Positions 1-64,000 of a stretch of DNA of 64,000 nt are shown piece after piece. The notes below the pieces were generated by a model. It did not search any database and was not told where the DNA came from. It worked only from the letters and a program-made list of their open reading frames with translations. Numbering within the stretch: position 1 is the first letter of the stretch; each line of letters opens with the position of its first letter. The stretch lies in the IMG/VR virus record IMGVR_UViG_3300017747_002194, positions 1 to 64,000 of that record. One strand, given 5' to 3'. The DNA is from a virus. Its lineage: Duplodnaviria > Heunggongvirae > Uroviricota > Caudoviricetes. Both the position numbers and the translations under genes were made by a program.

Positions 1-186
1 GTTTGAAAAGCAACTAGCGGAAGCTAAAAGCGAAATTAAAATGAAAACTGATTACTATGAAGATAAATTAGAACGTCAATTTATAGCATTGTCGGAGCAT
101 TATAAAGAATTAACAATATTAAAAGAGCAACTAGCGGAAAAGGAAAAGGAGATTGAACGATTAAATAGAAAATTACAAAACGATTA
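1..186 (+). CDS. C-terminal fragment of a coiled-coil hypothetical protein; the gene starts upstream of the window
   Basis: Open frame from position 1 to TAA at 184-186, translating to ...QLAEAKSEIKMKTDYYEDKLERQF...LAEKEKEIERLNRKLQND; heptad-like charged pattern. Confidence 0.4.
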
Positions 187-194
187 ACCCAACC

Positions 195-325
195 AATTAA
201 CAACCAATAAATAAAAATAGGGTGCAAACGATTATAGTTTAAACTAGAGAGATTGACTCCGTTAGCTAAGTGTTCGCTCAAATAATTGAACAGCCCTATT
301 ATTAATTAACAACCAATAAATAAAA
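195..325. repeat. Exact 22-bp direct repeat (aattaacaaccaataaataaaa) at 195-216 and 304-325, flanking an 87-nt structured element
   Basis: Read directly; the internal element (217-303) begins AATAGGGTGC and ends CAGCCCTATTATT, so the termini are inverted-complementary. Confidence 0.6.
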
Positions 326-382
326 GATGAGTGAACATTTTGATAGATTTGTAATTGCAGTATTATTACTATTTTTATTCAT

Positions 383-658
383 TTGGATATTATTAATCTA
401 TTCATAAAACAAATAAATAAAATGGAAACAGTAGACTGGTCAAATAACCAACACATAATAATTGGAATAAATATGGAAACAGTAAAGCAATTGGATGATG
501 AACCCGAAGATTTAGTAGATACAACTGAATTAGATGATGATATTCAATCAAGTGAAAAATACATAGAATGGCTACAAGTAAAAATAGATGCTGAAATGTA
601 TAAACTCGAGCAATTAAAAGAACGTAAAAAAAGTATTGAAATAAAAACCCCTAAATAA
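383..658 (+). CDS. hypothetical protein, acidic
   Basis: 91-aa ORF in an AT-rich genome where random ORFs are short; no recognizable motif. Confidence 0.5.
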   Translation: MDIINLFIKQINKMETVDWSNNQHIIIGINMETVKQLDDEPEDLVDTTELDDDIQSSEKYIEWLQVKIDAEMYKLEQLKERKKSIEIKTPK

Positions 659-824
659 TATATATGCAAGAATCAAAGTTTAAAAAACTAGAAAGCCTTT
701 TTGCCTGGGCTGAGTTCTACTCAAATGGTAAAAACTTAGCTGTTCCAACTAATCCTGATAAGGAAAAGTTTAACAAAGTACAAAAACAAATTTTTGAAGT
801 TAAAAACAAATTAATTGATTAACT

Positions 825-1007
825 ATGGCACAACAAGTTAGAGTACAAGATACTTTAGAGTATCAACAACGTAGAGCTCAAATTCAAAAAGAGATTAATG
901 AAGATAAAGTAGCAATTGATAAAGAATGCTTCAAGAAATCTACAGTAGAGAAATTAGAGCTAAAGAAAAGAATTAGTGAATATAAAAAATCAGTTAAAAA
1001 GAAGTAA
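825..1007 (+). CDS. hypothetical small basic coiled-coil protein
   Basis: 60-aa ORF tightly followed by the next gene (1010). Confidence 0.4.
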   Translation: MAQQVRVQDTLEYQQRRAQIQKEINEDKVAIDKECFKKSTVEKLELKKRISEYKKSVKKK

Positions 1008-1009
1008 TT

Positions 1010-1264
1010 ATGGGAAAATGGAAACCTTACACAACAGGAGAATTAAAATTAGTTAATGATCCTAATTTAACAGCTAGAGCTATTTCTAGAATGACAGGTA
1101 GATCAATGCAATCTATTTATATGAAAAGAAATCATTTAGCTAAAGCAACTAAATCTACTAAAGCTGTTACAACATCTACAGTTAATAATTCAACAATTAG
1201 AGAAATTAATATCAATGGTATTAAAATTCTAATTGACGGTGTTAAATTAAATATTACAATATAA
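1010..1264 (+). CDS. hypothetical protein, possibly with a small HTH
   Basis: 84 aa; stop overlaps the next start (TAATG at 1262-1266). Confidence 0.45.
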   Translation: MGKWKPYTTGELKLVNDPNLTARAISRMTGRSMQSIYMKRNHLAKATKSTKAVTTSTVNNSTIREININGIKILIDGVKLNITI

Positions 1265-1539
1265 TGGCAAAAATCATTGATTTTACAATCATCCTATTCC
1301 TAATAGGATTGATTATTTATTTATTGTCTACAATGTTTAAAATTCCTAAGGAAGAAGAAGCAATTAGAAGAACAAGAACACCTAAAGAGGATGTTGAAAT
1401 TCTTGTTAGACAATTAAAAATGAAGCTTAAAGAAGCTCATGAAGATGCTATTGCAGGTAAAGCTGATGCAGTTAGCAGAATGACTCAGTATGAGTTAGAA
1501 TTACAACAAGCTGAAGAACTATTAAAAAAGTATAATTAA
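1264..1539 (+). CDS. membrane-anchored coiled-coil protein
   Basis: N-terminal hydrophobic helix (IIDFTIILFLIGLIIYLLSTMF) followed by a charged helical region. Confidence 0.5.
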   Translation: MAKIIDFTIILFLIGLIIYLLSTMFKIPKEEEAIRRTRTPKEDVEILVRQLKMKLKEAHEDAIAGKADAVSRMTQYELELQQAEELLKKYN

Positions 1540-1552
1540 AAACTAAAAAAAA

Positions 1553-2770
1553 ATGAATTTAAAAAAAGTATTTATGTTAGGTGGAGCTGTATTAGCTCTA
1601 ATTTTATTAATCAGTTTTAATCCTTTCAGCTACAATCCAGCTGGATCTAGAACTTGTGTAACTCAAGCATCAGGTAATCAGTTTGTACAGTTTCAAACAG
1701 GTGTATTTTGGGCAGGATTCTTTGCTAAAGAAACAGAATGGAGTAATCAAATTTCAGTATCATATGTAGCTGATGAAGCAGATTATGATTTAGTAGATAA
1801 TACTGTAGAAATTGGAAAGATTAACATTCGTTTTAATGATGCAACAACTGCTAAAGTATCAGGAATTACTCAATATGTTTTACCATCCGGTGAAAAAGAA
1901 ATGTTGGAAATTCATAATACACATAGAACACCTGAATCATTAGTTAAACGTAGATTATCACCTTATACTCAAGAGTGTTTACAATCATCAGCTCAATTAT
2001 TAAGTTCTGAAGCACATTATTCAGGAGGTAGAGCTCAAATGGTTCAAGACTATTTAGATCAATTAAAAAATGGAGCTTTCTTATTAAAAGTACAAGAGAA
2101 TAATACTTATGATACTTTAGAAAAAGCTAATAAAAAGATCTATACTGTTGTAACCCAAGTAGATAAGAATGGTCAACCTAAGCGTAAATTTAGTTCTATT
2201 AAAGAATATGAAATTAGTGTAGGTGATGCTCAAATTACTGATGTAGATTATCAAGAACAAGTTGATAATATGTTAGCTAAAAAGATTGAAGCTAGTACTA
2301 AAGCATCTGTTTCTAAACAAGAATTAATGACTGCTCAACAACAGGCTTTAACAATTGAAGCTCAAGGTAAAGCACAATTAGTTAAAATTGAATATGAACA
2401 AAAGCAAGCTCAAACTAAACAAGTTGTAGCTGCTCAGACTCAAGTTCAATTAGCTCAACAGGATTTAGAAAAACAAGCTATTCAAGAGAAAGCAGCTATT
2501 AAAGAAGCTAATAAGATTAAAATCTTAGCTGATGCTGATGCTTATGAAAAACAACGTGCTATTCAAGCCAATGGAGCATTAGAACAAAAAATTGAAGCTG
2601 TAATCACCATTAATAAATATTGGGCTGATGCTTTTGGTAAATACCAAGGTAATATAGTACCTATGTATCAAACAGGAGGTACAACTTCTGGTAATGGTGG
2701 AGTTAGTTTTATGGAATTAATGAGTGCTAGAGCAGCTAAAGACTTATCATTAGATCTTAAAACTAAATAA
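1553..2770 (+). CDS. membrane-anchored protein with a long Q/A/E/K-rich coiled coil, possibly flotillin/SPFH-like
   Basis: N-terminal signal-anchor (VFMLGGAVLALILLISF). C-terminal about 150 aa of EAQ/KQA repeats resembles SPFH-family C-terminal coiled coils. The SPFH core itself was not recognized. Confidence 0.55.
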   Translation: MNLKKVFMLGGAVLALILLISFNPFSYNPAGSRTCVTQASGNQFVQFQTGVFWAGFFAKETEWSNQISVSYVADEADYDLVDNTVEIGKINIRFNDATTAKVSGITQYVLPSGEKEMLEIHNTHRTPESLVKRRLSPYTQECLQSSAQLLSSEAHYSGGRAQMVQDYLDQLKNGAFLLKVQENNTYDTLEKANKKIYTVVTQVDKNGQPKRKFSSIKEYEISVGDAQITDVDYQEQVDNMLAKKIEASTKASVSKQELMTAQQQALTIEAQGKAQLVKIEYEQKQAQTKQVVAAQTQVQLAQQDLEKQAIQEKAAIKEANKIKILADADAYEKQRAIQANGALEQKIEAVITINKYWADAFGKYQGNIVPMYQTGGTTSGNGGVSFMELMSARAAKDLSLDLKTK

Positions 2771-2908
2771 TCTTTCCTTCGCCAGGAAAATCTCCAAGAT
2801 ATATTACTAGAGGGTGATTCATAAAATACTCTAAAAAATATTTTTCTGCTTACCTGAATAGTCTAATCCATACTAAATGTTTACGGTAATAATAAATGGA
2901 TTTTATAT

Positions 2909-3304
2909 GGGGCTAGCCAGGTTTTTGCTCCTTTAATTAATAACTAATAAGCAAGTAGTGAGATGTTAACTATCACTTTAATCTATGTTTTCAAGCTTTA
3001 ATAGGCAATGTTGTAATAACCAACGAAGTAGGAGGCATCGCTGATGTTCTTGCTGTTGTAAAAGGAAGCTCAGCAAAAGTCATTAAATTGACATCTGCGC
3101 CAATTGCAGAAAAATTAGAGTTAGCAGCCTAATATTGGAAAGACGGTGCGTAAAAAGTCTTAAAACTACGGAGCGATGTTTTGTACATTTTATACGCTAG
3201 GAGTAAATGTAATATTCTGTTATAGAAGAAAAAGATTAACTAAACTTGTAGAAAATTAATTATGTGAATTAGAGGAAACGAGGGTTCGACTCCCTCCTAG
3301 CCTC
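2909..3304 (+). ncRNA. ssrA: tmRNA (ssrA)-like gene
   Basis: The 5' GGGGCUAG pairs with the 3' CUAGCCU acceptor strand (one G-U pair). A canonical T-arm GAGGG-UUCGACU-CCCUC (3280-3296) directly abuts the acceptor. An internal short frame ends ...A-E-K-L-E-L-A-A-stop (3106-3132), a tag-peptide-like ...LAA terminus. The total length of about 395 nt fits tmRNA. Confidence 0.45.
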
Positions 3305-3321
3305 CTTAATATTAAAAAAAT

Positions 3322-3798
3322 ATGAATGAAATATGGAAAAATGTAATAGATTATGAGGGTATTTATCAAATAAGTAACTTAGGAAATTTAAAAAATATTA
3401 AAACTAATAAAATATTAAAAGTAAATAATAAAAAAGAAAAGTATTTAAATGTAAGTTTATATAAAAACGGTAAACAAAAAACATTTTATATACATAGATT
3501 AATTGCTTTAATATTTATACCTAACCCTCATAAATTACCAATGATAAATCACATTGATGGTAATAAACAAAATAACGATATTCTAAACTTAGAATGGTGT
3601 ACTAATAGAGAAAATACTTCTCACTATTATTCAAATAAAAGTAATAAACTTCGAGGTGCTTTTTATATTAAAGAAACTAATAGATGGAAAAGTATAATTA
3701 TAGTTAATAATAAACGTATTAATTTAGGGCATTATTTAACAGAAATAGATGCCCATAATGCTTATGTTAAATATTTAACTGAAAATAATTTAAAATAA
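3322..3798 (+). CDS. HNH homing endonuclease (NUMOD4-like N-terminus plus HNH)
   Basis: YQISNLGNL (NUMOD4-like); HRLIALIF..NP...INHIDGNKQNN..NLEW.T..EN is an HNH motif. Confidence 0.85.
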   Translation: MNEIWKNVIDYEGIYQISNLGNLKNIKTNKILKVNNKKEKYLNVSLYKNGKQKTFYIHRLIALIFIPNPHKLPMINHIDGNKQNNDILNLEWCTNRENTSHYYSNKSNKLRGAFYIKETNRWKSIIIVNNKRINLGHYLTEIDAHNAYVKYLTENNLK

Positions 3799-3804
3799 AT
3801 CTTG

Positions 3805-3813
3805 CCCGGCGGG
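3805..3813 (+). terminator. short GC-rich hairpin (cccggcggg) just after the HNH gene
   Basis: An isolated GC-only palindrome in an otherwise AT-rich spacer. Confidence 0.3.
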
Positions 3814-3842
3814 TCCACTTAAACAATTAAAAACTAAATAAA

Positions 3843-4580
3843 ATGGCAAAAATTGAAATGGATATCTCTGAATATGATTCAATGAGAGAAAATAAAAAAC
3901 TTTTAGAAGAGTCTCTAAAGCGAGAACAAGAGCTTTTTAAAAAGATTGAAGATACTCAAAAAGAGAAGATTCAAGCTTTAGAAGATGCTAAAATGAAAGT
4001 TGTTAAAATTAATAAAAAAGTAATTGAAGAGCATGCTTTAACTAGAGAACAGAATTCTAGTGTAATTAGAGAAATAGCTCATCTTTTTGGTATAGATAGC
4101 CGATATATTAGATCTGTACATTCTTATGATCTTAATAGATTATGTGATATGCTGTTTACTAAAACTAAATCTATATCTGAATCTAATATTGAAACTGAAG
4201 TAATCGGATTAGATGAAATTAAAATCCAATTAAGAGAAGATATTAAATCTAAGATTGATGCGGATATTCAAAGAAAGTTAAAAGATTCAGAGATTATTCA
4301 ACAAAATCTTATACATATTGAAAACTATTTCAAATCTTTATCAGATGATTATACTAATTTACAAAGTAATAATAATAATATTATTGAGCAAAATAATAAG
4401 TTATTAGAAGAAAATAAAACTTTAAATGATAAAATCTCTGAACAAGAAATTAAACTAAAAGAATATGAAGCTTTTTCTAATAAAATACCTGCAGTACAAG
4501 ATATTTTAGATCAGGAAATAAATTTCTGGAATAGAAGTGCTGTAATTCAACAATTAAAAATGCTTTTTAACAAAAAATAA
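3843..4580 (+). CDS. hypothetical coiled-coil protein
   Basis: 245 aa, rich in E/K/L/I/Q; no enzymatic motif. Confidence 0.6.
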   Translation: MAKIEMDISEYDSMRENKKLLEESLKREQELFKKIEDTQKEKIQALEDAKMKVVKINKKVIEEHALTREQNSSVIREIAHLFGIDSRYIRSVHSYDLNRLCDMLFTKTKSISESNIETEVIGLDEIKIQLREDIKSKIDADIQRKLKDSEIIQQNLIHIENYFKSLSDDYTNLQSNNNNIIEQNNKLLEENKTLNDKISEQEIKLKEYEAFSNKIPAVQDILDQEINFWNRSAVIQQLKMLFNKK

Positions 4581-4583
4581 AAT

Positions 4584-6674
4584 ATGAAACAATTTAATGA
4601 AAAAATTCAAGCACAATTTAATGAAATGTGTAAAACTGGTAAATTATTTAGAAGTAGTTTAACTGGTCAACAAGTTTGGGATTTATACATAAATTCATTT
4701 GAACATGATCCTCAATTTAGAGATCCTGAAAGCTCTGAACACAATTGTAATTTATGTAACAACTTCATTAGAAGATATGGTAACATTGTTACTATTGATG
4801 CAAATTATCAAATTGTTTCAATGTTTGATATAGAAGCTACTGGAGAGTTTACTCCTGTTGTTAAAGCATTATCTAAAGCATTAAAATCAGCTAAAATATC
4901 TGAAGTATTCTTTGAAACATTCACAGAATTAAATAAATTAAACTATGAAAAATGTAGTAAAACAAATCCTACATTTAGATTAGGTATTAATAAGAATGTT
5001 AAAAGATATACTAAAGAAGAGGCTGAAAAGTTTGGTGTAGTTAAACCTAATGAGATTAAAGAATTTAACCATTTACATTTAAATGTACCTACAGTATTTG
5101 TAGATATGACAGGTAAATCAGTAGAATCTTTAATGGCTGATTATAGATCTGCTAAAGAAGTATTTCAAAGAGCTATGGAAACAATCTCTTTAGATACTTT
5201 AGAGTTAGTTAAAGATTTAATTAATCAAGGTTCTTTATTAGATGGACAAACTCATTTGTATAAAATTGAGCAAATTATCCCATTTAAAAAAGAGTTTGAA
5301 ACATTGTCTTCTACTCAAAAAGAAAACTGGTGTTGGTTAACATCTTACAAATTACCATTTGCTAAATTTAGAAATGAGCTTATTGGTGTTTTATGTTCAG
5401 AGTTATCTGAAGGTGAAGAACTTAATAAAGCTTGTCAATCTTGGAATAAAAGAGTAGATCCTGTAAATTACATGAAAACTACAGCTCCTATTACTAAGAA
5501 ACAAATTGATGAAGCTAGAAAGTTTGTTGAAGAAAATGGTTATGTAGAGTCATTTGATAGAAGATTTGCTACAATAGATGATATTAAAGCTTCTGAAATC
5601 TTACATTCTAATGTAGGTAAAGCAGAAGTTAAATCAGTATCTATCTTTGATGGAGTTAAATCTACATCTACTAGACATAAACGTAATGAGTTTGATGGGA
5701 TAGAAGAAGTACCTATTGATAAATTCATGAAAGATATTTTACCAGGTTGTACATCCGTTGAAGCTTTATTATTAAATAGCCATGATGGAAATATGGTTAG
5801 TTTAACTACTGCAAATGTAGAAAATAGTAAACCTATTATGAAATGGGATAACAACTATTCATGGACTTTCAATGGTAATTTAGCTGGTAAATCTCAAATT
5901 AAAGCAAATGTTAAAGCTGCTGGTGGTAAAATTACAGGTATTTTAAGAAGTTCTTTACAATGGAATGATGAAGATACTAAAGGTAGTATTGATTTTGATT
6001 TACATTGCAGAACACCTTTTTCAGAAATCTATTATTCTAACAAATTAGATAGAACTAGTAAAGGATGGTTAGATGTAGACATGATTTGTCCTACTTCAAT
6101 TGGAATTGAAAACATTACTTGGCAAGAAATATTGAAAGATGGTATTTATAAATTCTTTGTTAGAAACTTTAGTGGTCATAAAAATCATAAAGGATTTAAA
6201 TTTGAAATAGAATTTGGTGGTAATGTATTTAATTATCAATATAATCAACCATTTCAAGGAGATATTAGTGTAGCTACAATTACTGTTAAAAATGGTGTAA
6301 TGGAAATTGCACATCATTTACCTGAATCTTCAATGTCTAAAGATATTTATGGTTTAGAAACTAATCAATTCCATAAAGTAAACTTAATTTGTTTATCACC
6401 TAATCATTGGGGAACTAATAATATAGGTAACAAACATTATATGTTTATGTTAGATAAATGTAAATCACCAGTATCAATTAGAAGTTTTCACAATGAGAAC
6501 TTATTACCTGAATTAGCTGAACATCGTAAAGTATTAGAAGTATTAGCTACTACTAATATGATTGATTCAACTGACAAACAATTATCAGGACTTGGATTTA
6601 ATGCAACTGTTAAAGATGAATTAATAGTTAAATTAAGTGGAAGCCATAAAAGAACAATTAAAATTAAATTTTAA
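4584..6674 (+). CDS. hypothetical large protein (696 aa)
   Basis: Long ORF translationally coupled to its neighbours; no motif recognized. Confidence 0.65.
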   Translation: MKQFNEKIQAQFNEMCKTGKLFRSSLTGQQVWDLYINSFEHDPQFRDPESSEHNCNLCNNFIRRYGNIVTIDANYQIVSMFDIEATGEFTPVVKALSKALKSAKISEVFFETFTELNKLNYEKCSKTNPTFRLGINKNVKRYTKEEAEKFGVVKPNEIKEFNHLHLNVPTVFVDMTGKSVESLMADYRSAKEVFQRAMETISLDTLELVKDLINQGSLLDGQTHLYKIEQIIPFKKEFETLSSTQKENWCWLTSYKLPFAKFRNELIGVLCSELSEGEELNKACQSWNKRVDPVNYMKTTAPITKKQIDEARKFVEENGYVESFDRRFATIDDIKASEILHSNVGKAEVKSVSIFDGVKSTSTRHKRNEFDGIEEVPIDKFMKDILPGCTSVEALLLNSHDGNMVSLTTANVENSKPIMKWDNNYSWTFNGNLAGKSQIKANVKAAGGKITGILRSSLQWNDEDTKGSIDFDLHCRTPFSEIYYSNKLDRTSKGWLDVDMICPTSIGIENITWQEILKDGIYKFFVRNFSGHKNHKGFKFEIEFGGNVFNYQYNQPFQGDISVATITVKNGVMEIAHHLPESSMSKDIYGLETNQFHKVNLICLSPNHWGTNNIGNKHYMFMLDKCKSPVSIRSFHNENLLPELAEHRKVLEVLATTNMIDSTDKQLSGLGFNATVKDELIVKLSGSHKRTIKIKF

Positions 6675-6679
6675 AATTT

Positions 6680-7051
6680 ATGTATAAAGAAGCAACAAGA
6701 ATTGGACTTAGATTCCAAACAAACAAAGGATTATTATCAACTGAACAATTATTTCATATTTCTCAAACTGATTTAGCTGCTGCAATCAAAGTATCTAAAA
6801 AAGCATTAAAGAAAAATGATGATGATGATTTAGGGTTCTTAGAAACTAATTCTAAAGTTGATAAAATTGAAGAATTACGTTTTAACATTTTAAAAGATGT
6901 TTATTTAACTAAGAAAGCAGAAGCTGATGCATTAAAAGATGCAGCGACTACTAAAGCTCATAATGAGAAAATTGATGCTTTAATTCTTAAAAAACAAGAA
7001 TCTCAATTAGAAGAAATGACTATTGAAGATTTAGAAAAATTACGTAAGTAA
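6680..7051 (+). CDS. hypothetical protein
   Basis: 123 aa, acidic and helical. Confidence 0.55.
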   Translation: MYKEATRIGLRFQTNKGLLSTEQLFHISQTDLAAAIKVSKKALKKNDDDDLGFLETNSKVDKIEELRFNILKDVYLTKKAEADALKDAATTKAHNEKIDALILKKQESQLEEMTIEDLEKLRK

Positions 7052-7059
7052 GGTCATAT

Positions 7060-7132
7060 TAGGAAGTAGTTCAGGAGTAGAGCACCAGATTCATAACCTG
7101 GGGGTTCAGTGGTTCGATTCCACTCTTCCTGA
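7060..7132 (+). tRNA. tRNA-Met/Ile2 (anticodon CAU)
   Basis: Manual fold gives acceptor 7060-7066 / 7125-7131 (U1-G72), D-stem gttc/gagc, anticodon stem ccaga/cctgg around loop uuCAUaa, T-arm agtgg-ttcgatt-ccact, and discriminator A. Confidence 0.6.
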
Positions 7133-7137
7133 CAACA

Positions 7138-7211
7138 TCTCTTCGTCTAATGGTAGGACACTTCCCCTTATATACATGGAAGAAATTGTGGTTCGAGCCC
7201 ACGAGAGACGA
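7138..7211 (+). tRNA. second tRNA-like element with an atypical or unresolved anticodon arm
   Basis: Good T-arm (tgtgg-ttcgagc-ccacg) and D-loop-like taatggtag. The candidate anticodon stem cttcc/ggaag encloses a 12-nt loop, so the anticodon is unassigned; it could be a degenerate tRNA or a tRNA-like structure. Confidence 0.3.
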
Positions 7212-7324
7212 CTATTAATTAAAGATTAAGTACCTCGAATACAGGTGGGGAGTTAATTTATGAACCTATAATCAAAGTATTATTGTATAAGCTTAAAATT
7301 TAATTATTGCTGTCGATAGCAAAT

Positions 7325-7350
7325 AACCACTTAGAGAAATCTAGGTGGTT
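7325..7350 (+). terminator. hairpin aaccac-TTAGAGAAATCTAG-gtggtt followed by a T/A run
   Basis: Inverted repeat read directly; it shares the TAGAGAA(A)TCTA loop with hairpins at 33113 and 53807. Confidence 0.5.
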
Positions 7351-7375
7351 TATTATAAAAACTAATCACTAAATT

Positions 7376-7732
7376 ATGAAATACAGAAAAGGAAAATATT
7401 ATAGTGTAGATTTTAGTAAAGAACTTCCAGAAGATCAGCTTGGGAAATATATTTGGATTTGTAATGAAAATAATAAAAGTCATTACTCTTTTAGAGTAAT
7501 AGAAAAAGGTTCTACTAATAGATTTAATGTTAATGACGATTCTTGTTTTAATAAAAATGATAGTCATGCTTGGTCAAAATCTAAATTAGCTACACCAGAA
7601 GAAATTCAATGGTTGAATCTTTGTATTGAACAAGATAAATATATTCCATTTGAAGAGGCTTTATTATTCTATACTCATAAATCAGATTCATCATTGGAAC
7701 CTATCTATAAAAAATTATTAAACATAAACTAA
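7376..7732 (+). CDS. small paralog family member (type 1, ATPEE-W domain) ending LEPIYKKLLNIN
   Basis: KLATPEEIQWLNLC...IPFEEALL core plus the shared C-terminal tail. Confidence 0.7.
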   Translation: MKYRKGKYYSVDFSKELPEDQLGKYIWICNENNKSHYSFRVIEKGSTNRFNVNDDSCFNKNDSHAWSKSKLATPEEIQWLNLCIEQDKYIPFEEALLFYTHKSDSSLEPIYKKLLNIN

Positions 7733-7737
7733 TTACT

Positions 7738-8073
7738 ATGAACAAATTATTAGACAAATACTACCGTATGCTTTACTTCTGTAAAGGAAAACCTACTACA
7801 TTAGGTCAAATGAGTAATTGGGAATTAGAAGGTATTCTATTACATATTGATAAATACCCTAAAGGTATTTTAAATGGATATGATAAACAAGAATACATTA
7901 ATGCTGTAGATTATATTCTTCAATGTAGAGCTAATTCTAAATCAGAAAGAATGAAAATTATTGAAACTAGGCATGCTAATAATGCATTAGATAAAGCTAA
8001 TAAATTAGCTGATGCAATACTATTAGCAATGCTTAAAACTGAACAACAATATAATAAGAGATTAGTATGTTAA
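7738..8073 (+). CDS. hypothetical protein (no family tail)
   Basis: 111-aa ORF within the tandem array. Confidence 0.5.
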   Translation: MNKLLDKYYRMLYFCKGKPTTLGQMSNWELEGILLHIDKYPKGILNGYDKQEYINAVDYILQCRANSKSERMKIIETRHANNALDKANKLADAILLAMLKTEQQYNKRLVC

Positions 8074-8372
8074 AAAAAGAAGAACTAATTACAGGAGAAT
8101 GTTATGTAAACTCTTATGGAAATATTTTTATATGGGGTATAGGAGATTCAACACATTATTTAGGTAATAGTGCTACAGAATATCATAAAGGTGGTGGTTT
8201 TTTTGATGGTGCTCAAAGATTAGCAACAATAGAAGAGTGTTGGTGGCTAGAGACATGTATAACAATAGGAGATTATATTGAATTTGAAAGGGCTATGGGA
8301 ACATTTAGAACACCAAAGCCTGATGCAGATAAAGATTTAGATATTATTTATAAAAAATTATTAAATGTATGA
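8067..8372 (+). CDS. small paralog family member (type 1) ending DLDIIYKKLLNV
   Basis: RLATIEECWWLETC...IEFERAM core; overlaps its neighbours at start and stop. Confidence 0.7.
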   Translation: MLKKEELITGECYVNSYGNIFIWGIGDSTHYLGNSATEYHKGGGFFDGAQRLATIEECWWLETCITIGDYIEFERAMGTFRTPKPDADKDLDIIYKKLLNV

Positions 8373-8713
8373 AACTACAAGACTGTATAGATGGTGAAAT
8401 ATATTATTGGGAGTCTACAAGGTTTAGGTATATCAATTGGTATAAAAAACCAGAATATCCTTCAGACTTAAATATTAAATGTTATATATCAATAGATAGA
8501 ACTAATTTTTCTTTTAATTCTGCTAGAAATACAAATCCTCAAAATATTAGATTAGCTACACCAGAAGAGAAACATTGGTTACTTTGCTGTGTAAAAGCTG
8601 TTGCATATATTAGTTTTGAAGATGCTTTACTATCATTTACACCAATTAGAGAACCAAATCTTGAAGAGATTAAAGAATTAGAACCTATTTATAAACGTTT
8701 ATTAAATATATAA
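8369..8713 (+). CDS. small paralog family member (type 1) ending LEPIYKRLLNI
   Basis: RLATPEEKHWLLCC...ISFEDALL core. Confidence 0.7.
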   Translation: MKLQDCIDGEIYYWESTRFRYINWYKKPEYPSDLNIKCYISIDRTNFSFNSARNTNPQNIRLATPEEKHWLLCCVKAVAYISFEDALLSFTPIREPNLEEIKELEPIYKRLLNI

Positions 8714-9066
8714 TGATAAAAAATGAAAATTTAATTATTGGAGAATGTTATTTTTGTAAAGATTATGGAGGACATAAAAATAATAGTTACATTCTCAAAT
8801 ACTTAGGTGATATTGACGAATGTCCGCATATAGCTAGTGAAGATAATGATATGCATAAAAATACATTTTATTTAAAAGGAGGCTTTAGCAATAAAGTAAC
8901 TAGATTAGCAACAGCTGAAGAAAAACACTACTTAGAAGAATGTATGATTCATAGTAAATTTATTCCTTATGATGAAGCAATGCTTACTTTTAATAAAAAT
9001 CATAAATCTTATAAAAATGAATCTAAAGAATTAGTACCTATTTACAAAAAACTATTAAACTTATGA
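8713..9066 (+). CDS. small paralog family member (type 1) ending LVPIYKKLLNL
   Basis: RLATAEEKHYLEEC...IPYDEAML core. Confidence 0.7.
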   Translation: MIKNENLIIGECYFCKDYGGHKNNSYILKYLGDIDECPHIASEDNDMHKNTFYLKGGFSNKVTRLATAEEKHYLEECMIHSKFIPYDEAMLTFNKNHKSYKNESKELVPIYKKLLNL

Positions 9067-9296
9067 GAGGGCACAGATTAAACAAGAGACAACCTTTGTC
9101 TCAAGCAATTAAACAGCATGCTAAATTACATGCTAAATACAAAGAGTATTCTGAAAAGACTATTCAAGAATTAGAAGAACTATTACCTATCTTAGGTGGT
9201 GGGTATCGTGAAGTATGTTTATCAGTAATGAAAGAAAAGTTTGTAGCTGATTTAAAATCTAAACAAACTGAAGAAATACCTGAAGGAGAAGCTTAA
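9063..9296 (+). CDS. hypothetical small protein
   Basis: 77-aa ORF coupled within the array; no family motif. Confidence 0.45.
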   Translation: MRGHRLNKRQPLSQAIKQHAKLHAKYKEYSEKTIQELEELLPILGGGYREVCLSVMKEKFVADLKSKQTEEIPEGEA

Positions 9297-9297
9297 T

Positions 9298-9603
9298 ATG
9301 GAAGAGTTTAAACTACCTCAATATTGGAAAGTAAAGTGTGATGAATCTCAAGATAGTGTTTTAACAGATTATATAAATTCGTTAGGTGTATCAAGAAAAA
9401 AATATTATAAAGGCATAGGACATAATAATTGTGTTTATTGGTCTAATAAAGAGTTAATAGGAGATAAACATTATTCTTATAATGAATTTGAAACTCCAGG
9501 TATTACAGAAATCACATATGAACAATTTGAAGAATATGTATTAGGTATAAGTAATAAAGAAGATTCAGATTTAACTGAAATTTATAAAAAATTATTAGGA
9601 TGA
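9298..9603 (+). CDS. small paralog family member (type 2, LPxxW...ITYEQFEEYV domain) ending LTEIYKKLLG
   Basis: FKLPQYWKV...VLTDY...ITYEQFEEYVLGI. Confidence 0.7.
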   Translation: MEEFKLPQYWKVKCDESQDSVLTDYINSLGVSRKKYYKGIGHNNCVYWSNKELIGDKHYSYNEFETPGITEITYEQFEEYVLGISNKEDSDLTEIYKKLLG

Positions 9604-9911
9604 AAGAAAGATTTATATTGCCAGAAAAATGGTACATTGAAGGAGATTCTCATCGTAAAGATGCTAGAGAAGCATGGAATAGCTTGAATGTAGACAAAGG
9701 AGAGTCAGACAATTATGCTTTTTATAAAGGATGCTTTTATTTTTTAGATCTAACAGGTAACAAAGAATATACTACAGGAAAATTACCTGATGATTATATT
9801 GAAATAACACTTGATGATTTCTTAGAGTATGTCGTAGGTATAGCTCCAAATGTAGAAGTAAAAGAAGATCCTGAATTAAATGAAATACTTATTAAACTTT
9901 TAACTAGATGA
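9600..9911 (+). CDS. small paralog family member (type 2) ending LNEILIKLLTR
   Basis: FILPEKWYI...ITLDDFLEYVVGI. Confidence 0.65.
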   Translation: MKERFILPEKWYIEGDSHRKDAREAWNSLNVDKGESDNYAFYKGCFYFLDLTGNKEYTTGKLPDDYIEITLDDFLEYVVGIAPNVEVKEDPELNEILIKLLTR

Positions 9912-10120
9912 TAACAAAAGATAGAGTATTAGAAATTATCTCTAAAAGAGATCCAGGTGAATTAGAACAAATACATGTTATCTCTAGATATATCTTTGAT
10001 AAAACTGGAGAAGATATAACAGGTATAAGTATTAATCCACCACAAGATTATGGTATGTTTAATGTTATGTTACAGATGTACCAAGTTGCCAAACAATATT
10101 ATGGAAATGGAGAGAAATGA
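9908..10120 (+). CDS. hypothetical small protein
   Basis: 70-aa ORF; its stop overlaps the polymerase start. Confidence 0.45.
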   Translation: MITKDRVLEIISKRDPGELEQIHVISRYIFDKTGEDITGISINPPQDYGMFNVMLQMYQVAKQYYGNGEK

Positions 10121-12044
10121 AGTTGACATATTATTTAAAGAATTACAATCTACAGGGTATAAGAAATTATACTTTGTAGGTAATTCTGAAGTATTTGAAA
10201 GTACTTTATATGAAAAAGCAGATATAACACAATGTTCAGATTGGTTAGATAAAATACCTGAAGTTAACTTAGATACAGAGACTGAGGGAATGTTTAATCA
10301 TTCTAATAAGATAGTAATGCTTCAATTAAATTGGGGAAATACTAGCTATGTTATAGATGTAAGAACTATAGATATTTCTCCTCTTAAAAAGAGATTAGAA
10401 AAGATATTAGTAGTAGGTCAAAACTTAAAGTTTGATTATAAATTTTTAAAATTACATGGAATTGAATTAGATAATATTTATGATACATTGTTAGCAGAAT
10501 GTTGTATAACAAATGGTAAAGAAGATAGAGAATTAAATCTAAAAGCTTTAGCTTATAAATATTGTAAAATTGAATTAAATAAAGATGTTAGAAATCAATT
10601 TGTTAACTTAAATGGACAACCATTTACTGAAGCACAAATTGTGTATGGTGTAGGAGATGTTACTTGTTTAACTGAAATTAAAACTAAACAATTAGAATTA
10701 ATTAAACAATTAGATATAGTAGAATGGGTGAATAATGAAATGCAAGCTTGCTTACCATTAGCTGATATAGAGTATAATGGAATGGGCTTTGATAAAGAAG
10801 CTTGGTTAAAACTTGCAAATAAAGCAGAATTAAATGTAGTTAATTACACTGAGGAATTAGATGAGTTAACTAAACAAGAACCTAAATTAGCTAAATTTGT
10901 CAGACAAGAAGTTCAAGGTAACTTATTTGCTGATATAGATGAATCTTTTAGCCATGGTAGAGCTGTAGACATTAAATGGTCTAGTCCTACACAAATGGAT
11001 AAAGTATTCAAAGCTTTAGGTCTAGATATTGAAAAAACAGGTGAAAGATTTTTGACTAAGTATCAAAATGATTATCCTTTAGTTAAAAAATTTATTGACT
11101 ATAAGAAGCAGGCTAAATTAGTTACTACTTATGGTAAGAAATTTTTAAGTTATATAAACCCCACAACACAAAGAATTCATACTAGTTTTTGGCAAATATT
11201 AGATACTACAAGAGTATCTTCAGGAGATAAGTATTCTCCTAATATGCAAAATATTCCAGCTAAAATAGAATATAGAAATTGCTTTATTCCTAGAAAAGGG
11301 TATAAAATGGTTTCTTGTGATTTTAGTGGTCAGGAATTAAGATTAACAGCATTTGGTAGCAAAGAACCTTTATGGGTAGATGCCTTTAACAAAGGAGAGG
11401 ATTTACATTCTAATGTAGCTTCAATGGTATTTCATGTACCTTTAGACAATGTTAGAGATAAACCAGAATTTCTTAGAGGTAAATCTTATAGAGATGCTGC
11501 TAAAACTGTAAACTTTGGATTAGTTTATGGTATGTCAAAATTTAAATTAGCTGATACATTATCTATTGAAGTAGATGCTGCTGATATGATTATTAAAAAC
11601 TATTTTAAAGCTACTGTACAACTTAATAACTTCTTAGCAGGTTGTAGAGCTTATGGTATGAAATATGGCTATATAAGAAGCTTTGCTCCATATAAAATCA
11701 TTAGATATTTCCCTAAATGGAAGCCTGTTAAAGAGGCTATGGATTTCAAAGAAATAGGTTCAATAGAACGTGCTTCAATGAATACTCCTATTCAGGCTAG
11801 CGGTGGTCAAATGACTAAAAGAGCTTTAGTTAGATTAAGAAATTATATTAAAGCTAATAACTTACAAGAAAAGGTTTATATAGTTATGACTGTTCATGAT
11901 CAAATAGATTGTGAGGTTGAAGAATCATTTGTAAATGAATGGTCTTTAATTCAAAAAGAAATAATGGAATCTTCTGGTAGAGAAATAATTACTAATGTAC
12001 CAGTATTATCTGATATAACTATCAGTGATTGTTGGACTAAATAA
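10101..12044 (+). CDS. polA: DNA polymerase I-type (family A) with 3'-5' exonuclease domain
   Basis: Exo motifs LDTETEG and YDTLLAEC. Pol motif A is DFSGQELR, motif B is RDAAKTVNFGLVYG and motif C is VHDQIDCEV. The track begins at 10050, but the start is more plausibly ATG 10101 (MEMERNEV), overlapping the upstream stop. Confidence 0.9.
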   Translation: MEMERNEVDILFKELQSTGYKKLYFVGNSEVFESTLYEKADITQCSDWLDKIPEVNLDTETEGMFNHSNKIVMLQLNWGNTSYVIDVRTIDISPLKKRLEKILVVGQNLKFDYKFLKLHGIELDNIYDTLLAECCITNGKEDRELNLKALAYKYCKIELNKDVRNQFVNLNGQPFTEAQIVYGVGDVTCLTEIKTKQLELIKQLDIVEWVNNEMQACLPLADIEYNGMGFDKEAWLKLANKAELNVVNYTEELDELTKQEPKLAKFVRQEVQGNLFADIDESFSHGRAVDIKWSSPTQMDKVFKALGLDIEKTGERFLTKYQNDYPLVKKFIDYKKQAKLVTTYGKKFLSYINPTTQRIHTSFWQILDTTRVSSGDKYSPNMQNIPAKIEYRNCFIPRKGYKMVSCDFSGQELRLTAFGSKEPLWVDAFNKGEDLHSNVASMVFHVPLDNVRDKPEFLRGKSYRDAAKTVNFGLVYGMSKFKLADTLSIEVDAADMIIKNYFKATVQLNNFLAGCRAYGMKYGYIRSFAPYKIIRYFPKWKPVKEAMDFKEIGSIERASMNTPIQASGGQMTKRALVRLRNYIKANNLQEKVYIVMTVHDQIDCEVEESFVNEWSLIQKEIMESSGREIITNVPVLSDITISDCWTK

Positions 12045-12070
12045 TAAAAATCAATTAACATTATTTTAAT

Positions 12071-12370
12071 ATGAATGAAGAATATAATATAGGAGATTGG
12101 ATTTATATAATTAGAGCTCAGGGTGGAGCTTATGGTGCTAATAATGAGTATGCTAAAATTGTTGAAAATACTTTATCAAATGTTTCAGGTTGCGAACATG
12201 GTCTTTGTGTTCAAGTATATCCATCTAAACGTATTTGGCGTATAGGTAATATTTTTGAAGCTAGACGTGCTTTAGAACATGAAATAAGAGAATTTTTATT
12301 TATGGATGATGATTATAAAGAAGACACATCTTACTTAATACCAATATTAACTAAACATCAATTAATATGA
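12071..12370 (+). CDS. small paralog family member (type 3, SH3/KOW-like N-terminus) ending EDTSYLIPILTKHQLI
   Basis: IGDWIYII...; conserved tail. Confidence 0.65.
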   Translation: MNEEYNIGDWIYIIRAQGGAYGANNEYAKIVENTLSNVSGCEHGLCVQVYPSKRIWRIGNIFEARRALEHEIREFLFMDDDYKEDTSYLIPILTKHQLI

Positions 12371-12678
12371 AAGAAAAATATATACCTAAAGTAGGTGATA
12401 CTGTTAAATTACTTAAATCTAAGGTTAACTGGGCTACAGATGAAGAATGTGGAGATGGTGAAATATCTATGGATGCTATTTTAGAACAGACTCCTATTGT
12501 AATTATTACTGCAGTTGAAGATGATGAATATAGTGATGGGGAATATAATATAAGATTTGATAATGATGGTGGTTGGCAATGGACTACTGCTAATAAACAT
12601 TTTAAATTGTATAAACCAACTATTAAATCTAATAAATCCCACAATAAAGCACTTATAAAATTATTAAAAAATGTTTAG
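12367..12678 (+). CDS. small paralog family member (type 3 variant) ending ALIKLLKNV
   Basis: VGDTVKLLKS...; weaker tail. Confidence 0.55.
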   Translation: MKEKYIPKVGDTVKLLKSKVNWATDEECGDGEISMDAILEQTPIVIITAVEDDEYSDGEYNIRFDNDGGWQWTTANKHFKLYKPTIKSNKSHNKALIKLLKNV

Positions 12679-13237
12679 AAAAGATGAATATATAATTACA
12701 CTAGAATTAGATAGTTATACAGATGTTTGTGCTAAAGAAAACTATTGTTTTAAAGTAGAAAGAGAAGATGATTATTTAACTATGTACGTAGATTTAGAAG
12801 GAATCTCTAATGGACATTCAGTTTTAACATTTGATAAATCAAGAAGATTGAAAGACTGGCGTTATGCTACTCCCGAAGAAATTGAAGAATATGAAAGATT
12901 AGGTAAACCATATGATGTAACTACATTAAATCAATTTGTATTACCTAAGAAATGGTGGCTTAAAATTACTACAAATGAACAAGATACTGTATTAACTGAC
13001 TATTGTAATCAAAAATTTAGTACTCAAACAGGACCTATAGGTAGTAGATTAACTCAACCTATTTTTTATTATAGTGAGAAAATAGGACACTTATGTTGGA
13101 CTGTTGGAGAGAATAGAGCTGATGAATCATTTACTGAAATAACCTATTCTCAATTTCTTAAATATGTGTTAAATCAACCTGAAGTTGCAGATAATTATTC
13201 ATATTTAATACCTATGATTGAAAAACTAAATAACTAA
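12671..13237 (+). CDS. two-domain fusion of type-1 (RYATPEEIEEY) and type-2 (LPKKWWL...ITYSQFLKYVLNQ) modules, ending YSYLIPMIEKLNN
   Basis: Both sub-family signatures occur in one 188-aa ORF. Confidence 0.7.
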   Translation: MFRKDEYIITLELDSYTDVCAKENYCFKVEREDDYLTMYVDLEGISNGHSVLTFDKSRRLKDWRYATPEEIEEYERLGKPYDVTTLNQFVLPKKWWLKITTNEQDTVLTDYCNQKFSTQTGPIGSRLTQPIFYYSEKIGHLCWTVGENRADESFTEITYSQFLKYVLNQPEVADNYSYLIPMIEKLNN

Positions 13238-13239
13238 CT

Positions 13240-13521
13240 ATGGAAGAAAAATGCCAATATGTAAAAGTTACAAGAAATTCAGGTTCTCCTGGGGCTTGGT
13301 TTAACGATAAAATAGGATTATGTCTTAAAGTAAATTTAAAACCAAAATCATCTAAAGTATATAGAGTTATAGGATATACTTGCAATAATTATGATTATGT
13401 ATTTATTGATTTTAATTTTTGTGAATTAATTGACAAAAAAGAATATGAGGTATATTGGAATTTATATAAAGAAGACACTTCATATCTTATTAATCTACTA
13501 ACTAAACATGGTATAACATGA
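13240..13521 (+). CDS. small paralog family member (type 3) ending EDTSYLINLLTKHGIT
   Basis: Tail near-identical to that of 12071. Confidence 0.65.
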   Translation: MEEKCQYVKVTRNSGSPGAWFNDKIGLCLKVNLKPKSSKVYRVIGYTCNNYDYVFIDFNFCELIDKKEYEVYWNLYKEDTSYLINLLTKHGIT

Positions 13522-13847
13522 AAGAAGAATATGTATTTCCTGAAAAATGGCAAATAAAAATAACTAAAGAAAATTTTGATATTATTTCAAAATACTATTC
13601 TATAGTAGATCCTTGTTATAAGGATAATGATTGTATTGGTCATATTATAAGATCTCATAATAATCTTTATGAACCAGTAGAAAAAGGAAGTTCACAGTCT
13701 TTTTTAGGCTTTGATCCTATGTTTACAACTATTACTACCGAACAATTTATAGAATATGTTTTAAACCAAAGAGTTTATACACCTAATAAACCTGAAAATT
13801 ATGATTATTTAATTCCTTTAATTAAAGAACTAGACAATGGAAATTAG
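13518..13847 (+). CDS. small paralog family member (type 2) ending YDYLIPLIKELDNGN
   Basis: FPEKWQIKI...TTEQFIEYVLNQ. Confidence 0.7.
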   Translation: MKEEYVFPEKWQIKITKENFDIISKYYSIVDPCYKDNDCIGHIIRSHNNLYEPVEKGSSQSFLGFDPMFTTITTEQFIEYVLNQRVYTPNKPENYDYLIPLIKELDNGN

Positions 13848-14283
13848 AGAAGGTATAAGATATCAATATAACCATAATAAATTTGCAAGAATTCATCAAT
13901 CAAAAGAAAATTTAAATCATTTTTATGCGATATTTGAAGAGGATTACTCACATTGTTGTGATTATGACAGTGAATCTTGGGTAAAAGATTTTAAATCTAG
14001 TGATTTAAAATTAGTTGAATATCCCTATCAATTAGGAGATTGGATTTATTGTATAAATGATAAATTTTCCTGTGGTAGTCCTAAAATTACACAAATTACT
14101 AGAATTACACATCATGGAAATACTCAAATATATATTAATAATGAAAGTACTTACTTAAATATTATTGATTTTAATGCTTGCTATAGACCTTGTTTTAAAG
14201 AAGAGATTCCTTATGAACAAGTAATTAAAGAAGATTTGAAATATTTAATACCTTTTATTAATAAATTAAACAATTATGGCTAA
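13837..14283 (+). CDS. small paralog family member (type 3) ending LKYLIPFINKLNNYG
   Basis: LGDWIYCIND...; conserved tail. Confidence 0.65.
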   Translation: MEIREGIRYQYNHNKFARIHQSKENLNHFYAIFEEDYSHCCDYDSESWVKDFKSSDLKLVEYPYQLGDWIYCINDKFSCGSPKITQITRITHHGNTQIYINNESTYLNIIDFNACYRPCFKEEIPYEQVIKEDLKYLIPFINKLNNYG

Positions 14284-14590
14284 AGGAACATGTTATAAAC
14301 CAGGGGACATTGTAATTGTTAAATCTGGAAAACAAGGAGGTATGGGTAATGGTATATCTCAAGATAATCAAGAAGCAGAAATAGTAGATTACGATGAATT
14401 TAATAAGCATCGAAGTACATCAGGTTTAATAGATGATATGCATGAAAATATGTATATTGTTAAATTTGAGTATAAAGGTTTTACACATTATCGTAGAATT
14501 ACTGAAGATCATATAATTAAAAACCTTTATAACTCTCCTGAAGATATGTCCTATTTAATTAAATTTATGCAAGATAAGGAGGTAATATGA
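14276..14590 (+). CDS. small paralog family member (type 3) ending MSYLIKFMQDKEVI
   Basis: PGDIVIVKSGKQGG...; tail variant. Confidence 0.6.
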   Translation: MAKGTCYKPGDIVIVKSGKQGGMGNGISQDNQEAEIVDYDEFNKHRSTSGLIDDMHENMYIVKFEYKGFTHYRRITEDHIIKNLYNSPEDMSYLIKFMQDKEVI

Positions 14591-15684
14591 TAATGGAATG
14601 TGTGTATTGTACTTCTGAAGAAGAGTATCTTATTGTAGAAAAACATATTAATTATACTTTTCATGCTAGATTTGAAAAAGGTAGATATGAATGTATTTAT
14701 TGGAAAGATAATTGTCATGGATCTTATGATAGTGCTTTAAAAACAAAAGATATAATATTTACTTTTGAAGAATGGTGTAAAATAAATAATATAAATCAAA
14801 TAACAAATAAACAAACAAGTATGATTGAACAATTAAAAAATGTCTTAAGTGTGACTTATGATAATCCAATTTTAAGAAGAACAACAGTTCCTTTATTTAT
14901 GTCTAATCCTGGCTTAGGTAAATCTACTATTATTAAAGAATTTGCTGCTAGCAGAGGTGTTAAAATGGTTAAGATGACTCTTAGTACTAGAATGCCTAAT
15001 GAAGTAACTGGTATGACAATGCCTGATTTAGTTAATGATAGATTAGTCTTATTAGACAGTCATCAGTTAACAGCATTAGAAGATGGTGATATTTTATTTA
15101 TTGATGAGGTATTTAATGGTACTTTAAAGCAAACTTTAGATGCTTTCTTAAATTTCTTAGAAGATAGAATGTTACTTTCAGGTAAAAAATTAGCAGATGT
15201 GCTAATTGTTGCTGCTAGTAATCCTCAAGGATTAATTAACATTACTCCACAGATTAAACAACGTTTTATTAGATATGATTTAAAATTCAGTCCAGTTGAA
15301 TTTGAAGATTATTTAAAGTATAAGTTTGGTATGCCTGAATCTATTTCAAAAAATATCTCTATTGCTATCAATAAAGAGAAATTTGAACAAGAGCATTGGG
15401 AATATGTTACTCCTAGAAGTATGGAAAAAGCAATTAACCAAATTGGATGTGGTCTAGAGAATCCACATGATACATTATTAATGCCTTTCTTAACTAAAGA
15501 AATCGAAGCTCCAATTGATATTGCTGCTTTAAATGTGAAAAAAGGTGAAAATGTAGAATATCTTAAACTATTAAAACTTTTTGTTCAAAAGAATAATAAG
15601 GATATTATAGAGAAAGAAGCTGAAGAAGCTAAATCAAAAGTAAAACCCCAAAAATCAACTGGTAAAAAGCTAGTTGAAGCATAA
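14587..15684 (+). CDS. MoxR/CobS-like AAA+ ATPase (AAA_5 type) with Cys-rich N-terminus
   Basis: Walker A NPGLGKST, Walker B ILFIDEVF, then ...VLIVAASNP. N-terminal C-x2-C ... C-x6-C-H. Confidence 0.75.
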   Translation: MIMECVYCTSEEEYLIVEKHINYTFHARFEKGRYECIYWKDNCHGSYDSALKTKDIIFTFEEWCKINNINQITNKQTSMIEQLKNVLSVTYDNPILRRTTVPLFMSNPGLGKSTIIKEFAASRGVKMVKMTLSTRMPNEVTGMTMPDLVNDRLVLLDSHQLTALEDGDILFIDEVFNGTLKQTLDAFLNFLEDRMLLSGKKLADVLIVAASNPQGLINITPQIKQRFIRYDLKFSPVEFEDYLKYKFGMPESISKNISIAINKEKFEQEHWEYVTPRSMEKAINQIGCGLENPHDTLLMPFLTKEIEAPIDIAALNVKKGENVEYLKLLKLFVQKNNKDIIEKEAEEAKSKVKPQKSTGKKLVEA

Positions 15685-15702
15685 CAACCAAAACCCTAAC
15701 AA

Positions 15703-16653
15703 ATGATTCAAAAAATCACAAGTAAAAGAGTAGAGTTGCCAGTGGTATACTTAGTAGAAACTCAAGAAGACTTTGAACAGCTTCCTAAGGGTCTACCGTA
15801 TATTATTGGTACGCAAGCAGAACTAGGATTTATCACTACGTTCTTAGAATTTCAAGTTTTATTAAAATCTTGTCAAAAAACCTTATTACCTATTAAATGG
15901 TTAGATTGTCTAACTAGAATAGGTTTTGGTACTAGTCAAGTTAAAACTTATCAATTAAAATCAGGAGGAACGTACCATGCTAGTAGTACAGGTTCTTCTA
16001 ATTATAACCTAGCAATTGATGACTTTGTCACAGATCAATATTTTGTTGATTTTGATAAGTTAGCAGAATTAAAAATATTACCAGTTTGGTTAGATGATTT
16101 AAAAACTGCTATTGAGACAAACATTATTGATGAAGTAACCTTTGACCCCACAGCTTTTAATAAGCAATTAGGAATGAATGTAGGAGCGTCTGGTGTGAAA
16201 CACAATTTGAAAAATCTATTAATTTTAGATATTTCTAGTTCAATGCCAAAATCAGTAGTTTTAACAATTACTAACTTAGCTAAGTTAATGTCGAAGAAAT
16301 TCTATGCTGACGTAATATTAACAGGGGTAAGAAGTTACTTAATTGATTATGAAGATGTACCTAAAACTGACATTGTTGGAGCTGTAAGTGAATACGGTGG
16401 AGGTAATGAAGGTGAAATGTATGTTAAAATCATTAAGGAACCTCGTGAGTACAATACAGTAATTTCTTTTGGAGATAATGATAGTCCAGAGTACTATTTT
16501 GACAAAGGAGATAAATGTAATTTTAAAGTACAGACACTTTATTCATTACATACTGAAGGTAATCGCACTAGTAATGTTACTGGTTATGCAAGATGTTTCA
16601 AACCTACAACTACACATATTGTGAAGGACTGGGTTTCGACAATTAACAAATAA
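15703..16653 (+). CDS. von Willebrand factor A (vWA) domain protein, CobT-like partner of the AAA+ ATPase
   Basis: MIDAS-like LLILDISSSM (D-x-S-x-S) and its position immediately after the MoxR-like ATPase. Confidence 0.6.
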   Translation: MIQKITSKRVELPVVYLVETQEDFEQLPKGLPYIIGTQAELGFITTFLEFQVLLKSCQKTLLPIKWLDCLTRIGFGTSQVKTYQLKSGGTYHASSTGSSNYNLAIDDFVTDQYFVDFDKLAELKILPVWLDDLKTAIETNIIDEVTFDPTAFNKQLGMNVGASGVKHNLKNLLILDISSSMPKSVVLTITNLAKLMSKKFYADVILTGVRSYLIDYEDVPKTDIVGAVSEYGGGNEGEMYVKIIKEPREYNTVISFGDNDSPEYYFDKGDKCNFKVQTLYSLHTEGNRTSNVTGYARCFKPTTTHIVKDWVSTINK

Positions 16654-16690
16654 ATATCAATAAACAATAAACAATTAAAAAACAATTAAC

Positions 16691-17182
16691 ATGGAATTTT
16701 TAGAATTAAAAGATTTAGAATTAAACAAAGCAGGATACTTAGTAAGTAAAGCTTCAAAAAAACCAGTAACACATGCAGCATTTGTTGCTGAGCAAAATAA
16801 TGCTCACTACACTGTAGAATTAGCTAAGGCTATTAAAGGTAAAACTTTTAAATGCGGTAAAACTGATGATTTAGATGCTATTAAGAAAGAAGTAATGGCT
16901 GCAATCAATGCTAAATCTATTAAGGAGTTTGTAGCAACTCCAGAAAAACCAGTAAGCAAAGTTAACGATGAGTTAGTTAAATTTGCATTAGATTTTGATA
17001 AATACAATGATCAAAAATCTGAAGTAGCTAAAATCAACTCTATCATGGCAGAATTCTCTACTATTGATGGTGTAGAAACAGTTGGAGATTATTTCTCTGA
17101 AGGTTTAGTAAAATTAAACAAGATTTATTCTTGTGCTGAAATTTTAGCTGCTGTTCAAGCAACTGCTGAAACTTTAAAATAG
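16691..17182 (+). CDS. hypothetical protein
   Basis: 163 aa; no motif. Confidence 0.55.
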   Translation: MEFLELKDLELNKAGYLVSKASKKPVTHAAFVAEQNNAHYTVELAKAIKGKTFKCGKTDDLDAIKKEVMAAINAKSIKEFVATPEKPVSKVNDELVKFALDFDKYNDQKSEVAKINSIMAEFSTIDGVETVGDYFSEGLVKLNKIYSCAEILAAVQATAETLK

Positions 17183-17196
17183 TAAATTAAATAAAT

Positions 17197-17263
17197 AATA
17201 GGTGCTCGGCATAATCAGCGTTGGGAGTTAAATGAAGGAATTGTGGAATTCAGCCTATTATTT
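17197..17263 (+). ncRNA. structured intergenic element, family copy B
   Basis: Starts AATAGGTGC and ends CAGCCTATTATTT (termini inverted-complementary). The internal GGGAGTTAAATGAAGGA matches copy C, and a T-run follows. Confidence 0.35.
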
Positions 17264-17280
17264 ATTTTAAATTTAATTAA

Positions 17281-18024
17281 ATGAAAGAACATTTTGAGAA
17301 TTCGATTGAATTATTAAAAAAACAACAAATTAATGGTTGTATTACAGGTTCCTGTATGCTTGAGTTCAATGAAAGTTGGAATCAAGACATAGATTTATTT
17401 GTATATGACAAAGCTAGTTTTACTAAAATACTTTGGTTTATGTATTATAATCCAATGTTTACTATTTTAGATCCACTAGAGAATCATAAATTTAAGGATT
17501 TTGTTGATAATGATAAATCATCATTAGAACAACTTGGCTTAATCACAATAAAATTTAAATATAATTTACTAATTGATGTAAATGTTATTTATAAAAAGTT
17601 TAATAAAACATGTTTTGATGTAATCAGTAATTTTGATTTAGATCTAATAGCTACTGCTTATGATATTAAAACAGGTAAAACAATCTCTCTTAGAGAATCA
17701 ACAGGATTAGTAGGTACTTGGAATAAGTGGAATCCAACATTTTATCAGAATGAGTTCTGGTCTACTAAAAGACTATTAAGACAGTTTGAACGTGTAATTA
17801 AATACACAGAAAGAGGTTATGATTTAAGCTCTGTAACAGATAAATATATATCTATTGTAGAAGAAATCATTCAATCAGAGAACTTTTATAAAACAGAAAA
17901 AGGAACAAAATACTTTGAAGATAATATTGAAACCTTTGAAGTAGTATTAAAAATATTACAGGAGTGGAAGAAAGAACAAAAAATAACTCCTGTCCAATTA
18001 CTAACGTTAAAAACCTTAATATAA
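17281..18024 (+). CDS. putative Pol-beta-superfamily nucleotidyltransferase
   Basis: ITGSCMLEFNESWNQDIDLFV fits the hG[GS]x(9-13)Dh[DE]h signature. Confidence 0.45.
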   Translation: MKEHFENSIELLKKQQINGCITGSCMLEFNESWNQDIDLFVYDKASFTKILWFMYYNPMFTILDPLENHKFKDFVDNDKSSLEQLGLITIKFKYNLLIDVNVIYKKFNKTCFDVISNFDLDLIATAYDIKTGKTISLRESTGLVGTWNKWNPTFYQNEFWSTKRLLRQFERVIKYTERGYDLSSVTDKYISIVEEIIQSENFYKTEKGTKYFEDNIETFEVVLKILQEWKKEQKITPVQLLTLKTLI

Positions 18025-18206
18025 TGGGTAATGAACTAGATAACCTCCTTGAGGAATTAAGAAGAATGAAAAGAGATGTCCCTAATTTTAATGCTAAAAC
18101 AGTTTGGGAAGGGATTGCACAAAGAAAAGATTTCTCAGAAATGGGATTTACATCATTGGAAGAATTTGAACAATGGATTTCAGATAACCCATATGCTAAC
18201 CTTTAA
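18024..18206 (+). CDS. hypothetical small protein
   Basis: The track ORF 17964-18206 overlaps the previous gene; a TAATG coupling at 18022-18026 makes M at 18024 (MGNELDNLL) the likely start. Confidence 0.45.
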   Translation: MGNELDNLLEELRRMKRDVPNFNAKTVWEGIAQRKDFSEMGFTSLEEFEQWISDNPYANL

Positions 18207-18216
18207 TATTTAAATT

Positions 18217-18477
18217 ATGTCAGATATTAAAAATTTTATAGAAGAAAATAATATTTCTTTTGCTGAAGGTGAAAGAAATACATCAGTTGTAACTTTAATT
18301 GGTTATGCACAACATTTGAAACTAACTAAATCTGAATTTAGAGGAGAGTTAGCACAAGAAATTAAAGATGATATGTTTATTGGAGAAGAGATTGAAAGAC
18401 TTTGGGATTATTGTGTAACTAAAAAGTATAAAAACTTTTGGAAAAAACAAGAAGCTAAATTACAATACACATTTTAA
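18217..18477 (+). CDS. hypothetical protein
   Basis: 86 aa. Confidence 0.5.
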   Translation: MSDIKNFIEENNISFAEGERNTSVVTLIGYAQHLKLTKSEFRGELAQEIKDDMFIGEEIERLWDYCVTKKYKNFWKKQEAKLQYTF

Positions 18478-18480
18478 ATT

Positions 18481-18777
18481 ATGATAATAGAACCTAGACA
18501 TTCAACTCTTTTTTTAGATTTTAAAAAATATGCAAATGTGTGTAGTAGTAAAAATCCTAAACTTATTGGTTATGTAGCAATTAATAATGGTGTTATAGAA
18601 ATTACTAGAGAAAAAACTAAAGATGGTAAGTTATGGGTTGTAAAGGTTGTAAAAAGTGATAAATACAATTCTGATTTATCTAAAAAGTTTAGAACATATA
18701 ATGAAATAAAACCTTATATAAGAGAATTAAACTATGAAGATACTTCTCAATTAGTCTCACTATTAAATAATTTATAA
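18481..18777 (+). CDS. divergent member of the small paralog family, ending YEDTSQLVSLLNNL
   Basis: C-terminal tail resembles EDTSYLIxLL. Confidence 0.5.
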   Translation: MIIEPRHSTLFLDFKKYANVCSSKNPKLIGYVAINNGVIEITREKTKDGKLWVVKVVKSDKYNSDLSKKFRTYNEIKPYIRELNYEDTSQLVSLLNNL

Positions 18778-19253
18778 TGAAAAGCTTTTTATTAAAAGAT
18801 AATAAACCTATTGTAAAATGGTCTATGATACCAGATAATACATTCTTTGAAGGTAAAGTGCCTGAAGGTTATGCATTAGCTGTAGCTCCATCAGATAATT
18901 ATGTTATATTAGATGTTGATGTTAAAAATGGTAAAAATGGATTTATTCATATACTAGAAACTAAAGGAATTATTGATGAATTAGGTAAAACATTTCATTA
19001 TTCAACTAAATCTGGAGGTGAGCATTATTGGATTAATTATACAGGTGATAAAACTCTTTTAAATAAAGCTACTAAGTATGGATTAGATTTAAGAGTTGCT
19101 AAAGGTTCTTATGCTATGGGATATGTTAAATATCCTCATAATGTAGACATTAGACAATGTATTCCTTTAATTAATAAATCTTCTATGGAATTAAATGTGT
19201 GGTTAGAATCATTATTTCAAGGAGTTAAAACATATGAAAAAAGAATTAGTTGA
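18777..19253 (+). CDS. PrimPol-like (bifunctional primase/polymerase N-terminal domain) protein
   Basis: VILDVDVKNG (hhhDhD) and SGGEHYW (GGxH) motifs. Confidence 0.5.
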   Translation: MKSFLLKDNKPIVKWSMIPDNTFFEGKVPEGYALAVAPSDNYVILDVDVKNGKNGFIHILETKGIIDELGKTFHYSTKSGGEHYWINYTGDKTLLNKATKYGLDLRVAKGSYAMGYVKYPHNVDIRQCIPLINKSSMELNVWLESLFQGVKTYEKRIS

Positions 19254-19623
19254 AGAAAGACTTTTAAAAAGAGCTCACCGTAAAGCAATGAGAAGTAGTA
19301 GGCGTATAAATCATGGAAATATGAAAGAAAAATTTGAATTACCTGAAAAATGGGCCATTAAAAGAACAATGTATAATTCTAAAGCTGTAAATGATTGGAA
19401 TAACAATCATCCTTTATTTAAAGAACAGCGTAGACATCACGCTACTTCTATTGTAGATGGTGGTTACTTTTATAGCGATACAGCACATTGGGGAGAACCT
19501 TTACTTGCAGGATATACAGAAATTACATTTGAACAGTTTCAAGAATATGTATTAAATATAAATCCTGTATCTGATAAATCAGAAGATTATTCTTATCTAA
19601 TCCCTTTAATTAAAACATTATGA
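19234..19623 (+). CDS. small paralog family member (type 2) ending DYSYLIPLIKTL
   Basis: FELPEKWAIK...ITFEQFQEYVLNI. Confidence 0.7.
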   Translation: MKKELVEERLLKRAHRKAMRSSRRINHGNMKEKFELPEKWAIKRTMYNSKAVNDWNNNHPLFKEQRRHHATSIVDGGYFYSDTAHWGEPLLAGYTEITFEQFQEYVLNINPVSDKSEDYSYLIPLIKTL

Positions 19624-19928
19624 TAGACAGATTACCTAAAAATTGGTGTATCAGACAAGATGCACATCAAGATGTTTGTGATTGGTTTAATGCAAAGTAT
19701 GGAATAAGTTCATTTTTAGAAGGAGGGTATACTTATTTATGTAAAGTACCTTTAAAAGATACTGGTAGTATATTTCAAGAAATAGCTCCTATTGGATTTT
19801 TAGAAATTACTTATGAAGAATTTAAATTTTTTATTTTAGATAAAGAACATCTTAAAAAAAGAGTAAAATCAAAACCAGAAGATCTATCGTATCTGATAGA
19901 CTTTTTAAAACAACAACAAATAAATTAA
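19620..19928 (+). CDS. small paralog family member (type 2) ending LSYLIDFLKQQQIN
   Basis: LPKNWCI...ITYEEFKFFILDK. Confidence 0.65.
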   Translation: MIDRLPKNWCIRQDAHQDVCDWFNAKYGISSFLEGGYTYLCKVPLKDTGSIFQEIAPIGFLEITYEEFKFFILDKEHLKKRVKSKPEDLSYLIDFLKQQQIN

Positions 19929-19931
19929 ATT

Positions 19932-20135
19932 ATGGAAACAACAACTTCAAAAACAGTAAAAACAGCTAAGCCTGTATCTAAAGCAGAATTAACAGCAATG
20001 GTAGATTCTGGAGTAAAGAAAGAGCAAATTGCTCAATATTATGGGTTAAATAATACTCAAACAACTAAATTATTAAAATCAGCAGGATTGAAAATTCGTA
20101 AATTTCATGCACCTGCATTTGAATTAGTAGACTAA
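19932..20135 (+). CDS. hypothetical small protein, possibly DNA-binding
   Basis: 67 aa; EQIAQYYGLNNTQTTKLLKSAG is HTH-like. Confidence 0.45.
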   Translation: METTTSKTVKTAKPVSKAELTAMVDSGVKKEQIAQYYGLNNTQTTKLLKSAGLKIRKFHAPAFELVD

Positions 20136-20136
20136 T

Positions 20137-21219
20137 ATGACTAGAGATGATATTCAAGAAAAAGTACTTAAGATATTAGAAAATGTCGATAGAGGTACAG
20201 TAGCTCTTTCAGGGAGTGGAGGTAAAACACTAATAGGATTAAAGCATATGGACATGAATCAACATGGTCATTTAAAATTTTTAGTAGCAGCTCCAAAGAA
20301 ATCTATTTTTCAATCTTGGAAAGATGAAGCTAAAAAATTTAATCTTGAATATCTTCTTAGTGATATTACTTTTAGCACATATTTATCTTTAGATAAACTT
20401 AATCCTGATGATTATGATATAATATATTTGGATGAATGTCATTCACTTACATTAAGTCATAATGCATGGTTAAGTAGATTTAAAGGTAAAATTATAGGAC
20501 TTACAGGAACACCACCCACTAATGAGAGATCAGAGAAATGGTTTATGGTAGACAAGTATTGTCCTATAGTATATTCATATAATACAGATGAAGCCATTGA
20601 TCATTCAATTTTAAATGACTATAGAATAATTGTCCAATATGTAGACATAGATACTGAGAAAAACATTAAGGTTGAAAAACCTAATGCTACTTGGATGACT
20701 AGTGAACTAGCTATGTATAATTATTGGTCAAATAGAGTAGCCTCTTCTTTTGGTAAGATGAAACAAATAGCCGCTATACAGCGGATGAAAGCAATGCAAG
20801 GTTTCAAATCTAAAGAAAAAGTAGCTACTTATTTATTGAATAGTATAGGAATGCATAGTAAATGTCTTTGTTTTGCAAGTACTCAAGAGCAAGCTGCTAG
20901 AATCTGCACAATAACTTATCATTCAAAGAATAAGTTTTCAGAATCAAATTTAGAGTCTTTTAAAACAGGTAAATTACTAAAATTATGTGCAGTAGAACAA
21001 TTAAATGAAGGAATTAATATACCAAATCTTAAATATGGTGTGATTATGCACTCTTACGGCAATGAGAGAAAAGCTAGTCAGAAGATATTTAGATTTCTTA
21101 GATTAAGTCCTGATGATTGTGCTACAGTATATATCCTATGCTATAGAAATACTATAGATGAAGAATGGGTGAAATCTGCGTTATCTGGATTTAACCAAAA
21201 CAAAATAACTTATATTTGA
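20137..21219 (+). CDS. SF2 DEAH-box helicase
   Basis: Motif I SGSGGKT, motif II YLDECH, motif III LTGTP, motif VI-like QKIFRFLR. Confidence 0.7.
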   Translation: MTRDDIQEKVLKILENVDRGTVALSGSGGKTLIGLKHMDMNQHGHLKFLVAAPKKSIFQSWKDEAKKFNLEYLLSDITFSTYLSLDKLNPDDYDIIYLDECHSLTLSHNAWLSRFKGKIIGLTGTPPTNERSEKWFMVDKYCPIVYSYNTDEAIDHSILNDYRIIVQYVDIDTEKNIKVEKPNATWMTSELAMYNYWSNRVASSFGKMKQIAAIQRMKAMQGFKSKEKVATYLLNSIGMHSKCLCFASTQEQAARICTITYHSKNKFSESNLESFKTGKLLKLCAVEQLNEGINIPNLKYGVIMHSYGNERKASQKIFRFLRLSPDDCATVYILCYRNTIDEEWVKSALSGFNQNKITYI

Positions 21220-21223
21220 AATT

Positions 21224-21832
21224 ATGATTGAACAAATTAGTGTAGACTTGAACAAATTATATACTAATAAACTCAAGATTGAAGATTATTTCATATTATT
21301 TTGTTTAGTCCACAATGATGAGGATATGCTGATGAAATATATAGACACTTGTGGTCGTATAGAAACTAGCATATTCCACAGATTAAGAGATTCTGGATTT
21401 ATTATCCTTACAGATGATAACAATATTCTTTTTAATGAGATTAAAGTAACAGAACAGGCTAAAAATTTATTTAATATTCAAGACAATGCAAAGTTTGAAG
21501 AATTATTTAAAGAACTGCTGTCTACTTATCCAAAATCAGTAAAAAGATTAACAGGTGGTAGAAGACCATTACATAATGACTTGGCTAGATGTAAAAAACT
21601 TTATAAAATAACTATATTTGATAGAGTGTCGTCTTCGTTAAACACAACTTTACACCAAAACATTTTATTATGTGTGCAAAAATACTACAATGATCATCGT
21701 AGGGATAATAAAGAGGAATTTATGCAACTTTTAGTTACATTTCTATCTCAAAGAACTTGGGAACAATATCTAGAAGATATTAACAATTTTACAGAAGTCA
21801 CTAAAAATCTAGGAAATAATGACGCCATTTGA
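21224..21832 (+). CDS. hypothetical protein
   Basis: 202 aa. Confidence 0.55.
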   Translation: MIEQISVDLNKLYTNKLKIEDYFILFCLVHNDEDMLMKYIDTCGRIETSIFHRLRDSGFIILTDDNNILFNEIKVTEQAKNLFNIQDNAKFEELFKELLSTYPKSVKRLTGGRRPLHNDLARCKKLYKITIFDRVSSSLNTTLHQNILLCVQKYYNDHRRDNKEEFMQLLVTFLSQRTWEQYLEDINNFTEVTKNLGNNDAI

Positions 21833-22877
21833 GAAAAGGATTTTACAGGGATTAGAAGGCGCTTATCAAGGGTTGAAGAATGGTTTCAATAGAATTAATA
21901 AGTATATCTATAACACACAGAGAGGCTGTTACACCTTATTAGGTGGTTTATCAGGTAGTTCTAAAACTACACTGTGTGATTTTATAGTATTAAATGGTAT
22001 TCAAGATGCTAAAGCAAAAGGAATCCCTATTAATATTACTTATTACTCTTGGGAAATTGATGAAACTAGCAAAAGAGCAAATTGGTTATCCATTATGATT
22101 TATAATAAGTATGGTAGAGTAATATCTCCACAACTTATTAAAGGTATGGGTGACTTAAGGATGACTCCAGAGGAATTAGAAATAGTTCAATCTGAGTTAC
22201 CTGAATTAGAAGAAATATTCTCTAAAATTAAATGGCATTGGACACCACTCAATCCTACAGGATTATATCATGAGTGGTGGTCTACAATGTCAGCTAAAGG
22301 GACTTTTAAGAAAGAACCTTATATTGATGAGAATGGAGAATCTAAGGAAAGAATTATTAGTTGGACACCTGATAATAAAGAAGAATACAATATTGTTGTC
22401 TTAGATCATGCTAGTCTTCTAAAGTTTGAGCGTGGATTTACTCTTAAACAAAATATGGATAAAATGTCTGAATATATTGTAGCTTGTAGAAATATGTTTA
22501 ATATGACATTTTTTATAGTACAACAATTTAATCAGTCTTTATCTAACATTGAGAGAGTAAAATATAGAGGTGTAGACCTTTCTCCAGAGCAAAATGATTT
22601 TAGAGACTCAGGTAACTTGTATATTGATGCAGATATAGTATTAGGATTATTAAATCCTTATAAAATGCAGTTGGAAACAAGTTTGACCTACAATATTAAT
22701 GTTGAAGGTAGTCCTTACAATCTTAAAGGTAAATATAGGTTACTTAAAGCTATTAAAAATAGATTAGGGGCCGATAATATCTCTATTGGTTTATACACTA
22801 AACCAGAAGCAGGATATTTTGAAGAATTACCTAAAGAGATGACATCAGAGGATTACGTAATGTACCAAAATAAATAA
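21819..22877 (+). CDS. DnaB-like replicative helicase (C-terminal RecA-like domain)
   Basis: Walker A GGLSGSSKTT, Walker B VVLDHASL, and QQFNQSLSNIERVKYRGVDLSPEQNDFRDSGNLYIDADIVLGL matching the DnaB QLSR...DLRESG.IEQDAD.V signature. Confidence 0.75.
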   Translation: MTPFEKRILQGLEGAYQGLKNGFNRINKYIYNTQRGCYTLLGGLSGSSKTTLCDFIVLNGIQDAKAKGIPINITYYSWEIDETSKRANWLSIMIYNKYGRVISPQLIKGMGDLRMTPEELEIVQSELPELEEIFSKIKWHWTPLNPTGLYHEWWSTMSAKGTFKKEPYIDENGESKERIISWTPDNKEEYNIVVLDHASLLKFERGFTLKQNMDKMSEYIVACRNMFNMTFFIVQQFNQSLSNIERVKYRGVDLSPEQNDFRDSGNLYIDADIVLGLLNPYKMQLETSLTYNINVEGSPYNLKGKYRLLKAIKNRLGADNISIGLYTKPEAGYFEELPKEMTSEDYVMYQNK

Positions 22878-22878
22878 T

Positions 22879-23124
22879 ATGGGAAGAATTATATTAGCGA
22901 TCGGAGAGCCAGGTACTGGTAAATCAAGAGCTATTTTAAATTTAGATGAGAATAAGACATTATTAGTTAAACCTAATAATAAAGAGCTTCCTTTTAGAGG
23001 AGGTGCTGTGAAATACAGTAAAGAAAAAGGTAATGTAGTAAATTGTTCTACATTTCCAGATTTGAAAGTTATATTAACTAAAGCTAATGAAGGTACTAAA
23101 TTTAGTACAATCGTGATAGAGGAT
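22879..23124 (+). CDS. exon 1 of a P-loop ATPase of AAA_24 (Sak4-like) type
   Basis: Walker A GEPGTGKS and Walker B STIVIED, then an immediate in-frame stop at the proposed intron start. Confidence 0.55.
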
Positions 23125-24130
23125 TAAGAAAATAATATTAAAAATAAATTTGCATAGTATTAAAATTATTTGTATATTTAATGAGTTAATAACTCGAATA
23201 TATAAATATGGAAAATAAAATTAAAAAATTAAATAAAGAAGGAAAAACAGATGTAGAAATTTCAAATATTCTAAATTTACCTTACTATAAAATAGGTAGA
23301 ATTAGAAAAAAATTACAATTATCTGTAAATTATAAACATGAAAATCTTTATATGTCTTCTCAACAAGAAGAAGCATTTATTGGTACATTATTAGGAGATG
23401 CTACTTTAGTCTTTAAAACAAAAGGTTCTAGATACCCATCATTTCAATTTTCTCATACAGAAAAACAAAAAGAATACTTTAATTATAAAGTGAATCTTTT
23501 TAAAACTCTTATGGGTAAACCTAAAATACATCTTTTAAAATCTAAATTTACCTCAGAAGAAGGTGTTTTAGTATATGGAATTCAAAGTTATAATATACCA
23601 TCTTTACTTAAATATAGAAAAATATTTTATCCAAATAATAAAAAGATTATACCCATTGATTTTATAAAAGATAAATTTTCTGAATTAAGTTTAGCTCTTT
23701 TAATTTATGATGATGGGTGTAAAGATAATTTGAATTATAAATTATCAACTTATTGTTTTGAAAGAGAAAATGTTTTAGAATTTTCCAAATTTCTTTATGA
23801 AAAATTTAATATTAAATCAACAGTACATCAAAATAGTGTTTTATATTTTAGTAGACAAGCTACAGAAATTATAACTAAAATACTACAAAAATATCCTGTT
23901 AAAAACATGCAATATAAAATAATAGTGTAAGTCCTCTTTAAATTCTTTTAAAACTGGAAAGTCTTTTAACTAAGATAATCAGTTACCAAGCTAGTGAATG
24001 GTGTAATAGTAGCTAGAAAGGTTCAACGACTAGTAGATAGGAACCTAACCAAATCTACCACGAAATAAGAACATCTAATATTAGATGATGAGATAGTCTG
24101 AACTGCAAATATAAATAGACTAAATTGCAG
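23125..24130 (+). mobile_element. group I intron carrying a LAGLIDADG homing endonuclease ORF
   Basis: Intron core elements R-like GTTCAACGACTAGTAGA (about 24020) and S-like GAGATAGTCTGAAC (about 24089), plus a P9-like hairpin ctgcaa...ttgcag ending in G24130. Exon 1 ends in U, and the frames rejoin at 24131 to give ...VIED|NIGIKS.... Confidence 0.5.
23208..23930 (+). CDS. LAGLIDADG homing endonuclease (intron-encoded)
   Basis: Motifs FIGTLLGDATL and ALLIYDDGCK. Confidence 0.85.
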   Translation: MENKIKKLNKEGKTDVEISNILNLPYYKIGRIRKKLQLSVNYKHENLYMSSQQEEAFIGTLLGDATLVFKTKGSRYPSFQFSHTEKQKEYFNYKVNLFKTLMGKPKIHLLKSKFTSEEGVLVYGIQSYNIPSLLKYRKIFYPNNKKIIPIDFIKDKFSELSLALLIYDDGCKDNLNYKLSTYCFERENVLEFSKFLYEKFNIKSTVHQNSVLYFSRQATEIITKILQKYPVKNMQYKIIV

Positions 24131-24589
24131 AATATAGGGATAAAGAGCCTTATAGATAACAAAATGTTCACACATTTCCTAACTAGTAGAGTTATGGCAG
24201 ATGCTAAGATCTCAGGATTTCAGAAATGGTCTGATTTAGCAGTTGATGTATTTCAAGGATTAATTAAAATTGAAGAGAAATTAAGAGATGATTTAAATGT
24301 AATTGTTATTGGTCATACAGAAAGAAATACAGATGTAAATGGTAATAGTATTATCACTTTACAAACAGTTGGTAAATTATTGGATAACCAAATTAAAATA
24401 CCTTCGTATTTCACCTATGTATTACATTCTGATGTAAAAGAAGTGAATGGAAAGATGGAATATTCATTTTTAACAAATAGTGATGGTCTTAGATTAGCTA
24501 AATCTCCTGAAGGGTGTTTAGATAAGTTTGAACCAAATGATTATGCGTTAATCTTGAGTAAAATACACAAATATCAATTAGGAGAGTAA
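24131..24589 (+). CDS. exon 2 of the AAA_24-like ATPase
   Basis: The frame continues from exon 1, and the track 'start' at 24125 is a TTG. The joined product of about 235 aa has the AAA_24-like layout (..VIVIGHTERN..). Confidence 0.45.
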   Translation, partial: NIGIKSLIDNKMFTHFLTSRVMADAKISGFQKWSDLAVDVFQGLIKIEEKLRDDLNVIVIGHTERNTDVNGNSIITLQTVGKLLDNQIKIPSYFTYVLHSDVKEVNGKMEYSFLTNSDGLRLAKSPEGCLDKFEPNDYALILSKIHKYQLGE

Positions 24590-24628
24590 TTTCCCTAATA
24601 AATTAAATCATTAAATATACAAAAAATT

Positions 24629-25222
24629 ATGTTCGATTTTCAAAATGCTGAGGTATCAAAAGGTAACTATAAAGAAACTATTAAACCAGGAATTCATATT
24701 GTTAAAGTTTCTAAAATTGAGAATGGTGTAAGCTCTAAAGCTGGAGCACCACAAATTACTATTACAGTAGAAGACAATTCAGGAGCTGAATTAGCAAATA
24801 TCTATTCATTAAATACTATTGTAAGTCCAGGTAAAAAAATGTCTGGATGGGATGTAACTAAAAATGCTATTTTATCAATAGTAGCTGCTGCTCATTCTTT
24901 AGATGAGACTTCTGCTAAAGCTAAAATGCCTAATGCTAAATCAGCTGAGGAATTAGCTCAAAAATTATCTATTTTATTAGCAGGTAAAGAGTTCCGTTTA
25001 AAAGTAGTAGGTGAGGAGAAAATCTCTCAAAAAGGTACTAAATATGTAGCTTCTTCATTTGGTAATGGAGTATTCTGTGAGTCTAAATCAGTTTCTGAAA
25101 CAGACAGCAAGTTATTCTTTAATGCTGAAAAGAATATTAAAAAGTTAGCAGTTGAACCAGCTGGTAACTCAGATGCCCAATCAGCATTCTCTAGCCCAGC
25201 TAGTGAAGTTAACTTTGGATAG
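24629..25222 (+). CDS. hypothetical protein, possibly an ssDNA-binding partner of the Sak4-like ATPase
   Basis: Position directly after the AAA_24 gene; no clear OB-fold or SSB motif seen. Confidence 0.3.
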   Translation: MFDFQNAEVSKGNYKETIKPGIHIVKVSKIENGVSSKAGAPQITITVEDNSGAELANIYSLNTIVSPGKKMSGWDVTKNAILSIVAAAHSLDETSAKAKMPNAKSAEELAQKLSILLAGKEFRLKVVGEEKISQKGTKYVASSFGNGVFCESKSVSETDSKLFFNAEKNIKKLAVEPAGNSDAQSAFSSPASEVNFG

Positions 25223-25237
25223 TAACCACTAAGTAAT

Positions 25238-25297
25238 AACAGGTACCCACGGCCAAAGGGAGTAAATGGAAGTAGTATTCTCAGCCTGTTCTTATTT
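25238..25297 (+). ncRNA. structured intergenic element, family copy C
   Basis: AACAGGTACCC...GGGAGTAAATGGAAG...TCAGCCTGTTCTTATTTTT; same architecture as copies A and B. Confidence 0.35.
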
Positions 25298-25312
25298 TTA
25301 AAATCATTAATT

Positions 25313-25486
25313 ATGCAAAGTTGGAAATTTAATAGTACTGCTAGATCTGTTTTAATGGAAGGTATTGCTGCAAGTTTAAAAATACCTTATTCTGATGTTT
25401 ATAAAACAATTAGAAATATGAATTCTAATTTTATTAAGACAAAAGATGGTAAAATTTATAAAGTTATTTTAAAAGAAGTTTAAGTA
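25313..25486 (+). CDS. possible small protein (about 57 aa), missing from the ORF track because it is under 60 aa
   Basis: Frame MQSWKFNSTARSVLMEGIAASLKIPYSDVYKTIRNMNSNFIKTKDGKIYKVILKEV ends at the primase start; coordinates are accurate to +/-1-2 nt. Confidence 0.3.
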
Positions 25487-26478
25487 TGTTCAATTTTGAT
25501 AATGCTAGTTTACAAATAACAAAAGAAGAAATACTTAAGTATATAACTGAATTACAGATACTTGAAAGATATTGTAGTAATTATAAATCGTTAGATTCTA
25601 GTTTTAAATCAGAATTTTATTCAGATAAAAATGGAAGTTGTAGAATACAAATAAGTGCTTCTGGTATACCTTATTATAAAGATTATGGTAATGGAGATTA
25701 TTTTCTAGCATTTGATTATGTAAGTAGAAAGTTTGGAACCACTTATCATGAAACTTGTAATGTCATAGCTAATGACTTTGGTTTAAAAAGAACTAACTTG
25801 AATGTTACTCCTCAGCTATTGTTAGTTAATGATGCACCTAAGCCTGTTAAAAAGAAATCTAATATTAAAGTAATTGTTAAACCATTTAGTTTAATAGATT
25901 ATGAGTATTGGATGCAATATGGTATATCTTTACAAACATTACAATTTTTTAATGTTAAAGCTTGTAGTCATGTTTATTTAAATAAAGGCGATAAACATTA
26001 TGTATTTGAATATAGAAATAGTAATCCTCTGTATTCTTATAGATTTTATAAAAATGAAACTGAATATCTTAAAATCTATAATCCTTATTCTGCTACTAAA
26101 GAAGGTAAATGGTTAACTAATGTAGGTTCAGATTGTCTTCAAGGATATGATCAATTACCAGAATCTGGTGATATCTTATTCATTACCAAGAGTTTAAAAG
26201 ATGTTATGGTATTCTATGAGATGGGATATTCTGCAGTAGGATTACAAGCTGAAACTAATAAACTTAGTAAAAAGTCTTGGGATGAGTTGTCTAAAAGATT
26301 TAAAAGAGTTATCTTAGTGCTTGATAGAGATGATCAAGGTTATACATCAACAGGAGATTTCTTATTAGAATATGATGTAGAATTTTTCTTTATTGATAAG
26401 ACTAAAGATATAAGTGATTACAGTAAAGATTACGGCTTAGAGAAAGCTAAAAAATTAATTAAAAAAAAATTATTATGA
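25486..26478 (+). CDS. DnaG/T7-gp4-like DNA primase (toprim domain)
   Basis: Toprim motifs ILFITKSLKD and RVILVLDRDDQG (DxD). Confidence 0.6.
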   Translation: MFNFDNASLQITKEEILKYITELQILERYCSNYKSLDSSFKSEFYSDKNGSCRIQISASGIPYYKDYGNGDYFLAFDYVSRKFGTTYHETCNVIANDFGLKRTNLNVTPQLLLVNDAPKPVKKKSNIKVIVKPFSLIDYEYWMQYGISLQTLQFFNVKACSHVYLNKGDKHYVFEYRNSNPLYSYRFYKNETEYLKIYNPYSATKEGKWLTNVGSDCLQGYDQLPESGDILFITKSLKDVMVFYEMGYSAVGLQAETNKLSKKSWDELSKRFKRVILVLDRDDQGYTSTGDFLLEYDVEFFFIDKTKDISDYSKDYGLEKAKKLIKKKLL

Positions 26479-26642
26479 AATATTTAAAATATGTATGGAT
26501 ATTAAATTTACTGGTTGGTATCAGTAGTACATTTGTTGCTTTATTTTTATTATATAAACATTTTGATATATTCTATATTATTATAAATATTATAAGTGCA
26601 ATTGGTAATTTTTATTTTGTATATCAAAAATGGAAAAAATAA
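26475..26642 (+). CDS. possible small two-TM membrane peptide (55 aa)
   Basis: MKYLKYVWILNLLVGISSTFVALFLLYKHFDIFYIIINIISAIGNFYFVYQKWKK has two hydrophobic helices. The ATG overlaps the primase stop (ATGA). Confidence 0.35.
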   Translation: MKYLKYVWILNLLVGISSTFVALFLLYKHFDIFYIIINIISAIGNFYFVYQKWKK

Positions 26643-26929
26643 ATTTAAATTGGACACAATTCTGTGATAAGTATTCTCCAATAAAGAATACATTAGAATT
26701 AAATACTCCATGTGATGGATTTCTATTTTTAGATAAAGAGCAATTAAGAGATGTTCCTTTAGAAAGATTATGGTCATTAATTGAAAATCCATTAGAAGAT
26801 GATATGTACATTACTAATGGAGTTAGAATGATTAATGCTCATGGTTGGTTAGTTACTAGAGAATCTTGGGATAAAGAAGAAACTATTGAAGTTAGATTAG
26901 AAGAATCTGATATTAAAAAAGAAGATTAA
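26630..26929 (+). CDS. hypothetical protein
   Basis: 99 aa. Confidence 0.5.
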   Translation: MEKINLNWTQFCDKYSPIKNTLELNTPCDGFLFLDKEQLRDVPLERLWSLIENPLEDDMYITNGVRMINAHGWLVTRESWDKEETIEVRLEESDIKKED

Positions 26930-26931
26930 TT

Positions 26932-27369
26932 ATGGGATTAGAAAAAATTAAAGTGAGCTTCGAGCCCACGGAATCATGGAATCATGAAGATTTCAGACAA
27001 TTAATTAAAGGTATCAAAGAGAAAGATTATTCACACTTAGGGTTTGAATATGAATTATGGATCATTACTACTAATGATAGTTTACCATATATTAATGCTA
27101 TAGCTAGTCAGTTTAATATTCCTCAAAGTAATGTTCAGATGTGTTTAAATGATTCTACTAAAGTAGGTATTATTACATTACATACAGATATTCATTTTGA
27201 TGGAGAGCAAACTATTATTACAGCATTAAATCCTACAACAGCTGTAGGTATTTTAGTAGATAGAAAAATAGATTATCCAGGTATGGGACTTAAGTATATT
27301 AAGAACTTAGATACTTGGACAATGGCAATTTTAAGAGACAGAGATGGGGAGAAGACCAAGCCTTGCTAA
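26932..27369 (+). CDS. hypothetical protein
   Basis: 145 aa. Confidence 0.55.
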   Translation: MGLEKIKVSFEPTESWNHEDFRQLIKGIKEKDYSHLGFEYELWIITTNDSLPYINAIASQFNIPQSNVQMCLNDSTKVGIITLHTDIHFDGEQTIITALNPTTAVGILVDRKIDYPGMGLKYIKNLDTWTMAILRDRDGEKTKPC

Positions 27370-27919
27370 TAAAAGGTTTAAAGCTAGCTCTAAACCAAAG
27401 AAAAAAGCTGTTCCTCATGGAATCCCTGTAGTTCACGATGGAGTTCAATTAAGATCTGGATTAGAGAAAATATGTTATGAAGCTTTAACTAAAGCAGGTA
27501 TAACGCATTTTAACTATGAAGATGATGTATTTGAGCTTCAACCTAAATATACAGCCTCAGGAGTCAGTTATCAGCTTTATAAGCGTATGATGACTTATGA
27601 AGAAGCTAAAGCTGAAGGAATAAATGCAAGATTTAAGAATAAAAGTAAACCTAAATATGTCTATCAATTTGGAGAAGTTACTAATAATATTAGAGCAATC
27701 ACTATTAAACCTGATTTTAGCTGTCTAGATAAAGATACTAAAACTGGTTGGATAATTGAGACTAAGGGAGATTACACAAATGAGTATCTTCTAAAGTTAA
27801 GATTGTTTAAATATTGGTGGACTATAAATGGATGGACAATAGATTATTTTGCTCCTAATAATTTAACTAATGTAAATAAGTGTGTTAAACTAATTAAAAA
27901 CAAATACTATGGATTATAG
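27344..27919 (+). CDS. PD-(D/E)xK-fold nuclease (putative)
   Basis: IKPDF...D...GWIIETKGD (D...E-x-K) and a basic N-terminus. Confidence 0.45.
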   Translation: MGRRPSLANKRFKASSKPKKKAVPHGIPVVHDGVQLRSGLEKICYEALTKAGITHFNYEDDVFELQPKYTASGVSYQLYKRMMTYEEAKAEGINARFKNKSKPKYVYQFGEVTNNIRAITIKPDFSCLDKDTKTGWIIETKGDYTNEYLLKLRLFKYWWTINGWTIDYFAPNNLTNVNKCVKLIKNKYYGL

Positions 27920-28388
27920 AACTAAATTTAAAAAAACTAAAATAGCATTTATTGCTGTATGTGCTGTCTTAGGAATAATTGGTGGTTGGAATCTAGGTGC
28001 CTTTATATTTAAAGAACGTAGTGAAAAATTACTAATACCTAAACCTACTGTAGTTGCTGATACAGTTAAAATAGAAGGATTTAGTGAAGCTAAACTAATA
28101 GAATTTATGGATATTATAGAAATGAAATATCCTAAGATTGTATTAGCTCAAGCTAAACATGAAACCGGTAATTTTAAGGCTCCAAGATTTATAAAACATA
28201 ATGCTTTATTTGGTTTTCAAACATCAGATTCAGATATTATTAAATATAAATCTTGGAAAGAATCAGTAATTGCATATAAAGCTTGGCAAATGAAAAGACT
28301 TAAAGATGGTGAAGATTATTATAAGTTTTTAGTTAGAGTTAAATATGCTGCTGATACTAATTATGTTAAAAAATTAAAACAATATTAA
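27909..28388 (+). CDS. N-acetylglucosaminidase-family (FlgJ-like) peptidoglycan hydrolase with N-terminal signal-anchor-release (SAR)-like domain
   Basis: Gly/Ala-rich TM helix IAFIAVCAVLGIIGGWNLGAFIF, then VLAQAKHETGNFKAP...HNALFGFQ matching the glucosaminidase AQAalESGwg....NNLFGIK signature. Confidence 0.6.
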   Translation: MDYRTKFKKTKIAFIAVCAVLGIIGGWNLGAFIFKERSEKLLIPKPTVVADTVKIEGFSEAKLIEFMDIIEMKYPKIVLAQAKHETGNFKAPRFIKHNALFGFQTSDSDIIKYKSWKESVIAYKAWQMKRLKDGEDYYKFLVRVKYAADTNYVKKLKQY

Positions 28389-28571
28389 ATGGCTTGTAAA
28401 GTAGAATACAAAGATCTTGAAGAGATCACAAAATTTTTAGATAAGATTAGTAAAGTAGAATGTTATTTTAAAGGTACAAATGAACTTGTTAAATTTCAAG
28501 GTACTTCTAAAGCTTTATCTCAAAAAATCAAAGATAAATACACTGAAATAAAACCAGATTACGAAAAATGA
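28389..28571 (+). CDS. hypothetical small protein
   Basis: 60 aa; coupled to the next gene. Confidence 0.45.
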   Translation: MACKVEYKDLEEITKFLDKISKVECYFKGTNELVKFQGTSKALSQKIKDKYTEIKPDYEK

Positions 28572-29317
28572 TAGGTTTAATAGACGCTGATCATATACCT
28601 TATATTGTATGTTACAATAAGATAGGTGAACCTGAAAAAACCTTAGAAGAAGCTATTAAATCTGCTAATAGCTATCTTCAAGGGTTAATTAATGGTACAA
28701 ATGTAGAAGAATTTCATTTATTCTTCACAATAGGAAAAAACTTTAGATATGATATATATCCGGAGTATAAAGCTAATAGAAAAAATAATGAGAAACCACC
28801 ATTCTTTAATGAAGTAAGAGATTATTTAATTAATGAATATAATGGTATTCATGGTTATGGACTAGAAGCTGATGATTTGTTAGTAATATATAAAAATAAA
28901 TATATTGCTGAACAAACTAGTTATATTGTAATGTCTACAGATAAGGATATTAATAACTTATTTGGATTACATTATGATATTAAAAACGATGTTGCAAAAT
29001 TAGTTGATACAGAATTTGCAGAACAATATTTTTGGGGTTCAATTATCACAGGTGATACTGCTGATAATATTAAAGGAGTACCCGGAAGAGGACCAGCTTT
29101 TATTAAAAAGCTATGGAATGAATGTAATAATATAAATTTATTTAAAAGTAAAGTGATTTGTGAATATATAAATCATTTTGGTGAAGAAGTTGGAATTGAA
29201 GAATTTTACAAAAACTATAAGTGCCTAAAAATTAAAGACTCTCACGAAGGTGTTGAGTTTGTAAACCCTATAAAAAGCACAGAAGTTTATGCAAGGACGC
29301 TTGGTCTGGTTAATTAA
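28568..29317 (+). CDS. 5'-3' exonuclease / flap endonuclease (T4 RNase H / T5 D15 type)
   Basis: GLIDADHIPY, GLEADDLL, STDKDINNL and TGDTADNIKGVPG motifs. Confidence 0.85.
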   Translation: MIGLIDADHIPYIVCYNKIGEPEKTLEEAIKSANSYLQGLINGTNVEEFHLFFTIGKNFRYDIYPEYKANRKNNEKPPFFNEVRDYLINEYNGIHGYGLEADDLLVIYKNKYIAEQTSYIVMSTDKDINNLFGLHYDIKNDVAKLVDTEFAEQYFWGSIITGDTADNIKGVPGRGPAFIKKLWNECNNINLFKSKVICEYINHFGEEVGIEEFYKNYKCLKIKDSHEGVEFVNPIKSTEVYARTLGLVN

Positions 29318-29879
29318 TAACGGTTATACCGATGAACACGGTTCAGTCACTAGGACTAGAACTACAACATTCTTAATGCCTTTAGTTGGTATTACAGAAG
29401 AAAAATTGATGGAATTCCATCCTAAAATATTTATAAATGCTTACGTTGAAGATTTTGTGGATAGTAAGATTGTAATAGTTTTAAATAAATTAGATTTTGA
29501 AGAAGAGTCTAAAGATTTTATAACTACTGAACACTTAAATGAACATTTTGAAAGATGTGATGAAAATGAGGAAGAATACATGTTATATTACAATATTCCA
29601 GATCATTTTAAAGATGATGTAATGAAAATACTTAAAGGACAATATTCTCAAACTTCACCAAGTTATAAAGATGTCCTAATTAAAATATATGGAAATGGTA
29701 GAAATACTACAGATCATAGACCTACAGTCTTTGACTGTTTATTTCCAACAAAAGAAAAAAGAGAAGCTTATGCTAATTATTTAGGAGTAGAAACTCATTT
29801 AATAGATGAAGTATCTTCTAGACCTAGAAAAGAGTATGAAATATTTAAATCAATTGAACAATTAAAAGAAATATTATGA
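29289..29879 (+). CDS. hypothetical protein
   Basis: 196 aa; the real start may lie downstream of 29289. Confidence 0.5.
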   Translation: MQGRLVWLINNGYTDEHGSVTRTRTTTFLMPLVGITEEKLMEFHPKIFINAYVEDFVDSKIVIVLNKLDFEEESKDFITTEHLNEHFERCDENEEEYMLYYNIPDHFKDDVMKILKGQYSQTSPSYKDVLIKIYGNGRNTTDHRPTVFDCLFPTKEKREAYANYLGVETHLIDEVSSRPRKEYEIFKSIEQLKEIL

Positions 29880-30091
29880 CACAAGAAGAAAGAATTGACG
29901 AAGTTTGGAAAGCAAGGTTGAAAGACCACGAGAGAATGTTTCCTATTTTAAATAAGATTGATAGAATTTGGATGGCTAATCCAACTTTACAATTTTGTGA
30001 ACTAGCAAAATTAATTGTGTTAGATAGTAAAAATGATATAGAATTTACACAAAAATTAGATGAATACATAGATGAACACAACATTAAATAA
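29876..30091 (+). CDS. hypothetical small protein
   Basis: 71 aa. Confidence 0.45.
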   Translation: MTQEERIDEVWKARLKDHERMFPILNKIDRIWMANPTLQFCELAKLIVLDSKNDIEFTQKLDEYIDEHNIK

Positions 30092-30896
30092 TTATACAAT
30101 AGAGGATTTTTTAAAACTAAAACCAATAATTTATGAATATTGTGTTAACTTAACTCAGAAAAGAACTATATCATCTTGGGATAGAGATTTTGAAGATGCA
30201 AATGATCTATACCAAGATGTATATTTGTATGTACATGATAATTATTTTAATTTACCTAAAGAAAAAATAACTGAAGCTAAATTTATACAAATAATGAAAA
30301 ATTGTACATATTGGACTTATCATAGAAAGTATACAAAGAAAAATAATAAAGTGATTAATGATGCTCATTACTTCCAACAATCAAGGGAAACAGAGTTTCA
30401 TTTTTCAGAAAACTTATTTGAATATCCTACCTATTTTGAAAATATAGAAGATAATCCTGATTATAATTTTGTTATGAAAGGTTTAAAATTTTCTGAAAGA
30501 TTAGCTATAAATTACTTTTTAAAAGGTTATTCTAAAACAGAAGTTGCTAAAATGTTTAATAAGAATTATGTATTTATTACGTCAATTGTTAAAAAAATTG
30601 AAACTAATGTACTAATGGATAAACTTAGTAAACCTTTAATTAAAGAAAAACCTAAAAAAGAAATTGTTTATAATGACTTGGTGTTTGTGAGAAAAAAATT
30701 GCCTAATTTTGATAAGATATTTAAGAAAACTAGAAACATCAAAACTCTTGAAAATGATAGAAAGATTAAAATGTATTCTTTATATTTACAAGGTGTGTCT
30801 AATAAAGACATAGCTAAACAATTAGGAAAACCTTTTAATCAAATCAATCAAGAGATTTATAGAATTAATCAAAAGGTTAAAAAATATGCTATCTGA
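30072..30896 (+). CDS. sigma-factor-like / HTH transcription regulator (candidate late-gene regulator)
   Basis: Two LuxR/sigma-region-4-like HTH segments (LAINYFLKGYSKTEVAKMF, LYLQGVSNKDIAKQLG) after an acidic N-terminal region. Confidence 0.4.
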   Translation: MNTTLNNYTIEDFLKLKPIIYEYCVNLTQKRTISSWDRDFEDANDLYQDVYLYVHDNYFNLPKEKITEAKFIQIMKNCTYWTYHRKYTKKNNKVINDAHYFQQSRETEFHFSENLFEYPTYFENIEDNPDYNFVMKGLKFSERLAINYFLKGYSKTEVAKMFNKNYVFITSIVKKIETNVLMDKLSKPLIKEKPKKEIVYNDLVFVRKKLPNFDKIFKKTRNIKTLENDRKIKMYSLYLQGVSNKDIAKQLGKPFNQINQEIYRINQKVKKYAI

Positions 30897-31269
30897 TAAA
30901 ACAGAGTTATTAGAGCAAACTAAGAAATTAGTTGAAATAAAAGAAACATTAAAATTTGATGAGGGTAAGCCTTGTATGAGTGATATCCCTCATCTTAGTT
31001 TAATGTCAGTAGCTAGAGTATTTAATTACGGAGCTAAAAAATACAGTAAATTTAATTATAGTGGAGGAACAAATTGGTTAAGATATTATGATGCTGCACA
31101 AAGACATTTAAATTCGTGGATGATTAGTGATGATATAGATGCTGAAAGTAAAGAAAATCATCTTGATCATGCAATAGCTAGTCTATTAATGTTGAGAGAA
31201 AATATTCACTTAAACACAGGTACTGATAACAGGAATCCTGTATACAAAAAATCTCATGAAGTTAAGTAA
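30886..31269 (+). CDS. dATP/dGTP diphosphohydrolase-like (all-alpha MazG-like NTP pyrophosphatase) protein
   Basis: DEGKPCMSDIP..L..VARVFNYGAKKY...NW......AAQRHL..W...DDIDAES.ENHLDHAIASLLML.E matches the phage DxGKP...LLP...FGA.KY...NW...RH...GED.D.E.G.HLAHA..NLLFL family pattern. Confidence 0.65.
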   Translation: MLSDKTELLEQTKKLVEIKETLKFDEGKPCMSDIPHLSLMSVARVFNYGAKKYSKFNYSGGTNWLRYYDAAQRHLNSWMISDDIDAESKENHLDHAIASLLMLRENIHLNTGTDNRNPVYKKSHEVK

Positions 31270-32344
31270 AATACAAAAATCAATTTATAATTGGTTACTA
31301 ATCAAAGATAGTTATCTAAAATGTAGTCCTAAAGTAATTGCTAAGTATTATCCTAATAAAGCAACCTCTAAAGATATTCAAATAGCATTAGAACAAGCTA
31401 GAATTTTAGTAAAATCTCAAAAATCAGCAAAACCCACACCTTATCCTGGAGATTATGACATATCACACTTAGGGACTATGTATAAAAAATATCTAAAAGA
31501 AAAAAGTGTTGAGGTAATTAAACCAGAAAAAGAAGTTAAAGTTATTAATCAATTAAAAACATCTAAATCAGTAAGAGGTCAACATTACCTTCAACCTGGA
31601 TTATACATTTCAATAGGGTGTGCTCATGCACCATTTCATCTAGCTCCGGCATTTAAAGCTGTTCAACAACTACTACATGATAATAAATCTCAAATAGTTG
31701 GATTAGTTCTAGCAGGGGATTTCTTAGATATGAACAGTTTAAGTAGTCATGATAAAGGTAGAAAACCATTACCTGGAGTTACATTAGATTGGGAATATGC
31801 AGAATCTGAAGTATTATTAAGTAGTTTGTTAGATCCATTAGCTTCTAACATTGAAAAAGTCTATATATTTGGAAATCATGAAGATAGATACCATAGATAT
31901 ATGTCTGATATTGATAATTCTAAACTTGGATCTTCATTAGAAGGCCCTATTTCAGGTTTAAAATTAGTAGATAAAGGATTTCATATCTATGAGAATTGGA
32001 AAGAGGACTATATTACATTAGGCCATCATTTACAAGTATCTCACGGAGAATTCTTCAACGTCCATTCAGCGAAGAAGCATATAGACACTTATAGAAAATC
32101 TGTATTATATTATCATACTCATAGAGTACAGCAGTACATTGAAGGTGCTGTAGGAGGGTATAATGGAGGATCTATGGCTGATTTTAATGCTCCAGTATTT
32201 GGATATGCATCAAGAGCTATGAAGAATAGTTGGCTTAATGGTTTTAATGCTGTTCATGTAGATGAACAAGGATTTTATCATATTCAACAAATAGTTTGCT
32301 ATAACAATAGCTTTGTATTTGGGAATAAAATTTATAAATACTAA
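31256..32344 (+). CDS. calcineurin-like metallophosphoesterase (SbcD/Mre11-like nuclease or phosphatase)
   Basis: AGDFLD (GDxxD), GNHE, GHH and HTH motifs in canonical order. Confidence 0.6.
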   Translation: MKLSKIQKSIYNWLLIKDSYLKCSPKVIAKYYPNKATSKDIQIALEQARILVKSQKSAKPTPYPGDYDISHLGTMYKKYLKEKSVEVIKPEKEVKVINQLKTSKSVRGQHYLQPGLYISIGCAHAPFHLAPAFKAVQQLLHDNKSQIVGLVLAGDFLDMNSLSSHDKGRKPLPGVTLDWEYAESEVLLSSLLDPLASNIEKVYIFGNHEDRYHRYMSDIDNSKLGSSLEGPISGLKLVDKGFHIYENWKEDYITLGHHLQVSHGEFFNVHSAKKHIDTYRKSVLYYHTHRVQQYIEGAVGGYNGGSMADFNAPVFGYASRAMKNSWLNGFNAVHVDEQGFYHIQQIVCYNNSFVFGNKIYKY

Positions 32345-32626
32345 AATACCAAATAACTACATACTAGTTCTTTAATAACTAATAACCTTTAGTAATTTAA
32401 ATTTTTACACCTAGTATTGTAGTTATTTGTTCTTATTGTACCAACTTCTTCCTCTTTAATATGTGTCCCAGTCTATGACCTGTTCTTAGAACATCTCTGT
32501 TAAATGAAAGTTGAGTCCCTTAGACAAGAGGATCCCTTGATTCTAAGTAGCTATATAAGATTGATTTTCCAGCAATGCTTATATTAATCCAGTTAAGCTA
32601 AAGTCGGCTGGTTTTAAAAATAAACT

Positions 32627-32905
32627 ATGACTAAAATAAAACTTGATTCAGAAGAATTTCTTAGACCTGTAATAACTTACATGCTTAGAGAATATGGAGT
32701 AGACTATGATTATGTAGTTAAACATCCTAAAATTAAAGGAGTTGTTTGGTGTCAATATTATTGGGATTCTCCAAAGAGTAAAAAAGAATTTTTAGATTGG
32801 CTTAAAACATTTCTAAAAACAAAAGTAAATTATAAACCACACAAACTTGAAGATGTAATCTATTCAATAGATACAACTTGGGGATTAAAATTAGAAGAAA
32901 AATGA
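32627..32905 (+). CDS. hypothetical protein
   Basis: 92 aa. Confidence 0.5.
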   Translation: MTKIKLDSEEFLRPVITYMLREYGVDYDYVVKHPKIKGVVWCQYYWDSPKSKKEFLDWLKTFLKTKVNYKPHKLEDVIYSIDTTWGLKLEEK

Positions 32906-33102
32906 TACAAGCTTTTTTAACAACATTATTATGGAATACAGTAGGAACACTTATATTTATTATTTGGATACTAAGTATAATGTTTATATGTATTCAAAGA
33001 AATTTCAATAAAGAAAAATATTCTAAAAAAGAATTTATTCTAGATTTAATTATACCATTTAGGTATTTTTATAAAGCTTTTTACAATTTATTTAAAAATT
33101 AA
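32878..33102 (+). CDS. small membrane protein
   Basis: 74 aa with two hydrophobic segments. Confidence 0.45.
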   Translation: MGIKIRRKMIQAFLTTLLWNTVGTLIFIIWILSIMFICIQRNFNKEKYSKKEFILDLIIPFRYFYKAFYNLFKN

Positions 33103-33112
33103 TACAAATTAA

Positions 33113-33142
33113 AAACCCTCCTAGAGAAATCTAAGAGGGTTT
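33113..33142. terminator. bidirectional hairpin aaaccctcc-TAGAGAAATCTAA-gagggttt between convergent + and - gene blocks
   Basis: Inverted repeat flanked by A-run and T-run; same loop motif as the hairpin at 7325. Confidence 0.55.
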
Positions 33143-33249
33143 CTTATAAACAAAACTAAACTATCGTATATGAAAACTATCGTAAACCAGAGAGTAGCTG
33201 TCGGCTATAACACAATGAACAGGAAGGCTTTATTGTCTTTATTCAGTGC

Positions 33250-36200
33250 TTATTTGAAGTAGAAGTTTCCTGAGTTCATTAAATTATCAAATTGTGATTC
33301 TAAGTTAGCCACAGGTACAATATCTCTAAATTCTTTACTTAATTTAGTCATCCCTTTATTAGGTCCTTTGGAAATATATACATCTTTAGTATTTCCTAAA
33401 GAAGCATTAACTGGAGTCTTTACTAACTGTACTAATAACTCACCAAAATCATTAGCTGTTCTTAATCCTGATACAGGGTTTTTTAAATTTGCATATAATG
33501 ATTTAGGATTGATAGCAGCATCTAACTCACCACCAACTCTATCTGATTGTTTTCTTAAAAAGTTTACAAACATTTTTAATTCTTCATCATCATCATCAAT
33601 ACCTTTAGCAATAGACTCTAACATTAACATTAATACAGCAGTAGTCATCCAATAGATACTTTCTACTTGTAATTTCTTTAAATTAGATTTTTCATAATCT
33701 TGTAAGGAATTAAAAGCTGTTCTAATAGAATTAAAATCATACATAGCTCCTGCTTTAATTACAGATATAAATCTAGCAAAAGTTCTATATCTTCCCTCTT
33801 GATAATTACCTGTAGTCTCATCAAAGTACGTAGCTCCATATCTAGATTTACCAAAATTGTATATCCATTTTTTAAATTGCATAGCTGTTTGACCTAAAGC
33901 ATATTCTTGTAAAGCTACTTTATCTCCTTCACTGTAGTTACCATGAATAATCTTATTCATATTTTTAATTTCCACAGACATTGCTCTCCTTTGAACAGGA
34001 GAATATTCAAATCCTTCTTTTAGTTTCAATTCTCCATTAACAAATTCATGAGCTTCCCAAATAGAAAGTTTTTCACCTGTTTTACTATTAGTTAATAATT
34101 CAGATCTTAATTTAGCAATAGCTGTATTAGATTGAGCAACAAATTCTCCAGCAGTAATACCTCCAAACATTATTGTACTTAATACAGAATGATCTTCTAT
34201 AATTTGATTTCTATCAATCCAATTAAATTTTTCAAGCATTGCTTCAAATTTATTAGTAGGTTTAATAGTATGAGGATCTTTACCAACATGTTTCATAAAG
34301 TTCATAGTACTTATTTGTCTAGTAGTATCTGCAATAGCTTTATTTAAATGTTTATTAGTGAATCCAAATTGTTGACCAAATCCTTCTATCCTATTATTAA
34401 TATTAGCCATAATAGTGTTATTAATAGCTGAAAATGGATTTAAACCTAATGATTTATAAGCTACAAAAGTGTTAAAGTTTTGTAATAGTTTAGCTGTTTT
34501 AGTTTGATTAGCTGTAGAATTAGAATAAAATATCATACGCATGTAAGTTTCCATACGTTCTTGTGTTTTAGAAACTCCTTGAATATACTCTTTTTGTCCG
34601 GCACTATTTAATTTAAAGAATTGAGTATTCTTCATTATTTTTCTAGCAATCATTAAAGTAGATTCTGTTTGTTTCATTAAATCATAATTTTCAGCCATAT
34701 GGGCCACTTTAATTAATGATTTAGTCATATCAACTTCTAATTCTTCCGGTGTTAATTTATTCTCTTCAATTAAAATAACATTTTTAGCTATTTTAATTTT
34801 ATTTAATAATTCTTTATTTGAAGGATCTGATATTAATTCTTTTTGTAAAGACTCTAATTTTGCTTCAAGCTTTTTAAGCTTTTCAACATTCTTTAGATCT
34901 GCTGTATACATAATAGGAACATCTTCTACTATTTGTCCATTCTCATCTAATTGTCTAGAACTAAATACAACATCTGGATTTACAAATTGTCTAAATCCTT
35001 TTTTAGCAGCATTAAATATACCTAATTTCTTAGCATCTGTTAATAAAGAGTTTTTTACTCTAAACATTTTACCTTGCATTTTATTTTTTACAGCTAAAGG
35101 TAATTTATCTAATAATTCAGAATTAGCTTTCATTACAAACTCAAAGTATTCTTTTTTAGCTTTTCCTTGAGGAGTTTGATCATTCATTAATTTATAATAC
35201 TCTGGATTACCAAACTTAGTAACTTTACCATTTCTTTCAGTAACTACTTCTGTAAATTCAGGTTTAACATGTGTTACTAAAACTCTTTTTACCTCACCTG
35301 TAGGTTTATAAGTATTACCTACTTTAACTTTAACCATAGCAAAAGTCTCTCTTTCATCTTGATAATACTTACGTCTATACTGTTTATATAATTTATCATA
35401 CATTTCTGGAGTAACTTCTTCACCGCTAGCTAATTTAGATCCGGGCACATAAGGTTTTTTAACCCATGAAAAAAATCCATTCTCTCCAATAGATAGAAAT
35501 TCAAATTCACTTCTTGCTTGTTTAAACTCATCAGTATACTTTTTATTCTCACCATCTTGTAAACCCTGCTCTCCTAAAGTTTCAGCTTTTAAGAAACTAG
35601 CCAATTGAGCTTTATCTTCAGCTAATTTAATATTATGCTCTTTTTCTTCTTTAGAAAGAGTTTCTCCTGGTTTATAAATATACTCTCTTTTATTACCATG
35701 TTTATCCTCTAAAAGTTCATAAACTTTCTTTTCAGCATCATAATAAGCTTGAGATACTTTTTGTAATAATCTACCTGTTAACTTACTATCTTTATTCTTT
35801 TGATACATCCAATCAAATCCTTCTACTCCAGCTTTCTTTAACTTTTCACCGGCTCTAACAATTTTATCAACCCAAGTATTAGTATTTTCATAAACAGCTT
35901 CTCTAGTTTTTTCAACCTCTTTCTGTAATAACTGTAACAAAGGACTAACACTATTAGACATACCTCCCATTTTTAATTCTTGGATAGATATATCTTTAGC
36001 TTCTTTTAACATATTTTTAATATCTTCTTCTGTTAAATCTCTTTTAGAATTTGTTTTAACAAAATTAACCATATAAGTTTCTAAGATATTATTAATATCA
36101 TCATTAATATCAGCATACATAGAGTCAATTTCTCCACCTATCTTTTTAATATCATCATTGTATCCTACCATTTGAGGTAAGAATGTTCTTAAATCATTAT

Positions 36201-36699
36201 AAGAATCTAGTTGATTACTTATTTGTAATAAGAAGTTAATATGATCAGGATTATTCATATCAAATTTATTTTCCAAGAATTCTCTAGTTGTAGTTAATTC
36301 ATGGTGCATAAATTCTGCAGTCTTTAAAAAAGCTTCAGTATTTTCTAAAGTAGATAATTGTTCTTTTAAATCCTTTAATCTATTAATAGTTTCCTCTTTA
36401 GGTAAATATCCTTTTCTTTCTTTAGCAGACTCAAATACTAATATCCTAGCTTTTAATTTATCAGCTTGATCTTTTAATAAATTATTTAAACGAGTGATTA
36501 CTCGGTTACTTAATTCTTTTTTTTCAGTGCTTTCAATAGGCTCTTCAAAAGTTTTTTGATTACTAGGTACAGTAGAGATAATTTCTTCTATATTACTAAA
36601 ATCAGGTTTAACATTATATCTATTCTGATTATTCTTTAAATATTCGATTAACTCTTCTTTAGAGTAAGTCTTCCCATTATGGGTATATAAACATGCCAT
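33250..36699 (-). CDS. large coiled-coil-rich virion-associated protein (1149 aa)
   Basis: Last gene of the minus-strand structural operon, with long helical low-complexity stretches; function not recognized. Confidence 0.6.
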   Translation of the reverse strand: MACLYTHNGKTYSKEELIEYLKNNQNRYNVKPDFSNIEEIISTVPSNQKTFEEPIESTEKKELSNRVITRLNNLLKDQADKLKARILVFESAKERKGYLPKEETINRLKDLKEQLSTLENTEAFLKTAEFMHHELTTTREFLENKFDMNNPDHINFLLQISNQLDSYNDLRTFLPQMVGYNDDIKKIGGEIDSMYADINDDINNILETYMVNFVKTNSKRDLTEEDIKNMLKEAKDISIQELKMGGMSNSVSPLLQLLQKEVEKTREAVYENTNTWVDKIVRAGEKLKKAGVEGFDWMYQKNKDSKLTGRLLQKVSQAYYDAEKKVYELLEDKHGNKREYIYKPGETLSKEEKEHNIKLAEDKAQLASFLKAETLGEQGLQDGENKKYTDEFKQARSEFEFLSIGENGFFSWVKKPYVPGSKLASGEEVTPEMYDKLYKQYRRKYYQDERETFAMVKVKVGNTYKPTGEVKRVLVTHVKPEFTEVVTERNGKVTKFGNPEYYKLMNDQTPQGKAKKEYFEFVMKANSELLDKLPLAVKNKMQGKMFRVKNSLLTDAKKLGIFNAAKKGFRQFVNPDVVFSSRQLDENGQIVEDVPIMYTADLKNVEKLKKLEAKLESLQKELISDPSNKELLNKIKIAKNVILIEENKLTPEELEVDMTKSLIKVAHMAENYDLMKQTESTLMIARKIMKNTQFFKLNSAGQKEYIQGVSKTQERMETYMRMIFYSNSTANQTKTAKLLQNFNTFVAYKSLGLNPFSAINNTIMANINNRIEGFGQQFGFTNKHLNKAIADTTRQISTMNFMKHVGKDPHTIKPTNKFEAMLEKFNWIDRNQIIEDHSVLSTIMFGGITAGEFVAQSNTAIAKLRSELLTNSKTGEKLSIWEAHEFVNGELKLKEGFEYSPVQRRAMSVEIKNMNKIIHGNYSEGDKVALQEYALGQTAMQFKKWIYNFGKSRYGATYFDETTGNYQEGRYRTFARFISVIKAGAMYDFNSIRTAFNSLQDYEKSNLKKLQVESIYWMTTAVLMLMLESIAKGIDDDDEELKMFVNFLRKQSDRVGGELDAAINPKSLYANLKNPVSGLRTANDFGELLVQLVKTPVNASLGNTKDVYISKGPNKGMTKLSKEFRDIVPVANLESQFDNLMNSGNFYFK

Positions 36700-36713
36700 A
36701 TTATTTAATTTAA

Positions 36714-37142
36714 TTATCTACTACAAAATTGAGTTATTTCACCGGATTTTAACAATCTTTCAAAATCTTCTATCCCTGTATAATCATCTATAACTTCTTC
36801 TACTTCTTCATTTAAAGTTTCTTTAGCACCTTCATTCTCTAATATATCAAAATTAGTTTGAAGTTGATTAAAAAATTCTTTATTTGGCTCAGCTCTAAGA
36901 ATAGAAGTAATATTATCTCTACGATAAGTAGATCCTATAATTTCTTTAACAGGATCCTCTTTTACTACATTAAATGGTAATTCTTCAGAATTAACTCCAT
37001 ATAAATTTTTAGCTTGTTCTTTTAATTCTAAGTTAGCTTTATTAAAAGCATCTAATTTAGTTGGAACAATCGCTCTACTTTCAGATATAATACCTTTATA
37101 GTACATGTCTCTAATAGCATTATCTAATACATTACATCCCAT
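36714..37142 (-). CDS. hypothetical protein
   Basis: 142 aa, between two giant ORFs. Confidence 0.5.
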   Translation of the reverse strand: MGCNVLDNAIRDMYYKGIISESRAIVPTKLDAFNKANLELKEQAKNLYGVNSEELPFNVVKEDPVKEIIGSTYRRDNITSILRAEPNKEFFNQLQTNFDILENEGAKETLNEEVEEVIDDYTGIEDFERLLKSGEITQFCSR

Positions 37143-37145
37143 AGG

Positions 37146-40100
37146 TTAACATTTAAATGGATTTTTACCATCATTAACTATTTTATTAACATCATCTCTT
37201 AAAGATTTAAAATCTTCAAAAGTAGTTGCATTTTTAAATCTTGTATTCATAATAGATCTTTCTTCTGGAGAAAGAATTGCATCAATTTTCTCTTTATTAT
37301 TTTTAACCAATTCTGTAACTACTACTTTCATTAGATTAGTTTTAGGATCAGCTACCGGCTGTGCTTTAGTTGTATTACCCATAAGAGCTTTCATTTTAGC
37401 AAGAGTAGCTTTTTCTTCCTCCAAAGATACTTCTTTTTCTTCAGATTCCAAAGAATTATCATCAATAATTTCAGCTTTTGTAGCATTAGGTACATTAGTA
37501 TCTTCAGTTCCTAAAGCTTTTTTAAACATGCTCATAATATCAGAAGCAGATTTACCACTTTTAGCTTTTTCCCCTAAATTTATAGGTGTAGATTCTTCAG
37601 TTTTATCAACTTCTTCAGGAGTTACTTGATCAAATAAAGCTTTAGCTGTATCATAAGTTCCTGGGAAATACACACTAACTCCTTTCATACCTATTTGTTC
37701 TAAAGGTTTGTAAGTAGCTTTTTCACCAACACCATAAGGATGTATTGTATTATGCGTATGACCATTAGTAGCATCAATATAATTTAAAAAATCATCTTGC
37801 TTACTAACAAAACCTGTAGCTTTATTTGTAAAAGACTCTAATTCAAAGAATTGATACTCTTCACCTATTCTCACTTTAATAAATTGTGGGAATTTAAAAG
37901 TAGGTTGTGCTGAATTTTCATTCTTAGTTTTCAGCATTACAGGGAAAACTTCTTTTAATTTACCCTTACTATCTTTAAATTCTTGCTCAGAATTAGTACT
38001 AACTTCAAATACTAATCTATCTCCATTCATTCTAATAGGTCCTTTCTCAGTAACATTAATCTTATGAGTATGCATAGCAGCATATGTAGTATTTACATCT
38101 GTGATATACATTTTTCTAAAATTATAAGCAGCTTGACCAAAATCAATACTTGGATTTTTAGCAACTAAACCTTTAACTAAATCATCTAAAGTTTCTGAAT
38201 ACTTATTAAACATATTCACCGGTAAATATTTAGCTACACTGTTATTCTTAAAAGTCATGTTATCTTTAACCATTAAATAGCTAAGCATATTATCTACAAA
38301 GTTTCTAGGAGTTAATCCAGCTTCATTTAATTGAGTTTGGTTATCATACCATAAAGATTTGACAGAATCTATTAATAAAGAAATAGTTTCATTACTTTCT
38401 TTTACAAAAGATTTTGTATCAATAATATTTTCTTTAATAGTAAAGTATTTTACAATATAGTTATCTTTAGTAGTAGGATTTGATTTTAATAATTCTAATT
38501 GACTAACTAAGTTAACTTGTCCTTCTTTATTTAATTCATTAAAAATTAAACCTAAATTTAAAGAGTCTAATCTCTTTTGAATAGCTTGCTTATTAACTTC
38601 TTTAGTATTTACATCATCTCTAAGTTTCTCTAAGTCATTAACATAAGATTTCACAGATAGGTAACCTAAAAATTCTCTACTTAACTCAGCAACATTATCC
38701 ACCACATTAGTAAATCTATCTTGTAAACTATCAAATAACTTACTAAACTCTTTAGTGAATAATTCAGTTTGTTCAATAAATATTTTTTGACCTACATCAG
38801 TACTAACTTGTAAAGCACGTTTAATATTTCCTAAAGTATTAGCATCATCTTTTAGTATTGGTAAAATGTCGATATGCGCTTGACCTACAGCTAATCCTCT
38901 GTCAGCAGTATTTAACGCTTTATTTAATTCAAAAGTGTCAATAGCTTTATGTAATTTTTGATTCATTACAGTAAATGAAGTTTCTAAACCTTGATTTAAA
39001 GTTAAGAAAGTATTTAATGTAGCCATTACATTATACTGCTCTTGGATTTTAACAAATTGATTTAAAGCTTGATATTGTACTTCTAAAGCTGTAGAATTAT
39101 TACTATCTCCTAATTCATTTTTAGTAAACTCTTTACCTAATAAAATATTTTCAATTTGTTCTAAAGTAACTTCTGTTAATTCAGGATCAATTTTAGATAT
39201 TGTTCTATTTACAGCTTCAATTTTATCTTTAGTAATCTCTCCATTATTTTCTAAAGAAACAATAGCAGAAGCTTGAGCATTAGCCTTGTTAAAAGATTCT
39301 TCAATCTCAGTTTTAACTTTAGATACTAAAGCTTTTTGAATTTTACCATACTCTTGAATAATAGGTAAGTTAATAAACTTAACAGCATTTTCAAAACTCA
39401 TACCTTGCATGATAAGTTCTGTAAATCCTCCTAATAATTCAAACTGAATATTTAATTCACCAGCAATAGGATCTTTAGCATTATCTGTAAATACGTTTAA
39501 TAAAATATTTAAGTTATTAGCTATACGCTCATTTTGTTTATTTGTGGCAGAATATGAACCACCAGTCTCACCAGCTATCTCAAATCTAAAAGCATCTTCA
39601 TTAAATTTAACTACTTTATCTCCAACTTTAGACATTAAAAAGGCAAACTGTTGGATCTTATTAGCTGCAATACCAATACCGTCTTTACCTGCAGAGTTTT
39701 TACTATTAGCATCATACTTACCATTAATATCAGAAGCTGACTTATTTTTTTGAGAAATAGTAGATTGTGTAGATTTAATAAAACCTTCAGATTTCAATTT
39801 AGGAACTAAAGCTTTTAATACATCTGTAGATGTAGTATTATTAGCAATCTCAGCGGTATGATTATTAGCTAACATCTTAATCATATTATCTAATGCTATA
39901 TTACTATTAACAGCATTAGGTTTTTTACCTTTATCAACAAAAGATTTTTCTGTATAAGGTAAATCATATTTTTTAGATACTTGCTCGTAATAAGTTTTTT
40001 CAATTATAGCTAACTCTCCTTTTAATCCTTGACTAGCTAAGATTAAAGGTTGTTTTTCTTTCTTACCAACTTCATCAATTTCTTTATCTATTTGCTTAAC

Positions 40101-43100
40101 AGCTTTTTTAATAGAGTTATATCTAAAGTCATTTTTTAATAATTGATTATAGTCTCTACTAAAATCTTTATCATAATTTAAATTATAAAATTTAAAAGCC
40201 TCAAAAGCTTCTTGAAGAGTTTTTTCTGTACCATATTTAATAGGAACAGTAGGAGCTTCTTTTCTATACCAGAAATATGACATTTGAATAAACTCAGAGT
40301 CAATATCAAAATCGGCTCCTGATAAGTGAACAATTTCTGATGGAAAAATACCTATACCGTTGTAATAATCTGGTAATAAACTAACTACTTTTAAAGACAT
40401 TGCTGATTGTTTATCACCTGTAGGAATACGGTATCCTAACATTTTTAAAACCTCAGTCATTTCAGGAGTAATAGTATCTCCTATTTTTAATCCATGTCTA
40501 GTTAATATAGTTTGTGATAACATACACTCACTATATTTTAAATCACCTTCTTCTACATTATATCTTAATGAAGACTCTTCGTATTTAGTAGTATCATTAT
40601 ATTTAGCAGGATCTTTAATTAAAGTATGGTGAGAAATAACTTCACCAGTTACTTTATCTCTAACAACTTTAACACCAGCATCACTAGCTAAAGATACTTT
40701 ATCTCCATTTACTTTTTGATTTAATACACCTTTACTAAAATAAGACAAAATAACTTGTTCAGCTTTAGTAATCATTTGAACCATGTTGTAGTTTAAAGGA
40801 GTATCAAAAAACTCTAATAATTGTTCATCAGCTCCACTAGCTGCTAAAGATCTTTTAACAACTTCATCTAATTGAGTTTTATCAATATTACCATCTGTAC
40901 CAACTTCTTTAATTACACGCATAGCACGTTTAAAAGAAGTATCTCTAGTATCAGCAATAGCTTCATTATACTTCTTTCTAATATCTCCTAATTTAACTCC
41001 ATTAACTACTTCATTATCTTTTAATTCAGAAGCAATTAAAGTTAAAATCTGACTACCAGTAACAATTTCTTTTTTACCAGTAGGAGTTTCTACTTGTAAA
41101 CGTTTATTAGAATTATATACTTTGAATCTAGATTTACTTAAATCTAAATCATCAGCTTGACTATCTTGAGGACTTCTTGTAGCTCCTTTAGATGCAGATT
41201 CTACAGCTAAATGATCTACTTCATGTAAATCCATATTATTGGCTAAATTATGCCAATACTTCATACCTGGTACAGGTTTATATAATTTAGTTAATTCTCT
41301 TACAGTGTTTCTATATTCTACAGATTCATAATCATCCTTAATCATTAAATCAAATATTTTATCTGTAAGTTCTGTAAACTTATCTACATCTTTATCTTCA
41401 ATGTATGAAATAGCACTTCTAATAAGTCCTAATTCAGACATTTTTAAATATTGTCCATTGATACCATCAAATACAATAGTCTTTTTAGAGTTTAAAGAAG
41501 CTAATGCTTCAGATAATGCTTTTTGAGCTTTATCTCCAATATTAACATTTCTAACAACTTTACCATCTACTTTCTTAGTAAATTGAATAATATCTTTATA
41601 AGTCTTTCTAGTCGCACCATCAACTCTACCTAATCTAAAAGCACCCATCATTAAATGGTACTGTGAAGAATAGGACATAGCGTCATTTGATGTATAACTA
41701 GCTATTTGATCTTCAGTTAAATTTAATACTTTACCATCTTCATCAGTAACTTTAGTTAATTTACCAGAAGCATCAAATTCAGGTTTTACTCTAACTAACT
41801 TATTATTAATTATTACAGTAGAAGTATATAAATTAATATCTTTAATAATAGCAGAGTTATGCGTACCTCTTCCATAATCTGGACCAGAAGCCATAGCTCC
41901 TTTATTACGTTTAGAAATATCTACTTTATCTTTTCTAGATAAGGCATAATCACCATCCATTAATTCATTTAATGAATTAGACATAATATAATCATTTATA
42001 TAAAATGAATATAAGAATGGGTCATAAGTTTCTTCTCCACCTTTTAATTCAGTAGTTAAGAATAAATGTATCTTAGCATCTTTTAAAGTGTTTTTAAATT
42101 CTTTAAATGAAATTTGTAAATACTTTTGTACACCATTATTAATAGCATTGATTTGTTCAGAAGTTAATTCTTTAATATCTGGATCTAAAGCAGACTTAAC
42201 TAAATTTTCATAAGCTTCATTACCCATAGTGTCTCTTAAATACTGAAACTCTGTAAAATTAAAAGCTCTTCCTTTTAAAGAATTATTATACCCTTTTAAA
42301 TCTCCAGGTTTTTTATCAAAAGCTTTCTTCTCTCTCTTAATTCTTTCCCACTCTTTAGTTACTTGAGTTAAGAAATATTCTTTAATCTTAGCTTGACCGG
42401 CAACAGATTTAACATCTATTTTAGGTAATTCAGCTACATATCCTGTAGAAGAAGCCTCATTTTGTCTGAATAAGTATTTACCAGTTTCAGTATTTCCTTT
42501 ATTGTGATATAGTGTAAGAGCACTTAATAAATAAGTTCTAGCATCAAAACTACCAAAAGTAACACCATCTTTAGTTTTACCATTCTTAACAGTAGTATCT
42601 CTAAAACCACTTAAAATATTAATTTTTAAATCTTTTAATAATTCTTTATGGTTAGTAACCAAAAAGTTATTTCTTAAAAAGAAAGTATTTTTCTTTTCAA
42701 CTTCAGTCAAGCCTTCACCTTTTTCTACAGACTCCCAATAAGAATCTTTCTTATAAAGTTCAGCTCTAGATAACACATATGAAGGTTTAATAATTTCATA
42801 TACTTTTTTACCTTCAGCATTAGTAAATGAGAAGTTAGCAATAGACTCATCAAATTTAGCATTATTCTCAGCTAATTTTCCTAATCTACCTAATACACCA
42901 TTCTCCTCATCAAATAAAGCTTTTAAATCTTTATTAATAACATCAATAATACTAAAGCCATCATTTAAAGCAGCTGCTCCAAACATTTTAAAATCCATAG
43001 GTTCAGTAGTATCATAGATACTAATAAATGCTTTATCTTTAGCAATTAAATCATCAGGCTTTAAAATAGCCTTTTGTTTAGCTAAAGATATTTTAATGTA

Positions 43101-46100
43101 AATAGAAGTTAAAGTAATACCATTAGCATCTAATGCTTTTTTAATTTCATTAGAAGCTTTATCTAAAGATACTCTACCTTTATAATAATTATTAACTATT
43201 TTATCTACATTAGAAAAATTATGTTGGAATTCTTTTATAGACTTTTCTCTACTAATAAATGTTACTCTATTCTTCCATCTCTCTAAAGAGATTTTCTTAG
43301 CATCATTTTTATTAGCATTATTCCAAGTATTAGCTTTTACTTTAGTAGGTTTACCATCTTTATCTTTAATCCAAGACTCTCCAATTAACACATCAATTTG
43401 TGTAGCTTTAGAGTTTTTAAAATTAGTTAATAAAGCTCTAGTAATGTTACTAGCTTCTGGTGTAGTAGGATAAGTAGTTGTTCTAGTTTCAGGATCAAAA
43501 GTAATTCCTAAATCTTTAATAATTTGCTCATAGAAAGCTTTAATATTAGAGTTACTTTCTGAAGCATCATATAATTTAGCAATCATTCTTTCTTCAGATG
43601 TATCAGCTAATACACTAGTCAATCCATTATATAAAGCAACTTCGTCAACTCCAACCTCTCTATCTTCATTAGTAATTTCATCTCTCTCAATTCTAGTTGT
43701 GAAAGCTACATATTTTTTAATAGTTTGTGATAAAGAGTCATGTCCTCCAGATAAGAATGAATCTTGTGATCCAAAAGTATCTTTCATATGAACAGCTTCT
43801 AACCCACCTTCAGTCTCTTCATTAACTTCTTCTGAAGCTTTGAAATTAAAGATTGATAACTTATCACTAACAGCACTTCTTAATACTTCATATGGTCTAA
43901 GCTTAACATTGTTCATATTATTCTTATCATATAAATATTTTTCAGAAGCTATTTTATTAGCTAGTTCTTTAGCTAACTCAGGATTAGATGTAAATAAACT
44001 TTCACCATAAGCTACTCCTTTAGTATCTAAATCTTCAATTCTTTTATTAATAAAATAATCTAATAATTCTTCATCAGATTTTAATTGACGTTTACCGGCA
44101 GAATCTTTTTCTTCTGAATAAGCATATTCATGTAAAGTAGGATCTCCTGTTTTAGCTTTATAGATTTGAATAGCAAAGAAGTTAATAATTTTTCTAGAAT
44201 CTGAAGCATTGAAAAATCCATTCTCTTGAGAATTATTCTTCTTAGGTAATAATTTAAATACAGTATCATTCTCTCCAAAATAAGTATTGGTAATTTGTTC
44301 AGCATTAGCAAATTTACCCTTTAGAATGTTATCAAATAACATATCTAATTCAGTCCCAATATTAAATAACTCTTTAAAGAAATTTTTAATCTTAAAGAAT
44401 AATTGTTTTAAAATATTACTAGTCTTTTCTTGATTTTTATTCATAGAGTAATCCATGAATTTATCAGCCATAAATTCTTCTAATACTAAACTCTCTAATT
44501 CCTCTTTAGATTTATTAGTATAGTTAGCAACAGTACCTCTTAATTTATCAACCTCTTCTTGTAAGTTTTTACCAGATTTTGTAAATTCTGAATAAGCCGC
44601 AGCATAATACTTTTCAATTTGAGCATCAGTTAACATTGTTCTGAATACAGCATGGAAAGCCTCATGATAAGCTGTACCTGGCTTACCTTTAGTTTTATTT
44701 AAGTAAATAACTTTGTTTTTAAATGCTCCATAAGGAATACCTTTAACTTTTAAGTTATTTGCAATAGTTTTAATGTCTTCAATAGATATAAATCTAGGAA
44801 GAATTTTTTGAATTTCATCAAGCTCTGCTTGAGTTATACCAGTAGACTCTTCTAATCCAATAGAAAATACTGGATCAGGATCAGATTCTTCATTAGTGTT
44901 TTGTTGTTGTTGATTTAATAAATCCTTAAAAGAAGTAGCTTCTTTTTGAGCTTGCTTTAATTTAGCAAGAATACTAGTAGCTTGCTCTTGCTCTTTAGTA
45001 TCTTCTTCTAAAGCAGCTAGTTCTGCATCATATTGTTTTAAAAAATCTTCAAGAGTATACGTTACTCCATATTTTTTTCCAAGTCTTACTTGTTCTGCTG
45101 ATACTGTATTCTCTAAAGGAATAATACCATTTCCAGAAGATTTATCTTCTTTAGAATATTCTACCTTTTCAAAGTTTTCAATATCCTCAACTAAGTTTTT
45201 AGCTCCTAAACTAAGTAACAAATCTTTTTGAGAACCATACTTTTCATTAATATTTTTTAGTTCATCTAAACTAATATTTTGATAAGTACCTGTTTTATCA
45301 TTAAGTTTTGTTATCTCCCATCTAATATTTCCTCTAGCATTAGCTATATAAAAAGCAGCAAACTGTTTTCCTTTATAAGTAAATCTAAACATAGATTCCT
45401 CTTGGTCAAAAACTACATGAGTAATTTCTCCTTCATTAATTTTTATAGGAGTAGATAGTTGAGCACCTGCAATTTTTATAGCTTCTGATAAAGTAGGTAT
45501 TTCATTTTCTGGAGTAGGATTATCTATACCTGCTATTTTATTTTGAAGTTTGTACTTTACAGATTGTCTAACAGGTACATTTTTATCTTCTTGTCTTCTT
45601 CTTTCTATATCAACTTTAACATCTGTAATAGTTTCAACAGGTGTGTTAGCCACAGAAGTTGGTGTATTATTAGGTAAAGGTTTAGCTTCAGCATTAATTG
45701 AAAACTGTACTCCATATTTAAATAAACCTTTAGGATCCACATAAACTTCTAACTTATTCATATCTACTTCACCCTCAGGTGTTAAGAAAGATGAATATCT
45801 AATATTCTTAGCAGAGAATTTAACAGTTTTATTTACATTACTATCGGCTAATTGATCAATTACATAATCTGCAGATAATAATGAAGGGTGGATATTATTT
45901 AAAATATTTATTCCTTTACTATTTTTCATTTGTACAGGAGCTGAATAAGATCCTGAATTTTTATCTTTAGTTTGTAAAGTAAAATAAAAAGTATTTGTTT
46001 TTACTGAATAGTTTAATTGAAACTTTCTAACTACTCCTTTAACAGGTTCTAGTGCAAAGAAAATAGTCTCATTAAATTTATCAATAGCATCTTTAATAAC

Positions 46101-49100
46101 TTTAGAGTCACCTTGAGAATTAGTAATTGTATTAACTACTTCATCAAATGATTCTTGTGCATTAGGATTAGTTTTAGTTTTAACTTTAATAACATCTGTT
46201 CTACCATCAACAGTAACTTCAACATGTAAACCTTGAGCAATATCTGATTGTAATTCAGACATTTGATCTATAGCTTCTTCTATAGAAGGATCGTATTCTC
46301 TAACTTCAGTCTCACCTTCTAAATTAATATCAGTAATACCTTGCTTTAATTTAACAGTATCTGCTGTAGATACTAACATATCATAAGCTTCACCTAAAGT
46401 AGGTTTAGTATCATCTTTTAATAAAGTATTTAAATGTTTAGTTAAATCTAATTGAATAACACCAGCTTGATATAAATTATTAATCTCTTCTAAAGATTTA
46501 ATAGAACCATCGGGATTATAAAATAGAGCAGAGATTGCTTTTTGTTCAGGAGACCCACCATATTTAGAAATAGTAGAAATGTTAACATTTGCAATTTGTA
46601 ACATTACAAACCCATTAACTTCTATAAAATGTACAAGAGATTTATCTTCTTTTGTAGATTTAAAATATTCTAAAGCTTGTCTAACATCATCAAAAGAATC
46701 TAATTGATTTTCTTCATTAGTTCTATATTCACCAACTAAATGTTGTTTACCTTCTTTATCAGTATACAATACTTGAGTATCTCTAGCTTCTGCAGGAGTA
46801 TTTAACATCAAGTGTTTATCATTAGTAGTTTTAACTTCTTCCTTAGGTTTTTGTTGAACAGGTTGAGTAAATCCAAAAGTAGCTGCCGGAATATTACTTG
46901 TAACATCTGAAGCATCTACTGGAGGAATATTTGTATTATCTACAGGAGTTTCCGTAGGAGTAGTCTCTACAGGTTCTGTTGTAGTAGATGTAACAGGAGA
47001 AGTTTGAGTTTCTTCAGCTGGTGTAGGATTTTCTGTAGGTTTTTGTTCTTCATTTTCTATAACTTCTTGAACATCTTGTAAATCTTTAGCTTTAGCTAAA
47101 TCATAAAATTTACCCCATAAATTATCTGAAGCATTTAAAAATATAGCTTGATTTTTAGGATCTTTTAATGCATTATAAGTTAAAGTAAAATCAATTTCTC
47201 TAGATTTTAAATTTTCAACATCATCTAATGCTTTTAATATTTCTTCTTGATGTAATGGTGAAATACCATCAGCTTCAGTAATTTGTTTTTTAAATAGTTT
47301 TTTACCTGCAGCATCTAGTTCATTATAAGCTTTAGCAAAAGATTTAGGATCCATTGCACTATACATCAACATATTATGATCTTTAGACTCTTTATTTAAA
47401 AGAGCTTCAGCAAAACCTATTGAAGTAAAAGCTTCTGAGTTCTCTTGTAATATTTTAGTAACCTTAGCTGCAACTTCAGTCTTACGCTGTTTAGCATTTT
47501 CTAAACCTTGTGCAGAATAGATTAATAATTCTTTAACATCAGGATGTGCTTCAGGAAATAATTTAGTTACTTGATTATACGTTTCTTCTATTTTAGCTAG
47601 TTTATCTAGTCTATCTTGTACATACTTTTGTACAGCACCTTTACCAGTAAGTTGTTCGATACTAGCTTTATTTTCTACATTAACATCAATACCATAGACA
47701 TTTTTTAATTCTTCTACAGTAAGATCTTTGAAATTATTTAATTCTTCTTTAGTATCATTTAATTTACCATTTTGTAATCTGTTATAAGCATATGAAAATA
47801 ACATATCTTCATTAGCATTATGATAATTAAAATCATTATTCTCATCAATAGCTTGATCTTTAATTTCAGTAAGATTAGCAGATCTTACAAAATTATCTAC
47901 AAACTTTTTTCTTAAATCCTCTACTTTATATTTATTTAAAGACTCAACAGCTTGTGCTGTAAGTTTATCTTCCGGATTAGTGATAAATTCATCTTTAAAA
48001 GCTTTTCTACCTTTACCAACTAATACCATACCTGGAGAAGCAATTCCTGCAGATAATGCTCCAATAATACCAGCATGAATACCTTCTTGTGTAGTATAAG
48101 CTTCAGCCATACCTTTAGTAAAAGAATCTAAGAAGTTAGCTGCATTGGGATTATAATATTTATTTACATAGTAATCTTCAGCTGCTTTACCAATACCAAA
48201 TTGTAAAATCTCTTGATTACCTTCTGATAACATAGGTACACCTATCTTACCAGCTCTATATCCTAAATTAGCATACTTACCTTTTTCAACAGCTTTCCAA
48301 GTTTTAGTAGCTTCATCAAAAAAAGTGGTTTTATTAGCTATTTTAGCAAAATCATTAGTTTTATTTCCAAATAAAGCTTTACCAAAAGTTAACCAGTTGT
48401 CAGCCATAATAACTGGTAAGTTCATACCAAAGGCCATATCTCCTGCTTGCTCAGACATCATCTTAGCATAAGCTAATTCTCCTTCTGTCATAGACTTAGG
48501 AGAACCATCAGGATTGGTAGTTAACTTTAAATAAATACTTTTTTGAGCTTCACGAGCTTCAGCACCAGCTTCTCCTGTAGCTGACATTGCAGCTATAGTA
48601 CCTTGTCTAATACCATCTTTAATTTGCTTTTTAGTAGCAGCATTGGCTACAGATTTTAAACTTTCAGTAGCTCCTTCTTTAACCGCATTAGCAATCATTG
48701 TAGCTTCTTCAGCAGTCTGAGCTGCTCCCATAGCTTTACCAAATATTGAAAAAGCTTTAGACCAAGCACCTCCTGTTAAACCGGCTCCAATAGTAGTACC
48801 AGCTCCACCTAGAATATCTCTAAATAAAGTATTAGCATGCCAAAGTTTAGCTAATCCTTTATCAGTAGATTCTTCTTTATCAGAATAGAAAGGATTATTT
48901 TTATCAACAGCTTCATTGAACTTATCTAACTGTTGAGTTAAATCATTATTATAATATGAATTTAAAGAAGGATCCCATTTACCATTTTTATCAGTATGTG
49001 TTAATGCAGCGATAGTTCCATAGAATGGGTTAGCAATACCTTCAGCAGCAGTGCTTAAAGTTTTACCAAGCATATTAACTAAACCATTACCTGCTTTATC

Positions 49101-64000: not shown

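Follow-up and report, generated by a model that had tools for sequence, protein, structure and literature searches.

Several described elements stand close enough to the repeats considered here to invite comparison. A Rho-independent terminator is a stable G+C-rich stem-loop with a U-tract directly behind it. In phage T7, the RNase III sites are long, irregular duplexes interrupted by an internal loop, and REPs are elements of host genomes. The PeSL cassettes of T4-type phages belong to the early region, where a promoter is joined to a simple hairpin, and act via DNA recombination. Among the small ribozymes, the hammerhead core is a three-way junction with CUGANGA, GAAA and UH strands. The pistol ribozyme (env25) has the order P1, linker, P2, P3, with a P1 loop that forms a required 6-bp pseudoknot; GUUAAAU(A)G comes after a hairpin, and an AGGUGC block holds the G-U cleavage site, which precedes the 3' strand of P2. 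HDV-like ribozymes fold into a nested double pseudoknot (P1-P1.1-P2-P3-P4) with a compact L3 and are cut at their 5' end. A tRNA-like structure is a cloverleaf, or a mimic of acceptor and T arm with a T-loop (UUCRA) and a D-loop. Finally, theta ribozymes are minimal HDV-like ribozymes of gut phages, located 3' of tRNAs, at whose 3' end cleavage takes place (PMC10879173).

The window analysed here is a stretch of 64,000 nucleotides of viral DNA (IMGVR_UViG_3300017747_002194:1-64000), in which an initial annotation had pointed out three repeats with conserved, mutually pairing termini. These repeats are copies of one RNA fold, in which a strictly conserved junction joins three helices. The family to which the fold belongs is restricted to phages, lies on the sense strand and is placed exactly between genes. 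The coordinates and termini were confirmed for copy A (217-303, AATAGGGTGC...ACAGCCCTATT), copy B (17197-17263, AATAGGTGC...TCAGCCTATT) and copy C (25238-25297, AACAGGTACC...TCAGCCTGTT). The terminal pairing also holds in all three, with a compensatory change in C (AACAGG/CCUGUU against AAUAGG/CCUAUU), and the internal GGGAGT(T)AAATG(G)AAG shared by B and C occurs exactly twice in the window (0.00 expected). The pattern AGGTRC..CAGCCY has three matches in the window against 0.10 expected, one of which (2622-2662, minus strand) is a false hit in coding sequence. A covariance model was built from relatives and the whole window was scanned filter-free; model R2 matched B (50.1 bits, E = 2.5e-8) and C (28.2 bits, E = 0.002) and nothing else in the window, and copy C scores 81.9 bits with model R1. 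A further stretch at 32460-32530, put forward as a weaker relative, proved to be no copy: it has only GTTAAATG in common, a sequence with 4 occurrences in the window against 4.7 expected, and has neither an AGGU/GCCU closing helix nor a model match.

The idea of structured elements with pairing ends was borne out by a covariation check, which yielded the conserved three-helix fold on the sense strand. The order is P1, G, a variable hairpin P2, (N)UAAA, and a hairpin P3 that opens with UG and closes with CA. P1, the closing helix, has an AU-rich outer part followed by AGG(G)U/GCC(C)U. About 16 conserved nucleotides make up the junction, namely GG(G)U.G, the single G, the basal C-G pair of P2, (N)UAAA, and the basal U-A and G-C pairs of P3; the search patterns used account in part for the invariance of AGGU, UUAAAUG and CAGCCU. 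Since no nucleotide separates P3 from P1, these two helices would be expected to stack coaxially.

When 30 distinct members are aligned on the junction, 80.7% of the cells are paired against 66.9% after shuffling, a value reached by 0 of 500 shuffles, while slid controls gave 31-45% and the covariation score was 0.375 against 0.153. A covariance-model alignment of 38 distinct full-length members gave 82.0% paired against 67.5%, with covariation of 0.362 against 0.137. The covariation is strong in P1 and P2; P3 is short and irregular. Each of the first four pairs of P2 is 73-97% paired and occurs as 4-5 pair types (30-member alignment), and P2 stacks for a mean of 4.2 bp with its own strands against 2.2 bp when strands are mixed between members, even as its sequences turn over unusually fast. 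The loops, those of P3 included, are conserved in neither length nor sequence, and a search for loop complementarity (3.62 against 3.77 in shuffles) found no pseudoknot or loop-loop contact. Paired positions hold 35 G.U cells against 20 A.C cells, besides an invariant U.G pair. Considering this excess of G.U pairs together with the sense orientation, we infer that the element acts as RNA rather than as DNA.

Copy B, defined by sequence, fold and covariance model, extends over 17189-17267 on the + strand. Its P1 pairs 17189-17203 with 17253-17267 (AAAUAAAUAAUAGGU / GCCUAUUAUUUAUUU) and is followed by G5 at 17204, P2 (CUC 17205-17207 / GAG 17225-17227, with a 17-nt interior), the junction UUAAA at 17228-17232 and P3 (UGAA 17233-17236 / UUCA 17249-17252). 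With its flanks, copy B folds at an MFE of -21.7 kcal/mol (z = -2.9), and orthologous elements occupy its site in the contigs L001, L003, L004, L005, L008, L013 and L020. Copy C, also on the + strand, is defined by sequence, fold and both models and extends over 25231-25297. Here P1 has an inner part (AACAGGU 25238-25244 / GCCUGUU 25284-25290) and an outer part (25231-25236 / 25292-25297), and the remaining features are A5 at 25245, P2 (CCC 25246-25248 / GGG 25258-25260), the junction AG+UAAA at 25261-25266, P3 (opening UG 25267-25268, closing CA 25282-25283) and a U-run at 25295-25299. Its orthologues are found in L006, L007, L009, L020 and L016-19.

Copy A (216-300, + strand) is a divergent variant that is matched by neither covariance model, R1 or R2, and its architecture was assigned by eye. 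The assignment gives P1 at 216-223 / 293-300 (AAUAGGGU / GCCCUAUU), G at 224, P2 at 225-230 / 260-265 (CAAACG / CGUUAG, 5 of 6 pairs, 29-nt interior), CUAAG at 266-270 in place of UUAAA, and P3 at 271-276 / 286-292 (UGUUCG / UUGAACA). Its termini AGGGUG/CAGCCCU, the GGG/CCC form, are also seen in genuine members from other phages. A 22-nt direct repeat without mismatch, AATTAACAACCAATAAATAAAA, flanks copy A on both sides, at 195-216 and again at 304-325 on the + strand, the right copy immediately preceding the ATG at 327. The repeat has exactly two copies in the window (0.04 expected), and the final bases of the left one form the outer 5' strand of the P1 of copy A.

Copies B and C are part of a wider family of about 40 distinct members, found in related contigs of the crAss-like type as well as in phage contigs that are unrelated. 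In viral contigs, 18 of 35 distinct pattern matches had a P2 of 4 bp or more; in the 596 Gb of bacterial genomes searched, where the same pattern gave chance matches only, 0 of 75 did. Across the sequences searched, the motif is thus confined to phages. An identical junction sequence recurs in contigs that differ in GC content and have no neighbouring proteins in common; no neighbouring protein common to the family was found, and the genes downstream fall into no common class. The fold is also new to Rfam, in which no family matches it. A scan of the window at gathering thresholds against Rfam 15, whose families include hammerhead, twister, twister-sister, pistol, hatchet and HDV-like ribozymes, riboswitches and known phage motifs, returned tRNA-Met alone, and there was no relevant family for B and C at E <= 10 or for five other loci at E <= 1.

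As the initial annotation had it for the window, every genuine family member lies between genes and is sense to its neighbours. The usual member starts 5-28 nt past a stop codon and ends about 22-31 nt ahead of the next ATG, and several copies per genome precede unrelated genes. Where Shine-Dalgarno sequences are visible (L047, L194), they lie outside P1. In at least four unrelated lineages the element adjoins a tRNA, ending 4-10 nt 5' of tRNA position +1 (L045/L062/L155, L056, L059, L189); L155 has two tandem copies between two tRNAs. The element in L025 begins 21 nt 3' of a tmRNA, and that in L184 is squeezed between a canonical terminator ending 6 nt upstream and an ORF beginning 6 nt downstream.

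What could such an element do at these boundaries? The best reading, which we put forward tentatively, is that it may be a cis-acting boundary or "punctuation" element of polycistronic phage RNA, serving 3'-end formation or processing. The elements would be co-transcribed with the flanking genes, and the sense RNA would fold into a compact three-way junction in which P1 holds the end of one unit against the beginning of the next and the variable hairpins P2 and P3 project from the conserved junction. RNA ends between adjacent units would thereby be both created and protected. For B and C in the window phage, the 15-bp AU-rich P1 and the U-rich tail lead us to expect the elements to attenuate transcription, to terminate it or to block 3' exonucleases, much as ordinary hairpin+U terminators do in that slot of relatives; that no other intergenic terminator-like site turned up on the + strand of the 33-kb module agrees with this. 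Across the family, a universal host nuclease or the RNA itself could recognise the invariant junction for processing, and the recurrence of one junction sequence in contigs of differing GC content without common neighbouring proteins would fit such specific recognition. Both the termination and the cleavage are predicted. Several considerations count against the boundary reading: a conserved junction is superfluous for a simple stabiliser or terminator, termination right ahead of a tRNA makes little sense, the B and C cores are no stabler than shuffled sequence, the GC-richer members have no U-run, and the L184 member follows a canonical terminator. Nor is any nuclease known to recognise this junction, or any neighbouring protein shared by the family.

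It is conceivable, if doubtful, that the family constitutes a class of small RNA, catalytic or nuclease-directing, that is new to science and used as transcript punctuation by several unrelated phage lineages. If so, a three-way junction with about 16 fixed core nucleotides would, without host-specific factors, sever polycistronic RNA between cistrons and ahead of tRNAs. The catalytic version, a new small self-cleaving ribozyme class with the junction as the active site that cuts between units, we consider likewise rather unlikely. Such a cut would leave one hairpin at the 3' end of the upstream RNA and another at the start of the downstream RNA or tRNA leader, much as in natural RiboJ-type insulators. 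About 16 invariant junction nucleotides amid helices of free sequence and length are the usual signature of a small ribozyme, the junction requires no host-specific factor, and the motif is restricted to phages yet spread across unrelated lineages. Tandem copies inside a tRNA array would fit as well, as would the position exactly between units and beside tRNAs, which is that of the phage HDV-like theta ribozymes (PMC10879173). Nevertheless, the junction is tiny (1 + 5 + 0 unpaired nt), a pseudoknot or loop-loop contact is not detectable, one strict pattern found no circularly permuted form, and new classes are seldom met among new motifs.

Nor does any Rfam ribozyme family match, even at E <= 10, and a comparison by hand showed a topology unlike that of the hammerhead, pistol, HDV-like/theta or twister ribozymes. 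The hammerhead was rejected on its junction, the strands here being G, (N)UAAA and none, and on the lack of an Rfam match. An HDV-like or theta assignment was rejected as well: P2, the would-be P3/L3, is 4-7 bp long with loops of 4-40 nt, a hand check found no upstream 7-nt partner for UUAAAUG, and the elements lie 5' of tRNAs. The pistol ribozyme was rejected on loop complementarity (3.62 against 3.77 shuffled), a different helix order and the absence of an Rfam match at E <= 10.

If the three-way junction simply served as a terminator hairpin, with the U-rich 3' flank as its U-tract, the family would consist of elaborate Rho-independent terminators or attenuators and nothing more, conserved by common descent or horizontal spread. 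This we regard as unlikely. The elements are indeed sense at gene 3' ends, and genuine members have a mean of 8.1 T (U in the RNA) among the 12 nt following GCC. The U5 of copy C overlaps the end of P1, and in copy B UUUU are the last four paired bases of the P1 3' strand; the T-rich run noted after the termini of B and C is real, most of it being the 3' strand of the AU-rich P1. The C slot is occupied by a plain hairpin and U-run in the relatives L010-L015 and L021-23 and by the three-way junction in L017 and the window, and the + strand of the 33-kb module has no other intergenic terminator-like site. On the other hand, the GC-richer members L186, L189, L192 and both L194 copies have no U-run, other members sit 4-10 nt 5' of tRNAs or in tandem within a tRNA array, and the L184 member directly follows a canonical terminator. 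Considering that a tRNA follows within 4-10 nt or an ATG within 22-31 nt, it is difficult to see the elements as standing at ends of transcription units, as Rho-independent terminators do. The closing stem is weak (core AGGU/GCCU) and the overall stability unexceptional; for B and C the terminator reading is weakened because their cores are no stabler than shuffled sequence (z = -0.7 and +0.3; C with flanks, z = -0.2), and a terminator scan called neither. The invariant junction in unrelated phages and the bacterial absence are also left unexplained. The initial suggestion of a complex terminator stays plausible for B and C only, with their P1 of about 15 AU-rich bp followed by a U-run.

The element might also bind a ligand or protein and in this way control the unit downstream, P1 formation being coupled to occupancy of the junction; it would then be a translational operator, a signal for processive antitermination or an attenuator of the riboswitch kind. 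We consider this quite improbable. Such a reading would agree with the conserved junction amid variable helices, the short, fairly constant distance from the element to the next start codon or tRNA, the tandem arrangement (as in some riboswitches) and the terminator-like stem that P1 also forms in B and C. However, G + UUAAA makes a tiny pocket, the visible Shine-Dalgarno sequences (L047, L194) lie outside P1, many members lack a terminator tail, and no neighbouring protein or downstream gene class is shared, several copies in one genome preceding unrelated genes.

A small stable RNA acting in trans, whether by base pairing through the variable P2 loop or as a decoy or sponge that occupies a host factor or defence system, is very unlikely. 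Enzymes of tRNA processing would excise a discrete RNA with helical ends from tRNA arrays, and the rapid turnover of P2 and the occurrence in phages only could speak for such a role, but the variable parts are mainly base-paired and little exposed, loop sequence and length are not conserved, no sign of a promoter was found, and the location is tightly bound to gene boundaries. A tRNA or tRNA-like structure was rejected on variable P3 loops and on the absence of a call from ARAGORN or the Rfam tRNA model, and a mini-ORF from the conserved AUG on its differing length, frame and sequence (M*, ML*, MSN*, MT*, up to 14 codons).

A non-autonomous cassette that inserts or recombines at intergenic hairpins, of the MITE/REP kind or like the promoter-stem-loop cassettes of T4-type phages, with the RNA structure incidental, would explain why B-site interiors are exchanged wholesale between near-identical flanks (window, L001, L020, L002), why the same interior appears in other flanks (L001, L075, L048), why P2 and P3 re-assort (L032/L043), why the C slot is polymorphic for presence or absence and why a perfect 22-nt direct repeat surrounds copy A, but it is highly improbable against an always sense orientation, G.U pairs that exceed A.C pairs, covarying helices in which the junction sequence alone is fixed, length differences that fall within hairpins, a C slot in which one hairpin replaces another, no transposase or recombinase seen in association, and B and C sites with neither target-site duplications nor an empty-site/filled-site pair. 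The REP/MITE-like character once suggested for the repeats finds no support in that form: they are absent from host genomes, show no signature of terminal repeats or target duplication at B or C, and number 2-3 per 64 kb, all strictly sense, rather than occurring in many copies in either orientation.

How, then, does the putative boundary element relate to known systems? Like Rho-independent terminators, B and C have a U-rich tract after the stem and a complementary A-rich tract before it, are sense at gene 3' ends, and are interchangeable by position with ordinary hairpin+U terminators in relatives; unlike them, the motif is branched, with only about 4 strong closing pairs and a junction invariant across unrelated phages, many members have no U-run or lie just 5' of tRNAs, and none occur in bacterial genomes. 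The pistol resemblance is one of sequence, in the hairpin followed by GUUAAAU(A)G and in the AGGUGC block, whereas helix order and connectivity are irreconcilable even by circular permutation and the loops vary in length and sequence. As in PeSL cassettes, repeated intergenic stem-loops undergo modular exchange between conserved flanks, yet here the unit is a covarying three-helix fold with an invariant junction, conserved well beyond one phage group. T7 RNase III sites, REPs and intercistronic hairpins are likewise repeated, structured elements of about 60-100 nt with shared sequence features; the three-way-junction consensus and the tRNA association set the motif apart from the first two. 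With intercistronic processing and stabiliser structures it has in common a position between co-oriented genes in a long phage transcript, where RNA ends would be expected to be defined and protected. Theta ribozymes are a nested double pseudoknot 3' of tRNAs, while the motif is a simple three-way junction, usually 5' of tRNAs, with variable loops, no detectable pseudoknot, no HDV-like Rfam match and a putative cleavage. Both, however, are small, phage-specific and found adjoining tRNA genes in arrays as well as elsewhere in phage genomes, and the role proposed for theta ribozymes, the maturation of RNA ends, resembles the one we propose for the motif (PMC10879173).

Two of the intergenic elements on the + strand of the window, copies B (17189-17267) and C (25231-25297), are members of a real, structured family with a conserved three-way junction, and copy A (216-300) is treated as a divergent variant of that family. 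Inspection of the sequence bore out the initial annotation on the positions and ends of all three copies and on the pairing of their termini, with C carrying a compensatory change (AACAGG/CCUGUU, versus AAUAGG(G)/(C)CCUAUU in A and B). The terminal pattern AGGTRC..CAGCCY has 3 matches in the window against 0.10 expected, one of them a coding false hit on the opposite strand, and the internal block common to B and C is found exactly twice where 0 are expected. A weaker related stretch had been noted at 32460-32530 and is not a member: it has only GTTAAATG in common with the others (an octamer found 4 times where 4.7 are expected), lacks a closing helix, and gave no match to the family model. 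Nor is CAGCCTAAT at about 3124, within a 552-nt gap, a copy; it is the end of the tag reading frame of a tmRNA. A filter-free scan of the window with the second covariance model (CM R2) gave just two matches, B at 50.1 bits and C at 28.2 bits, and none at A. By eye, every part is present in A, namely a closing helix P1 (AAUAGGGU/GCCCUAUU), a G, a P2 hairpin (CAAACG/CGUUAG), a five-nucleotide junction CUAAG, and a P3 hairpin (UGUUCG/UUGAACA). Its GGG/CCC termini are those of a second viral set, matching an AGGGTG-type pattern, and it is flanked on both sides by a perfect 22-nt direct repeat.

The fold can be read from orthologous sites in related contigs. At the B site, upstream of the homologue of a 247-aa ORF, elements in L001, L003, L004, L005, L008, L013 and L020 keep a constant frame with differing helix sequences, and the same is true of relatives at the C site, after the homologue of a 197-aa ORF. 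P1 consists of an outer AU-rich part of up to 12 bp followed by A-U, two or sometimes three G-C pairs, and U.G. It leads through a single purine, mostly G, to the P2 hairpin, whose stem has 3-7 bp and whose loop ranges from 4 to about 40 nt, then to a junction strand of 5 nt (UUAAA, more rarely GUAAA or AUAAA), and finally to the P3 hairpin, which always opens with UG, closes with CA, and passes into the 3' strand of P1 without a linker. Compensatory changes in P2 include UCAA/UUGA (L001) versus GCAA/UUGC (L048), GCUAGA/UCUAG (L016) versus GCUAGG/CCUAG (L058), and the series UUAAUC/GAUUAG (L003), UUAAUC/GAUUAA (L004), UUAUUC/GAAUAA (L041) and CUAUUC/GAAUAG (L064).

A plain MAFFT alignment misplaced the junction, and RNAalifold recovered only the inner P1 from a gap-rich covariance-model alignment. 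For this reason, two other alignments were used: a gap-free one of 30 distinct members, anchored at the junction with the hairpin tips trimmed, and a covariance-model alignment of 38 distinct full-length members. Paired cells made up 80.7% of the anchored alignment, compared with 66.9% in shuffled controls (0 of 500 reached the observed value) and 31-45% in slid controls, with a covariation score of 0.375 versus 0.153; these figures come from the same sequences from which the structure was derived. The corresponding values for the covariance-model alignment, which is biased toward that structure, were 82.0%, 67.5%, 37-51%, and 0.362 versus 0.137. In the anchored alignment, P2 pairs 1-4 are paired in 73-97% of members with 4-5 pair types each, and the outer P1 pairs alternate among AU, UA, GC and GU. 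An independent test compared the members' own strands with those of other members, giving 4.2 versus 2.2 stacked pairs for P2 and only 1.7 versus 1.5 for P3 beyond its UG/CA. In P3, two pairs are invariant and a third forms in 25 of 30 members, with five types, but since the fourth and fifth positions pair in less than half of the members, the helix is short or irregular. AGGU, UUAAAUG and CAGCCU are invariant in part because of the patterns with which members were collected.

Where does the family occur? The pattern AGGTG-N-TTAAATG-N-CAGCCTATT matched 51 viral loci, and P2 formed at least 4 contiguous pairs in 18 of 35 distinct viral matches. As a negative control, the same pattern matched 102 loci in a 596-Gb set with one genome for each of 185,579 species of bacteria and archaea, and none of the 75 distinct matches examined had such a P2. 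The sole genuine-looking element in the control set, detected by the covariance model and not through the P2 test, is in L155, a phage-like tRNA-array contig within a metagenome-assembled genome. A second pattern, AGGGTG..CAGCCCTA, added 11 viral loci, most of them with good P2 and P3 helices and from GC-richer phages. Contigs outside the crAss-like clade have no neighbouring proteins in common with the clade or with one another. Together with the pattern matches and the bacterial control, this indicates that the motif is phage-specific and spread across many lineages.

The interiors of the elements turn over within conserved surroundings. The window, L001, L020 and L002 have nearly identical flanks and outer P1 at the B site, and where the neighbouring protein was compared (L001, L002) its identity is 93-94%; the interiors, by contrast, are unrelated. 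L002 (2849-2978, orthologous to window 17189-17267) retains the same AU-rich outer stem and carries a structured insert of about 120 nt, with an inner stem AUGUAU/AUACAU, instead of the three-way junction. The L001 interior is found again within other flanks (L075, L048), and P2 and P3 re-assort among members. These swaps imply either recombination between conserved blocks or selection for diversity, and hairpin turnover between identical flanks points to a recombination or diversification process at element sites. The C slot of relatives holds a canonical terminator (ACTCCTTAACC-CCGT-AAGGTTAGGGAGT-TTTTT) or a long hairpin with a U-run in L010-L015 (about 10590-10680) and L021-L023 (about 10590-10800), and a third variant in L008, with a GGGCUAAGU junction resembling that of copy A.

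Every genuine member lies between genes, in the sense orientation. Among 31 members, a stop codon on the same strand mostly precedes the start of the element by 5-28 nt, and the next ATG lies 22-31 nt beyond the GCC; GC-rich members are placed alike. Outside the crAss-like clade the element often adjoins tRNAs, ending 4-10 nt before tRNA position +1 in L045/L062/L155, L056, L059 and L189. In L155, the space between two tRNA-Leu genes is taken up by two tandem elements, and in L025 the start of an element is 21 nt downstream of a phage tmRNA. In such cases the 3' strand of P1 reaches tRNA position -1 or -2. P1 thus ties together the end of one unit and the beginning of the following one. The L045 array also contains a ROOL RNA (5403-5987; Rfam 317.7 bits) and amber-suppressor-type tRNAs with a CUA anticodon, called tRNA-Pyl by ARAGORN. 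In L184 (minus strand), in the stretch about 70 nt upstream of the element, a canonical terminator reaches to within 6 nt of it, and a lipoprotein-like ORF starts 6 nt after it, with the conserved AUG of the junction in frame with this ORF and no intervening stop.

The window itself is AT-rich phage DNA without a BLAST match among 50,697 deposited phages; two other lineages likewise had no DNA match to annotated phages. Its relatives in IMG/VR are 86-91 kb long, and its PolA (10050-12044) is only about 30% identical to those of crAss-like phages. PolA and primase (25486-26478) belong to a 33-kb replication-type module on the + strand, which converges on a - strand module. At the convergence, a 15-bp hairpin between A- and T-runs (33111-33144) looks like a classical bidirectional terminator. 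The - strand module includes a single 4060-aa ORF (37146-49328) with no Pfam match, which in size recalls the giant virion proteins, or the RNA polymerases, of crAss-like phages. At the end of the + strand module, a 282-nt non-coding gap (32345-32626; -53.7 kcal/mol, z = -2.5 versus shuffles) is unrelated to the family and may hold another ncRNA. The 552-nt gap at 2771-3321 is a phage-encoded tmRNA homologue that neither ARAGORN nor the gathering-threshold scan with Rfam picked up; it aligns to the tmRNA that ARAGORN called in L025, a relative (11400-11786), its tag reading frame ends ..EKLELAA* (about 3100-3132), and its T-arm is GGGTTCGACTCCC (about 3282-3294). Directly after tRNA-Met (7060-7133), non-coding DNA at 7134-7375 with a T-arm-like GGTTCGAGCCCAC (about 7189-7201) may be a second tRNA, degenerate or interrupted, called by no tool. 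A free-standing LAGLIDADG_2 homing endonuclease gene (23208-23930; Pfam E = 2.4e-30) with non-coding, GC-richer flanks (23128-23207, 23931-24124) may be a mobile insertion or intron remnant; Rfam reported no intron there. Paralogous small ORFs of about 100 aa, in several families (7376-10120, 12071-13850, 19234-19930), share start and end motifs (repeat families D1-D13), such as ATGAAAGAA..CCTGAAAAATGG and ..TATAAAAAATTATTAAA.

That the element acts as RNA is indicated by its sense orientation, by G.U outnumbering A.C (35 versus 20) and by the invariant U.G; its function is probably RNA boundary formation or processing. One tentative proposal, a cis-acting RNA boundary element, covers all contexts: P1, with the U-tail in AT-rich phages, would form or protect RNA ends, and a universal nuclease or the RNA itself would recognise the conserved junction for processing. 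Fold, strand, placement and distribution are demonstrated; termination and cleavage are inferred. Could the element simply be a terminator? In favour of a terminator-like role in this phage, A-rich and U-rich flanks extend P1 of B and C to about 15 bp, and both copies end in U-runs; at the C slot, the place that the junction element takes in the window and L017 is filled by an ordinary hairpin with a U-run in L010-L015 and L021-L023; and the + strand module of the window has no other intergenic terminator-like site. However, the cores of B and C are no more stable than shuffles, GC-rich members lack U-runs, elements stand directly before tRNAs and in tandem, the L184 element already follows a canonical terminator, and a terminator would not require the invariant junction. 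A new ribozyme class is an unlikely candidate. A linear duplex DNA site or promoter is rejected, as the conserved blocks are separated by variable hairpins (12-60 and 13-33 nt); no Bacteroidota-type -7 box is conserved downstream by eye, a mini-ORF at the conserved AUG is not conserved, and no common neighbouring protein was found across lineages.

RNA signals are almost unannotated in phage genomes, particularly in crAss-like and other uncultured lineages, and this compact, readily recognised, phage-specific motif marks the boundaries between units in at least a dozen unrelated lineages. If RNA is terminated or processed by the motif, it would help to work out operon structure and RNA maturation in uncultured phages and could supply a portable insulator part; if the junction is catalytic or factor-binding, it would represent a new RNA class.

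The motif is absent from Rfam 15, in both a gathering-threshold scan of the window and E-value scans, and no description of it was found in the literature, which is weak evidence of novelty. The hammerhead, HDV/theta, pistol and twister topologies were mapped by hand, and none fits. Theta ribozymes are located 3' of tRNAs (PMC10879173). The compact P3/L3 and the junction-strand partner that HDV-like and theta ribozymes require are both missing from the motif, as are the core strands of the hammerhead. Loop-loop or pseudoknot complementarity did not rise above shuffles, and one strict, narrow pattern for a circularly permuted form had 0 matches in viral contigs, weak evidence of its absence. 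Downstream of a hairpin the pistol ribozyme, like the motif, has GUUAAAU(A)G, and an AGGUGC block is likewise common to the two, but the helix order and obligatory pseudoknot of pistol do not fit.

Follow-up and report, generated by a model that had tools for sequence, protein, structure and literature searches.

Can the stretch between two protein genes of an uncultivated phage encode a complete transfer-messenger RNA (tmRNA), and can such an RNA be expected to carry alanine when its acceptor end departs from the tmRNA consensus? We address this question in a window of 64,000 nucleotides (positions 1 to 64,000 of IMG/VR record IMGVR_UViG_3300017747_002194, Caudoviricetes). A first-pass annotation had proposed a phage-encoded tmRNA in a non-coding gap of 550 nt beside an HNH endonuclease gene. 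The ORF-free stretch indeed covers 2771-3321 (551 nt) and is flanked by an SPFH-domain gene (1553-2770) upstream and the HNH gene downstream. On the evidence below, positions 2909-3305 are very probably a phage-borne one-piece tmRNA (ssrA) of a long-tag family found in uncultivated AT-rich phages, distant kin of the Cellulophaga myoviruses phi4:1 and phi17:2.

The tmRNA gene and its tag

The covariance model for tmRNA, RF00023, aligns along its full length (model positions 1-374) to positions 2909-3306 with 43.6 bits and an E-value of 5.4e-16 in a 701-nt search. The Infernal check proposed at first pass is thus favourable in coverage and significance and falls short in score, which lies 3.4 bits under the curated gathering cut-off of 47; for this reason a default Rfam scan missed the gene. 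Synteny strengthens the assignment. Relatives were retrieved via the neighbouring SPFH gene in related uncultivated phages, the order of the locus is kept in at least five phage contigs, and syntenic tmRNAs are present in four of the relatives (L001, L002, L022 and L023). At the same position downstream of the SPFH gene RF00023 scores 38.8 bits in L001, 28.8 bits in L022 and 70.3 bits in L023, so that the window sequence is homologous to one that passes the cut-off.

ARAGORN, the other check that had been proposed, calls a tmRNA in 12 of the 14 loci retrieved with the family motif, and in L001 both ARAGORN and Rfam call one at the same locus. On the window and on its sub-region it returned nothing. 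This silence is uninformative because the canonical relatives L023, L002 and L022 are likewise missed and because six variants with an acceptor repaired in silico still gave no call, which also eliminates the odd acceptor as its cause. The gene is about 397 nt long; its 5′ end lies at G2909 or G2910, its 3′ end runs through C73 (3304) and C74 (3305), and CCA is not encoded (Table 1).

Table 1. Features of the tmRNA locus, in window coordinates
Feature	Position	Strand	Basis
Conserved block ahead of the tmRNA gene; putative promoter or 5′ leader	2853..2906	+	alignments of relatives
tmRNA (ssrA) gene, one-piece, very probable	2909..3305	+	RF00023 match, syntenic tmRNAs, MFE fold
Acceptor stem, 5′ strand GGGGCTAG: G-1 (2909) and G1-G7 (2910-2916)	2909..2916	+	eight contiguous pairs with 3297-3304
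P2 helix, 5′ strand, ending in invariant GCAAGU	2929..2956	+	pairs with 3244-3276 in folds
PK1 region and leader before the resume codon	2957..3003	+	hairpin in MFE fold
Tag reading frame, 42 codons GNVVITNEVGGIADVLAVVKGSSAKVIKLTSAPIAEKLELAA	3004..3132	+	covariance-model alignment, relatives' tags, pN/pS
RNA body after the tag, putative PK2-PK4 region	3133..3243	+	RF00023 positions ~190-320
P2 helix, 3′ strand, beginning with invariant ACUUGU	3244..3276	+	folds, covariation
T-arm GAGGG-UUCGACU-CCCUC	3280..3296	+	sequence, family covariation
Acceptor stem, 3′ strand CTAGCCTCC: CUAGCCU (66-72), C73 (3304), C74 (3305)	3297..3305	+	acceptor pairing table
HNH homing endonuclease gene (NUMOD4 + HNH_3)	3322..3798	+	Pfam, PHROG
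Relic: last 12 nt of intron (aaataaatcttg) and tmRNA 3′ exon CCCGG-CGGGUCC-A-C	3793..3818	+	identity to L002

The structural elements named by the first-pass annotation are borne out. The T-arm is present in the sequence, the 7-nt strand that follows it (CUAGCCU, 3297-3303) pairs with GGGCUAG (2910-2916), and in the minimum free energy (MFE) folds of both the whole RNA and the trimmed tRNA-like domain a long P2 helix is formed by the AU-rich strands that lie near 2934 and 3257. The full-length MFE fold closes the tRNA-like domain, with a 7-bp acceptor on a 5-bp T-stem, a UUCGANU loop and P2 leading to the body. Acceptor, P2 and T-arm fold in every family member, and compensatory changes occur at 13 of the 24 consensus pairs across 16 members; the P2 pairs covary, as does the first T-stem pair (GC in 8, CG in 4, AU in 4). 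The P2 motif was also considered as a guide to the host and set aside because tmRNAs of many phyla carry it. The folding tools used cannot predict pseudoknots, and PK1-PK4 are putative, placed by the covariance-model alignment with low posterior probability and many non-canonical pairs through these regions. The sole pseudoknot stem seen in the MFE fold is the PK1 hairpin AGUGA/UCACU (2957-2961 with 2973-2977).

The tag-like frame ending in ...APIAEKLELAA-stop does exist, with limits at 3097-3132 and not at 3098 as had been given, and it is the end of a tag of 42 codons, not of about 11. In the covariance-model alignment the resume codon GGC falls at 3004-3006, and relatives' tags begin GN at the homologous place; tag codons occupy 3004-3129 and the stop codon UAA 3130-3132, so that an internal frame with resume codon, (L/V)AA end and stop is complete. 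The tag is conserved at the protein level in five phage lineages (...ITNEVG..AD...SAKVI..T....ELELAA). Its pN/pS is 0.38 in frame (0.37 in the N-terminal and 0.39 in the C-terminal half), while the two remaining frames give 1.19 and 1.67; pS reaches 0.75 with pN/pS values of 0.25-0.47, and indels keep the frame. Tags of this phage-specific family have 30-42 residues, and that of the window exceeds every bacterial control tag (8-28 residues, n=69), the usual bacterial tag having about 10 (PMC11915505). The family-wide length and the selection on protein sequence suggest that the tag probably has a role beyond its ...LAA degron.

The surroundings are those of a phage. The window has a GC content of 26-32% and encodes a family A DNA polymerase, a helicase, a primase, a 5′-3′ exonuclease and large virion proteins, with best cultured protein matches in Cellulophaga phages phi4:1 and phi17:2 and a further match in an uncultured 462-kb phage. 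A crAss-like affiliation, raised because of a 4060-aa ORF and a two-arm gene layout, was dropped in favour of these matches. A search of GenBank phage DNA gave no sequence match to the tmRNA locus among 50,697 records. Directly upstream of the gene, relatives retain a block with 98% (L001) and 97% (L022) identity over 54-61 nt between divergent flanks, and its 22-nt core occurs once in the window. A scan of this block for sigma-70-type promoters found no match; from its conservation, it is a putative promoter or 5′ leader.

The acceptor end and the mosaic locus

The first-pass annotation had paired a 7-nt strand beside the T-arm with GGGCUAG and called this a typical tmRNA 5′ GGGG start. The 7-nt pairing stands; the typical start does not. 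When the stem is counted from the T-arm, G2909, the first G, sits at position -1, so the GGGG is not a typical start, and 2910-2916 pair with 3297-3303 as G·U, G-C, G-C, C-G, U-A, A-U and G-C. The window therefore reads G1·U72, G2-C71, G3-C70 and C73, the last paired with the encoded G-1, where all 15 relatives and all 68 bacterial controls have the canonical G1-C72, G2-C71, G3·U70 and A73. In the literature the G·U pair of tmRNA is described as 'completely conserved' (PMC3985003) and the closing pair is G:C everywhere save in one Carsonella lineage (PMC4131195). Because G3-C70, G1·U72 and C73 replace these conserved determinants, the RNA should not be a substrate of alanyl-tRNA synthetase (AlaRS) by standard rules, and since those rules exclude charging with alanine, trans-translation by this allele would not be assured.

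The pair between G2909 and C3304 extends the acceptor to eight contiguous pairs, as in tRNA-His, and the MFE fold uses them. When the strands are lined up on the CC-AGG motif that comes next, L012, L017 and L020 have one base less in the 5′ strand. The 3′ strand recurs with the same sequence in L032 and L033, two further assemblies; the 5′ strand falls outside the other assemblies, which stop at 2746/2747 and start again at 3051/3061, and look-ups of small antisense ORFs for other copies of the 5′ strand found nothing.

The neighbouring HNH gene noted at first pass is confirmed by Pfam (NUMOD4, 3.8e-12; HNH_3, 2.9e-8) and PHROG (HNH endonuclease, 4e-40). It is polymorphic in presence: L023, L001 and L022 lack it at this site, and in L023 the tmRNA is followed directly by the ortholog of window ORF 3843-4580. 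Paralog-like HNH copies occur elsewhere in L001 and L002. The 76 IMG/VR loci with relatives of the HNH gene are all at most 50% identical and none of the 30 scanned adjoins a tmRNA, and the idea of tracing the donor allele through them was given up.

The relic of 26 nt is identical to positions 8557-8582 of L002. There it comes after a group I intron (Rfam, 78.3 bits) which interrupts the tmRNA T-loop behind position 7 (UUCGAUU) and has an endonuclease ORF inside; the relic is also found in L112. Its 3′ exon would have GGGCCCG as partner, not the 5′ end of the window's tmRNA. A spliced gene using this exon would need GGGCCCG and a CCGGG T-stem, both absent from the window. An intron-form tmRNA is likewise rejected: a search of 3200-3900 with Intron_gpI at E up to 10 gave no match, the T-arm is uninterrupted, and what is left is the last 12 nt of the intron with the 3′ exon.

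Identity to L023 varies along the gene, from 62% at the 5′ end to 91-92% in the PK1-tag portion (91% for the PK1 region) and merely 52-74% in the 3′ half, including 3133..3243. Judged by this profile, the window allele is a mosaic, its PK1-tag module near-identical to that of L023 and its tRNA-like ends apparently from an unsampled lineage. The HNH gene and the intron and 3′-exon relic downstream show the locus as a putative hotspot of homing endonucleases and introns, which probably drove the mosaicism; the neighbourhood of HNH gene and tmRNA is not incidental. The tmRNA gene is dispensable, since the sister phages L003-L006 have none at this locus by ARAGORN and Rfam, and it could be decaying.

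Readings of the allele

The loss of the universal alanine determinants raises the possibility, tentative in our view, of a crippled or decoy allele: an uncharged RNA that would be either a decaying pseudogene or a competitor tying up host SmpB. Sister phages without the gene fit this reading, as does the repeated rearrangement of the locus by a relic 3′ exon, HNH gain and a module swap. There is also a precedent in phage DS6A, whose tmRNA consists of the tRNA-like domain only; whether or not they can be charged, RNAs of this kind are strong inhibitors of tmRNA, perhaps because they titrate SmpB (PMC4131195, PMC11915505). However, nothing is broken in the eight acceptor pairs, in the T-arm and P2, or in the 42-codon frame, and random decay would be expected to disrupt pairs. 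The intact tag is weak evidence on this point because its module, 91-92% identical to L023, may be a recent import. Alternatively the acceptor might slip and still accept alanine, with G2909-C3305, G2910-C3304, G2911·U3303 and G2912-C3302 forming a GGGG/CUCC top that restores G3·U70, a C bulged and U3306 as discriminator. The Rfam model aligns the ends in this very register, and 5′ GGGGCUA with 3′ UAGC(C)UCC is the tRNA-Ala/tmRNA consensus but for an extra C, so a single insertion could explain the present acceptor; an extra base between T-stem and acceptor is tolerated in two bacterial control tmRNAs. What makes this reading unlikely is that the slipped register is 3.4 kcal/mol less stable (-29.1 against -32.5 kcal/mol for the contiguous one), yields an 8-bp arm with a bulge, and leaves a discriminator U without a following C74, where every relative has A73-C74.

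Bacterial RNase P leaves an 8-bp acceptor helix on tRNA-His, and histidyl-tRNA synthetase (HisRS) recognises such a helix. The contiguous register, which is the MFE structure, presents the same arrangement in G-1:C73, G1·U72, G2-C71 and G3-C70 with C74 placed as in the relatives, and every deviation from the family consensus preserves base pairing. The window could then encode a natural histidine-accepting tmRNA that lost its alanine identity because G3-C70 replaces G3·U70 and that would place histidine before the 42-residue tag. Precedents exist: two papers describe HisRS charging minihelices via the -1:73 pair and an E. coli tmRNA that was engineered to take histidine instead of alanine in vitro (PMC4357726, citing Nameki et al. 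1999; PMC3985003). Yet the deviation is confined to a single lineage, the signature C70-C71-U72-C73 being found in none of the motif-matching IMG/VR tmRNAs against at least 120 that are canonical; the 5′ G run lies outside the coverage of other assemblies; G1·U72 is foreign to tRNA-His; and a dispensable gene beside a homing endonuclease can merely collect changes. We consider it quite improbable that identity switched from alanine to histidine and was fixed, maybe, since the altered 3′ strand protects the gene from the adjacent HNH endonuclease. It is scarcely credible that the region belongs to the HNH gene as its 5′ UTR or leader, closed by a tRNA-like terminator, that it is a piece of host ssrA acquired at an attachment site, or that it is host contamination. 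The HNH start codon does lie only 16 nt past the end of the RNA, phages integrating into ssrA carry 3′ fragments of it (PMC9004378), and a 14-nt tmRNA 3′ fragment is present at 3805-3818. That fragment, however, is joined to the last 12 nt of the L002 intron and is therefore a relic of an intron allele, not an attachment site, and the RF00023 match is to a full-length tmRNA. The same gene occurs without HNH in L023, L001 and L022, and L023 in particular, with a tmRNA and no HNH gene, refutes the leader with tRNA-like terminator that the first-pass annotation had named as its alternative. The tag family is phage-specific and far exceeds bacterial tag lengths, and the phage-like GC content and synteny speak against contamination.

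If the one-piece phage tmRNA is functional, its transcription would start from the conserved block directly upstream, as the family suggests. Host RNase P and 3′ nucleases would trim the transcript, and because CCA is not encoded its end would have to be completed by the host CCA-adding enzyme. The RNA would bind SmpB, presumably the host protein, since a search with an approximate E. coli SmpB sequence found no SmpB-like ORF in the 64-kb window. Once charged, it would be delivered to ribosomes stalled on broken mRNAs, where translation would resume at GGC 3004 and add GNVV...ELELAA, 42 residues in addition to the one that the RNA itself carries; termination at UAA 3130 would free the ribosome, and the ...LAA end would mark the product for host proteases. 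A plausible benefit would be to keep ribosomes available while host and phage nucleases and defence RNases truncate mRNAs.

Significance and comparison with known systems

We know of no functional study of phage tmRNAs beyond inhibition tests. The locus brings to light a family of phage tmRNAs whose tags of 30-42 residues, against a bacterial norm of about 10, are under protein-level selection. The missing G3·U70 offers a natural experiment on the need for alanine in trans-translation, or on the use of an uncharged SmpB decoy by phages, and a switch to histidine, if true, would break a rule kept in about 97,000 catalogued tmRNAs. Together with the sister allele split by an intron and with the relic 3′ exon, the gene illustrates how homing endonucleases and group I introns remodel a structured RNA gene in modular fashion. 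There is a practical lesson as well: default annotation, by ARAGORN or by Rfam at the gathering score, overlooks this gene.

With the standard bacterial tmRNA (RF00023; E. coli SsrA) the window gene shares the T-arm GGUUCGANUCC, P2 with GCAAGU/ACUUGU, the PK1 hairpin, an internal frame with resume codon, ...LAA C-terminus and stop, and a length of about 397 nt. It differs by its tag of 42 residues (usually about 10; 8-28 in controls), by having G-1:C73 and neither G3·U70 nor A73 nor an encoded CCA, by being carried on a phage and by scoring 3.4 bits under the gathering cut-off. The acceptor has its closest counterparts in tRNA-His and in the engineered histidine-accepting E. coli tmRNA, with which it shares the encoded G-1:C73, the 8-bp helix and G3-C70 in place of G3·U70; unlike tRNA-His, its 1:72 pair is G·U and not G-C. 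The histidine-accepting E. coli tmRNA is reportedly a laboratory construct, attributed to Nameki et al. 1999 J Mol Biol 289:1.

Phage ssrA genes have been described in mycobacteriophages and Bacillus phage G (PMC4131195), are rare, being carried by about 2.3% of isolate phage genomes (PMC9004378), and occur in huge phages too (PMC7162821); they have been proposed to sustain translation by the hijacked machinery (PMC4131195, PMC9004378, PMC7162821). Like those reported (the Bxz1 group, phage G, the two-piece tmRNAs of Melnitz and pelagimyophages, huge phages), the window holds a complete ssrA and no other signs of host DNA. In contrast to them it comes from another group of phages, one with kinship to Cellulophaga phi4:1 and phi17:2, and its one-piece gene combines a very long conserved tag and a deviant acceptor with linkage to an HNH gene and to the relic of an intron. 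The intron form of tmRNA genes is represented by the sister phage L002, exactly of this type, with an endonuclease ORF in an intron after T-loop position 7, the main known tmRNA intron site (Williams and colleagues, PMC11915505); the window gene differs in being uninterrupted, with no intron core. Endonuclease genes reported in bacterial tmRNA introns are of LAGLIDADG types (PMC11915505), whereas those found here are HNH types, the HNH proteins of the window and of the L002 intron being mutually unrelated.

Free-standing phage homing endonucleases (T4 Seg/Mob type, I-HmuI-like HNH) have in common with the window's HNH gene the NUMOD4 and HNH_3 domains, an intergenic site, presence/absence polymorphism among close relatives and mosaic flanks. 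The window gene differs from them in occupying a former intron site, and because of that location it may originally have been intron-encoded. As a kind, phage tmRNAs are already known; what is unusual here is the acceptor end and the downstream relic.

A tmRNA gene between the SPFH and HNH genes

The first-pass annotation had proposed a phage-encoded tmRNA in a non-coding gap beside an HNH endonuclease gene. All the features it pointed to are present: the gap, the T-arm, the seven bases directly 3' of it (CUAGCCU) that pair with GGGCUAG at 2910-2916, a long helix formed by AU-rich strands in the gap, and a frame ending ...APIAEKLELAA-UAA. The interpretation holds, borne out by a match to RF00023, by syntenic tmRNAs in relatives, and by fold and covariation. 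RF00023 matches window 2909-3306 over model positions 1-374 with 43.6 bits (E 5.4e-16). Because this is 3.4 bits below the gathering score of 47, the match, seen under an E-value threshold instead, is absent from a gathering-threshold scan: the gene was missed, not missing. At the gathering threshold the only Rfam match in the window is the tRNA-Met at 7060-7132. ARAGORN did not find the tmRNA in the window. It was also silent on the tmRNAs of the sister phages L023, L002 and L022, and on the window after in-silico repair of the acceptor to canonical, so its silence is uninformative.

Sister phage contigs were retrieved through the protein of the adjacent SPFH gene. At the same place, tmRNAs are found in L001 (SPFH identity 86 %; ARAGORN and Rfam, 38.8 bits), L023 (87 %; Rfam, 70.3 bits), L022 (Rfam, 28.8 bits) and L002, where a group I intron divides the gene. 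These genes settle the identity of the RNA. A motif scan of IMG/VR added 13 contigs; of the 14 loci it yielded, ARAGORN calls a tmRNA in 12. Folding of the trimmed tRNA-like domain gave acceptor stem, P2 (the long helix with GCAAGU/ACUUGU) and T-arm in all 16 sequences, two-sided changes keep pairing in 13 of the 24 consensus pairs, and the tRNA-like domain closes in the same way when all 397 nt of the RNA are folded. The modelled fold and the covariation support the tmRNA call.

Coordinates of the tmRNA gene, its neighbours and related features
Feature	Location	Remarks
SPFH/Band-7 gene	window 1553-2770	upstream neighbour of gap
ORF-free gap	window 2771-3321	551 nt, between SPFH/Band-7 and HNH genes
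tmRNA gene	window 2909-3305 (+)	
T-arm, GAGGG-UUCGACU-CCCUC	window 3280-3296	
HNH endonuclease gene	window 3322-3798	downstream neighbour of gap
Relic	window 3793-3818	26 nt; overlaps HNH stop codon
tRNA-Met (CAU)	window 7060-7133	48.9 bits; only tRNA in window
Second homing endonuclease gene	window 23208-23930	LAGLIDADG_2, E 2.4e-30; directly after DnaB-like helicase gene
4060-aa ORF	window 37146-49328 (minus strand)	no Pfam match
Intron-split tmRNA gene	L002 7448-8582	
Group I intron, Rfam match	L002 7818-8075	78.3 bits
HNH-like ORF in intron	L002 7979-8524	181 aa; opposite strand
tRNA-Met at tmRNA locus	L003 7420-7493	
UAA-suppressor tRNA at tmRNA locus	L004 8265-8336	anticodon UUA, which would read stop codon UAA
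tmRNA within very large tRNA array	L015 1081-9836	viral contig; 36 tRNA genes in ~9 kb
tmRNA within very large tRNA array	L019 125-6589	viral contig; 24 tRNA genes in ~6.5 kb

Mosaic structure and tag peptide

Compared with L023, the window tmRNA is mosaic: identity is 62 % at the 5' end, 91-92 % over PK1 (the first pseudoknot) and the tag, 52-74 % in the 3' body and 70 % in T-arm and acceptor. The exchanged PK1-tag module is bordered by the family-invariant motifs GCAAGU and ACUUGU. The upstream region is composite, L023-like at 2764-2835 and then an L001/L022-like block at 2853-2906 (97-98 %). No tmRNA was found at this locus in the sister phages L003-L006; the tRNA genes that L003 and L004 carry there identify the site as a variable RNA-gene slot, and the HNH gene and the relic downstream mark the tmRNA locus as a homing hotspot.

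Covariance-model alignment places the resume codon at GGC 3004, and tags of relatives begin GN at the homologous position. The frame spans 42 codons to UAA 3130-3132 and gives the peptide GNVVITNEVGGIADVLAVVKGSSAKVIKLTSAPIAEKLELAA. Versions of this peptide, 39-42 codons long, occur in four other lineages (L023, L002, L011, L012), as ..ITNEVG..AD...SAKVI..T....ELELAA. Across lineages pS reaches 0.6-0.75 with pN/pS of 0.25-0.47, and indels are in frame. Pooled pN/pS is 0.38 (N-terminal half 0.37, C-terminal half 0.39) against 1.19 and 1.67 in the two other frames, which indicates that the frame is read as protein over its entire length. A second tag type of 32-34 residues, GN(N/K)DSSLGSIQDLK(Y/H)ALANN.L...EEL(V/ELQ)AA, is carried by L001, L022, L009, L010, L017, L018 and L020. 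Bacterial tmRNA tags have 8-28 residues, mostly 9-11 (n=69, retrieved by shared motif). Several other long-tag families (21-33 residues) occur on AT-rich contigs in a sample of 83 tmRNAs on IMG/VR contigs. Among its loci (L233-L343), AT-rich viral contigs carry a family AEDIMSIPTSLTRG...AELAIAA of 26-29 residues, and further long tags are GKNKNRVVAFSPKAEQLALAA (21 residues) and AKTAKYKGHISARASLVEMTASVA (24 residues); roughly every second tmRNA in the sample has a usual 9-residue tag, and these genes may belong to hosts and lie at the ends of prophages.

The acceptor end and its possible charging

Anchoring the acceptor register on the T-arm leaves no alignment freedom. The canonical G1-C72, G2-C71, G3·U70, A73 and C74 are present in 15/15 relatives and in 68/68 genuine bacterial controls. 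The window has G1·U72, G2-C71, G3-C70, C4-G69, U5-A68, A6-U67 and G7-C66, then C73 and C74, with an additional G (2909) at -1 able to pair with C73. Its 5' strand matches L017, L020 and L012 base for base (xxxxxxG|CC|AGG) in this register only. The third acceptor pair of tmRNA is described as 'completely conserved as G-U' (PMC3985003), and the closing pair as G:C in all but one Carsonella lineage (PMC4131195). Among IMG/VR tmRNAs with the same P2 motif, C70-C71-U72-C73 was not found and U70-C71-C72-A73 was found in at least 120. Two of the bacterial control tmRNAs, from a Saccharibacteria and a Ktedonobacteraceae genome, have an additional U between T-stem and acceptor 3' strand in an otherwise canonical acceptor.

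Two other assemblies of this phage, JGI 3300017707 and Logan SRR10520816, show the window's 3' strand unchanged, so it is not one assembler's artefact, though both may come from one source sample. The 5' strand is uncovered in both, which end at 2746/2747 and resume at 3051/3061, and these breaks fit several co-existing alleles with a common PK1-tag module. The breaks fall at the same two places in both assemblies, at the ends of L110, L111, L032 and L033, and the stretch missing between them holds the end of the SPFH gene, the block upstream of the tmRNA and the 5' half of the tmRNA itself. Within the family, the palindromic CUAG/CUAG stem core is found in the window only, which argues that the two ends of its tmRNA belong together.

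Sequence alone gives no choice among three charging outcomes for this allele. Charging with histidine is a candidate: the end is tRNA-His-like, with the -1 G opposite C73, and the eight contiguous pairs are the minimum-energy fold (-32.5 kcal/mol; 7-bp stem, -30.4 kcal/mol). G-1:C73 is the chief HisRS determinant and is effective in minihelices, and an E. coli tmRNA is reported to have once been engineered to accept histidine (PMC4357726 and PMC3985003, citing Nameki et al. 1999). Alanine could instead be accepted through a slipped stem, GGGG/CUCC, which restores G3·U70 at the price of a bulged C, a U discriminator and a predicted -29.1 kcal/mol. The RNA might also be uncharged, either as a pseudogene or as an SmpB decoy, the latter likened to the RNA of phage DS6A, which has the tRNA-like domain only (PMC4131195).

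Intron, endonucleases and phage genome

The L002 intron lies after T-loop base 7 (CCGGG-UUCGAUU) and is followed by the 3' exon CCCGG-CGGGUCC-A-C. Bacterial tmRNA genes have their main known intron site at this same position (PMC11915505). Bacterial intron-form tmRNA genes are associated with LAGLIDADG endonucleases, whereas the L002 gene has an HNH-like ORF; we found no report in the literature of an intron-form tmRNA gene in a phage. The window relic (aaataaatcttg-CCCGGCGGGTCCAC) matches, without any difference, the final 12 nt of the L002 intron and the 3' exon after it, which consists of the 3' strands of T-stem and acceptor, then A73 and C74. It sits exactly where a tmRNA 3' end is expected relative to the next gene, is reproduced in the sequence L112, and is unable to pair with the window tmRNA 5' end. 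No group I intron core is left at the window locus. The window HNH protein (NUMOD4 + HNH_3) is unrelated to the L002 intron ORF; L023, L001 and L022 lack its gene here, and paralog-like copies are located in other parts of the L001 and L002 sequences. Immunity against the adjoining endonuclease is a possible effect of the altered acceptor strand.

The phage genome, which bears several mobile endonucleases, has a GC content of 26-32 % in the window. One arm holds replication genes (family A polymerase, helicases, Prim-Pol, 5'-3' exonuclease) and the other very large virion-type ORFs. Large ORFs of 1149, 1637 (PHROG virion structural matches), 719 and 735 aa flank the 4060-aa ORF. No DNA match to the window was found among 50,697 GenBank phages. 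For a conserved 696-aa protein, identity is 68 % with an uncultured 462-kb phage; with the Cellulophaga phages phi4:1 and phi17:2 it is 52 %. The stretch of phi4:1 examined holds no tmRNA. We infer a Bacteroidota host.

Phage tmRNAs as a kind are already known (PMC4131195, PMC9004378, PMC7162821). New here, compared with those, are a tag that is very long and under selection, an acceptor end that has lost the alanine signature and resembles that of tRNA-His, and a past shaped by an intron and endonucleases.

Follow-up and report, generated by a model that had tools for sequence, protein, structure and literature searches.

In the AAA+ protease adaptor SspB, a folded domain is followed by a flexible linker and a C-terminal XB peptide that binds the N-domain of ClpX. 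A folded domain, a linker and a short C-terminal peptide, which in SspB tethers the protein to an AAA+ machine, also make up 16 small proteins of an uncultured crAss-like phage encoded in the window, i.e. the whole 64,000-nucleotide stretch of DNA that was analysed. SspB, however, is a single adaptor that does not belong to a family, and its sequence is unrelated to the phage tails. The C-terminal tip of bacterial SSB (D-D-D-I-P-F-COOH) likewise closes a flexible tail with an acidic stretch and then hydrophobic residues, serves docking and belongs to a replication context. Its topology is reversed, since one SSB tail has many partners whereas in the phage many proteins carry one tail. The consensus differs from the class A and B tails described below, which are helical and do not lie at the extreme end. 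SSBs of the related phages themselves end in a canonical D-x-[IL]-P-F distinct from the tails.

Cellulosomal dockerin-cohesin pairs and the docking domains of split PKS/NRPS systems also join separate module polypeptides by a short conserved terminal element, and there, too, the same modules can be covalently fused instead. In contrast to the phage tail of 5-15 residues, a dockerin is a Ca-binding domain of about 70 residues without homology to it; the phage setting is intracellular and phage-encoded, and the analysis revealed no scaffold in which receptor domains are repeated. The poxvirus ankyrin/PRANC (F-box-like) families combine a variable target-binding part with a conserved C-terminal dock to one machine. 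They resemble the phage genes as a viral multigene family with a shared C-terminal element and rapid copy-number turnover, but occur in eukaryotic viruses, and PRANC is a folded domain binding host Skp1, with no homology to the tails.

The window resembles MoxR/VWA systems (CbbQ-CbbO rubisco activase, NorQ-NorD, RavA-ViaA) in that a MoxR-class AAA_5 gene precedes one that encodes a MIDAS-like DxSxS motif. Recognition of an acidic side chain together with the client's C-terminal peptide is known for MoxR-VWA machines. CbbQO recognises a substrate carboxylate through the MIDAS together with the C-terminal peptide of the substrate (PMC4660213). Its client presents a specific acidic side chain and a C-terminal peptide (PMC4660213), and the phage tails combine an invariant acidic residue with a C-terminal peptide. 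The known systems have one dedicated client, whereas the phages would have 3-16 clients or adaptors per genome. Furthermore, the phage ATPase carries a type-2-like N-domain, and its neighbour is a putative VWA protein, on a motif seen by eye.

The tail peptide of the 16 genes

All 16 open reading frames named in a preliminary description are present in the window (Table 1), on the + strand, and encode proteins of 93-188 aa. At the end of each protein, a flexible, partly acidic linker leads to a short amphipathic peptide, and the shared motif lies 0-7 residues before the stop codon. Scoring matrices run over the 150 ORFs of the window found no further tailed member. The gene overlaps that had been reported are real: 13 of the 16 genes overlap the next start codon (8 by ATGA, among them the gene at 8067 and the one at 14276, which overlaps the ATPase gene; 2 by TAATG; 3 by 8-11 nt), and gaps of 2-5 nt follow the remaining three. 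The genes are part of the replication module, and the structural genes are encoded on the other strand; the earlier label of the tailed genes as an early region was an assumption.

Table 1. Positions of the tailed genes and of the putative partner genes in the window
Feature	Position	Strand	Length (aa)	Tail	Tail position	Tail sequence
Type-1 body	7376..7732	+	118	class B	7688-7729	SSLEPIYKKLLNIN
Type-1 body	8067..8372	+	101	class B	8331-8369	KDLDIIYKKLLNV
Type-1 body	8369..8713	+	114	class B	8672-8710	KELEPIYKRLLNI
Type-1 body (modelled protein)	8713..9066	+	117	class B
Type-2 body	9298..9603	+	101	class B	9565-9600	SDLTEIYKKLLG
Type-2 body	9600..9911	+	103	class B (ILIKLL form)	9870-9908	PELNEILIKLLTR
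Orphan body, GDWIY motif	12071..12370	+	99	class A	12317-12367	KEDTSYLIPILTKHQLI
Orphan body	12367..12678	+	103	degenerate (weakest member)	12634-12675	KSHNKALIKLLKNV
Two modules	12671..13237	+	188	class A (one tail)	13187-13234	ADNYSYLIPMIEKLNN
Orphan body	13240..13521	+	93	class A	13468-13518	KEDTSYLINLLTKHGIT
Type-2 body	13518..13847	+	109	class A	13791-13844	PENYDYLIPLIKELDNGN
Orphan body, GDWIY motif	13837..14283	+	148	class A	14227-14280	KEDLKYLIPFINKLNNYG
GDIVIVKSG body	14276..14590	+	104	class A	14537-14587	PEDMSYLIKFMQDKEVI
Putative partner: MoxR-type AAA_5 ATPase, N-terminal ~80 residues a type-2-like module	14587..15684	+
Putative partner: VWA-like protein, DxSxS (MIDAS-like) motif, always adjoining the ATPase	15703..16653	+
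Orphan body	18481..18777	+	98	class A	18733-18774	YEDTSQLVSLLNNL
Type-2 body, basic N-terminal extension (modelled protein)	19234..19623	+	129	class A
Type-2 body	19620..19928	+	102	class A	19875-19925	PEDLSYLIDFLKQQQIN

The tail had been called invariant, but two classes exist. Six genes upstream of the DNA polymerase carry class B tails, [DE]-L-x-x-I-[YL]-[KI]-K-L-L, and ten downstream of it carry class A tails, E-[DN]-x-[SD]-Y-L-I-x-[LF]-[LI]-K. With a leave-one-out scoring matrix, 12 of the 16 tails outscored every position of the 134 other ORFs of the window. An external matrix, built from 56 tails of other genomes and none of the window, placed 11 members ahead of all other ORFs among the 150 of the window (scores 13-30.6 versus 11.0 for the best non-member), always with the match at the C-terminus; the highest value belonged to the tail at 19620 (30.6), and the tails at 13518, 12071, 13240, 13837 and 14276 reached 28.7, 25.2, 23.8, 22.7 and 19.0, respectively. 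The tail at 12367 (NKALIKLLKNV) received low matrix scores and is a weak member taken alone; its membership is backed by the ortholog L011:2603, with a body 31% and a tail 93% identical.

Synonymous differences were found in 0.42 of the same-amino-acid codon pairs of class A tails, as compared with 0.42 expected under free codon choice, and nucleotide identity by codon position was 0.47/0.73/0.43. Between the tails at 12071 and 13240, 6 of the 12 codons for the same (degenerate) residue differ synonymously. The likeness of the tails hence goes beyond AT-rich codon composition. Since the synonymous sites are randomised, conservation is at the protein level: selection acts on the tail peptide and not on the DNA.

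AF2 modelling gave a confident body, a low-confidence linker and then a helix, the tail forming a separate element. The amphipathic tail helix comprises 10-14 residues, of which a hydrophobic face (positions 0, +1, +4 and +5) and an acidic residue at -4 are conserved. Across 70 type-2 homologs, conservation in the tail columns amounts to 1.5-2.8 bits and is similar to that of the fold core, as compared with 0.5-1 bit in the linker. There is one tail per polypeptide, always C-terminal, also in two-module proteins. No description of the tail was found in databases. Within the window, scoring matrices gave no statistical link between the IYKKLL form of the first gene cluster and the SYLIPLI form. 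Three points suggest that classes A and B are related: the tail at 9600 (ELNEILIKLL) is intermediate between them, both occupy the same place on homologous type-2 bodies, and they have a near-invariant Tyr in common. In the first cluster, the class A matrix detects the 9600 tail alone (score 11.2); the ILIKLL form of this tail also occurs in many metagenomic homologs.

Exchangeable bodies in related and distant phages

In place of the three body types initially distinguished, at least 8 unrelated families are present. The type-1 body is an Sm/Tudor-like barrel with helices, and the type-2 body an alpha/beta fold, for which a search for relatives in the PDB found none. The proposed type 3 is not one family, as the bodies at 12071 and 13837 have no more in common than a GDWIY stretch of 10 residues (E 0.013); sequence comparison detected no relatives of the former. 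No other body of the 16-gene set matches those at 12367, 13240, 14276 or 18481. By eye only, the 13240 body looks similar to the N-terminal half of P0065, a protein in which that half is joined to a type-2 module. As modules, the bodies belong to a large family that lacks annotation and in which type 2 by itself accounts for 3,037 clusters. Across 8 genomes the same tail occurs on at least 15 body clusters without detectable similarity, in agreement with the initial claim of a short C-terminal peptide common to proteins with unrelated bodies.

Many related phages have the tail as well, each lineage in a version of its own, and 3-13 or more genes per genome carry it. Every related genome follows this rule (at least 9 tailed genes in L018, at least 13 in L020, 12 in L019 and 8 in L011); L011:3239 is the ortholog of the gene at 14276. 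Conservation in related phages, on which the preliminary description had made its claim depend, was thus found. Identity of the best-matching homologs is 38% for bodies versus 64% for tails, and in single pairs up to 34% versus 93% (18481 and its ortholog L019:16980); the 8369 protein and its L019 ortholog share 64% in the body and 86% in the tail. Between the window and L019, core genes are 84-98% identical whereas tailed genes are 31-83% identical or absent, and close relatives have 0, 1, 6 or 8 genes between polymerase and ATPase. As had been proposed, bodies and tails occur in varying combinations, with tail A, B or C on type-1 and type-2 bodies depending on the lineage. Tail C is a third dialect, Y-E-[LI]-[WY]-COOH at the very C-terminus; type-1, type-2 and YPIGT bodies of a further lineage end in it and not in the helix, with YELW-COOH as the form of L015 and L073 and YEIY-COOH as that of L021. 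A dialect of 4-5 residues argues for a peptide-in-pocket mode over a coiled coil. A host search in 185,579 species genomes gave no match.

More distant crAss-like phages string these modules together as tandem parts of a single protein of 470-960 aa that has no tail. Type 1, type 2, X, YPIGT and WRYAT modules occur in this fused, tail-less form in L002-L008 and in hundreds of metagenomic proteins, and examination of the junctions found no tail-like segments. The body at 7376 is similar to the module at the N-terminus of fused proteins (E 1e-8 to 1e-10); those at 8067 and 9298 match fused proteins with E values of 5e-10 and 4e-9, and the bodies at 8369 and 13518 have E values of 7e-13 and 3e-8. 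The two modules at 12671 (KDDYIV...WRYATPEE and type 2) are colinear with residues 273-437 of the L007 fused protein (E 4e-19). At the sequence level, the modules stand in a fused/split relationship between phage lineages.

A proposed docking handle and its alternatives

Because the tail is shared, selected, conserved and combinatorial, a common docking, targeting or degradation signal, as first suggested, remains the right class of explanation. Within it, we tentatively favour, at somewhat less than an even chance, that the tail is a docking handle tethering exchangeable modules to one partner; the docking, the identity of this partner and what the modules themselves bind are what we infer. 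Each gene would supply one small folded module (two at 12671), followed by the flexible linker and the helical tail, a short linear motif that would fit many different modules into one shared binding site and so gather them on the common partner. Distant crAss-like phages would reach the same gathering covalently, by tandem fusion. Since the same modules are fused there, the window lineage would represent a split, plug-in version in which modules are gained, lost and diversified gene by gene. Class B and class A tails probably address two sites or two partners. For the polymerase- or clamp-binding peptide initially considered we found no evidence; the DNA polymerase swaps between families A and B among close relatives, with the tails unchanged.

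The tails might instead form a small helical bundle, through which the modules homo- or hetero-oligomerise without a separate hub. This would also stand in for covalent fusion and agrees with the leucine-rich face of the amphipathic helix, but is unlikely: the helix has only about three turns, the window tails (net charge -2 to +4) show no complementary pattern, and the 4-5 residues of the YELW/YEIY dialect on homologous bodies cannot form a bundle. Equally doubtful is a C-terminal degron, by which a host or phage protease would remove the proteins at a set time or by which they would act as decoy substrates saturating a host protease. The tail lies exposed at the C-terminus behind a flexible linker and is common to many proteins that are otherwise unrelated, and some tails contain E-N-Y and then hydrophobic residues, which loosely recalls ssrA tags. 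However, 0-7 variable residues after the class A/B motif leave no defined C-terminal end, fused homologs lack any such tag, and every position of the 10-residue helix is conserved, whereas known bacterial C-degrons require less than this.

A C-terminal amphipathic helix behind a linker could also target the modules to the inner membrane, as in MinD/FtsA. The maximum hydrophobic moment is at or above the 90th percentile in 10 of the 16 tails, and the L018 tails are strongly basic (e.g. YLIKYLKKLKIK). We consider this quite improbable, as lipid binding does not need high sequence specificity, the acidic residue is invariant, net charge falls to -2 in the window and in L020, and the YELW dialect is too short. 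The virion-packaging tag of the preliminary description, or an ejection or export signal delivering modules into the next host cell, has a similarly small likelihood. Shared terminal signals on diverse cargo are typical of secretion and packaging systems and the fast-evolving bodies look like host-interaction effectors, but these are genes of the replication module, with the structural genes on the other strand, fused homologs lack the tag, and the known capsid-targeting sequence of phage T4 is N-terminal and cleaved. A by-product of a gene-end signal (promoter, coupling element or nascent arrest peptide), which the 13 overlapping start codons might suggest, or a remnant of fused-gene fission is largely refuted and very improbable, given synonymous sites as variable as under free codon choice, a motif-to-stop distance of 0-7 codons, equal conservation of tails followed by an intergenic gap, and fused proteins without tail-like junction segments.

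The MoxR-type ATPase and its VWA-like neighbour

For the docking handle, the leading but unproven candidate partner is the phage's own ATPase of the MoxR type (AAA_5) together with the VWA-like protein next to it; their genes lie between the second and third gene clusters. The ATPase matches Pfam AAA_5 (E 2e-10) and bpMoxR (E 2e-6). Judged by profile comparison, its N-domain is homologous to the type-2 body (hhalign probability 91%, E 9e-7, 61 columns). The ATPase signature DEVFNGTLKQ marks 30 IMG/VR contigs, of which 24 contain tailed genes and, by this one exact 10-residue signature, none is of the fused type. This co-occurrence of tails with the block of ATPase and VWA-like gene may only reflect the shared ancestry of one clade. 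Tail A/B genomes and a tail C genome share about 60% identity in the block, so that either a single receptor would have to take tails of very different kinds or another molecule serves as receptor. The VWA-like protein had no match in Pfam, NCBIfam or PDB. Its motifs NLLILD[IV]S[SG]S and FGD[ND]D are invariant in 7 genomes, and it has more than 202 conserved homologs and is also present in a YELW-tail genome.

Tailed genes of the window and the nature of the tail

All 16 ORFs of the preliminary description are present on the plus strand of the window at the coordinates claimed for them (genes are named here by their start coordinates). The window is an AT-rich phage sequence (G+C of about 28%) with genes on the plus strand to about 33 kb and on the minus strand thereafter. 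The proposed C-terminal consensus stood as a shared tail but had to be divided into two classes. Class A, E-[DN]-x-[SD]-Y-L-I-x-[LF]-[LI]-K-x(0-7), is found in ten genes in clusters 2 and 3, and class B, [DE]-L-x-x-I-[YL]-[KI]-K-L-L-x(1-3), in cluster 1, whose six genes precede the DNA polymerase gene. With 5-15 residues the tails are not domain-sized, and their last residues vary (N, V, I, L, G, R or T). The translational overlap reported for most members was seen in 13 of the 16 genes, which overlap the next start codon by ATGA (8 cases), by TAATG (2) or by 8-11 nt (3).

Leave-one-out scoring placed 12 of the 16 members above every position of the 134 other window ORFs. Using a matrix derived only from 56 tails of other genomes, 11 window members were the top 11 of 150 ORFs, with the match at the C-terminus each time. 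Taken singly, gene 12367 is a weak member; it is backed by an ortholog with 93% identity in the tail versus 31% in the body, i.e. the protein minus its tail. Within the window, no statistical link of the IYKKLL form of class B to class A was obtained in two alignment registers. The connection between the classes is drawn from the intermediate ELNEILIKLL of gene 9600, from the position of both in the same columns on homologous type-2 bodies, and from the near-invariant tyrosine in the type-1 alignment.

Same-residue codon pairs in class A tails differ synonymously at a frequency of 0.42, the value expected from genome codon usage, and nucleotide identity is 43% at third versus 73% at second codon positions. 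Because synonymous sites vary freely, the conserved object is the peptide and not a promoter, a coupling signal or the product of recent gene conversion. An explanation at the DNA level was rejected on this ground, and AT-rich codon composition, considered earlier as a possible source of the similarity, is not its cause.

BLAST comparisons of the tail-stripped bodies yielded two real families, type 1 and type 2, for which structure prediction gave different folds. The "type 3" of the preliminary description did not hold as a single body type, since it is heterogeneous and 12071 and 13837 have only ten residues in common. The bodies of 12367, 13240, 14276 and 18481 are each alone, without a match in the set. 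In the models of both families confidence drops between body and tail, and in type 2 the tail is predicted as a separate helix (pLDDT 56 for the linker and 77 for the helix; helix 90-99 in the AF2 model). In gene 19234 the type-2 module is preceded by a basic N-terminal extension of 29 residues (KRAHRKAMRSSRR, window 19234-19320), which is probably real because it is conserved in the homologs P0005, P0006 and P0023.

No curated family of Pfam-A, PHROGs v4 or NCBIfam 20 scored above threshold for the fused long proteins described below or for the small proteins (13 of the 16 scanned with Pfam, leaving out 18481, 19234 and 19620, 10 with PHROGs and 4 with NCBIfam), the best score being DUF6762 with 18 bits against a cut-off of 27. 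Precomputed Pfam domains were absent from the type-2 relatives P0001-P0112 except for one weak match in P0021. There was no sequence or fold relative in the PDB, no match among 50,697 GenBank phages by megablast or by tblastn with type 1 and type 2, and no relative, hence no clue to the host, in 185,579 bacterial and archaeal species genomes. BFVD contributed a single borderline match to a protein without a name, and full-text literature searches returned no description of an equivalent system. Just upstream of cluster 1, the window encodes a 696-aa protein without a Pfam match at E <= 0.001; its ortholog in the related genome L019 is 91% identical and has a precomputed match to DUF8224 (PF26675).

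Features of the window and numbers of tailed genes in related metagenomic loci
Feature	Coordinates or genes	Remarks
Tailed genes, cluster 1	7376-9911	class B, six genes
Tailed genes, cluster 2	12071-14590	class A
Tailed genes, cluster 3	18481-19928	class A
Type 1 body	7376, 8067, 8369, 8713	BLAST, tails removed
Type 2 body	9298, 9600, 13518, 19234, 19620, C-terminal half of 12671	BLAST, tails removed
MoxR-class AAA_5 ATPase	14587-15684	AAA_5 E 2e-10, 41 bits (cut-off 22); bpMoxR 27.3 bits (cut-off 27)
VWA-like protein	15703-16653	adjoins ATPase; DxSxS motif
HNH/NUMOD4-like ORF	3322-3798	158 aa
696-aa protein	4584-6674	upstream of cluster 1
DNA polymerase	10050-12044	family A
247-aa protein	17281-18024	conserved
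LAGLIDADG homing endonuclease	23208-23930	Pfam E 2e-30
Giant ORF	33250-36699	1,149 aa, minus strand
Giant ORF	37146-49328	4,060 aa, minus strand
Giant ORF	53859-58772	1,637 aa, minus strand
L001		4 tailed genes
L011		8 tailed genes
L014		4 tailed genes
L018		at least 9 tailed genes
L019		12 tailed genes
L020		at least 13 tailed genes
L022		3 tailed genes

Tails and modules in related genomes

Tails on unrelated bodies were found in every relative examined, which answers the objection that the terminal similarity might not be conserved in related phages. Tailed genes were also present at 24 of the 30 IMG/VR loci retrieved solely by the ATPase signature. The loci around the matches span at most 20 kb, so that statements on the absence of genes from other genomes are provisional. 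An IMG/VR scan with a strict DNA pattern of the class A tail mostly returned an unrelated conserved frame and only two true contigs.

In the close relatives of the window, class B is always located upstream and class A always downstream of the polymerase, whichever polymerase type is present. A third dialect, class C, occurs as Y-E-L-W-COOH in six small genes of L015 and two of L073, and as Y-E-[IV]-Y-COOH in seven small genes of L021, on type-1, type-2, YPIGT, GD-type and orphan bodies. Clustering of 72 tailed proteins from eight genomes resulted in at least 15 body groups without detectable similarity. Between the window and L019, identity is 84-98% for adjacent core genes, and tailed genes show 31-83% or are missing. 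The pooled identity is 64% for tails versus 38% for bodies. The bodies evolve and are replaced fast, and the tails are kept. Some type-2 homologs (P0029, P0075, P0083, P0093, P0096 and a gene at 5798-6334 of L016, the only one in that genome) show a fourth C-terminal ending, a longer helical extension (...LKLEEIKSKLIK.KYDKEDIKDIIECLSL).

The type-1 alignment, used to scan IMG/VR, identified one syntenic tailed relative (L001) as well as eight contigs (25-103 kb) that encode a protein of 471-827 aa with the type-1 motif at its start. In these long, fused proteins the following modules are strung in tandem: type 1, an X module (EYVEC...STKEAYDAQF), one to several copies of type 2, a GD-type barrel and a YPIGT module. 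Tail-stripped bodies of the window match them with E-values of 1e-5 to 1e-13, and 12671 aligns colinearly, with its two modules, to residues 273-437 of one fused protein (E 4e-19). Profiles of the X and YPIGT modules pick up single tailed genes in other genomes. The fused proteins have neither tails nor tail-like segments at their junctions, and their gene is located just upstream of the DNA polymerase, the site of cluster 1 in the window.

Type 2 alone comprises 3,037 clusters at 50% identity in an exhaustive profile search, and we found this module described in no database or paper. Its best-scoring matches have 235-960 aa with 2-7 copies and mostly align to the profile only to the end of the body; matches of 95-190 aa align through the tail. 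Two-module proteins possess one tail only, at the C-terminus. In L029 (IMGVR_UViG_3300009870_000682), one reading frame of 188 residues on the minus strand, in an ORF that includes 11084-11116, encodes a type-2 module that ends in a class A tail (PEDFSYLIKFFKKIRNK) and continues directly into a GD-type module, which has a tail of its own (YKYLIKLFRKLNIK). Either two tailed genes have recently fused here and the internal tail was retained, or the assembly is in error.

A proposed docking motif and its candidate partner

The tail is an exposed amphipathic helix at the C-terminus. Unrelated bodies of one genome share it, and it differs from lineage to lineage. Its position-specific conservation of 1.5-2.8 bits equals that of the fold core, and it is dispensable where modules are fused. 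These properties, together with its occurrence once per polypeptide, fit a short linear docking motif, which would gather different modules on one partner and would thereby achieve non-covalently what fusion does covalently in other lineages.

Tails might instead associate with each other. We consider such self-association rather improbable and favour a peptide bound in a pocket over a tail-tail bundle because a dialect of 4-5 residues exists. An equally small chance is given to a C-terminal degron, as degrons of the ssrA type recognized by ClpX/ClpA have a defined extreme C-terminus (L-A-A-COOH or similar) that is not present in class A and B tails. Targeting to the membrane by an amphipathic helix, as in MinD or FtsA, would agree with the helical C-terminus and with a maximum hydrophobic moment at or above the 90th percentile of window proteins in 10 of the 16 tails. 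Such helices present a net basic polar face to anionic lipids and have little sequence specificity; for the tails, this targeting is disfavoured by the net charge of the last 14 residues (-2 to +4), by a conserved acidic residue four positions before the tyrosine, by the position-specific conservation, and by the YELW dialect, which is too short. A packaging or export signal is likewise disfavoured, since the tailed genes lie among plus-strand replication genes, structural genes are on the minus strand beyond 33 kb, and the fused forms lack tails; moreover, the capsid-targeting sequence of T4 is N-terminal, cleaved and encoded with head genes, whereas the tail is C-terminal. The binding to clamp or polymerase suggested in the preliminary description found no support. 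No tail matches the clamp-binding motifs Q-L-[SD]-L-F or Q-L-x-L-x-L (position 4 of QLVSLL in 18481 is S). These motifs lie in an extended peptide; for the tail a helix is predicted, and it remains the same when the polymerase swaps between families A and B. By-eye likeness of IPEYVEC and NEILIEAKARF to tails had suggested a fission remnant, i.e. the start of the next module of a fused ancestor, but with an 86-tail matrix no segment of seven fused proteins scored above 7 bits and no match fell at a junction, so that this origin, like a nucleic-acid or translational by-product, appears essentially excluded.

Known docking elements differ from the tail in sequence or fold. The SSB tip, D-D-D-[IL]-P-F, forms the extreme C-terminus of an OB-fold protein, whereas the class A motif is followed by 0-7 residues and sits on bodies other than OB-fold SSBs. 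In related phages, the genuine SSBs terminate in DSLPF, DNLPF, DDIPF or DDLPF. The tail is not a dockerin fold, and no repeated-domain scaffold is recognisable among the window genes, so the likeness to dockerin/cohesin is functional only. Functional likeness extends to the docking peptides of MoxR-VWA clients, AAA+ adaptors and the SSB tip, to modular assembly by terminal docking elements (dockerins, PKS docking domains), and to multigene families of viruses in which a C-terminal docking element is conserved, for example poxvirus PRANC. Because the tail lacks the defining sequence or fold features of each testable family, we rate it as a new kind of feature, the mechanism of which we infer.

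The best candidate for the partner would be the MoxR-type AAA_5 ATPase together with the adjacent VWA-like protein. The pair sits between clusters 2 and 3 and is present in all tail-bearing genomes examined in which the region was covered, including one YELW genome, and the exact ATPase signature is absent from the eight fused-type contigs. By hhalign (91%, E 9e-7), the N-terminal part of the ATPase (about 80 aa, window 14587-14830) is a homolog of the type-2 module, and stand-alone tailed copies of this domain are encoded just upstream of the ATPase of L020 (2139-2444 and 2425-2724). In the MoxR-VWA system CbbQO, an acidic side chain of the client is recognised through the MIDAS, in addition to the C-terminal peptide of the client (PMC4660213). 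Position, co-occurrence, absence of the signature from the fused-type contigs, the type-2-like N-domain and this precedent together argue for the pair. Against it, co-occurrence may reflect common descent alone, the VWA assignment lacks profile support, and genomes whose tails are very different have pairs that are about 60% identical. In the C-terminal half of the VWA-like protein, the motifs D-[IV]-S-[SG]-S and FGD[ND]D are invariant; there was no match in Pfam, NCBIfam or PDB, and precomputed Pfam domains were absent from all 202 homologs. A metagenome scan with the ATPase returned a single locus.

A first impression that the ATPase/VWA-like block is absent from class C genomes was overturned by the YELW genome L073, which has the pair. 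In L015, also of the YELW type, the position of the pair in class A genomes is occupied by a 377-aa protein (18661-19794) encoded downstream of the primase, with a weak Peptidase_M28/M42 match (E 1e-4).

The tail marks 16 genes of a 91-kb genome, and the same rule applies in dozens of related metagenomic genomes. It is conceivable, although we regard it as tentative, that a crAss-like clade uses a genome-wide peptide code in which the tail, in at least three lineage-specific dialects, makes up to about one sixth of the genes exchangeable modules that plug into a single intracellular machine, which may be a MoxR-VWA remodeller with one such module as its N-domain. Where sister lineages encode one multi-domain protein, this clade would have a non-covalent, cellulosome-like assembly, and the phage could gain, lose and diversify its target-binding modules singly. 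If true, such a docking code would offer a first entry point to what a large part of crAss-like phage 'dark matter' does, a natural case of one protein architecture in both fused and split, tag-assembled forms, and a peptide tag that is short, transferable and matched by a partner. Furthermore, the role of phage-encoded MoxR-type ATPases, otherwise unexplained, becomes testable.

Genome context

The best matches of the window PolA are crAss-like phages, with only 29-30% identity. At the shared locus, family A polymerases are also encoded in L014 and L019 (10490-12982); L001 (7657-9495) and L011 (226-2061) have an unrelated polymerase-like protein of about 612 aa instead, by eye apparently of family B. 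In L019 and L022 (15748-18524), an endonuclease gene of the HNH or LAGLIDADG type interrupts the PolA gene. In the window, replication genes surround a LAGLIDADG homing endonuclease gene, and a further ORF resembles HNH/NUMOD4 endonucleases by eye. Related genomes contain many endonucleases (HNH, GIY-YIG, LAGLIDADG) at differing sites.

The 247-aa protein encoded in the window has no Pfam match; its homologs in L018, L019, L020, L022 and L073 have precomputed matches to Gad2 (PF26128), weak in four of the five. This family is named for an anti-Gabija protein. The largest of the three giant ORFs in this 91-kb genome is reminiscent of the RNA polymerase proteins that crAss-like phages carry in their virions. 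The GC skew changes sign (+0.13 to -0.25) at about 32000-34000 of the window, exactly where gene orientation switches from the plus to the minus strand.

Follow-up and report, generated by a model that had tools for sequence, protein, structure and literature searches.

The gene for a Sak4-like (AAA_24) ATPase of an uncultured crAss-like phage is very probably interrupted by a mobile group I intron resembling that of the T4 td gene. The phage is represented by a stretch of 64,000 nucleotides, referred to here as the window, and the parts of the ATPase gene and intron described below are located on its plus strand. The intron (23125..24166, 1042 nt) separates codon 82 of the ATPase gene from codon 83, immediately behind the Walker B motif, and contains a gene for a LAGLIDADG endonuclease; its splicing and homing are predictions from sequence comparisons. 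The assignment to group I introns is based on a covariance-model match, on intron-less and ORF-less alleles in relatives, on covariation in almost all helices and on collinearity with td. The central claim of the original prediction, a group I intron with a LAGLIDADG homing endonuclease gene in the ATPase gene, was thus borne out, while one of the two splice sites had to be moved.

An ATPase gene in two parts

The ORF 22879..23127 specifies 82 residues including the Walker A (GEPGTGKS) and Walker B (IVIED) motifs, and it terminates with ...STIVIED followed by an in-frame TAA, as had been described originally. A downstream ORF, which ends at 24589, contains the sequence ...IVIGHTERN.... Consecutive parts of PHROG 2872 ('Sak4-like ssDNA annealing protein') were matched by the two, positions 1-82 by exon 1 (22879..23124, codons 1-82, E=8.9e-16) and positions 83-211 by exon 2 (24167..24589, codons 83-222 and the stop codon, FTHFLTSRVM...KYQLGE). 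Therefore, the outer ORFs were considered halves of one ATPase, and the proposed continuation of the same gene beyond the gap was confirmed.

Neither exon on its own reached the Pfam cutoff for AAA_24 (27), but the joined protein of 222 aa scored 35.1 bits (PF13479, residues 4-179). For the joined protein 165 homologous matches were obtained, the best with 87% identity, and the uninterrupted homologues are 222 aa long. Both exons are intact, with identities of 87-92% to these uninterrupted homologues. In deposited phages, identity of the ATPase to any protein stayed under 35%. A function in SSB-dependent ssDNA annealing is predicted from the family annotation alone.

Alleles of the ATPase gene in related phages

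A profile search of viral contigs revealed 77 related loci, 58 of which harbor an uninterrupted gene for about 222 aa. An intron at the position seen in the window, designated site A, is present in seven loci, three with and four without an ORF. At site B, after about codon 100, an element of approximately 880 nt was found in 11 to 12 of the 77 loci; it has an S-like element close to its 3' end and gave in L172 a partial match to the group I intron model RF00028 (34.7 bits). At site C, after codon 152, a GIY-YIG/NUMOD ORF is carried by an element of 933 nt, present in a single locus. Permissive Rfam searches (E<=0.001) detected no RF00028 match in site-B loci other than L172, and they gave nothing for the site-C element and for the split helicase genes found in relatives. 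In L172 and L174 introns are predicted at both site A and site B, separated by an exon of 18 codons. The endonuclease ORFs differ between the sites, with LAGLIDADG at site A, an HNH-like motif recognized by eye only at site B, and GIY-YIG at site C.

Viral contigs were also searched with a string of 22 nt from the 3' end of the gap, GATAAAGAGCCTTATAGATAAC, yielding 16 loci. In several of them the same ATPase gene is interrupted at the same place. The inserts at this site are of different size: 1040 nt with the same 240-aa ORF in L008, L009, and L012, 273 nt without ORF in L017 and L023, and 243 nt, again without ORF, in L022. We infer that the 273-nt form represents an intron of the L008 type, the ORF of which would have been lost between two copies of ATAAATT. 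All intron-bearing site-A alleles read GAGGAT|TTCACACA, whereas the intron-less ones are mostly GARGAT|TTTACWCA, a difference in the flanks that fits co-conversion or constraints imposed by P1. Taken together, the alleles reflect the cycle of gain, spread and decay that is typical of homing elements. A metagenome scan with the spliced-junction string GAGGATTTCACACAYTT was unspecific, with a (distant) homologue encoded in one of at least 120 loci.

Secondary structure of the intron

The R element (GTTCAACGACTA, 24021-24032) and the S element (GATAGTCTGAAC, 24091-24102) that had been recognized in the gap were both found. For R, two other near-matches occur in the window, both at chance level. 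To these elements a complete catalytic core (23943..24098) could be added by RNAalifold, pair counts and MFE folding. It is composed of P3 (23943-47/24067-71), P4 (23952-57/23979-84), P5 (23961-65/23972-76), P6 (23986-87/24020-21), P6a (23991-95/24012-16), J6/7 (24022-27), P7 (24028-32/24094-98), P7.1 (24033-38/24053-58), and P8 (24072-77/24082-87). P6a was placed by eye, guided by a compensatory change between the window and L022. The core is followed by the P9 hairpin CUGCAA...UUGCAG (24103..24130), identical to the P9-like hairpin ending in G24130 of the original prediction; in L001 this position is occupied by CUUAUGG...CCAUAAG. A terminal hairpin, UAUAGGG/CCUUAUA (24133-24154, P9.1/P9.2-like), and a 12-nt tail, GAUAACAAAAUG, complete the intron (24133..24166). 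Hairpin and tail occur once in the window, compared to zero copies expected by chance, and no further copies of this 3' module were found in the 64 kb.

For covariation analysis, ten related introns were aligned with MAFFT, four of them located at site A and the other six in different genes. RNAalifold recovered P3, P4, P5, P7.1, P8, P9, and the terminal hairpin from this alignment, with 21 compensatory pairs. Pairs were also counted with a structure specified by hand, in which P6 and the P7 pseudoknot were added, while P6a and the outer part of P4 were excluded, being misaligned between subgroups. By this count 96.7% of the cells were paired, as opposed to 32.6-41.7% when the 3' partners were slid by one to three columns, and 22 of 46 pairs showed compensatory changes on both sides. 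The covariation score observed was reached by none of 500 shuffles. Covarying pairs were distributed over P3 (5/5), P7.1 (4/5), P8 (5/7), and P9 (3/6). P7 is invariant and paired in all 10 sequences, and changes in the terminal hairpin are confined to one side; in these two helices the data are compatible with pairing, without proof by covariation. Thus, the core helices P3 to P8 are present with the P3/P7 pseudoknot and with covariation support. The MFE fold of the window intron after deletion of the ORF contained P1, P4, P5, P6/P6a, P7, P7.1, P8, P9, and the terminal hairpin, with a z-score of just -1.69, as expected of a very AT-rich RNA.

The 5' strand of P1 (23118..23125) consists of exon AGAGGAU and U23125 of the intron and pairs with 23930-23937, according to sequence reading and the MFE fold. 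Its 3' strand, A-GUCCUC-U (23930-37), is part of an internal guide region (23925..23937, sequence reading), which is kept in all site-A introns. The other part, GUGUAA (23925-30), may be a P10 partner of UUCACAC (24167-73) in exon 2, although this putative helix is imperfect with one bulged C. In L022, the ORF-less intron starts with UAAGUGUAAGUCCUC and P1 is a hairpin, GAGGAUU-AAGUGUA-AGUCCUC, with a loop of 7 nt. Compared to L022, the window has 797 nt including the ORF inserted between UAAG and UGUAAGUCCUC, which places the endonuclease gene in the loop of P1. Since P1 and P3 are just 5 nt apart, the intron lacks P2. With 806 nt, the P1 loop of the window may need help from protein or translation to fold.

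The RF00028 model, named in the original prediction as a check, matched 23875..24108 in a permissive scan of 23050..24250 with 47.5 bits (E=1.1e-10), slightly less than the gathering score of 50. Accordingly, a scan of the whole window at gathering thresholds returned tRNA only, and the RF00028 match was absent. The shortfall arose at the 5' part of the model, which had to be aligned with the last part of the endonuclease ORF, located in the P1 loop. The 273-nt ORF-less copy at the same site, with a core 91.5% identical to that of the window, reached 58.8 bits and is above the cutoff. From these structures, guanosine-dependent self-splicing of the window intron is predicted.

A close counterpart is the intron of T4 td, a self-splicing group I intron of subgroup IA2 encoding I-TevI. 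Both introns reside in a protein-coding phage gene and have an in-frame stop codon shortly after the 5' splice site. Their 3' halves have the same order of elements, P7 (AACGACUA), a P7.1 hairpin, CNCGAAA, P3', P8, and GAUAUAGUCUG, and they finish with P9 (CUGCA...), a terminal hairpin with CCUUAU, and an AAUG end. They differ in the ORF, which is GIY-YIG in the P6a loop of td and LAGLIDADG in the P1 loop of the window intron. The latter also has no P2 and only a single hairpin between P7 and P3'. A blastn comparison of the window intron with T4 revealed no similarity. The extra hairpin between P7 and P3', which aligns with the corresponding td region, is characteristic of subgroup IA. Based on this single hairpin and the collinearity with td, the intron is tentatively placed among IA-type (T4-td-like) phage introns.

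The intron-encoded endonuclease

The ORF noted originally in the gap (23208..23930) encodes a double-motif LAGLIDADG homing endonuclease of 240 aa, identified by Pfam LAGLIDADG_2, PHROG 11023 and comparison to I-SceI. The Pfam match (PF03161) has an E-value of 2.4e-30 and 106.1 bits against a cutoff of 25. Entries of I-SceI are the closest solved structures (E=1.8e-11, residues 36-238). The motifs, FIGTLLGDATL and LALLIYDDGCK, align with I-SceI as GTLLGDA with GLILGDA and LIYDDG with WFMDDG, and their Asp residues, which we take to be catalytic as in I-SceI, are in place in an ORF of full length. Like I-SceI, which has about 235 aa, the enzyme is expected to be a monomeric double-motif protein, but it possesses an additional N-terminal segment of approximately 35 residues and belongs to a phage, whereas I-SceI stems from the LSU rRNA intron of yeast mitochondria.

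Between the window and L008 the ORF is 85% identical. As 32 of the 67 codon differences are synonymous and 35 non-synonymous, the comparison suggests purifying selection on the endonuclease. Its target is presumably the region of the ATPase gene encoding Walker B. Since the frame of the ORF differs from that of exon 1, it has to be translated separately. No convincing expression signal was found for it; a Bacteroidota-type promoter upstream of it, TAnnTTTG at 23145-52, was discarded, the motif being present 93 times in the window with about 110 expected by chance. The stop codon of the ORF (23928-30) adjoins the guide sequence GUCCUC (23931-36).

The properties of the ribozyme and of the endonuclease also bear on the state of the element. 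The ribozyme or the endonuclease of the window copy could be inactive, with the intron in decay and the ATPase gene a pseudogene. The sub-threshold RF00028 score would agree with this, as would the ORF-less and intron-less alleles, which indicate that the element was gained and lost in the lineage. However, the window core is 89-94% identical to those of its relatives with every helix intact, the endonuclease retains both catalytic motifs at full length, both exons are conserved as described above, and the score deficit was traced to the 5' part of the model, with which the ORF in the P1 loop interferes. A decaying intron is therefore regarded as very unlikely.

In certain phage genes divided by a homing endonuclease gene, the two halves are made as separate proteins. 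Here, this would mean a free-standing endonuclease cassette without splicing, and an ATPase assembled into a working enzyme from two separately translated parts, the second starting at ATG 24164 or TTG 24125. In fact, gene callers annotate exon 2 alone as an orphan protein of 141 aa (P0031, P0039), and the window has an ATG in front of exon 2. But the ATPase halves are separated by a complete group I core that shows covariation, and the ORF-less inserts of 243-273 nt at the same site make sense only if they are removed from the RNA. In addition, the triplet in front of exon 2 is CTG instead of ATG in L008, L009, and L012. An exon 2 with its own start, named with the original prediction as a finding that would refute it, is contradicted by this CTG and by the 36 nt preceding exon 2, which terminate introns in unrelated genes as well. 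Separate halves are thus considered highly improbable, and the reading as an intron is retained. An intein was rejected, since a stop codon immediately follows exon 1 and the ORF is read in another frame.

Splice sites

The boundaries of the intron were set by intron-less homologues and by the ORF-less introns at the same site. In protein alignments, uninterrupted homologues read ...TIVIED|FTHFLT... across the insertion site. On the DNA level, the intron-less loci L004-L007 have GAAGAT|TTTACACAT, and the sequence across the site in L004 is ATTGTTATTGAAGAT|TTTACACATTTTTTAAC. The rule that a 5' exon ends with U and a group I intron with G was applied. Together with the homologue junction it allows a sole solution, cuts after U23124 and after G24166. 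The intron therefore starts with the in-frame TAA (23125-27); U23124 is paired with G23931 inside a P1 of 7-8 bp, and G24166 is the terminal G. The ligated junction is predicted to be ...GTGATAGAGGAT|TTCACACATTTCC..., that is GAGGAU|UUCACA. Given these predicted sites, the gene is to be written join(22879..23124,24167..24589), with a deduced product of 222 aa.

Originally, splicing had been proposed at U23124 and G24130, with a product of 235 aa. The 5' site was retained, but the 3' site was 36 nt too early, and the product has to be corrected, a join at G24130 giving 234 aa. The frame is indeed restored by that join, but equally by the one at G24166, so the reading frame could not separate the two sites. 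The 234-aa join, the sole one scored against PHROG 2872, matched profile positions 1-211 of 219 (E=2.8e-40). It contains 12 extra residues, NIGIKSLIDNKM, which are absent from all uninterrupted homologues. A 3' splice site at G24130 implies the RNA junction GAGGAU|AAUAUAGGG (DNA GAGGAT|AATATAGGG), and although this G ends the P9 hairpin and restores the frame, its use is extremely unlikely in view of these 12 residues, of the AAA_24 score, which increases from 28.6 bits with the G24130 join to 35.1 bits with the G24166 join, and of the 36 nt past G24130, a conserved hairpin and tail that also end introns in unrelated genes and that correspond in the alignment to the 3' terminus of the T4 td intron, with its last hairpin and AAUG. 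These other introns are nearly identical in the 36 nt at their 3' ends, and each is followed by a different downstream exon; their host genes, identified by eye, include a dUTPase-like gene, a polymerase-like gene, and another ATPase gene.

With the boundaries at U23124 and G24166, the following course can be proposed. One precursor transcript would be made, on which ribosomes would halt at the in-frame TAA right after the 5' splice site. P1 would arise by pairing of the guide GUCCUC with GAGGAU, the last bases of the exon, the splice site being marked by a U.G pair, and a guanosine bound in P7 would attack after U23124. GUGUAA would then align exon 2 via P10, and the terminal G24166 would be used in exon ligation, resulting in an mRNA for the 222-aa ATPase. 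The intron is probably mobile. In a co-infection, the LAGLIDADG enzyme encoded in the P1 loop would cut intron-less alleles at the conserved sequence coding for Walker B, and repair from the intron-bearing genome would copy the intron in. Indirect support for such cleavage comes from the patchy occurrence of intron-bearing, ORF-less and intron-less alleles.

Relation to known phage introns

The window, with a replication module and large virion genes, is from a crAss-like phage. The order of the genes for a DnaB-like helicase, the Sak4-like ATPase and primase is the same as in Bacteroides phage PhiCrAssBcn18, where GIY-YIG and LAGLIDADG-like ORFs divide the helicase gene as well. A virion protein of 1636 aa matches crAss-like and Flavobacterium phages. 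By megablast, the region gave no match to deposited phages. Segments with 75-95% identity to the 3' part of the intron are present in crAssphage, cr1_1, cr50_1, cr111_1, and cr116_1; the crAssphage (Carjivirus communis) segment is located at its annotated dUTPase/HNH intron.

Dense group I introns in core genes of crAss-like phages are described by Yutin et al. 2021, where MCP, PolB, primase, and the AAA ATPase ATP_43b are named as intron hosts and LAGLIDADG intron endonucleases are labelled (PMC7886860). By synteny and AAA annotation, ATP_43b is probably the Sak4-like ATPase gene. The phage group and the synteny of the replication module are shared with the window, which is from an uncultured, very AT-rich (28% GC) relative; exact splice sites, secondary structure, and an ORF position in P1 are apparently not described in that study (PMC7886860). 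Group I introns in DNA polymerase genes of Bastillevirinae carry a LAGLIDADG_2 endonuclease that falls into PHROG 11023 like the window ORF, but the host gene is DNA polymerase and the phages belong to the Bacillus phage lineage (PMC11878797). Intron ORFs are normally located in peripheral loops, and phage introns mostly contain endonuclease families other than LAGLIDADG (PMC3984707). From this review and the published examples, phage introns with a LAGLIDADG gene are less common but already known. As a mobile element of a kind known from crAss-like phages, the intron is unexceptional, and current understanding is not changed by it.

A more far-reaching reading is doubtful. It combines three elements: the ATPase gene as a hotspot with at least three independent sites (codons 82, approximately 100, and 152), introns that are modular, and mutual exclusion between translation of the ORF and folding of the splice helix. 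As a hotspot, the gene would contain group I introns at sites A and B and the 933-nt element at site C. The introns would be mosaics, in which a near-invariant 3' module, terminal hairpin plus tail, is common to introns with differing cores in at least six genes. The ORF ends inside the P10/P1 guide sequence, so translation and folding of this helix would exclude each other; if this were true, expression of the endonuclease would be coupled to splicing.

Replication genes of crAss-like phages are known to harbor many group I introns, to which the present one adds a well-delimited example. Its endonuclease is a candidate for an I-SceI-like enzyme with a new target, and the series of intron-less, ORF-less, and ORF-bearing alleles may constitute a natural data set on the cycle of gain and loss of homing endonuclease genes.

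Insertion sites in the ATPase gene

After about codon 100 of the Sak4-like ATPase gene, a second intervening element is present in the related loci L172 (2118-3000) and L183 (2119-3000), as well as in L173, L174, L176, L177, L181, L182, L184, L186 and L187. It is about 880 nt long and different from the first intron. It contains an ORF of 189-194 aa with the HNH-like motif HSLDRIDNLGNYEPNNCKW, for which no match was obtained in Pfam, and GATATAGTC is located close to its 3' end. The group I intron model RF00028 matched the element partially and in L172 only (34.7 bits). L172 and L174 harbor both introns, those after codon 82 and about codon 100, separated by an exon of 18 codons. A third insertion site in this small gene lies after codon 152 of a more distant homologue (47% identity) in L216, which is interrupted by an element of 933 nt (3454-4386) with a GIY-YIG/NUMOD endonuclease ORF.

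Neighboring genes and other features of the window

The DnaB-like helicase gene adjoining the ATPase gene is intact in the window (21819..22877; 352 aa). In the related loci L004-L007 it is found in pieces, specifying 251 aa and 118 aa with a GIY-YIG ORF between them (L004:1971-3999). The helicase gene of Bacteroides phage PhiCrAssBcn18 (L144; OQ221553.1 80674-82907) is divided around a LAGLIDADG-like ORF, which is 30% identical to the window endonuclease.

Immediately 3' of the ATPase gene, an ORF of 197 aa (24629..25222) is located, to which neither Pfam nor PHROG gave a match. This location is conserved among relatives, an ORF of 197 aa also following the ATPase gene in L004-L007. SSBs are known working partners of Sak4-type proteins, and this ORF could specify a candidate partner SSB of the ATPase.

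The early/replication region of the window also contains a tRNA-Met gene with anticodon CAT (7060..7133; RF00005, 48.9 bits). A single frame of 4059 aa on the minus strand (37146..49328) gave no match in PHROG at E<=1e-8. On either side of it lie further very large ORFs, of 1148, 718, 734 and 1636 aa; that of 1636 aa matches virion structural proteins of crAss-like phages.

Intron cores and the 3' terminal module

In L001, a low-coverage ENA contig starting with an Illumina adapter, the insertion site of the window intron is occupied by a GC-rich, group-I-like core (25-370) with AAUUGCGG, GGUUCAACGACUAAC and the P9 pairing CUUAUGG/CCAUAAG. It is followed by the same AT-rich tail as in the window intron and by exon 2 at 91% identity. 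L001 is either an assembly chimera or an example of an AT-rich phage with an intron core of foreign origin.

The 3' terminal module UAUARGGAUAAAGAGCCUUAUAGAUAACAAAAUG (window 24133..24166) is also present in L010, L011, L013-L016 and L018-L020. The genes hosting these introns, named by eye, are dUTPase-like, polymerase-like, another ATPase and others. Since the module is nearly invariant although the P3-P8 cores and the genes differ, either functional constraint or module exchange between introns is suggested.
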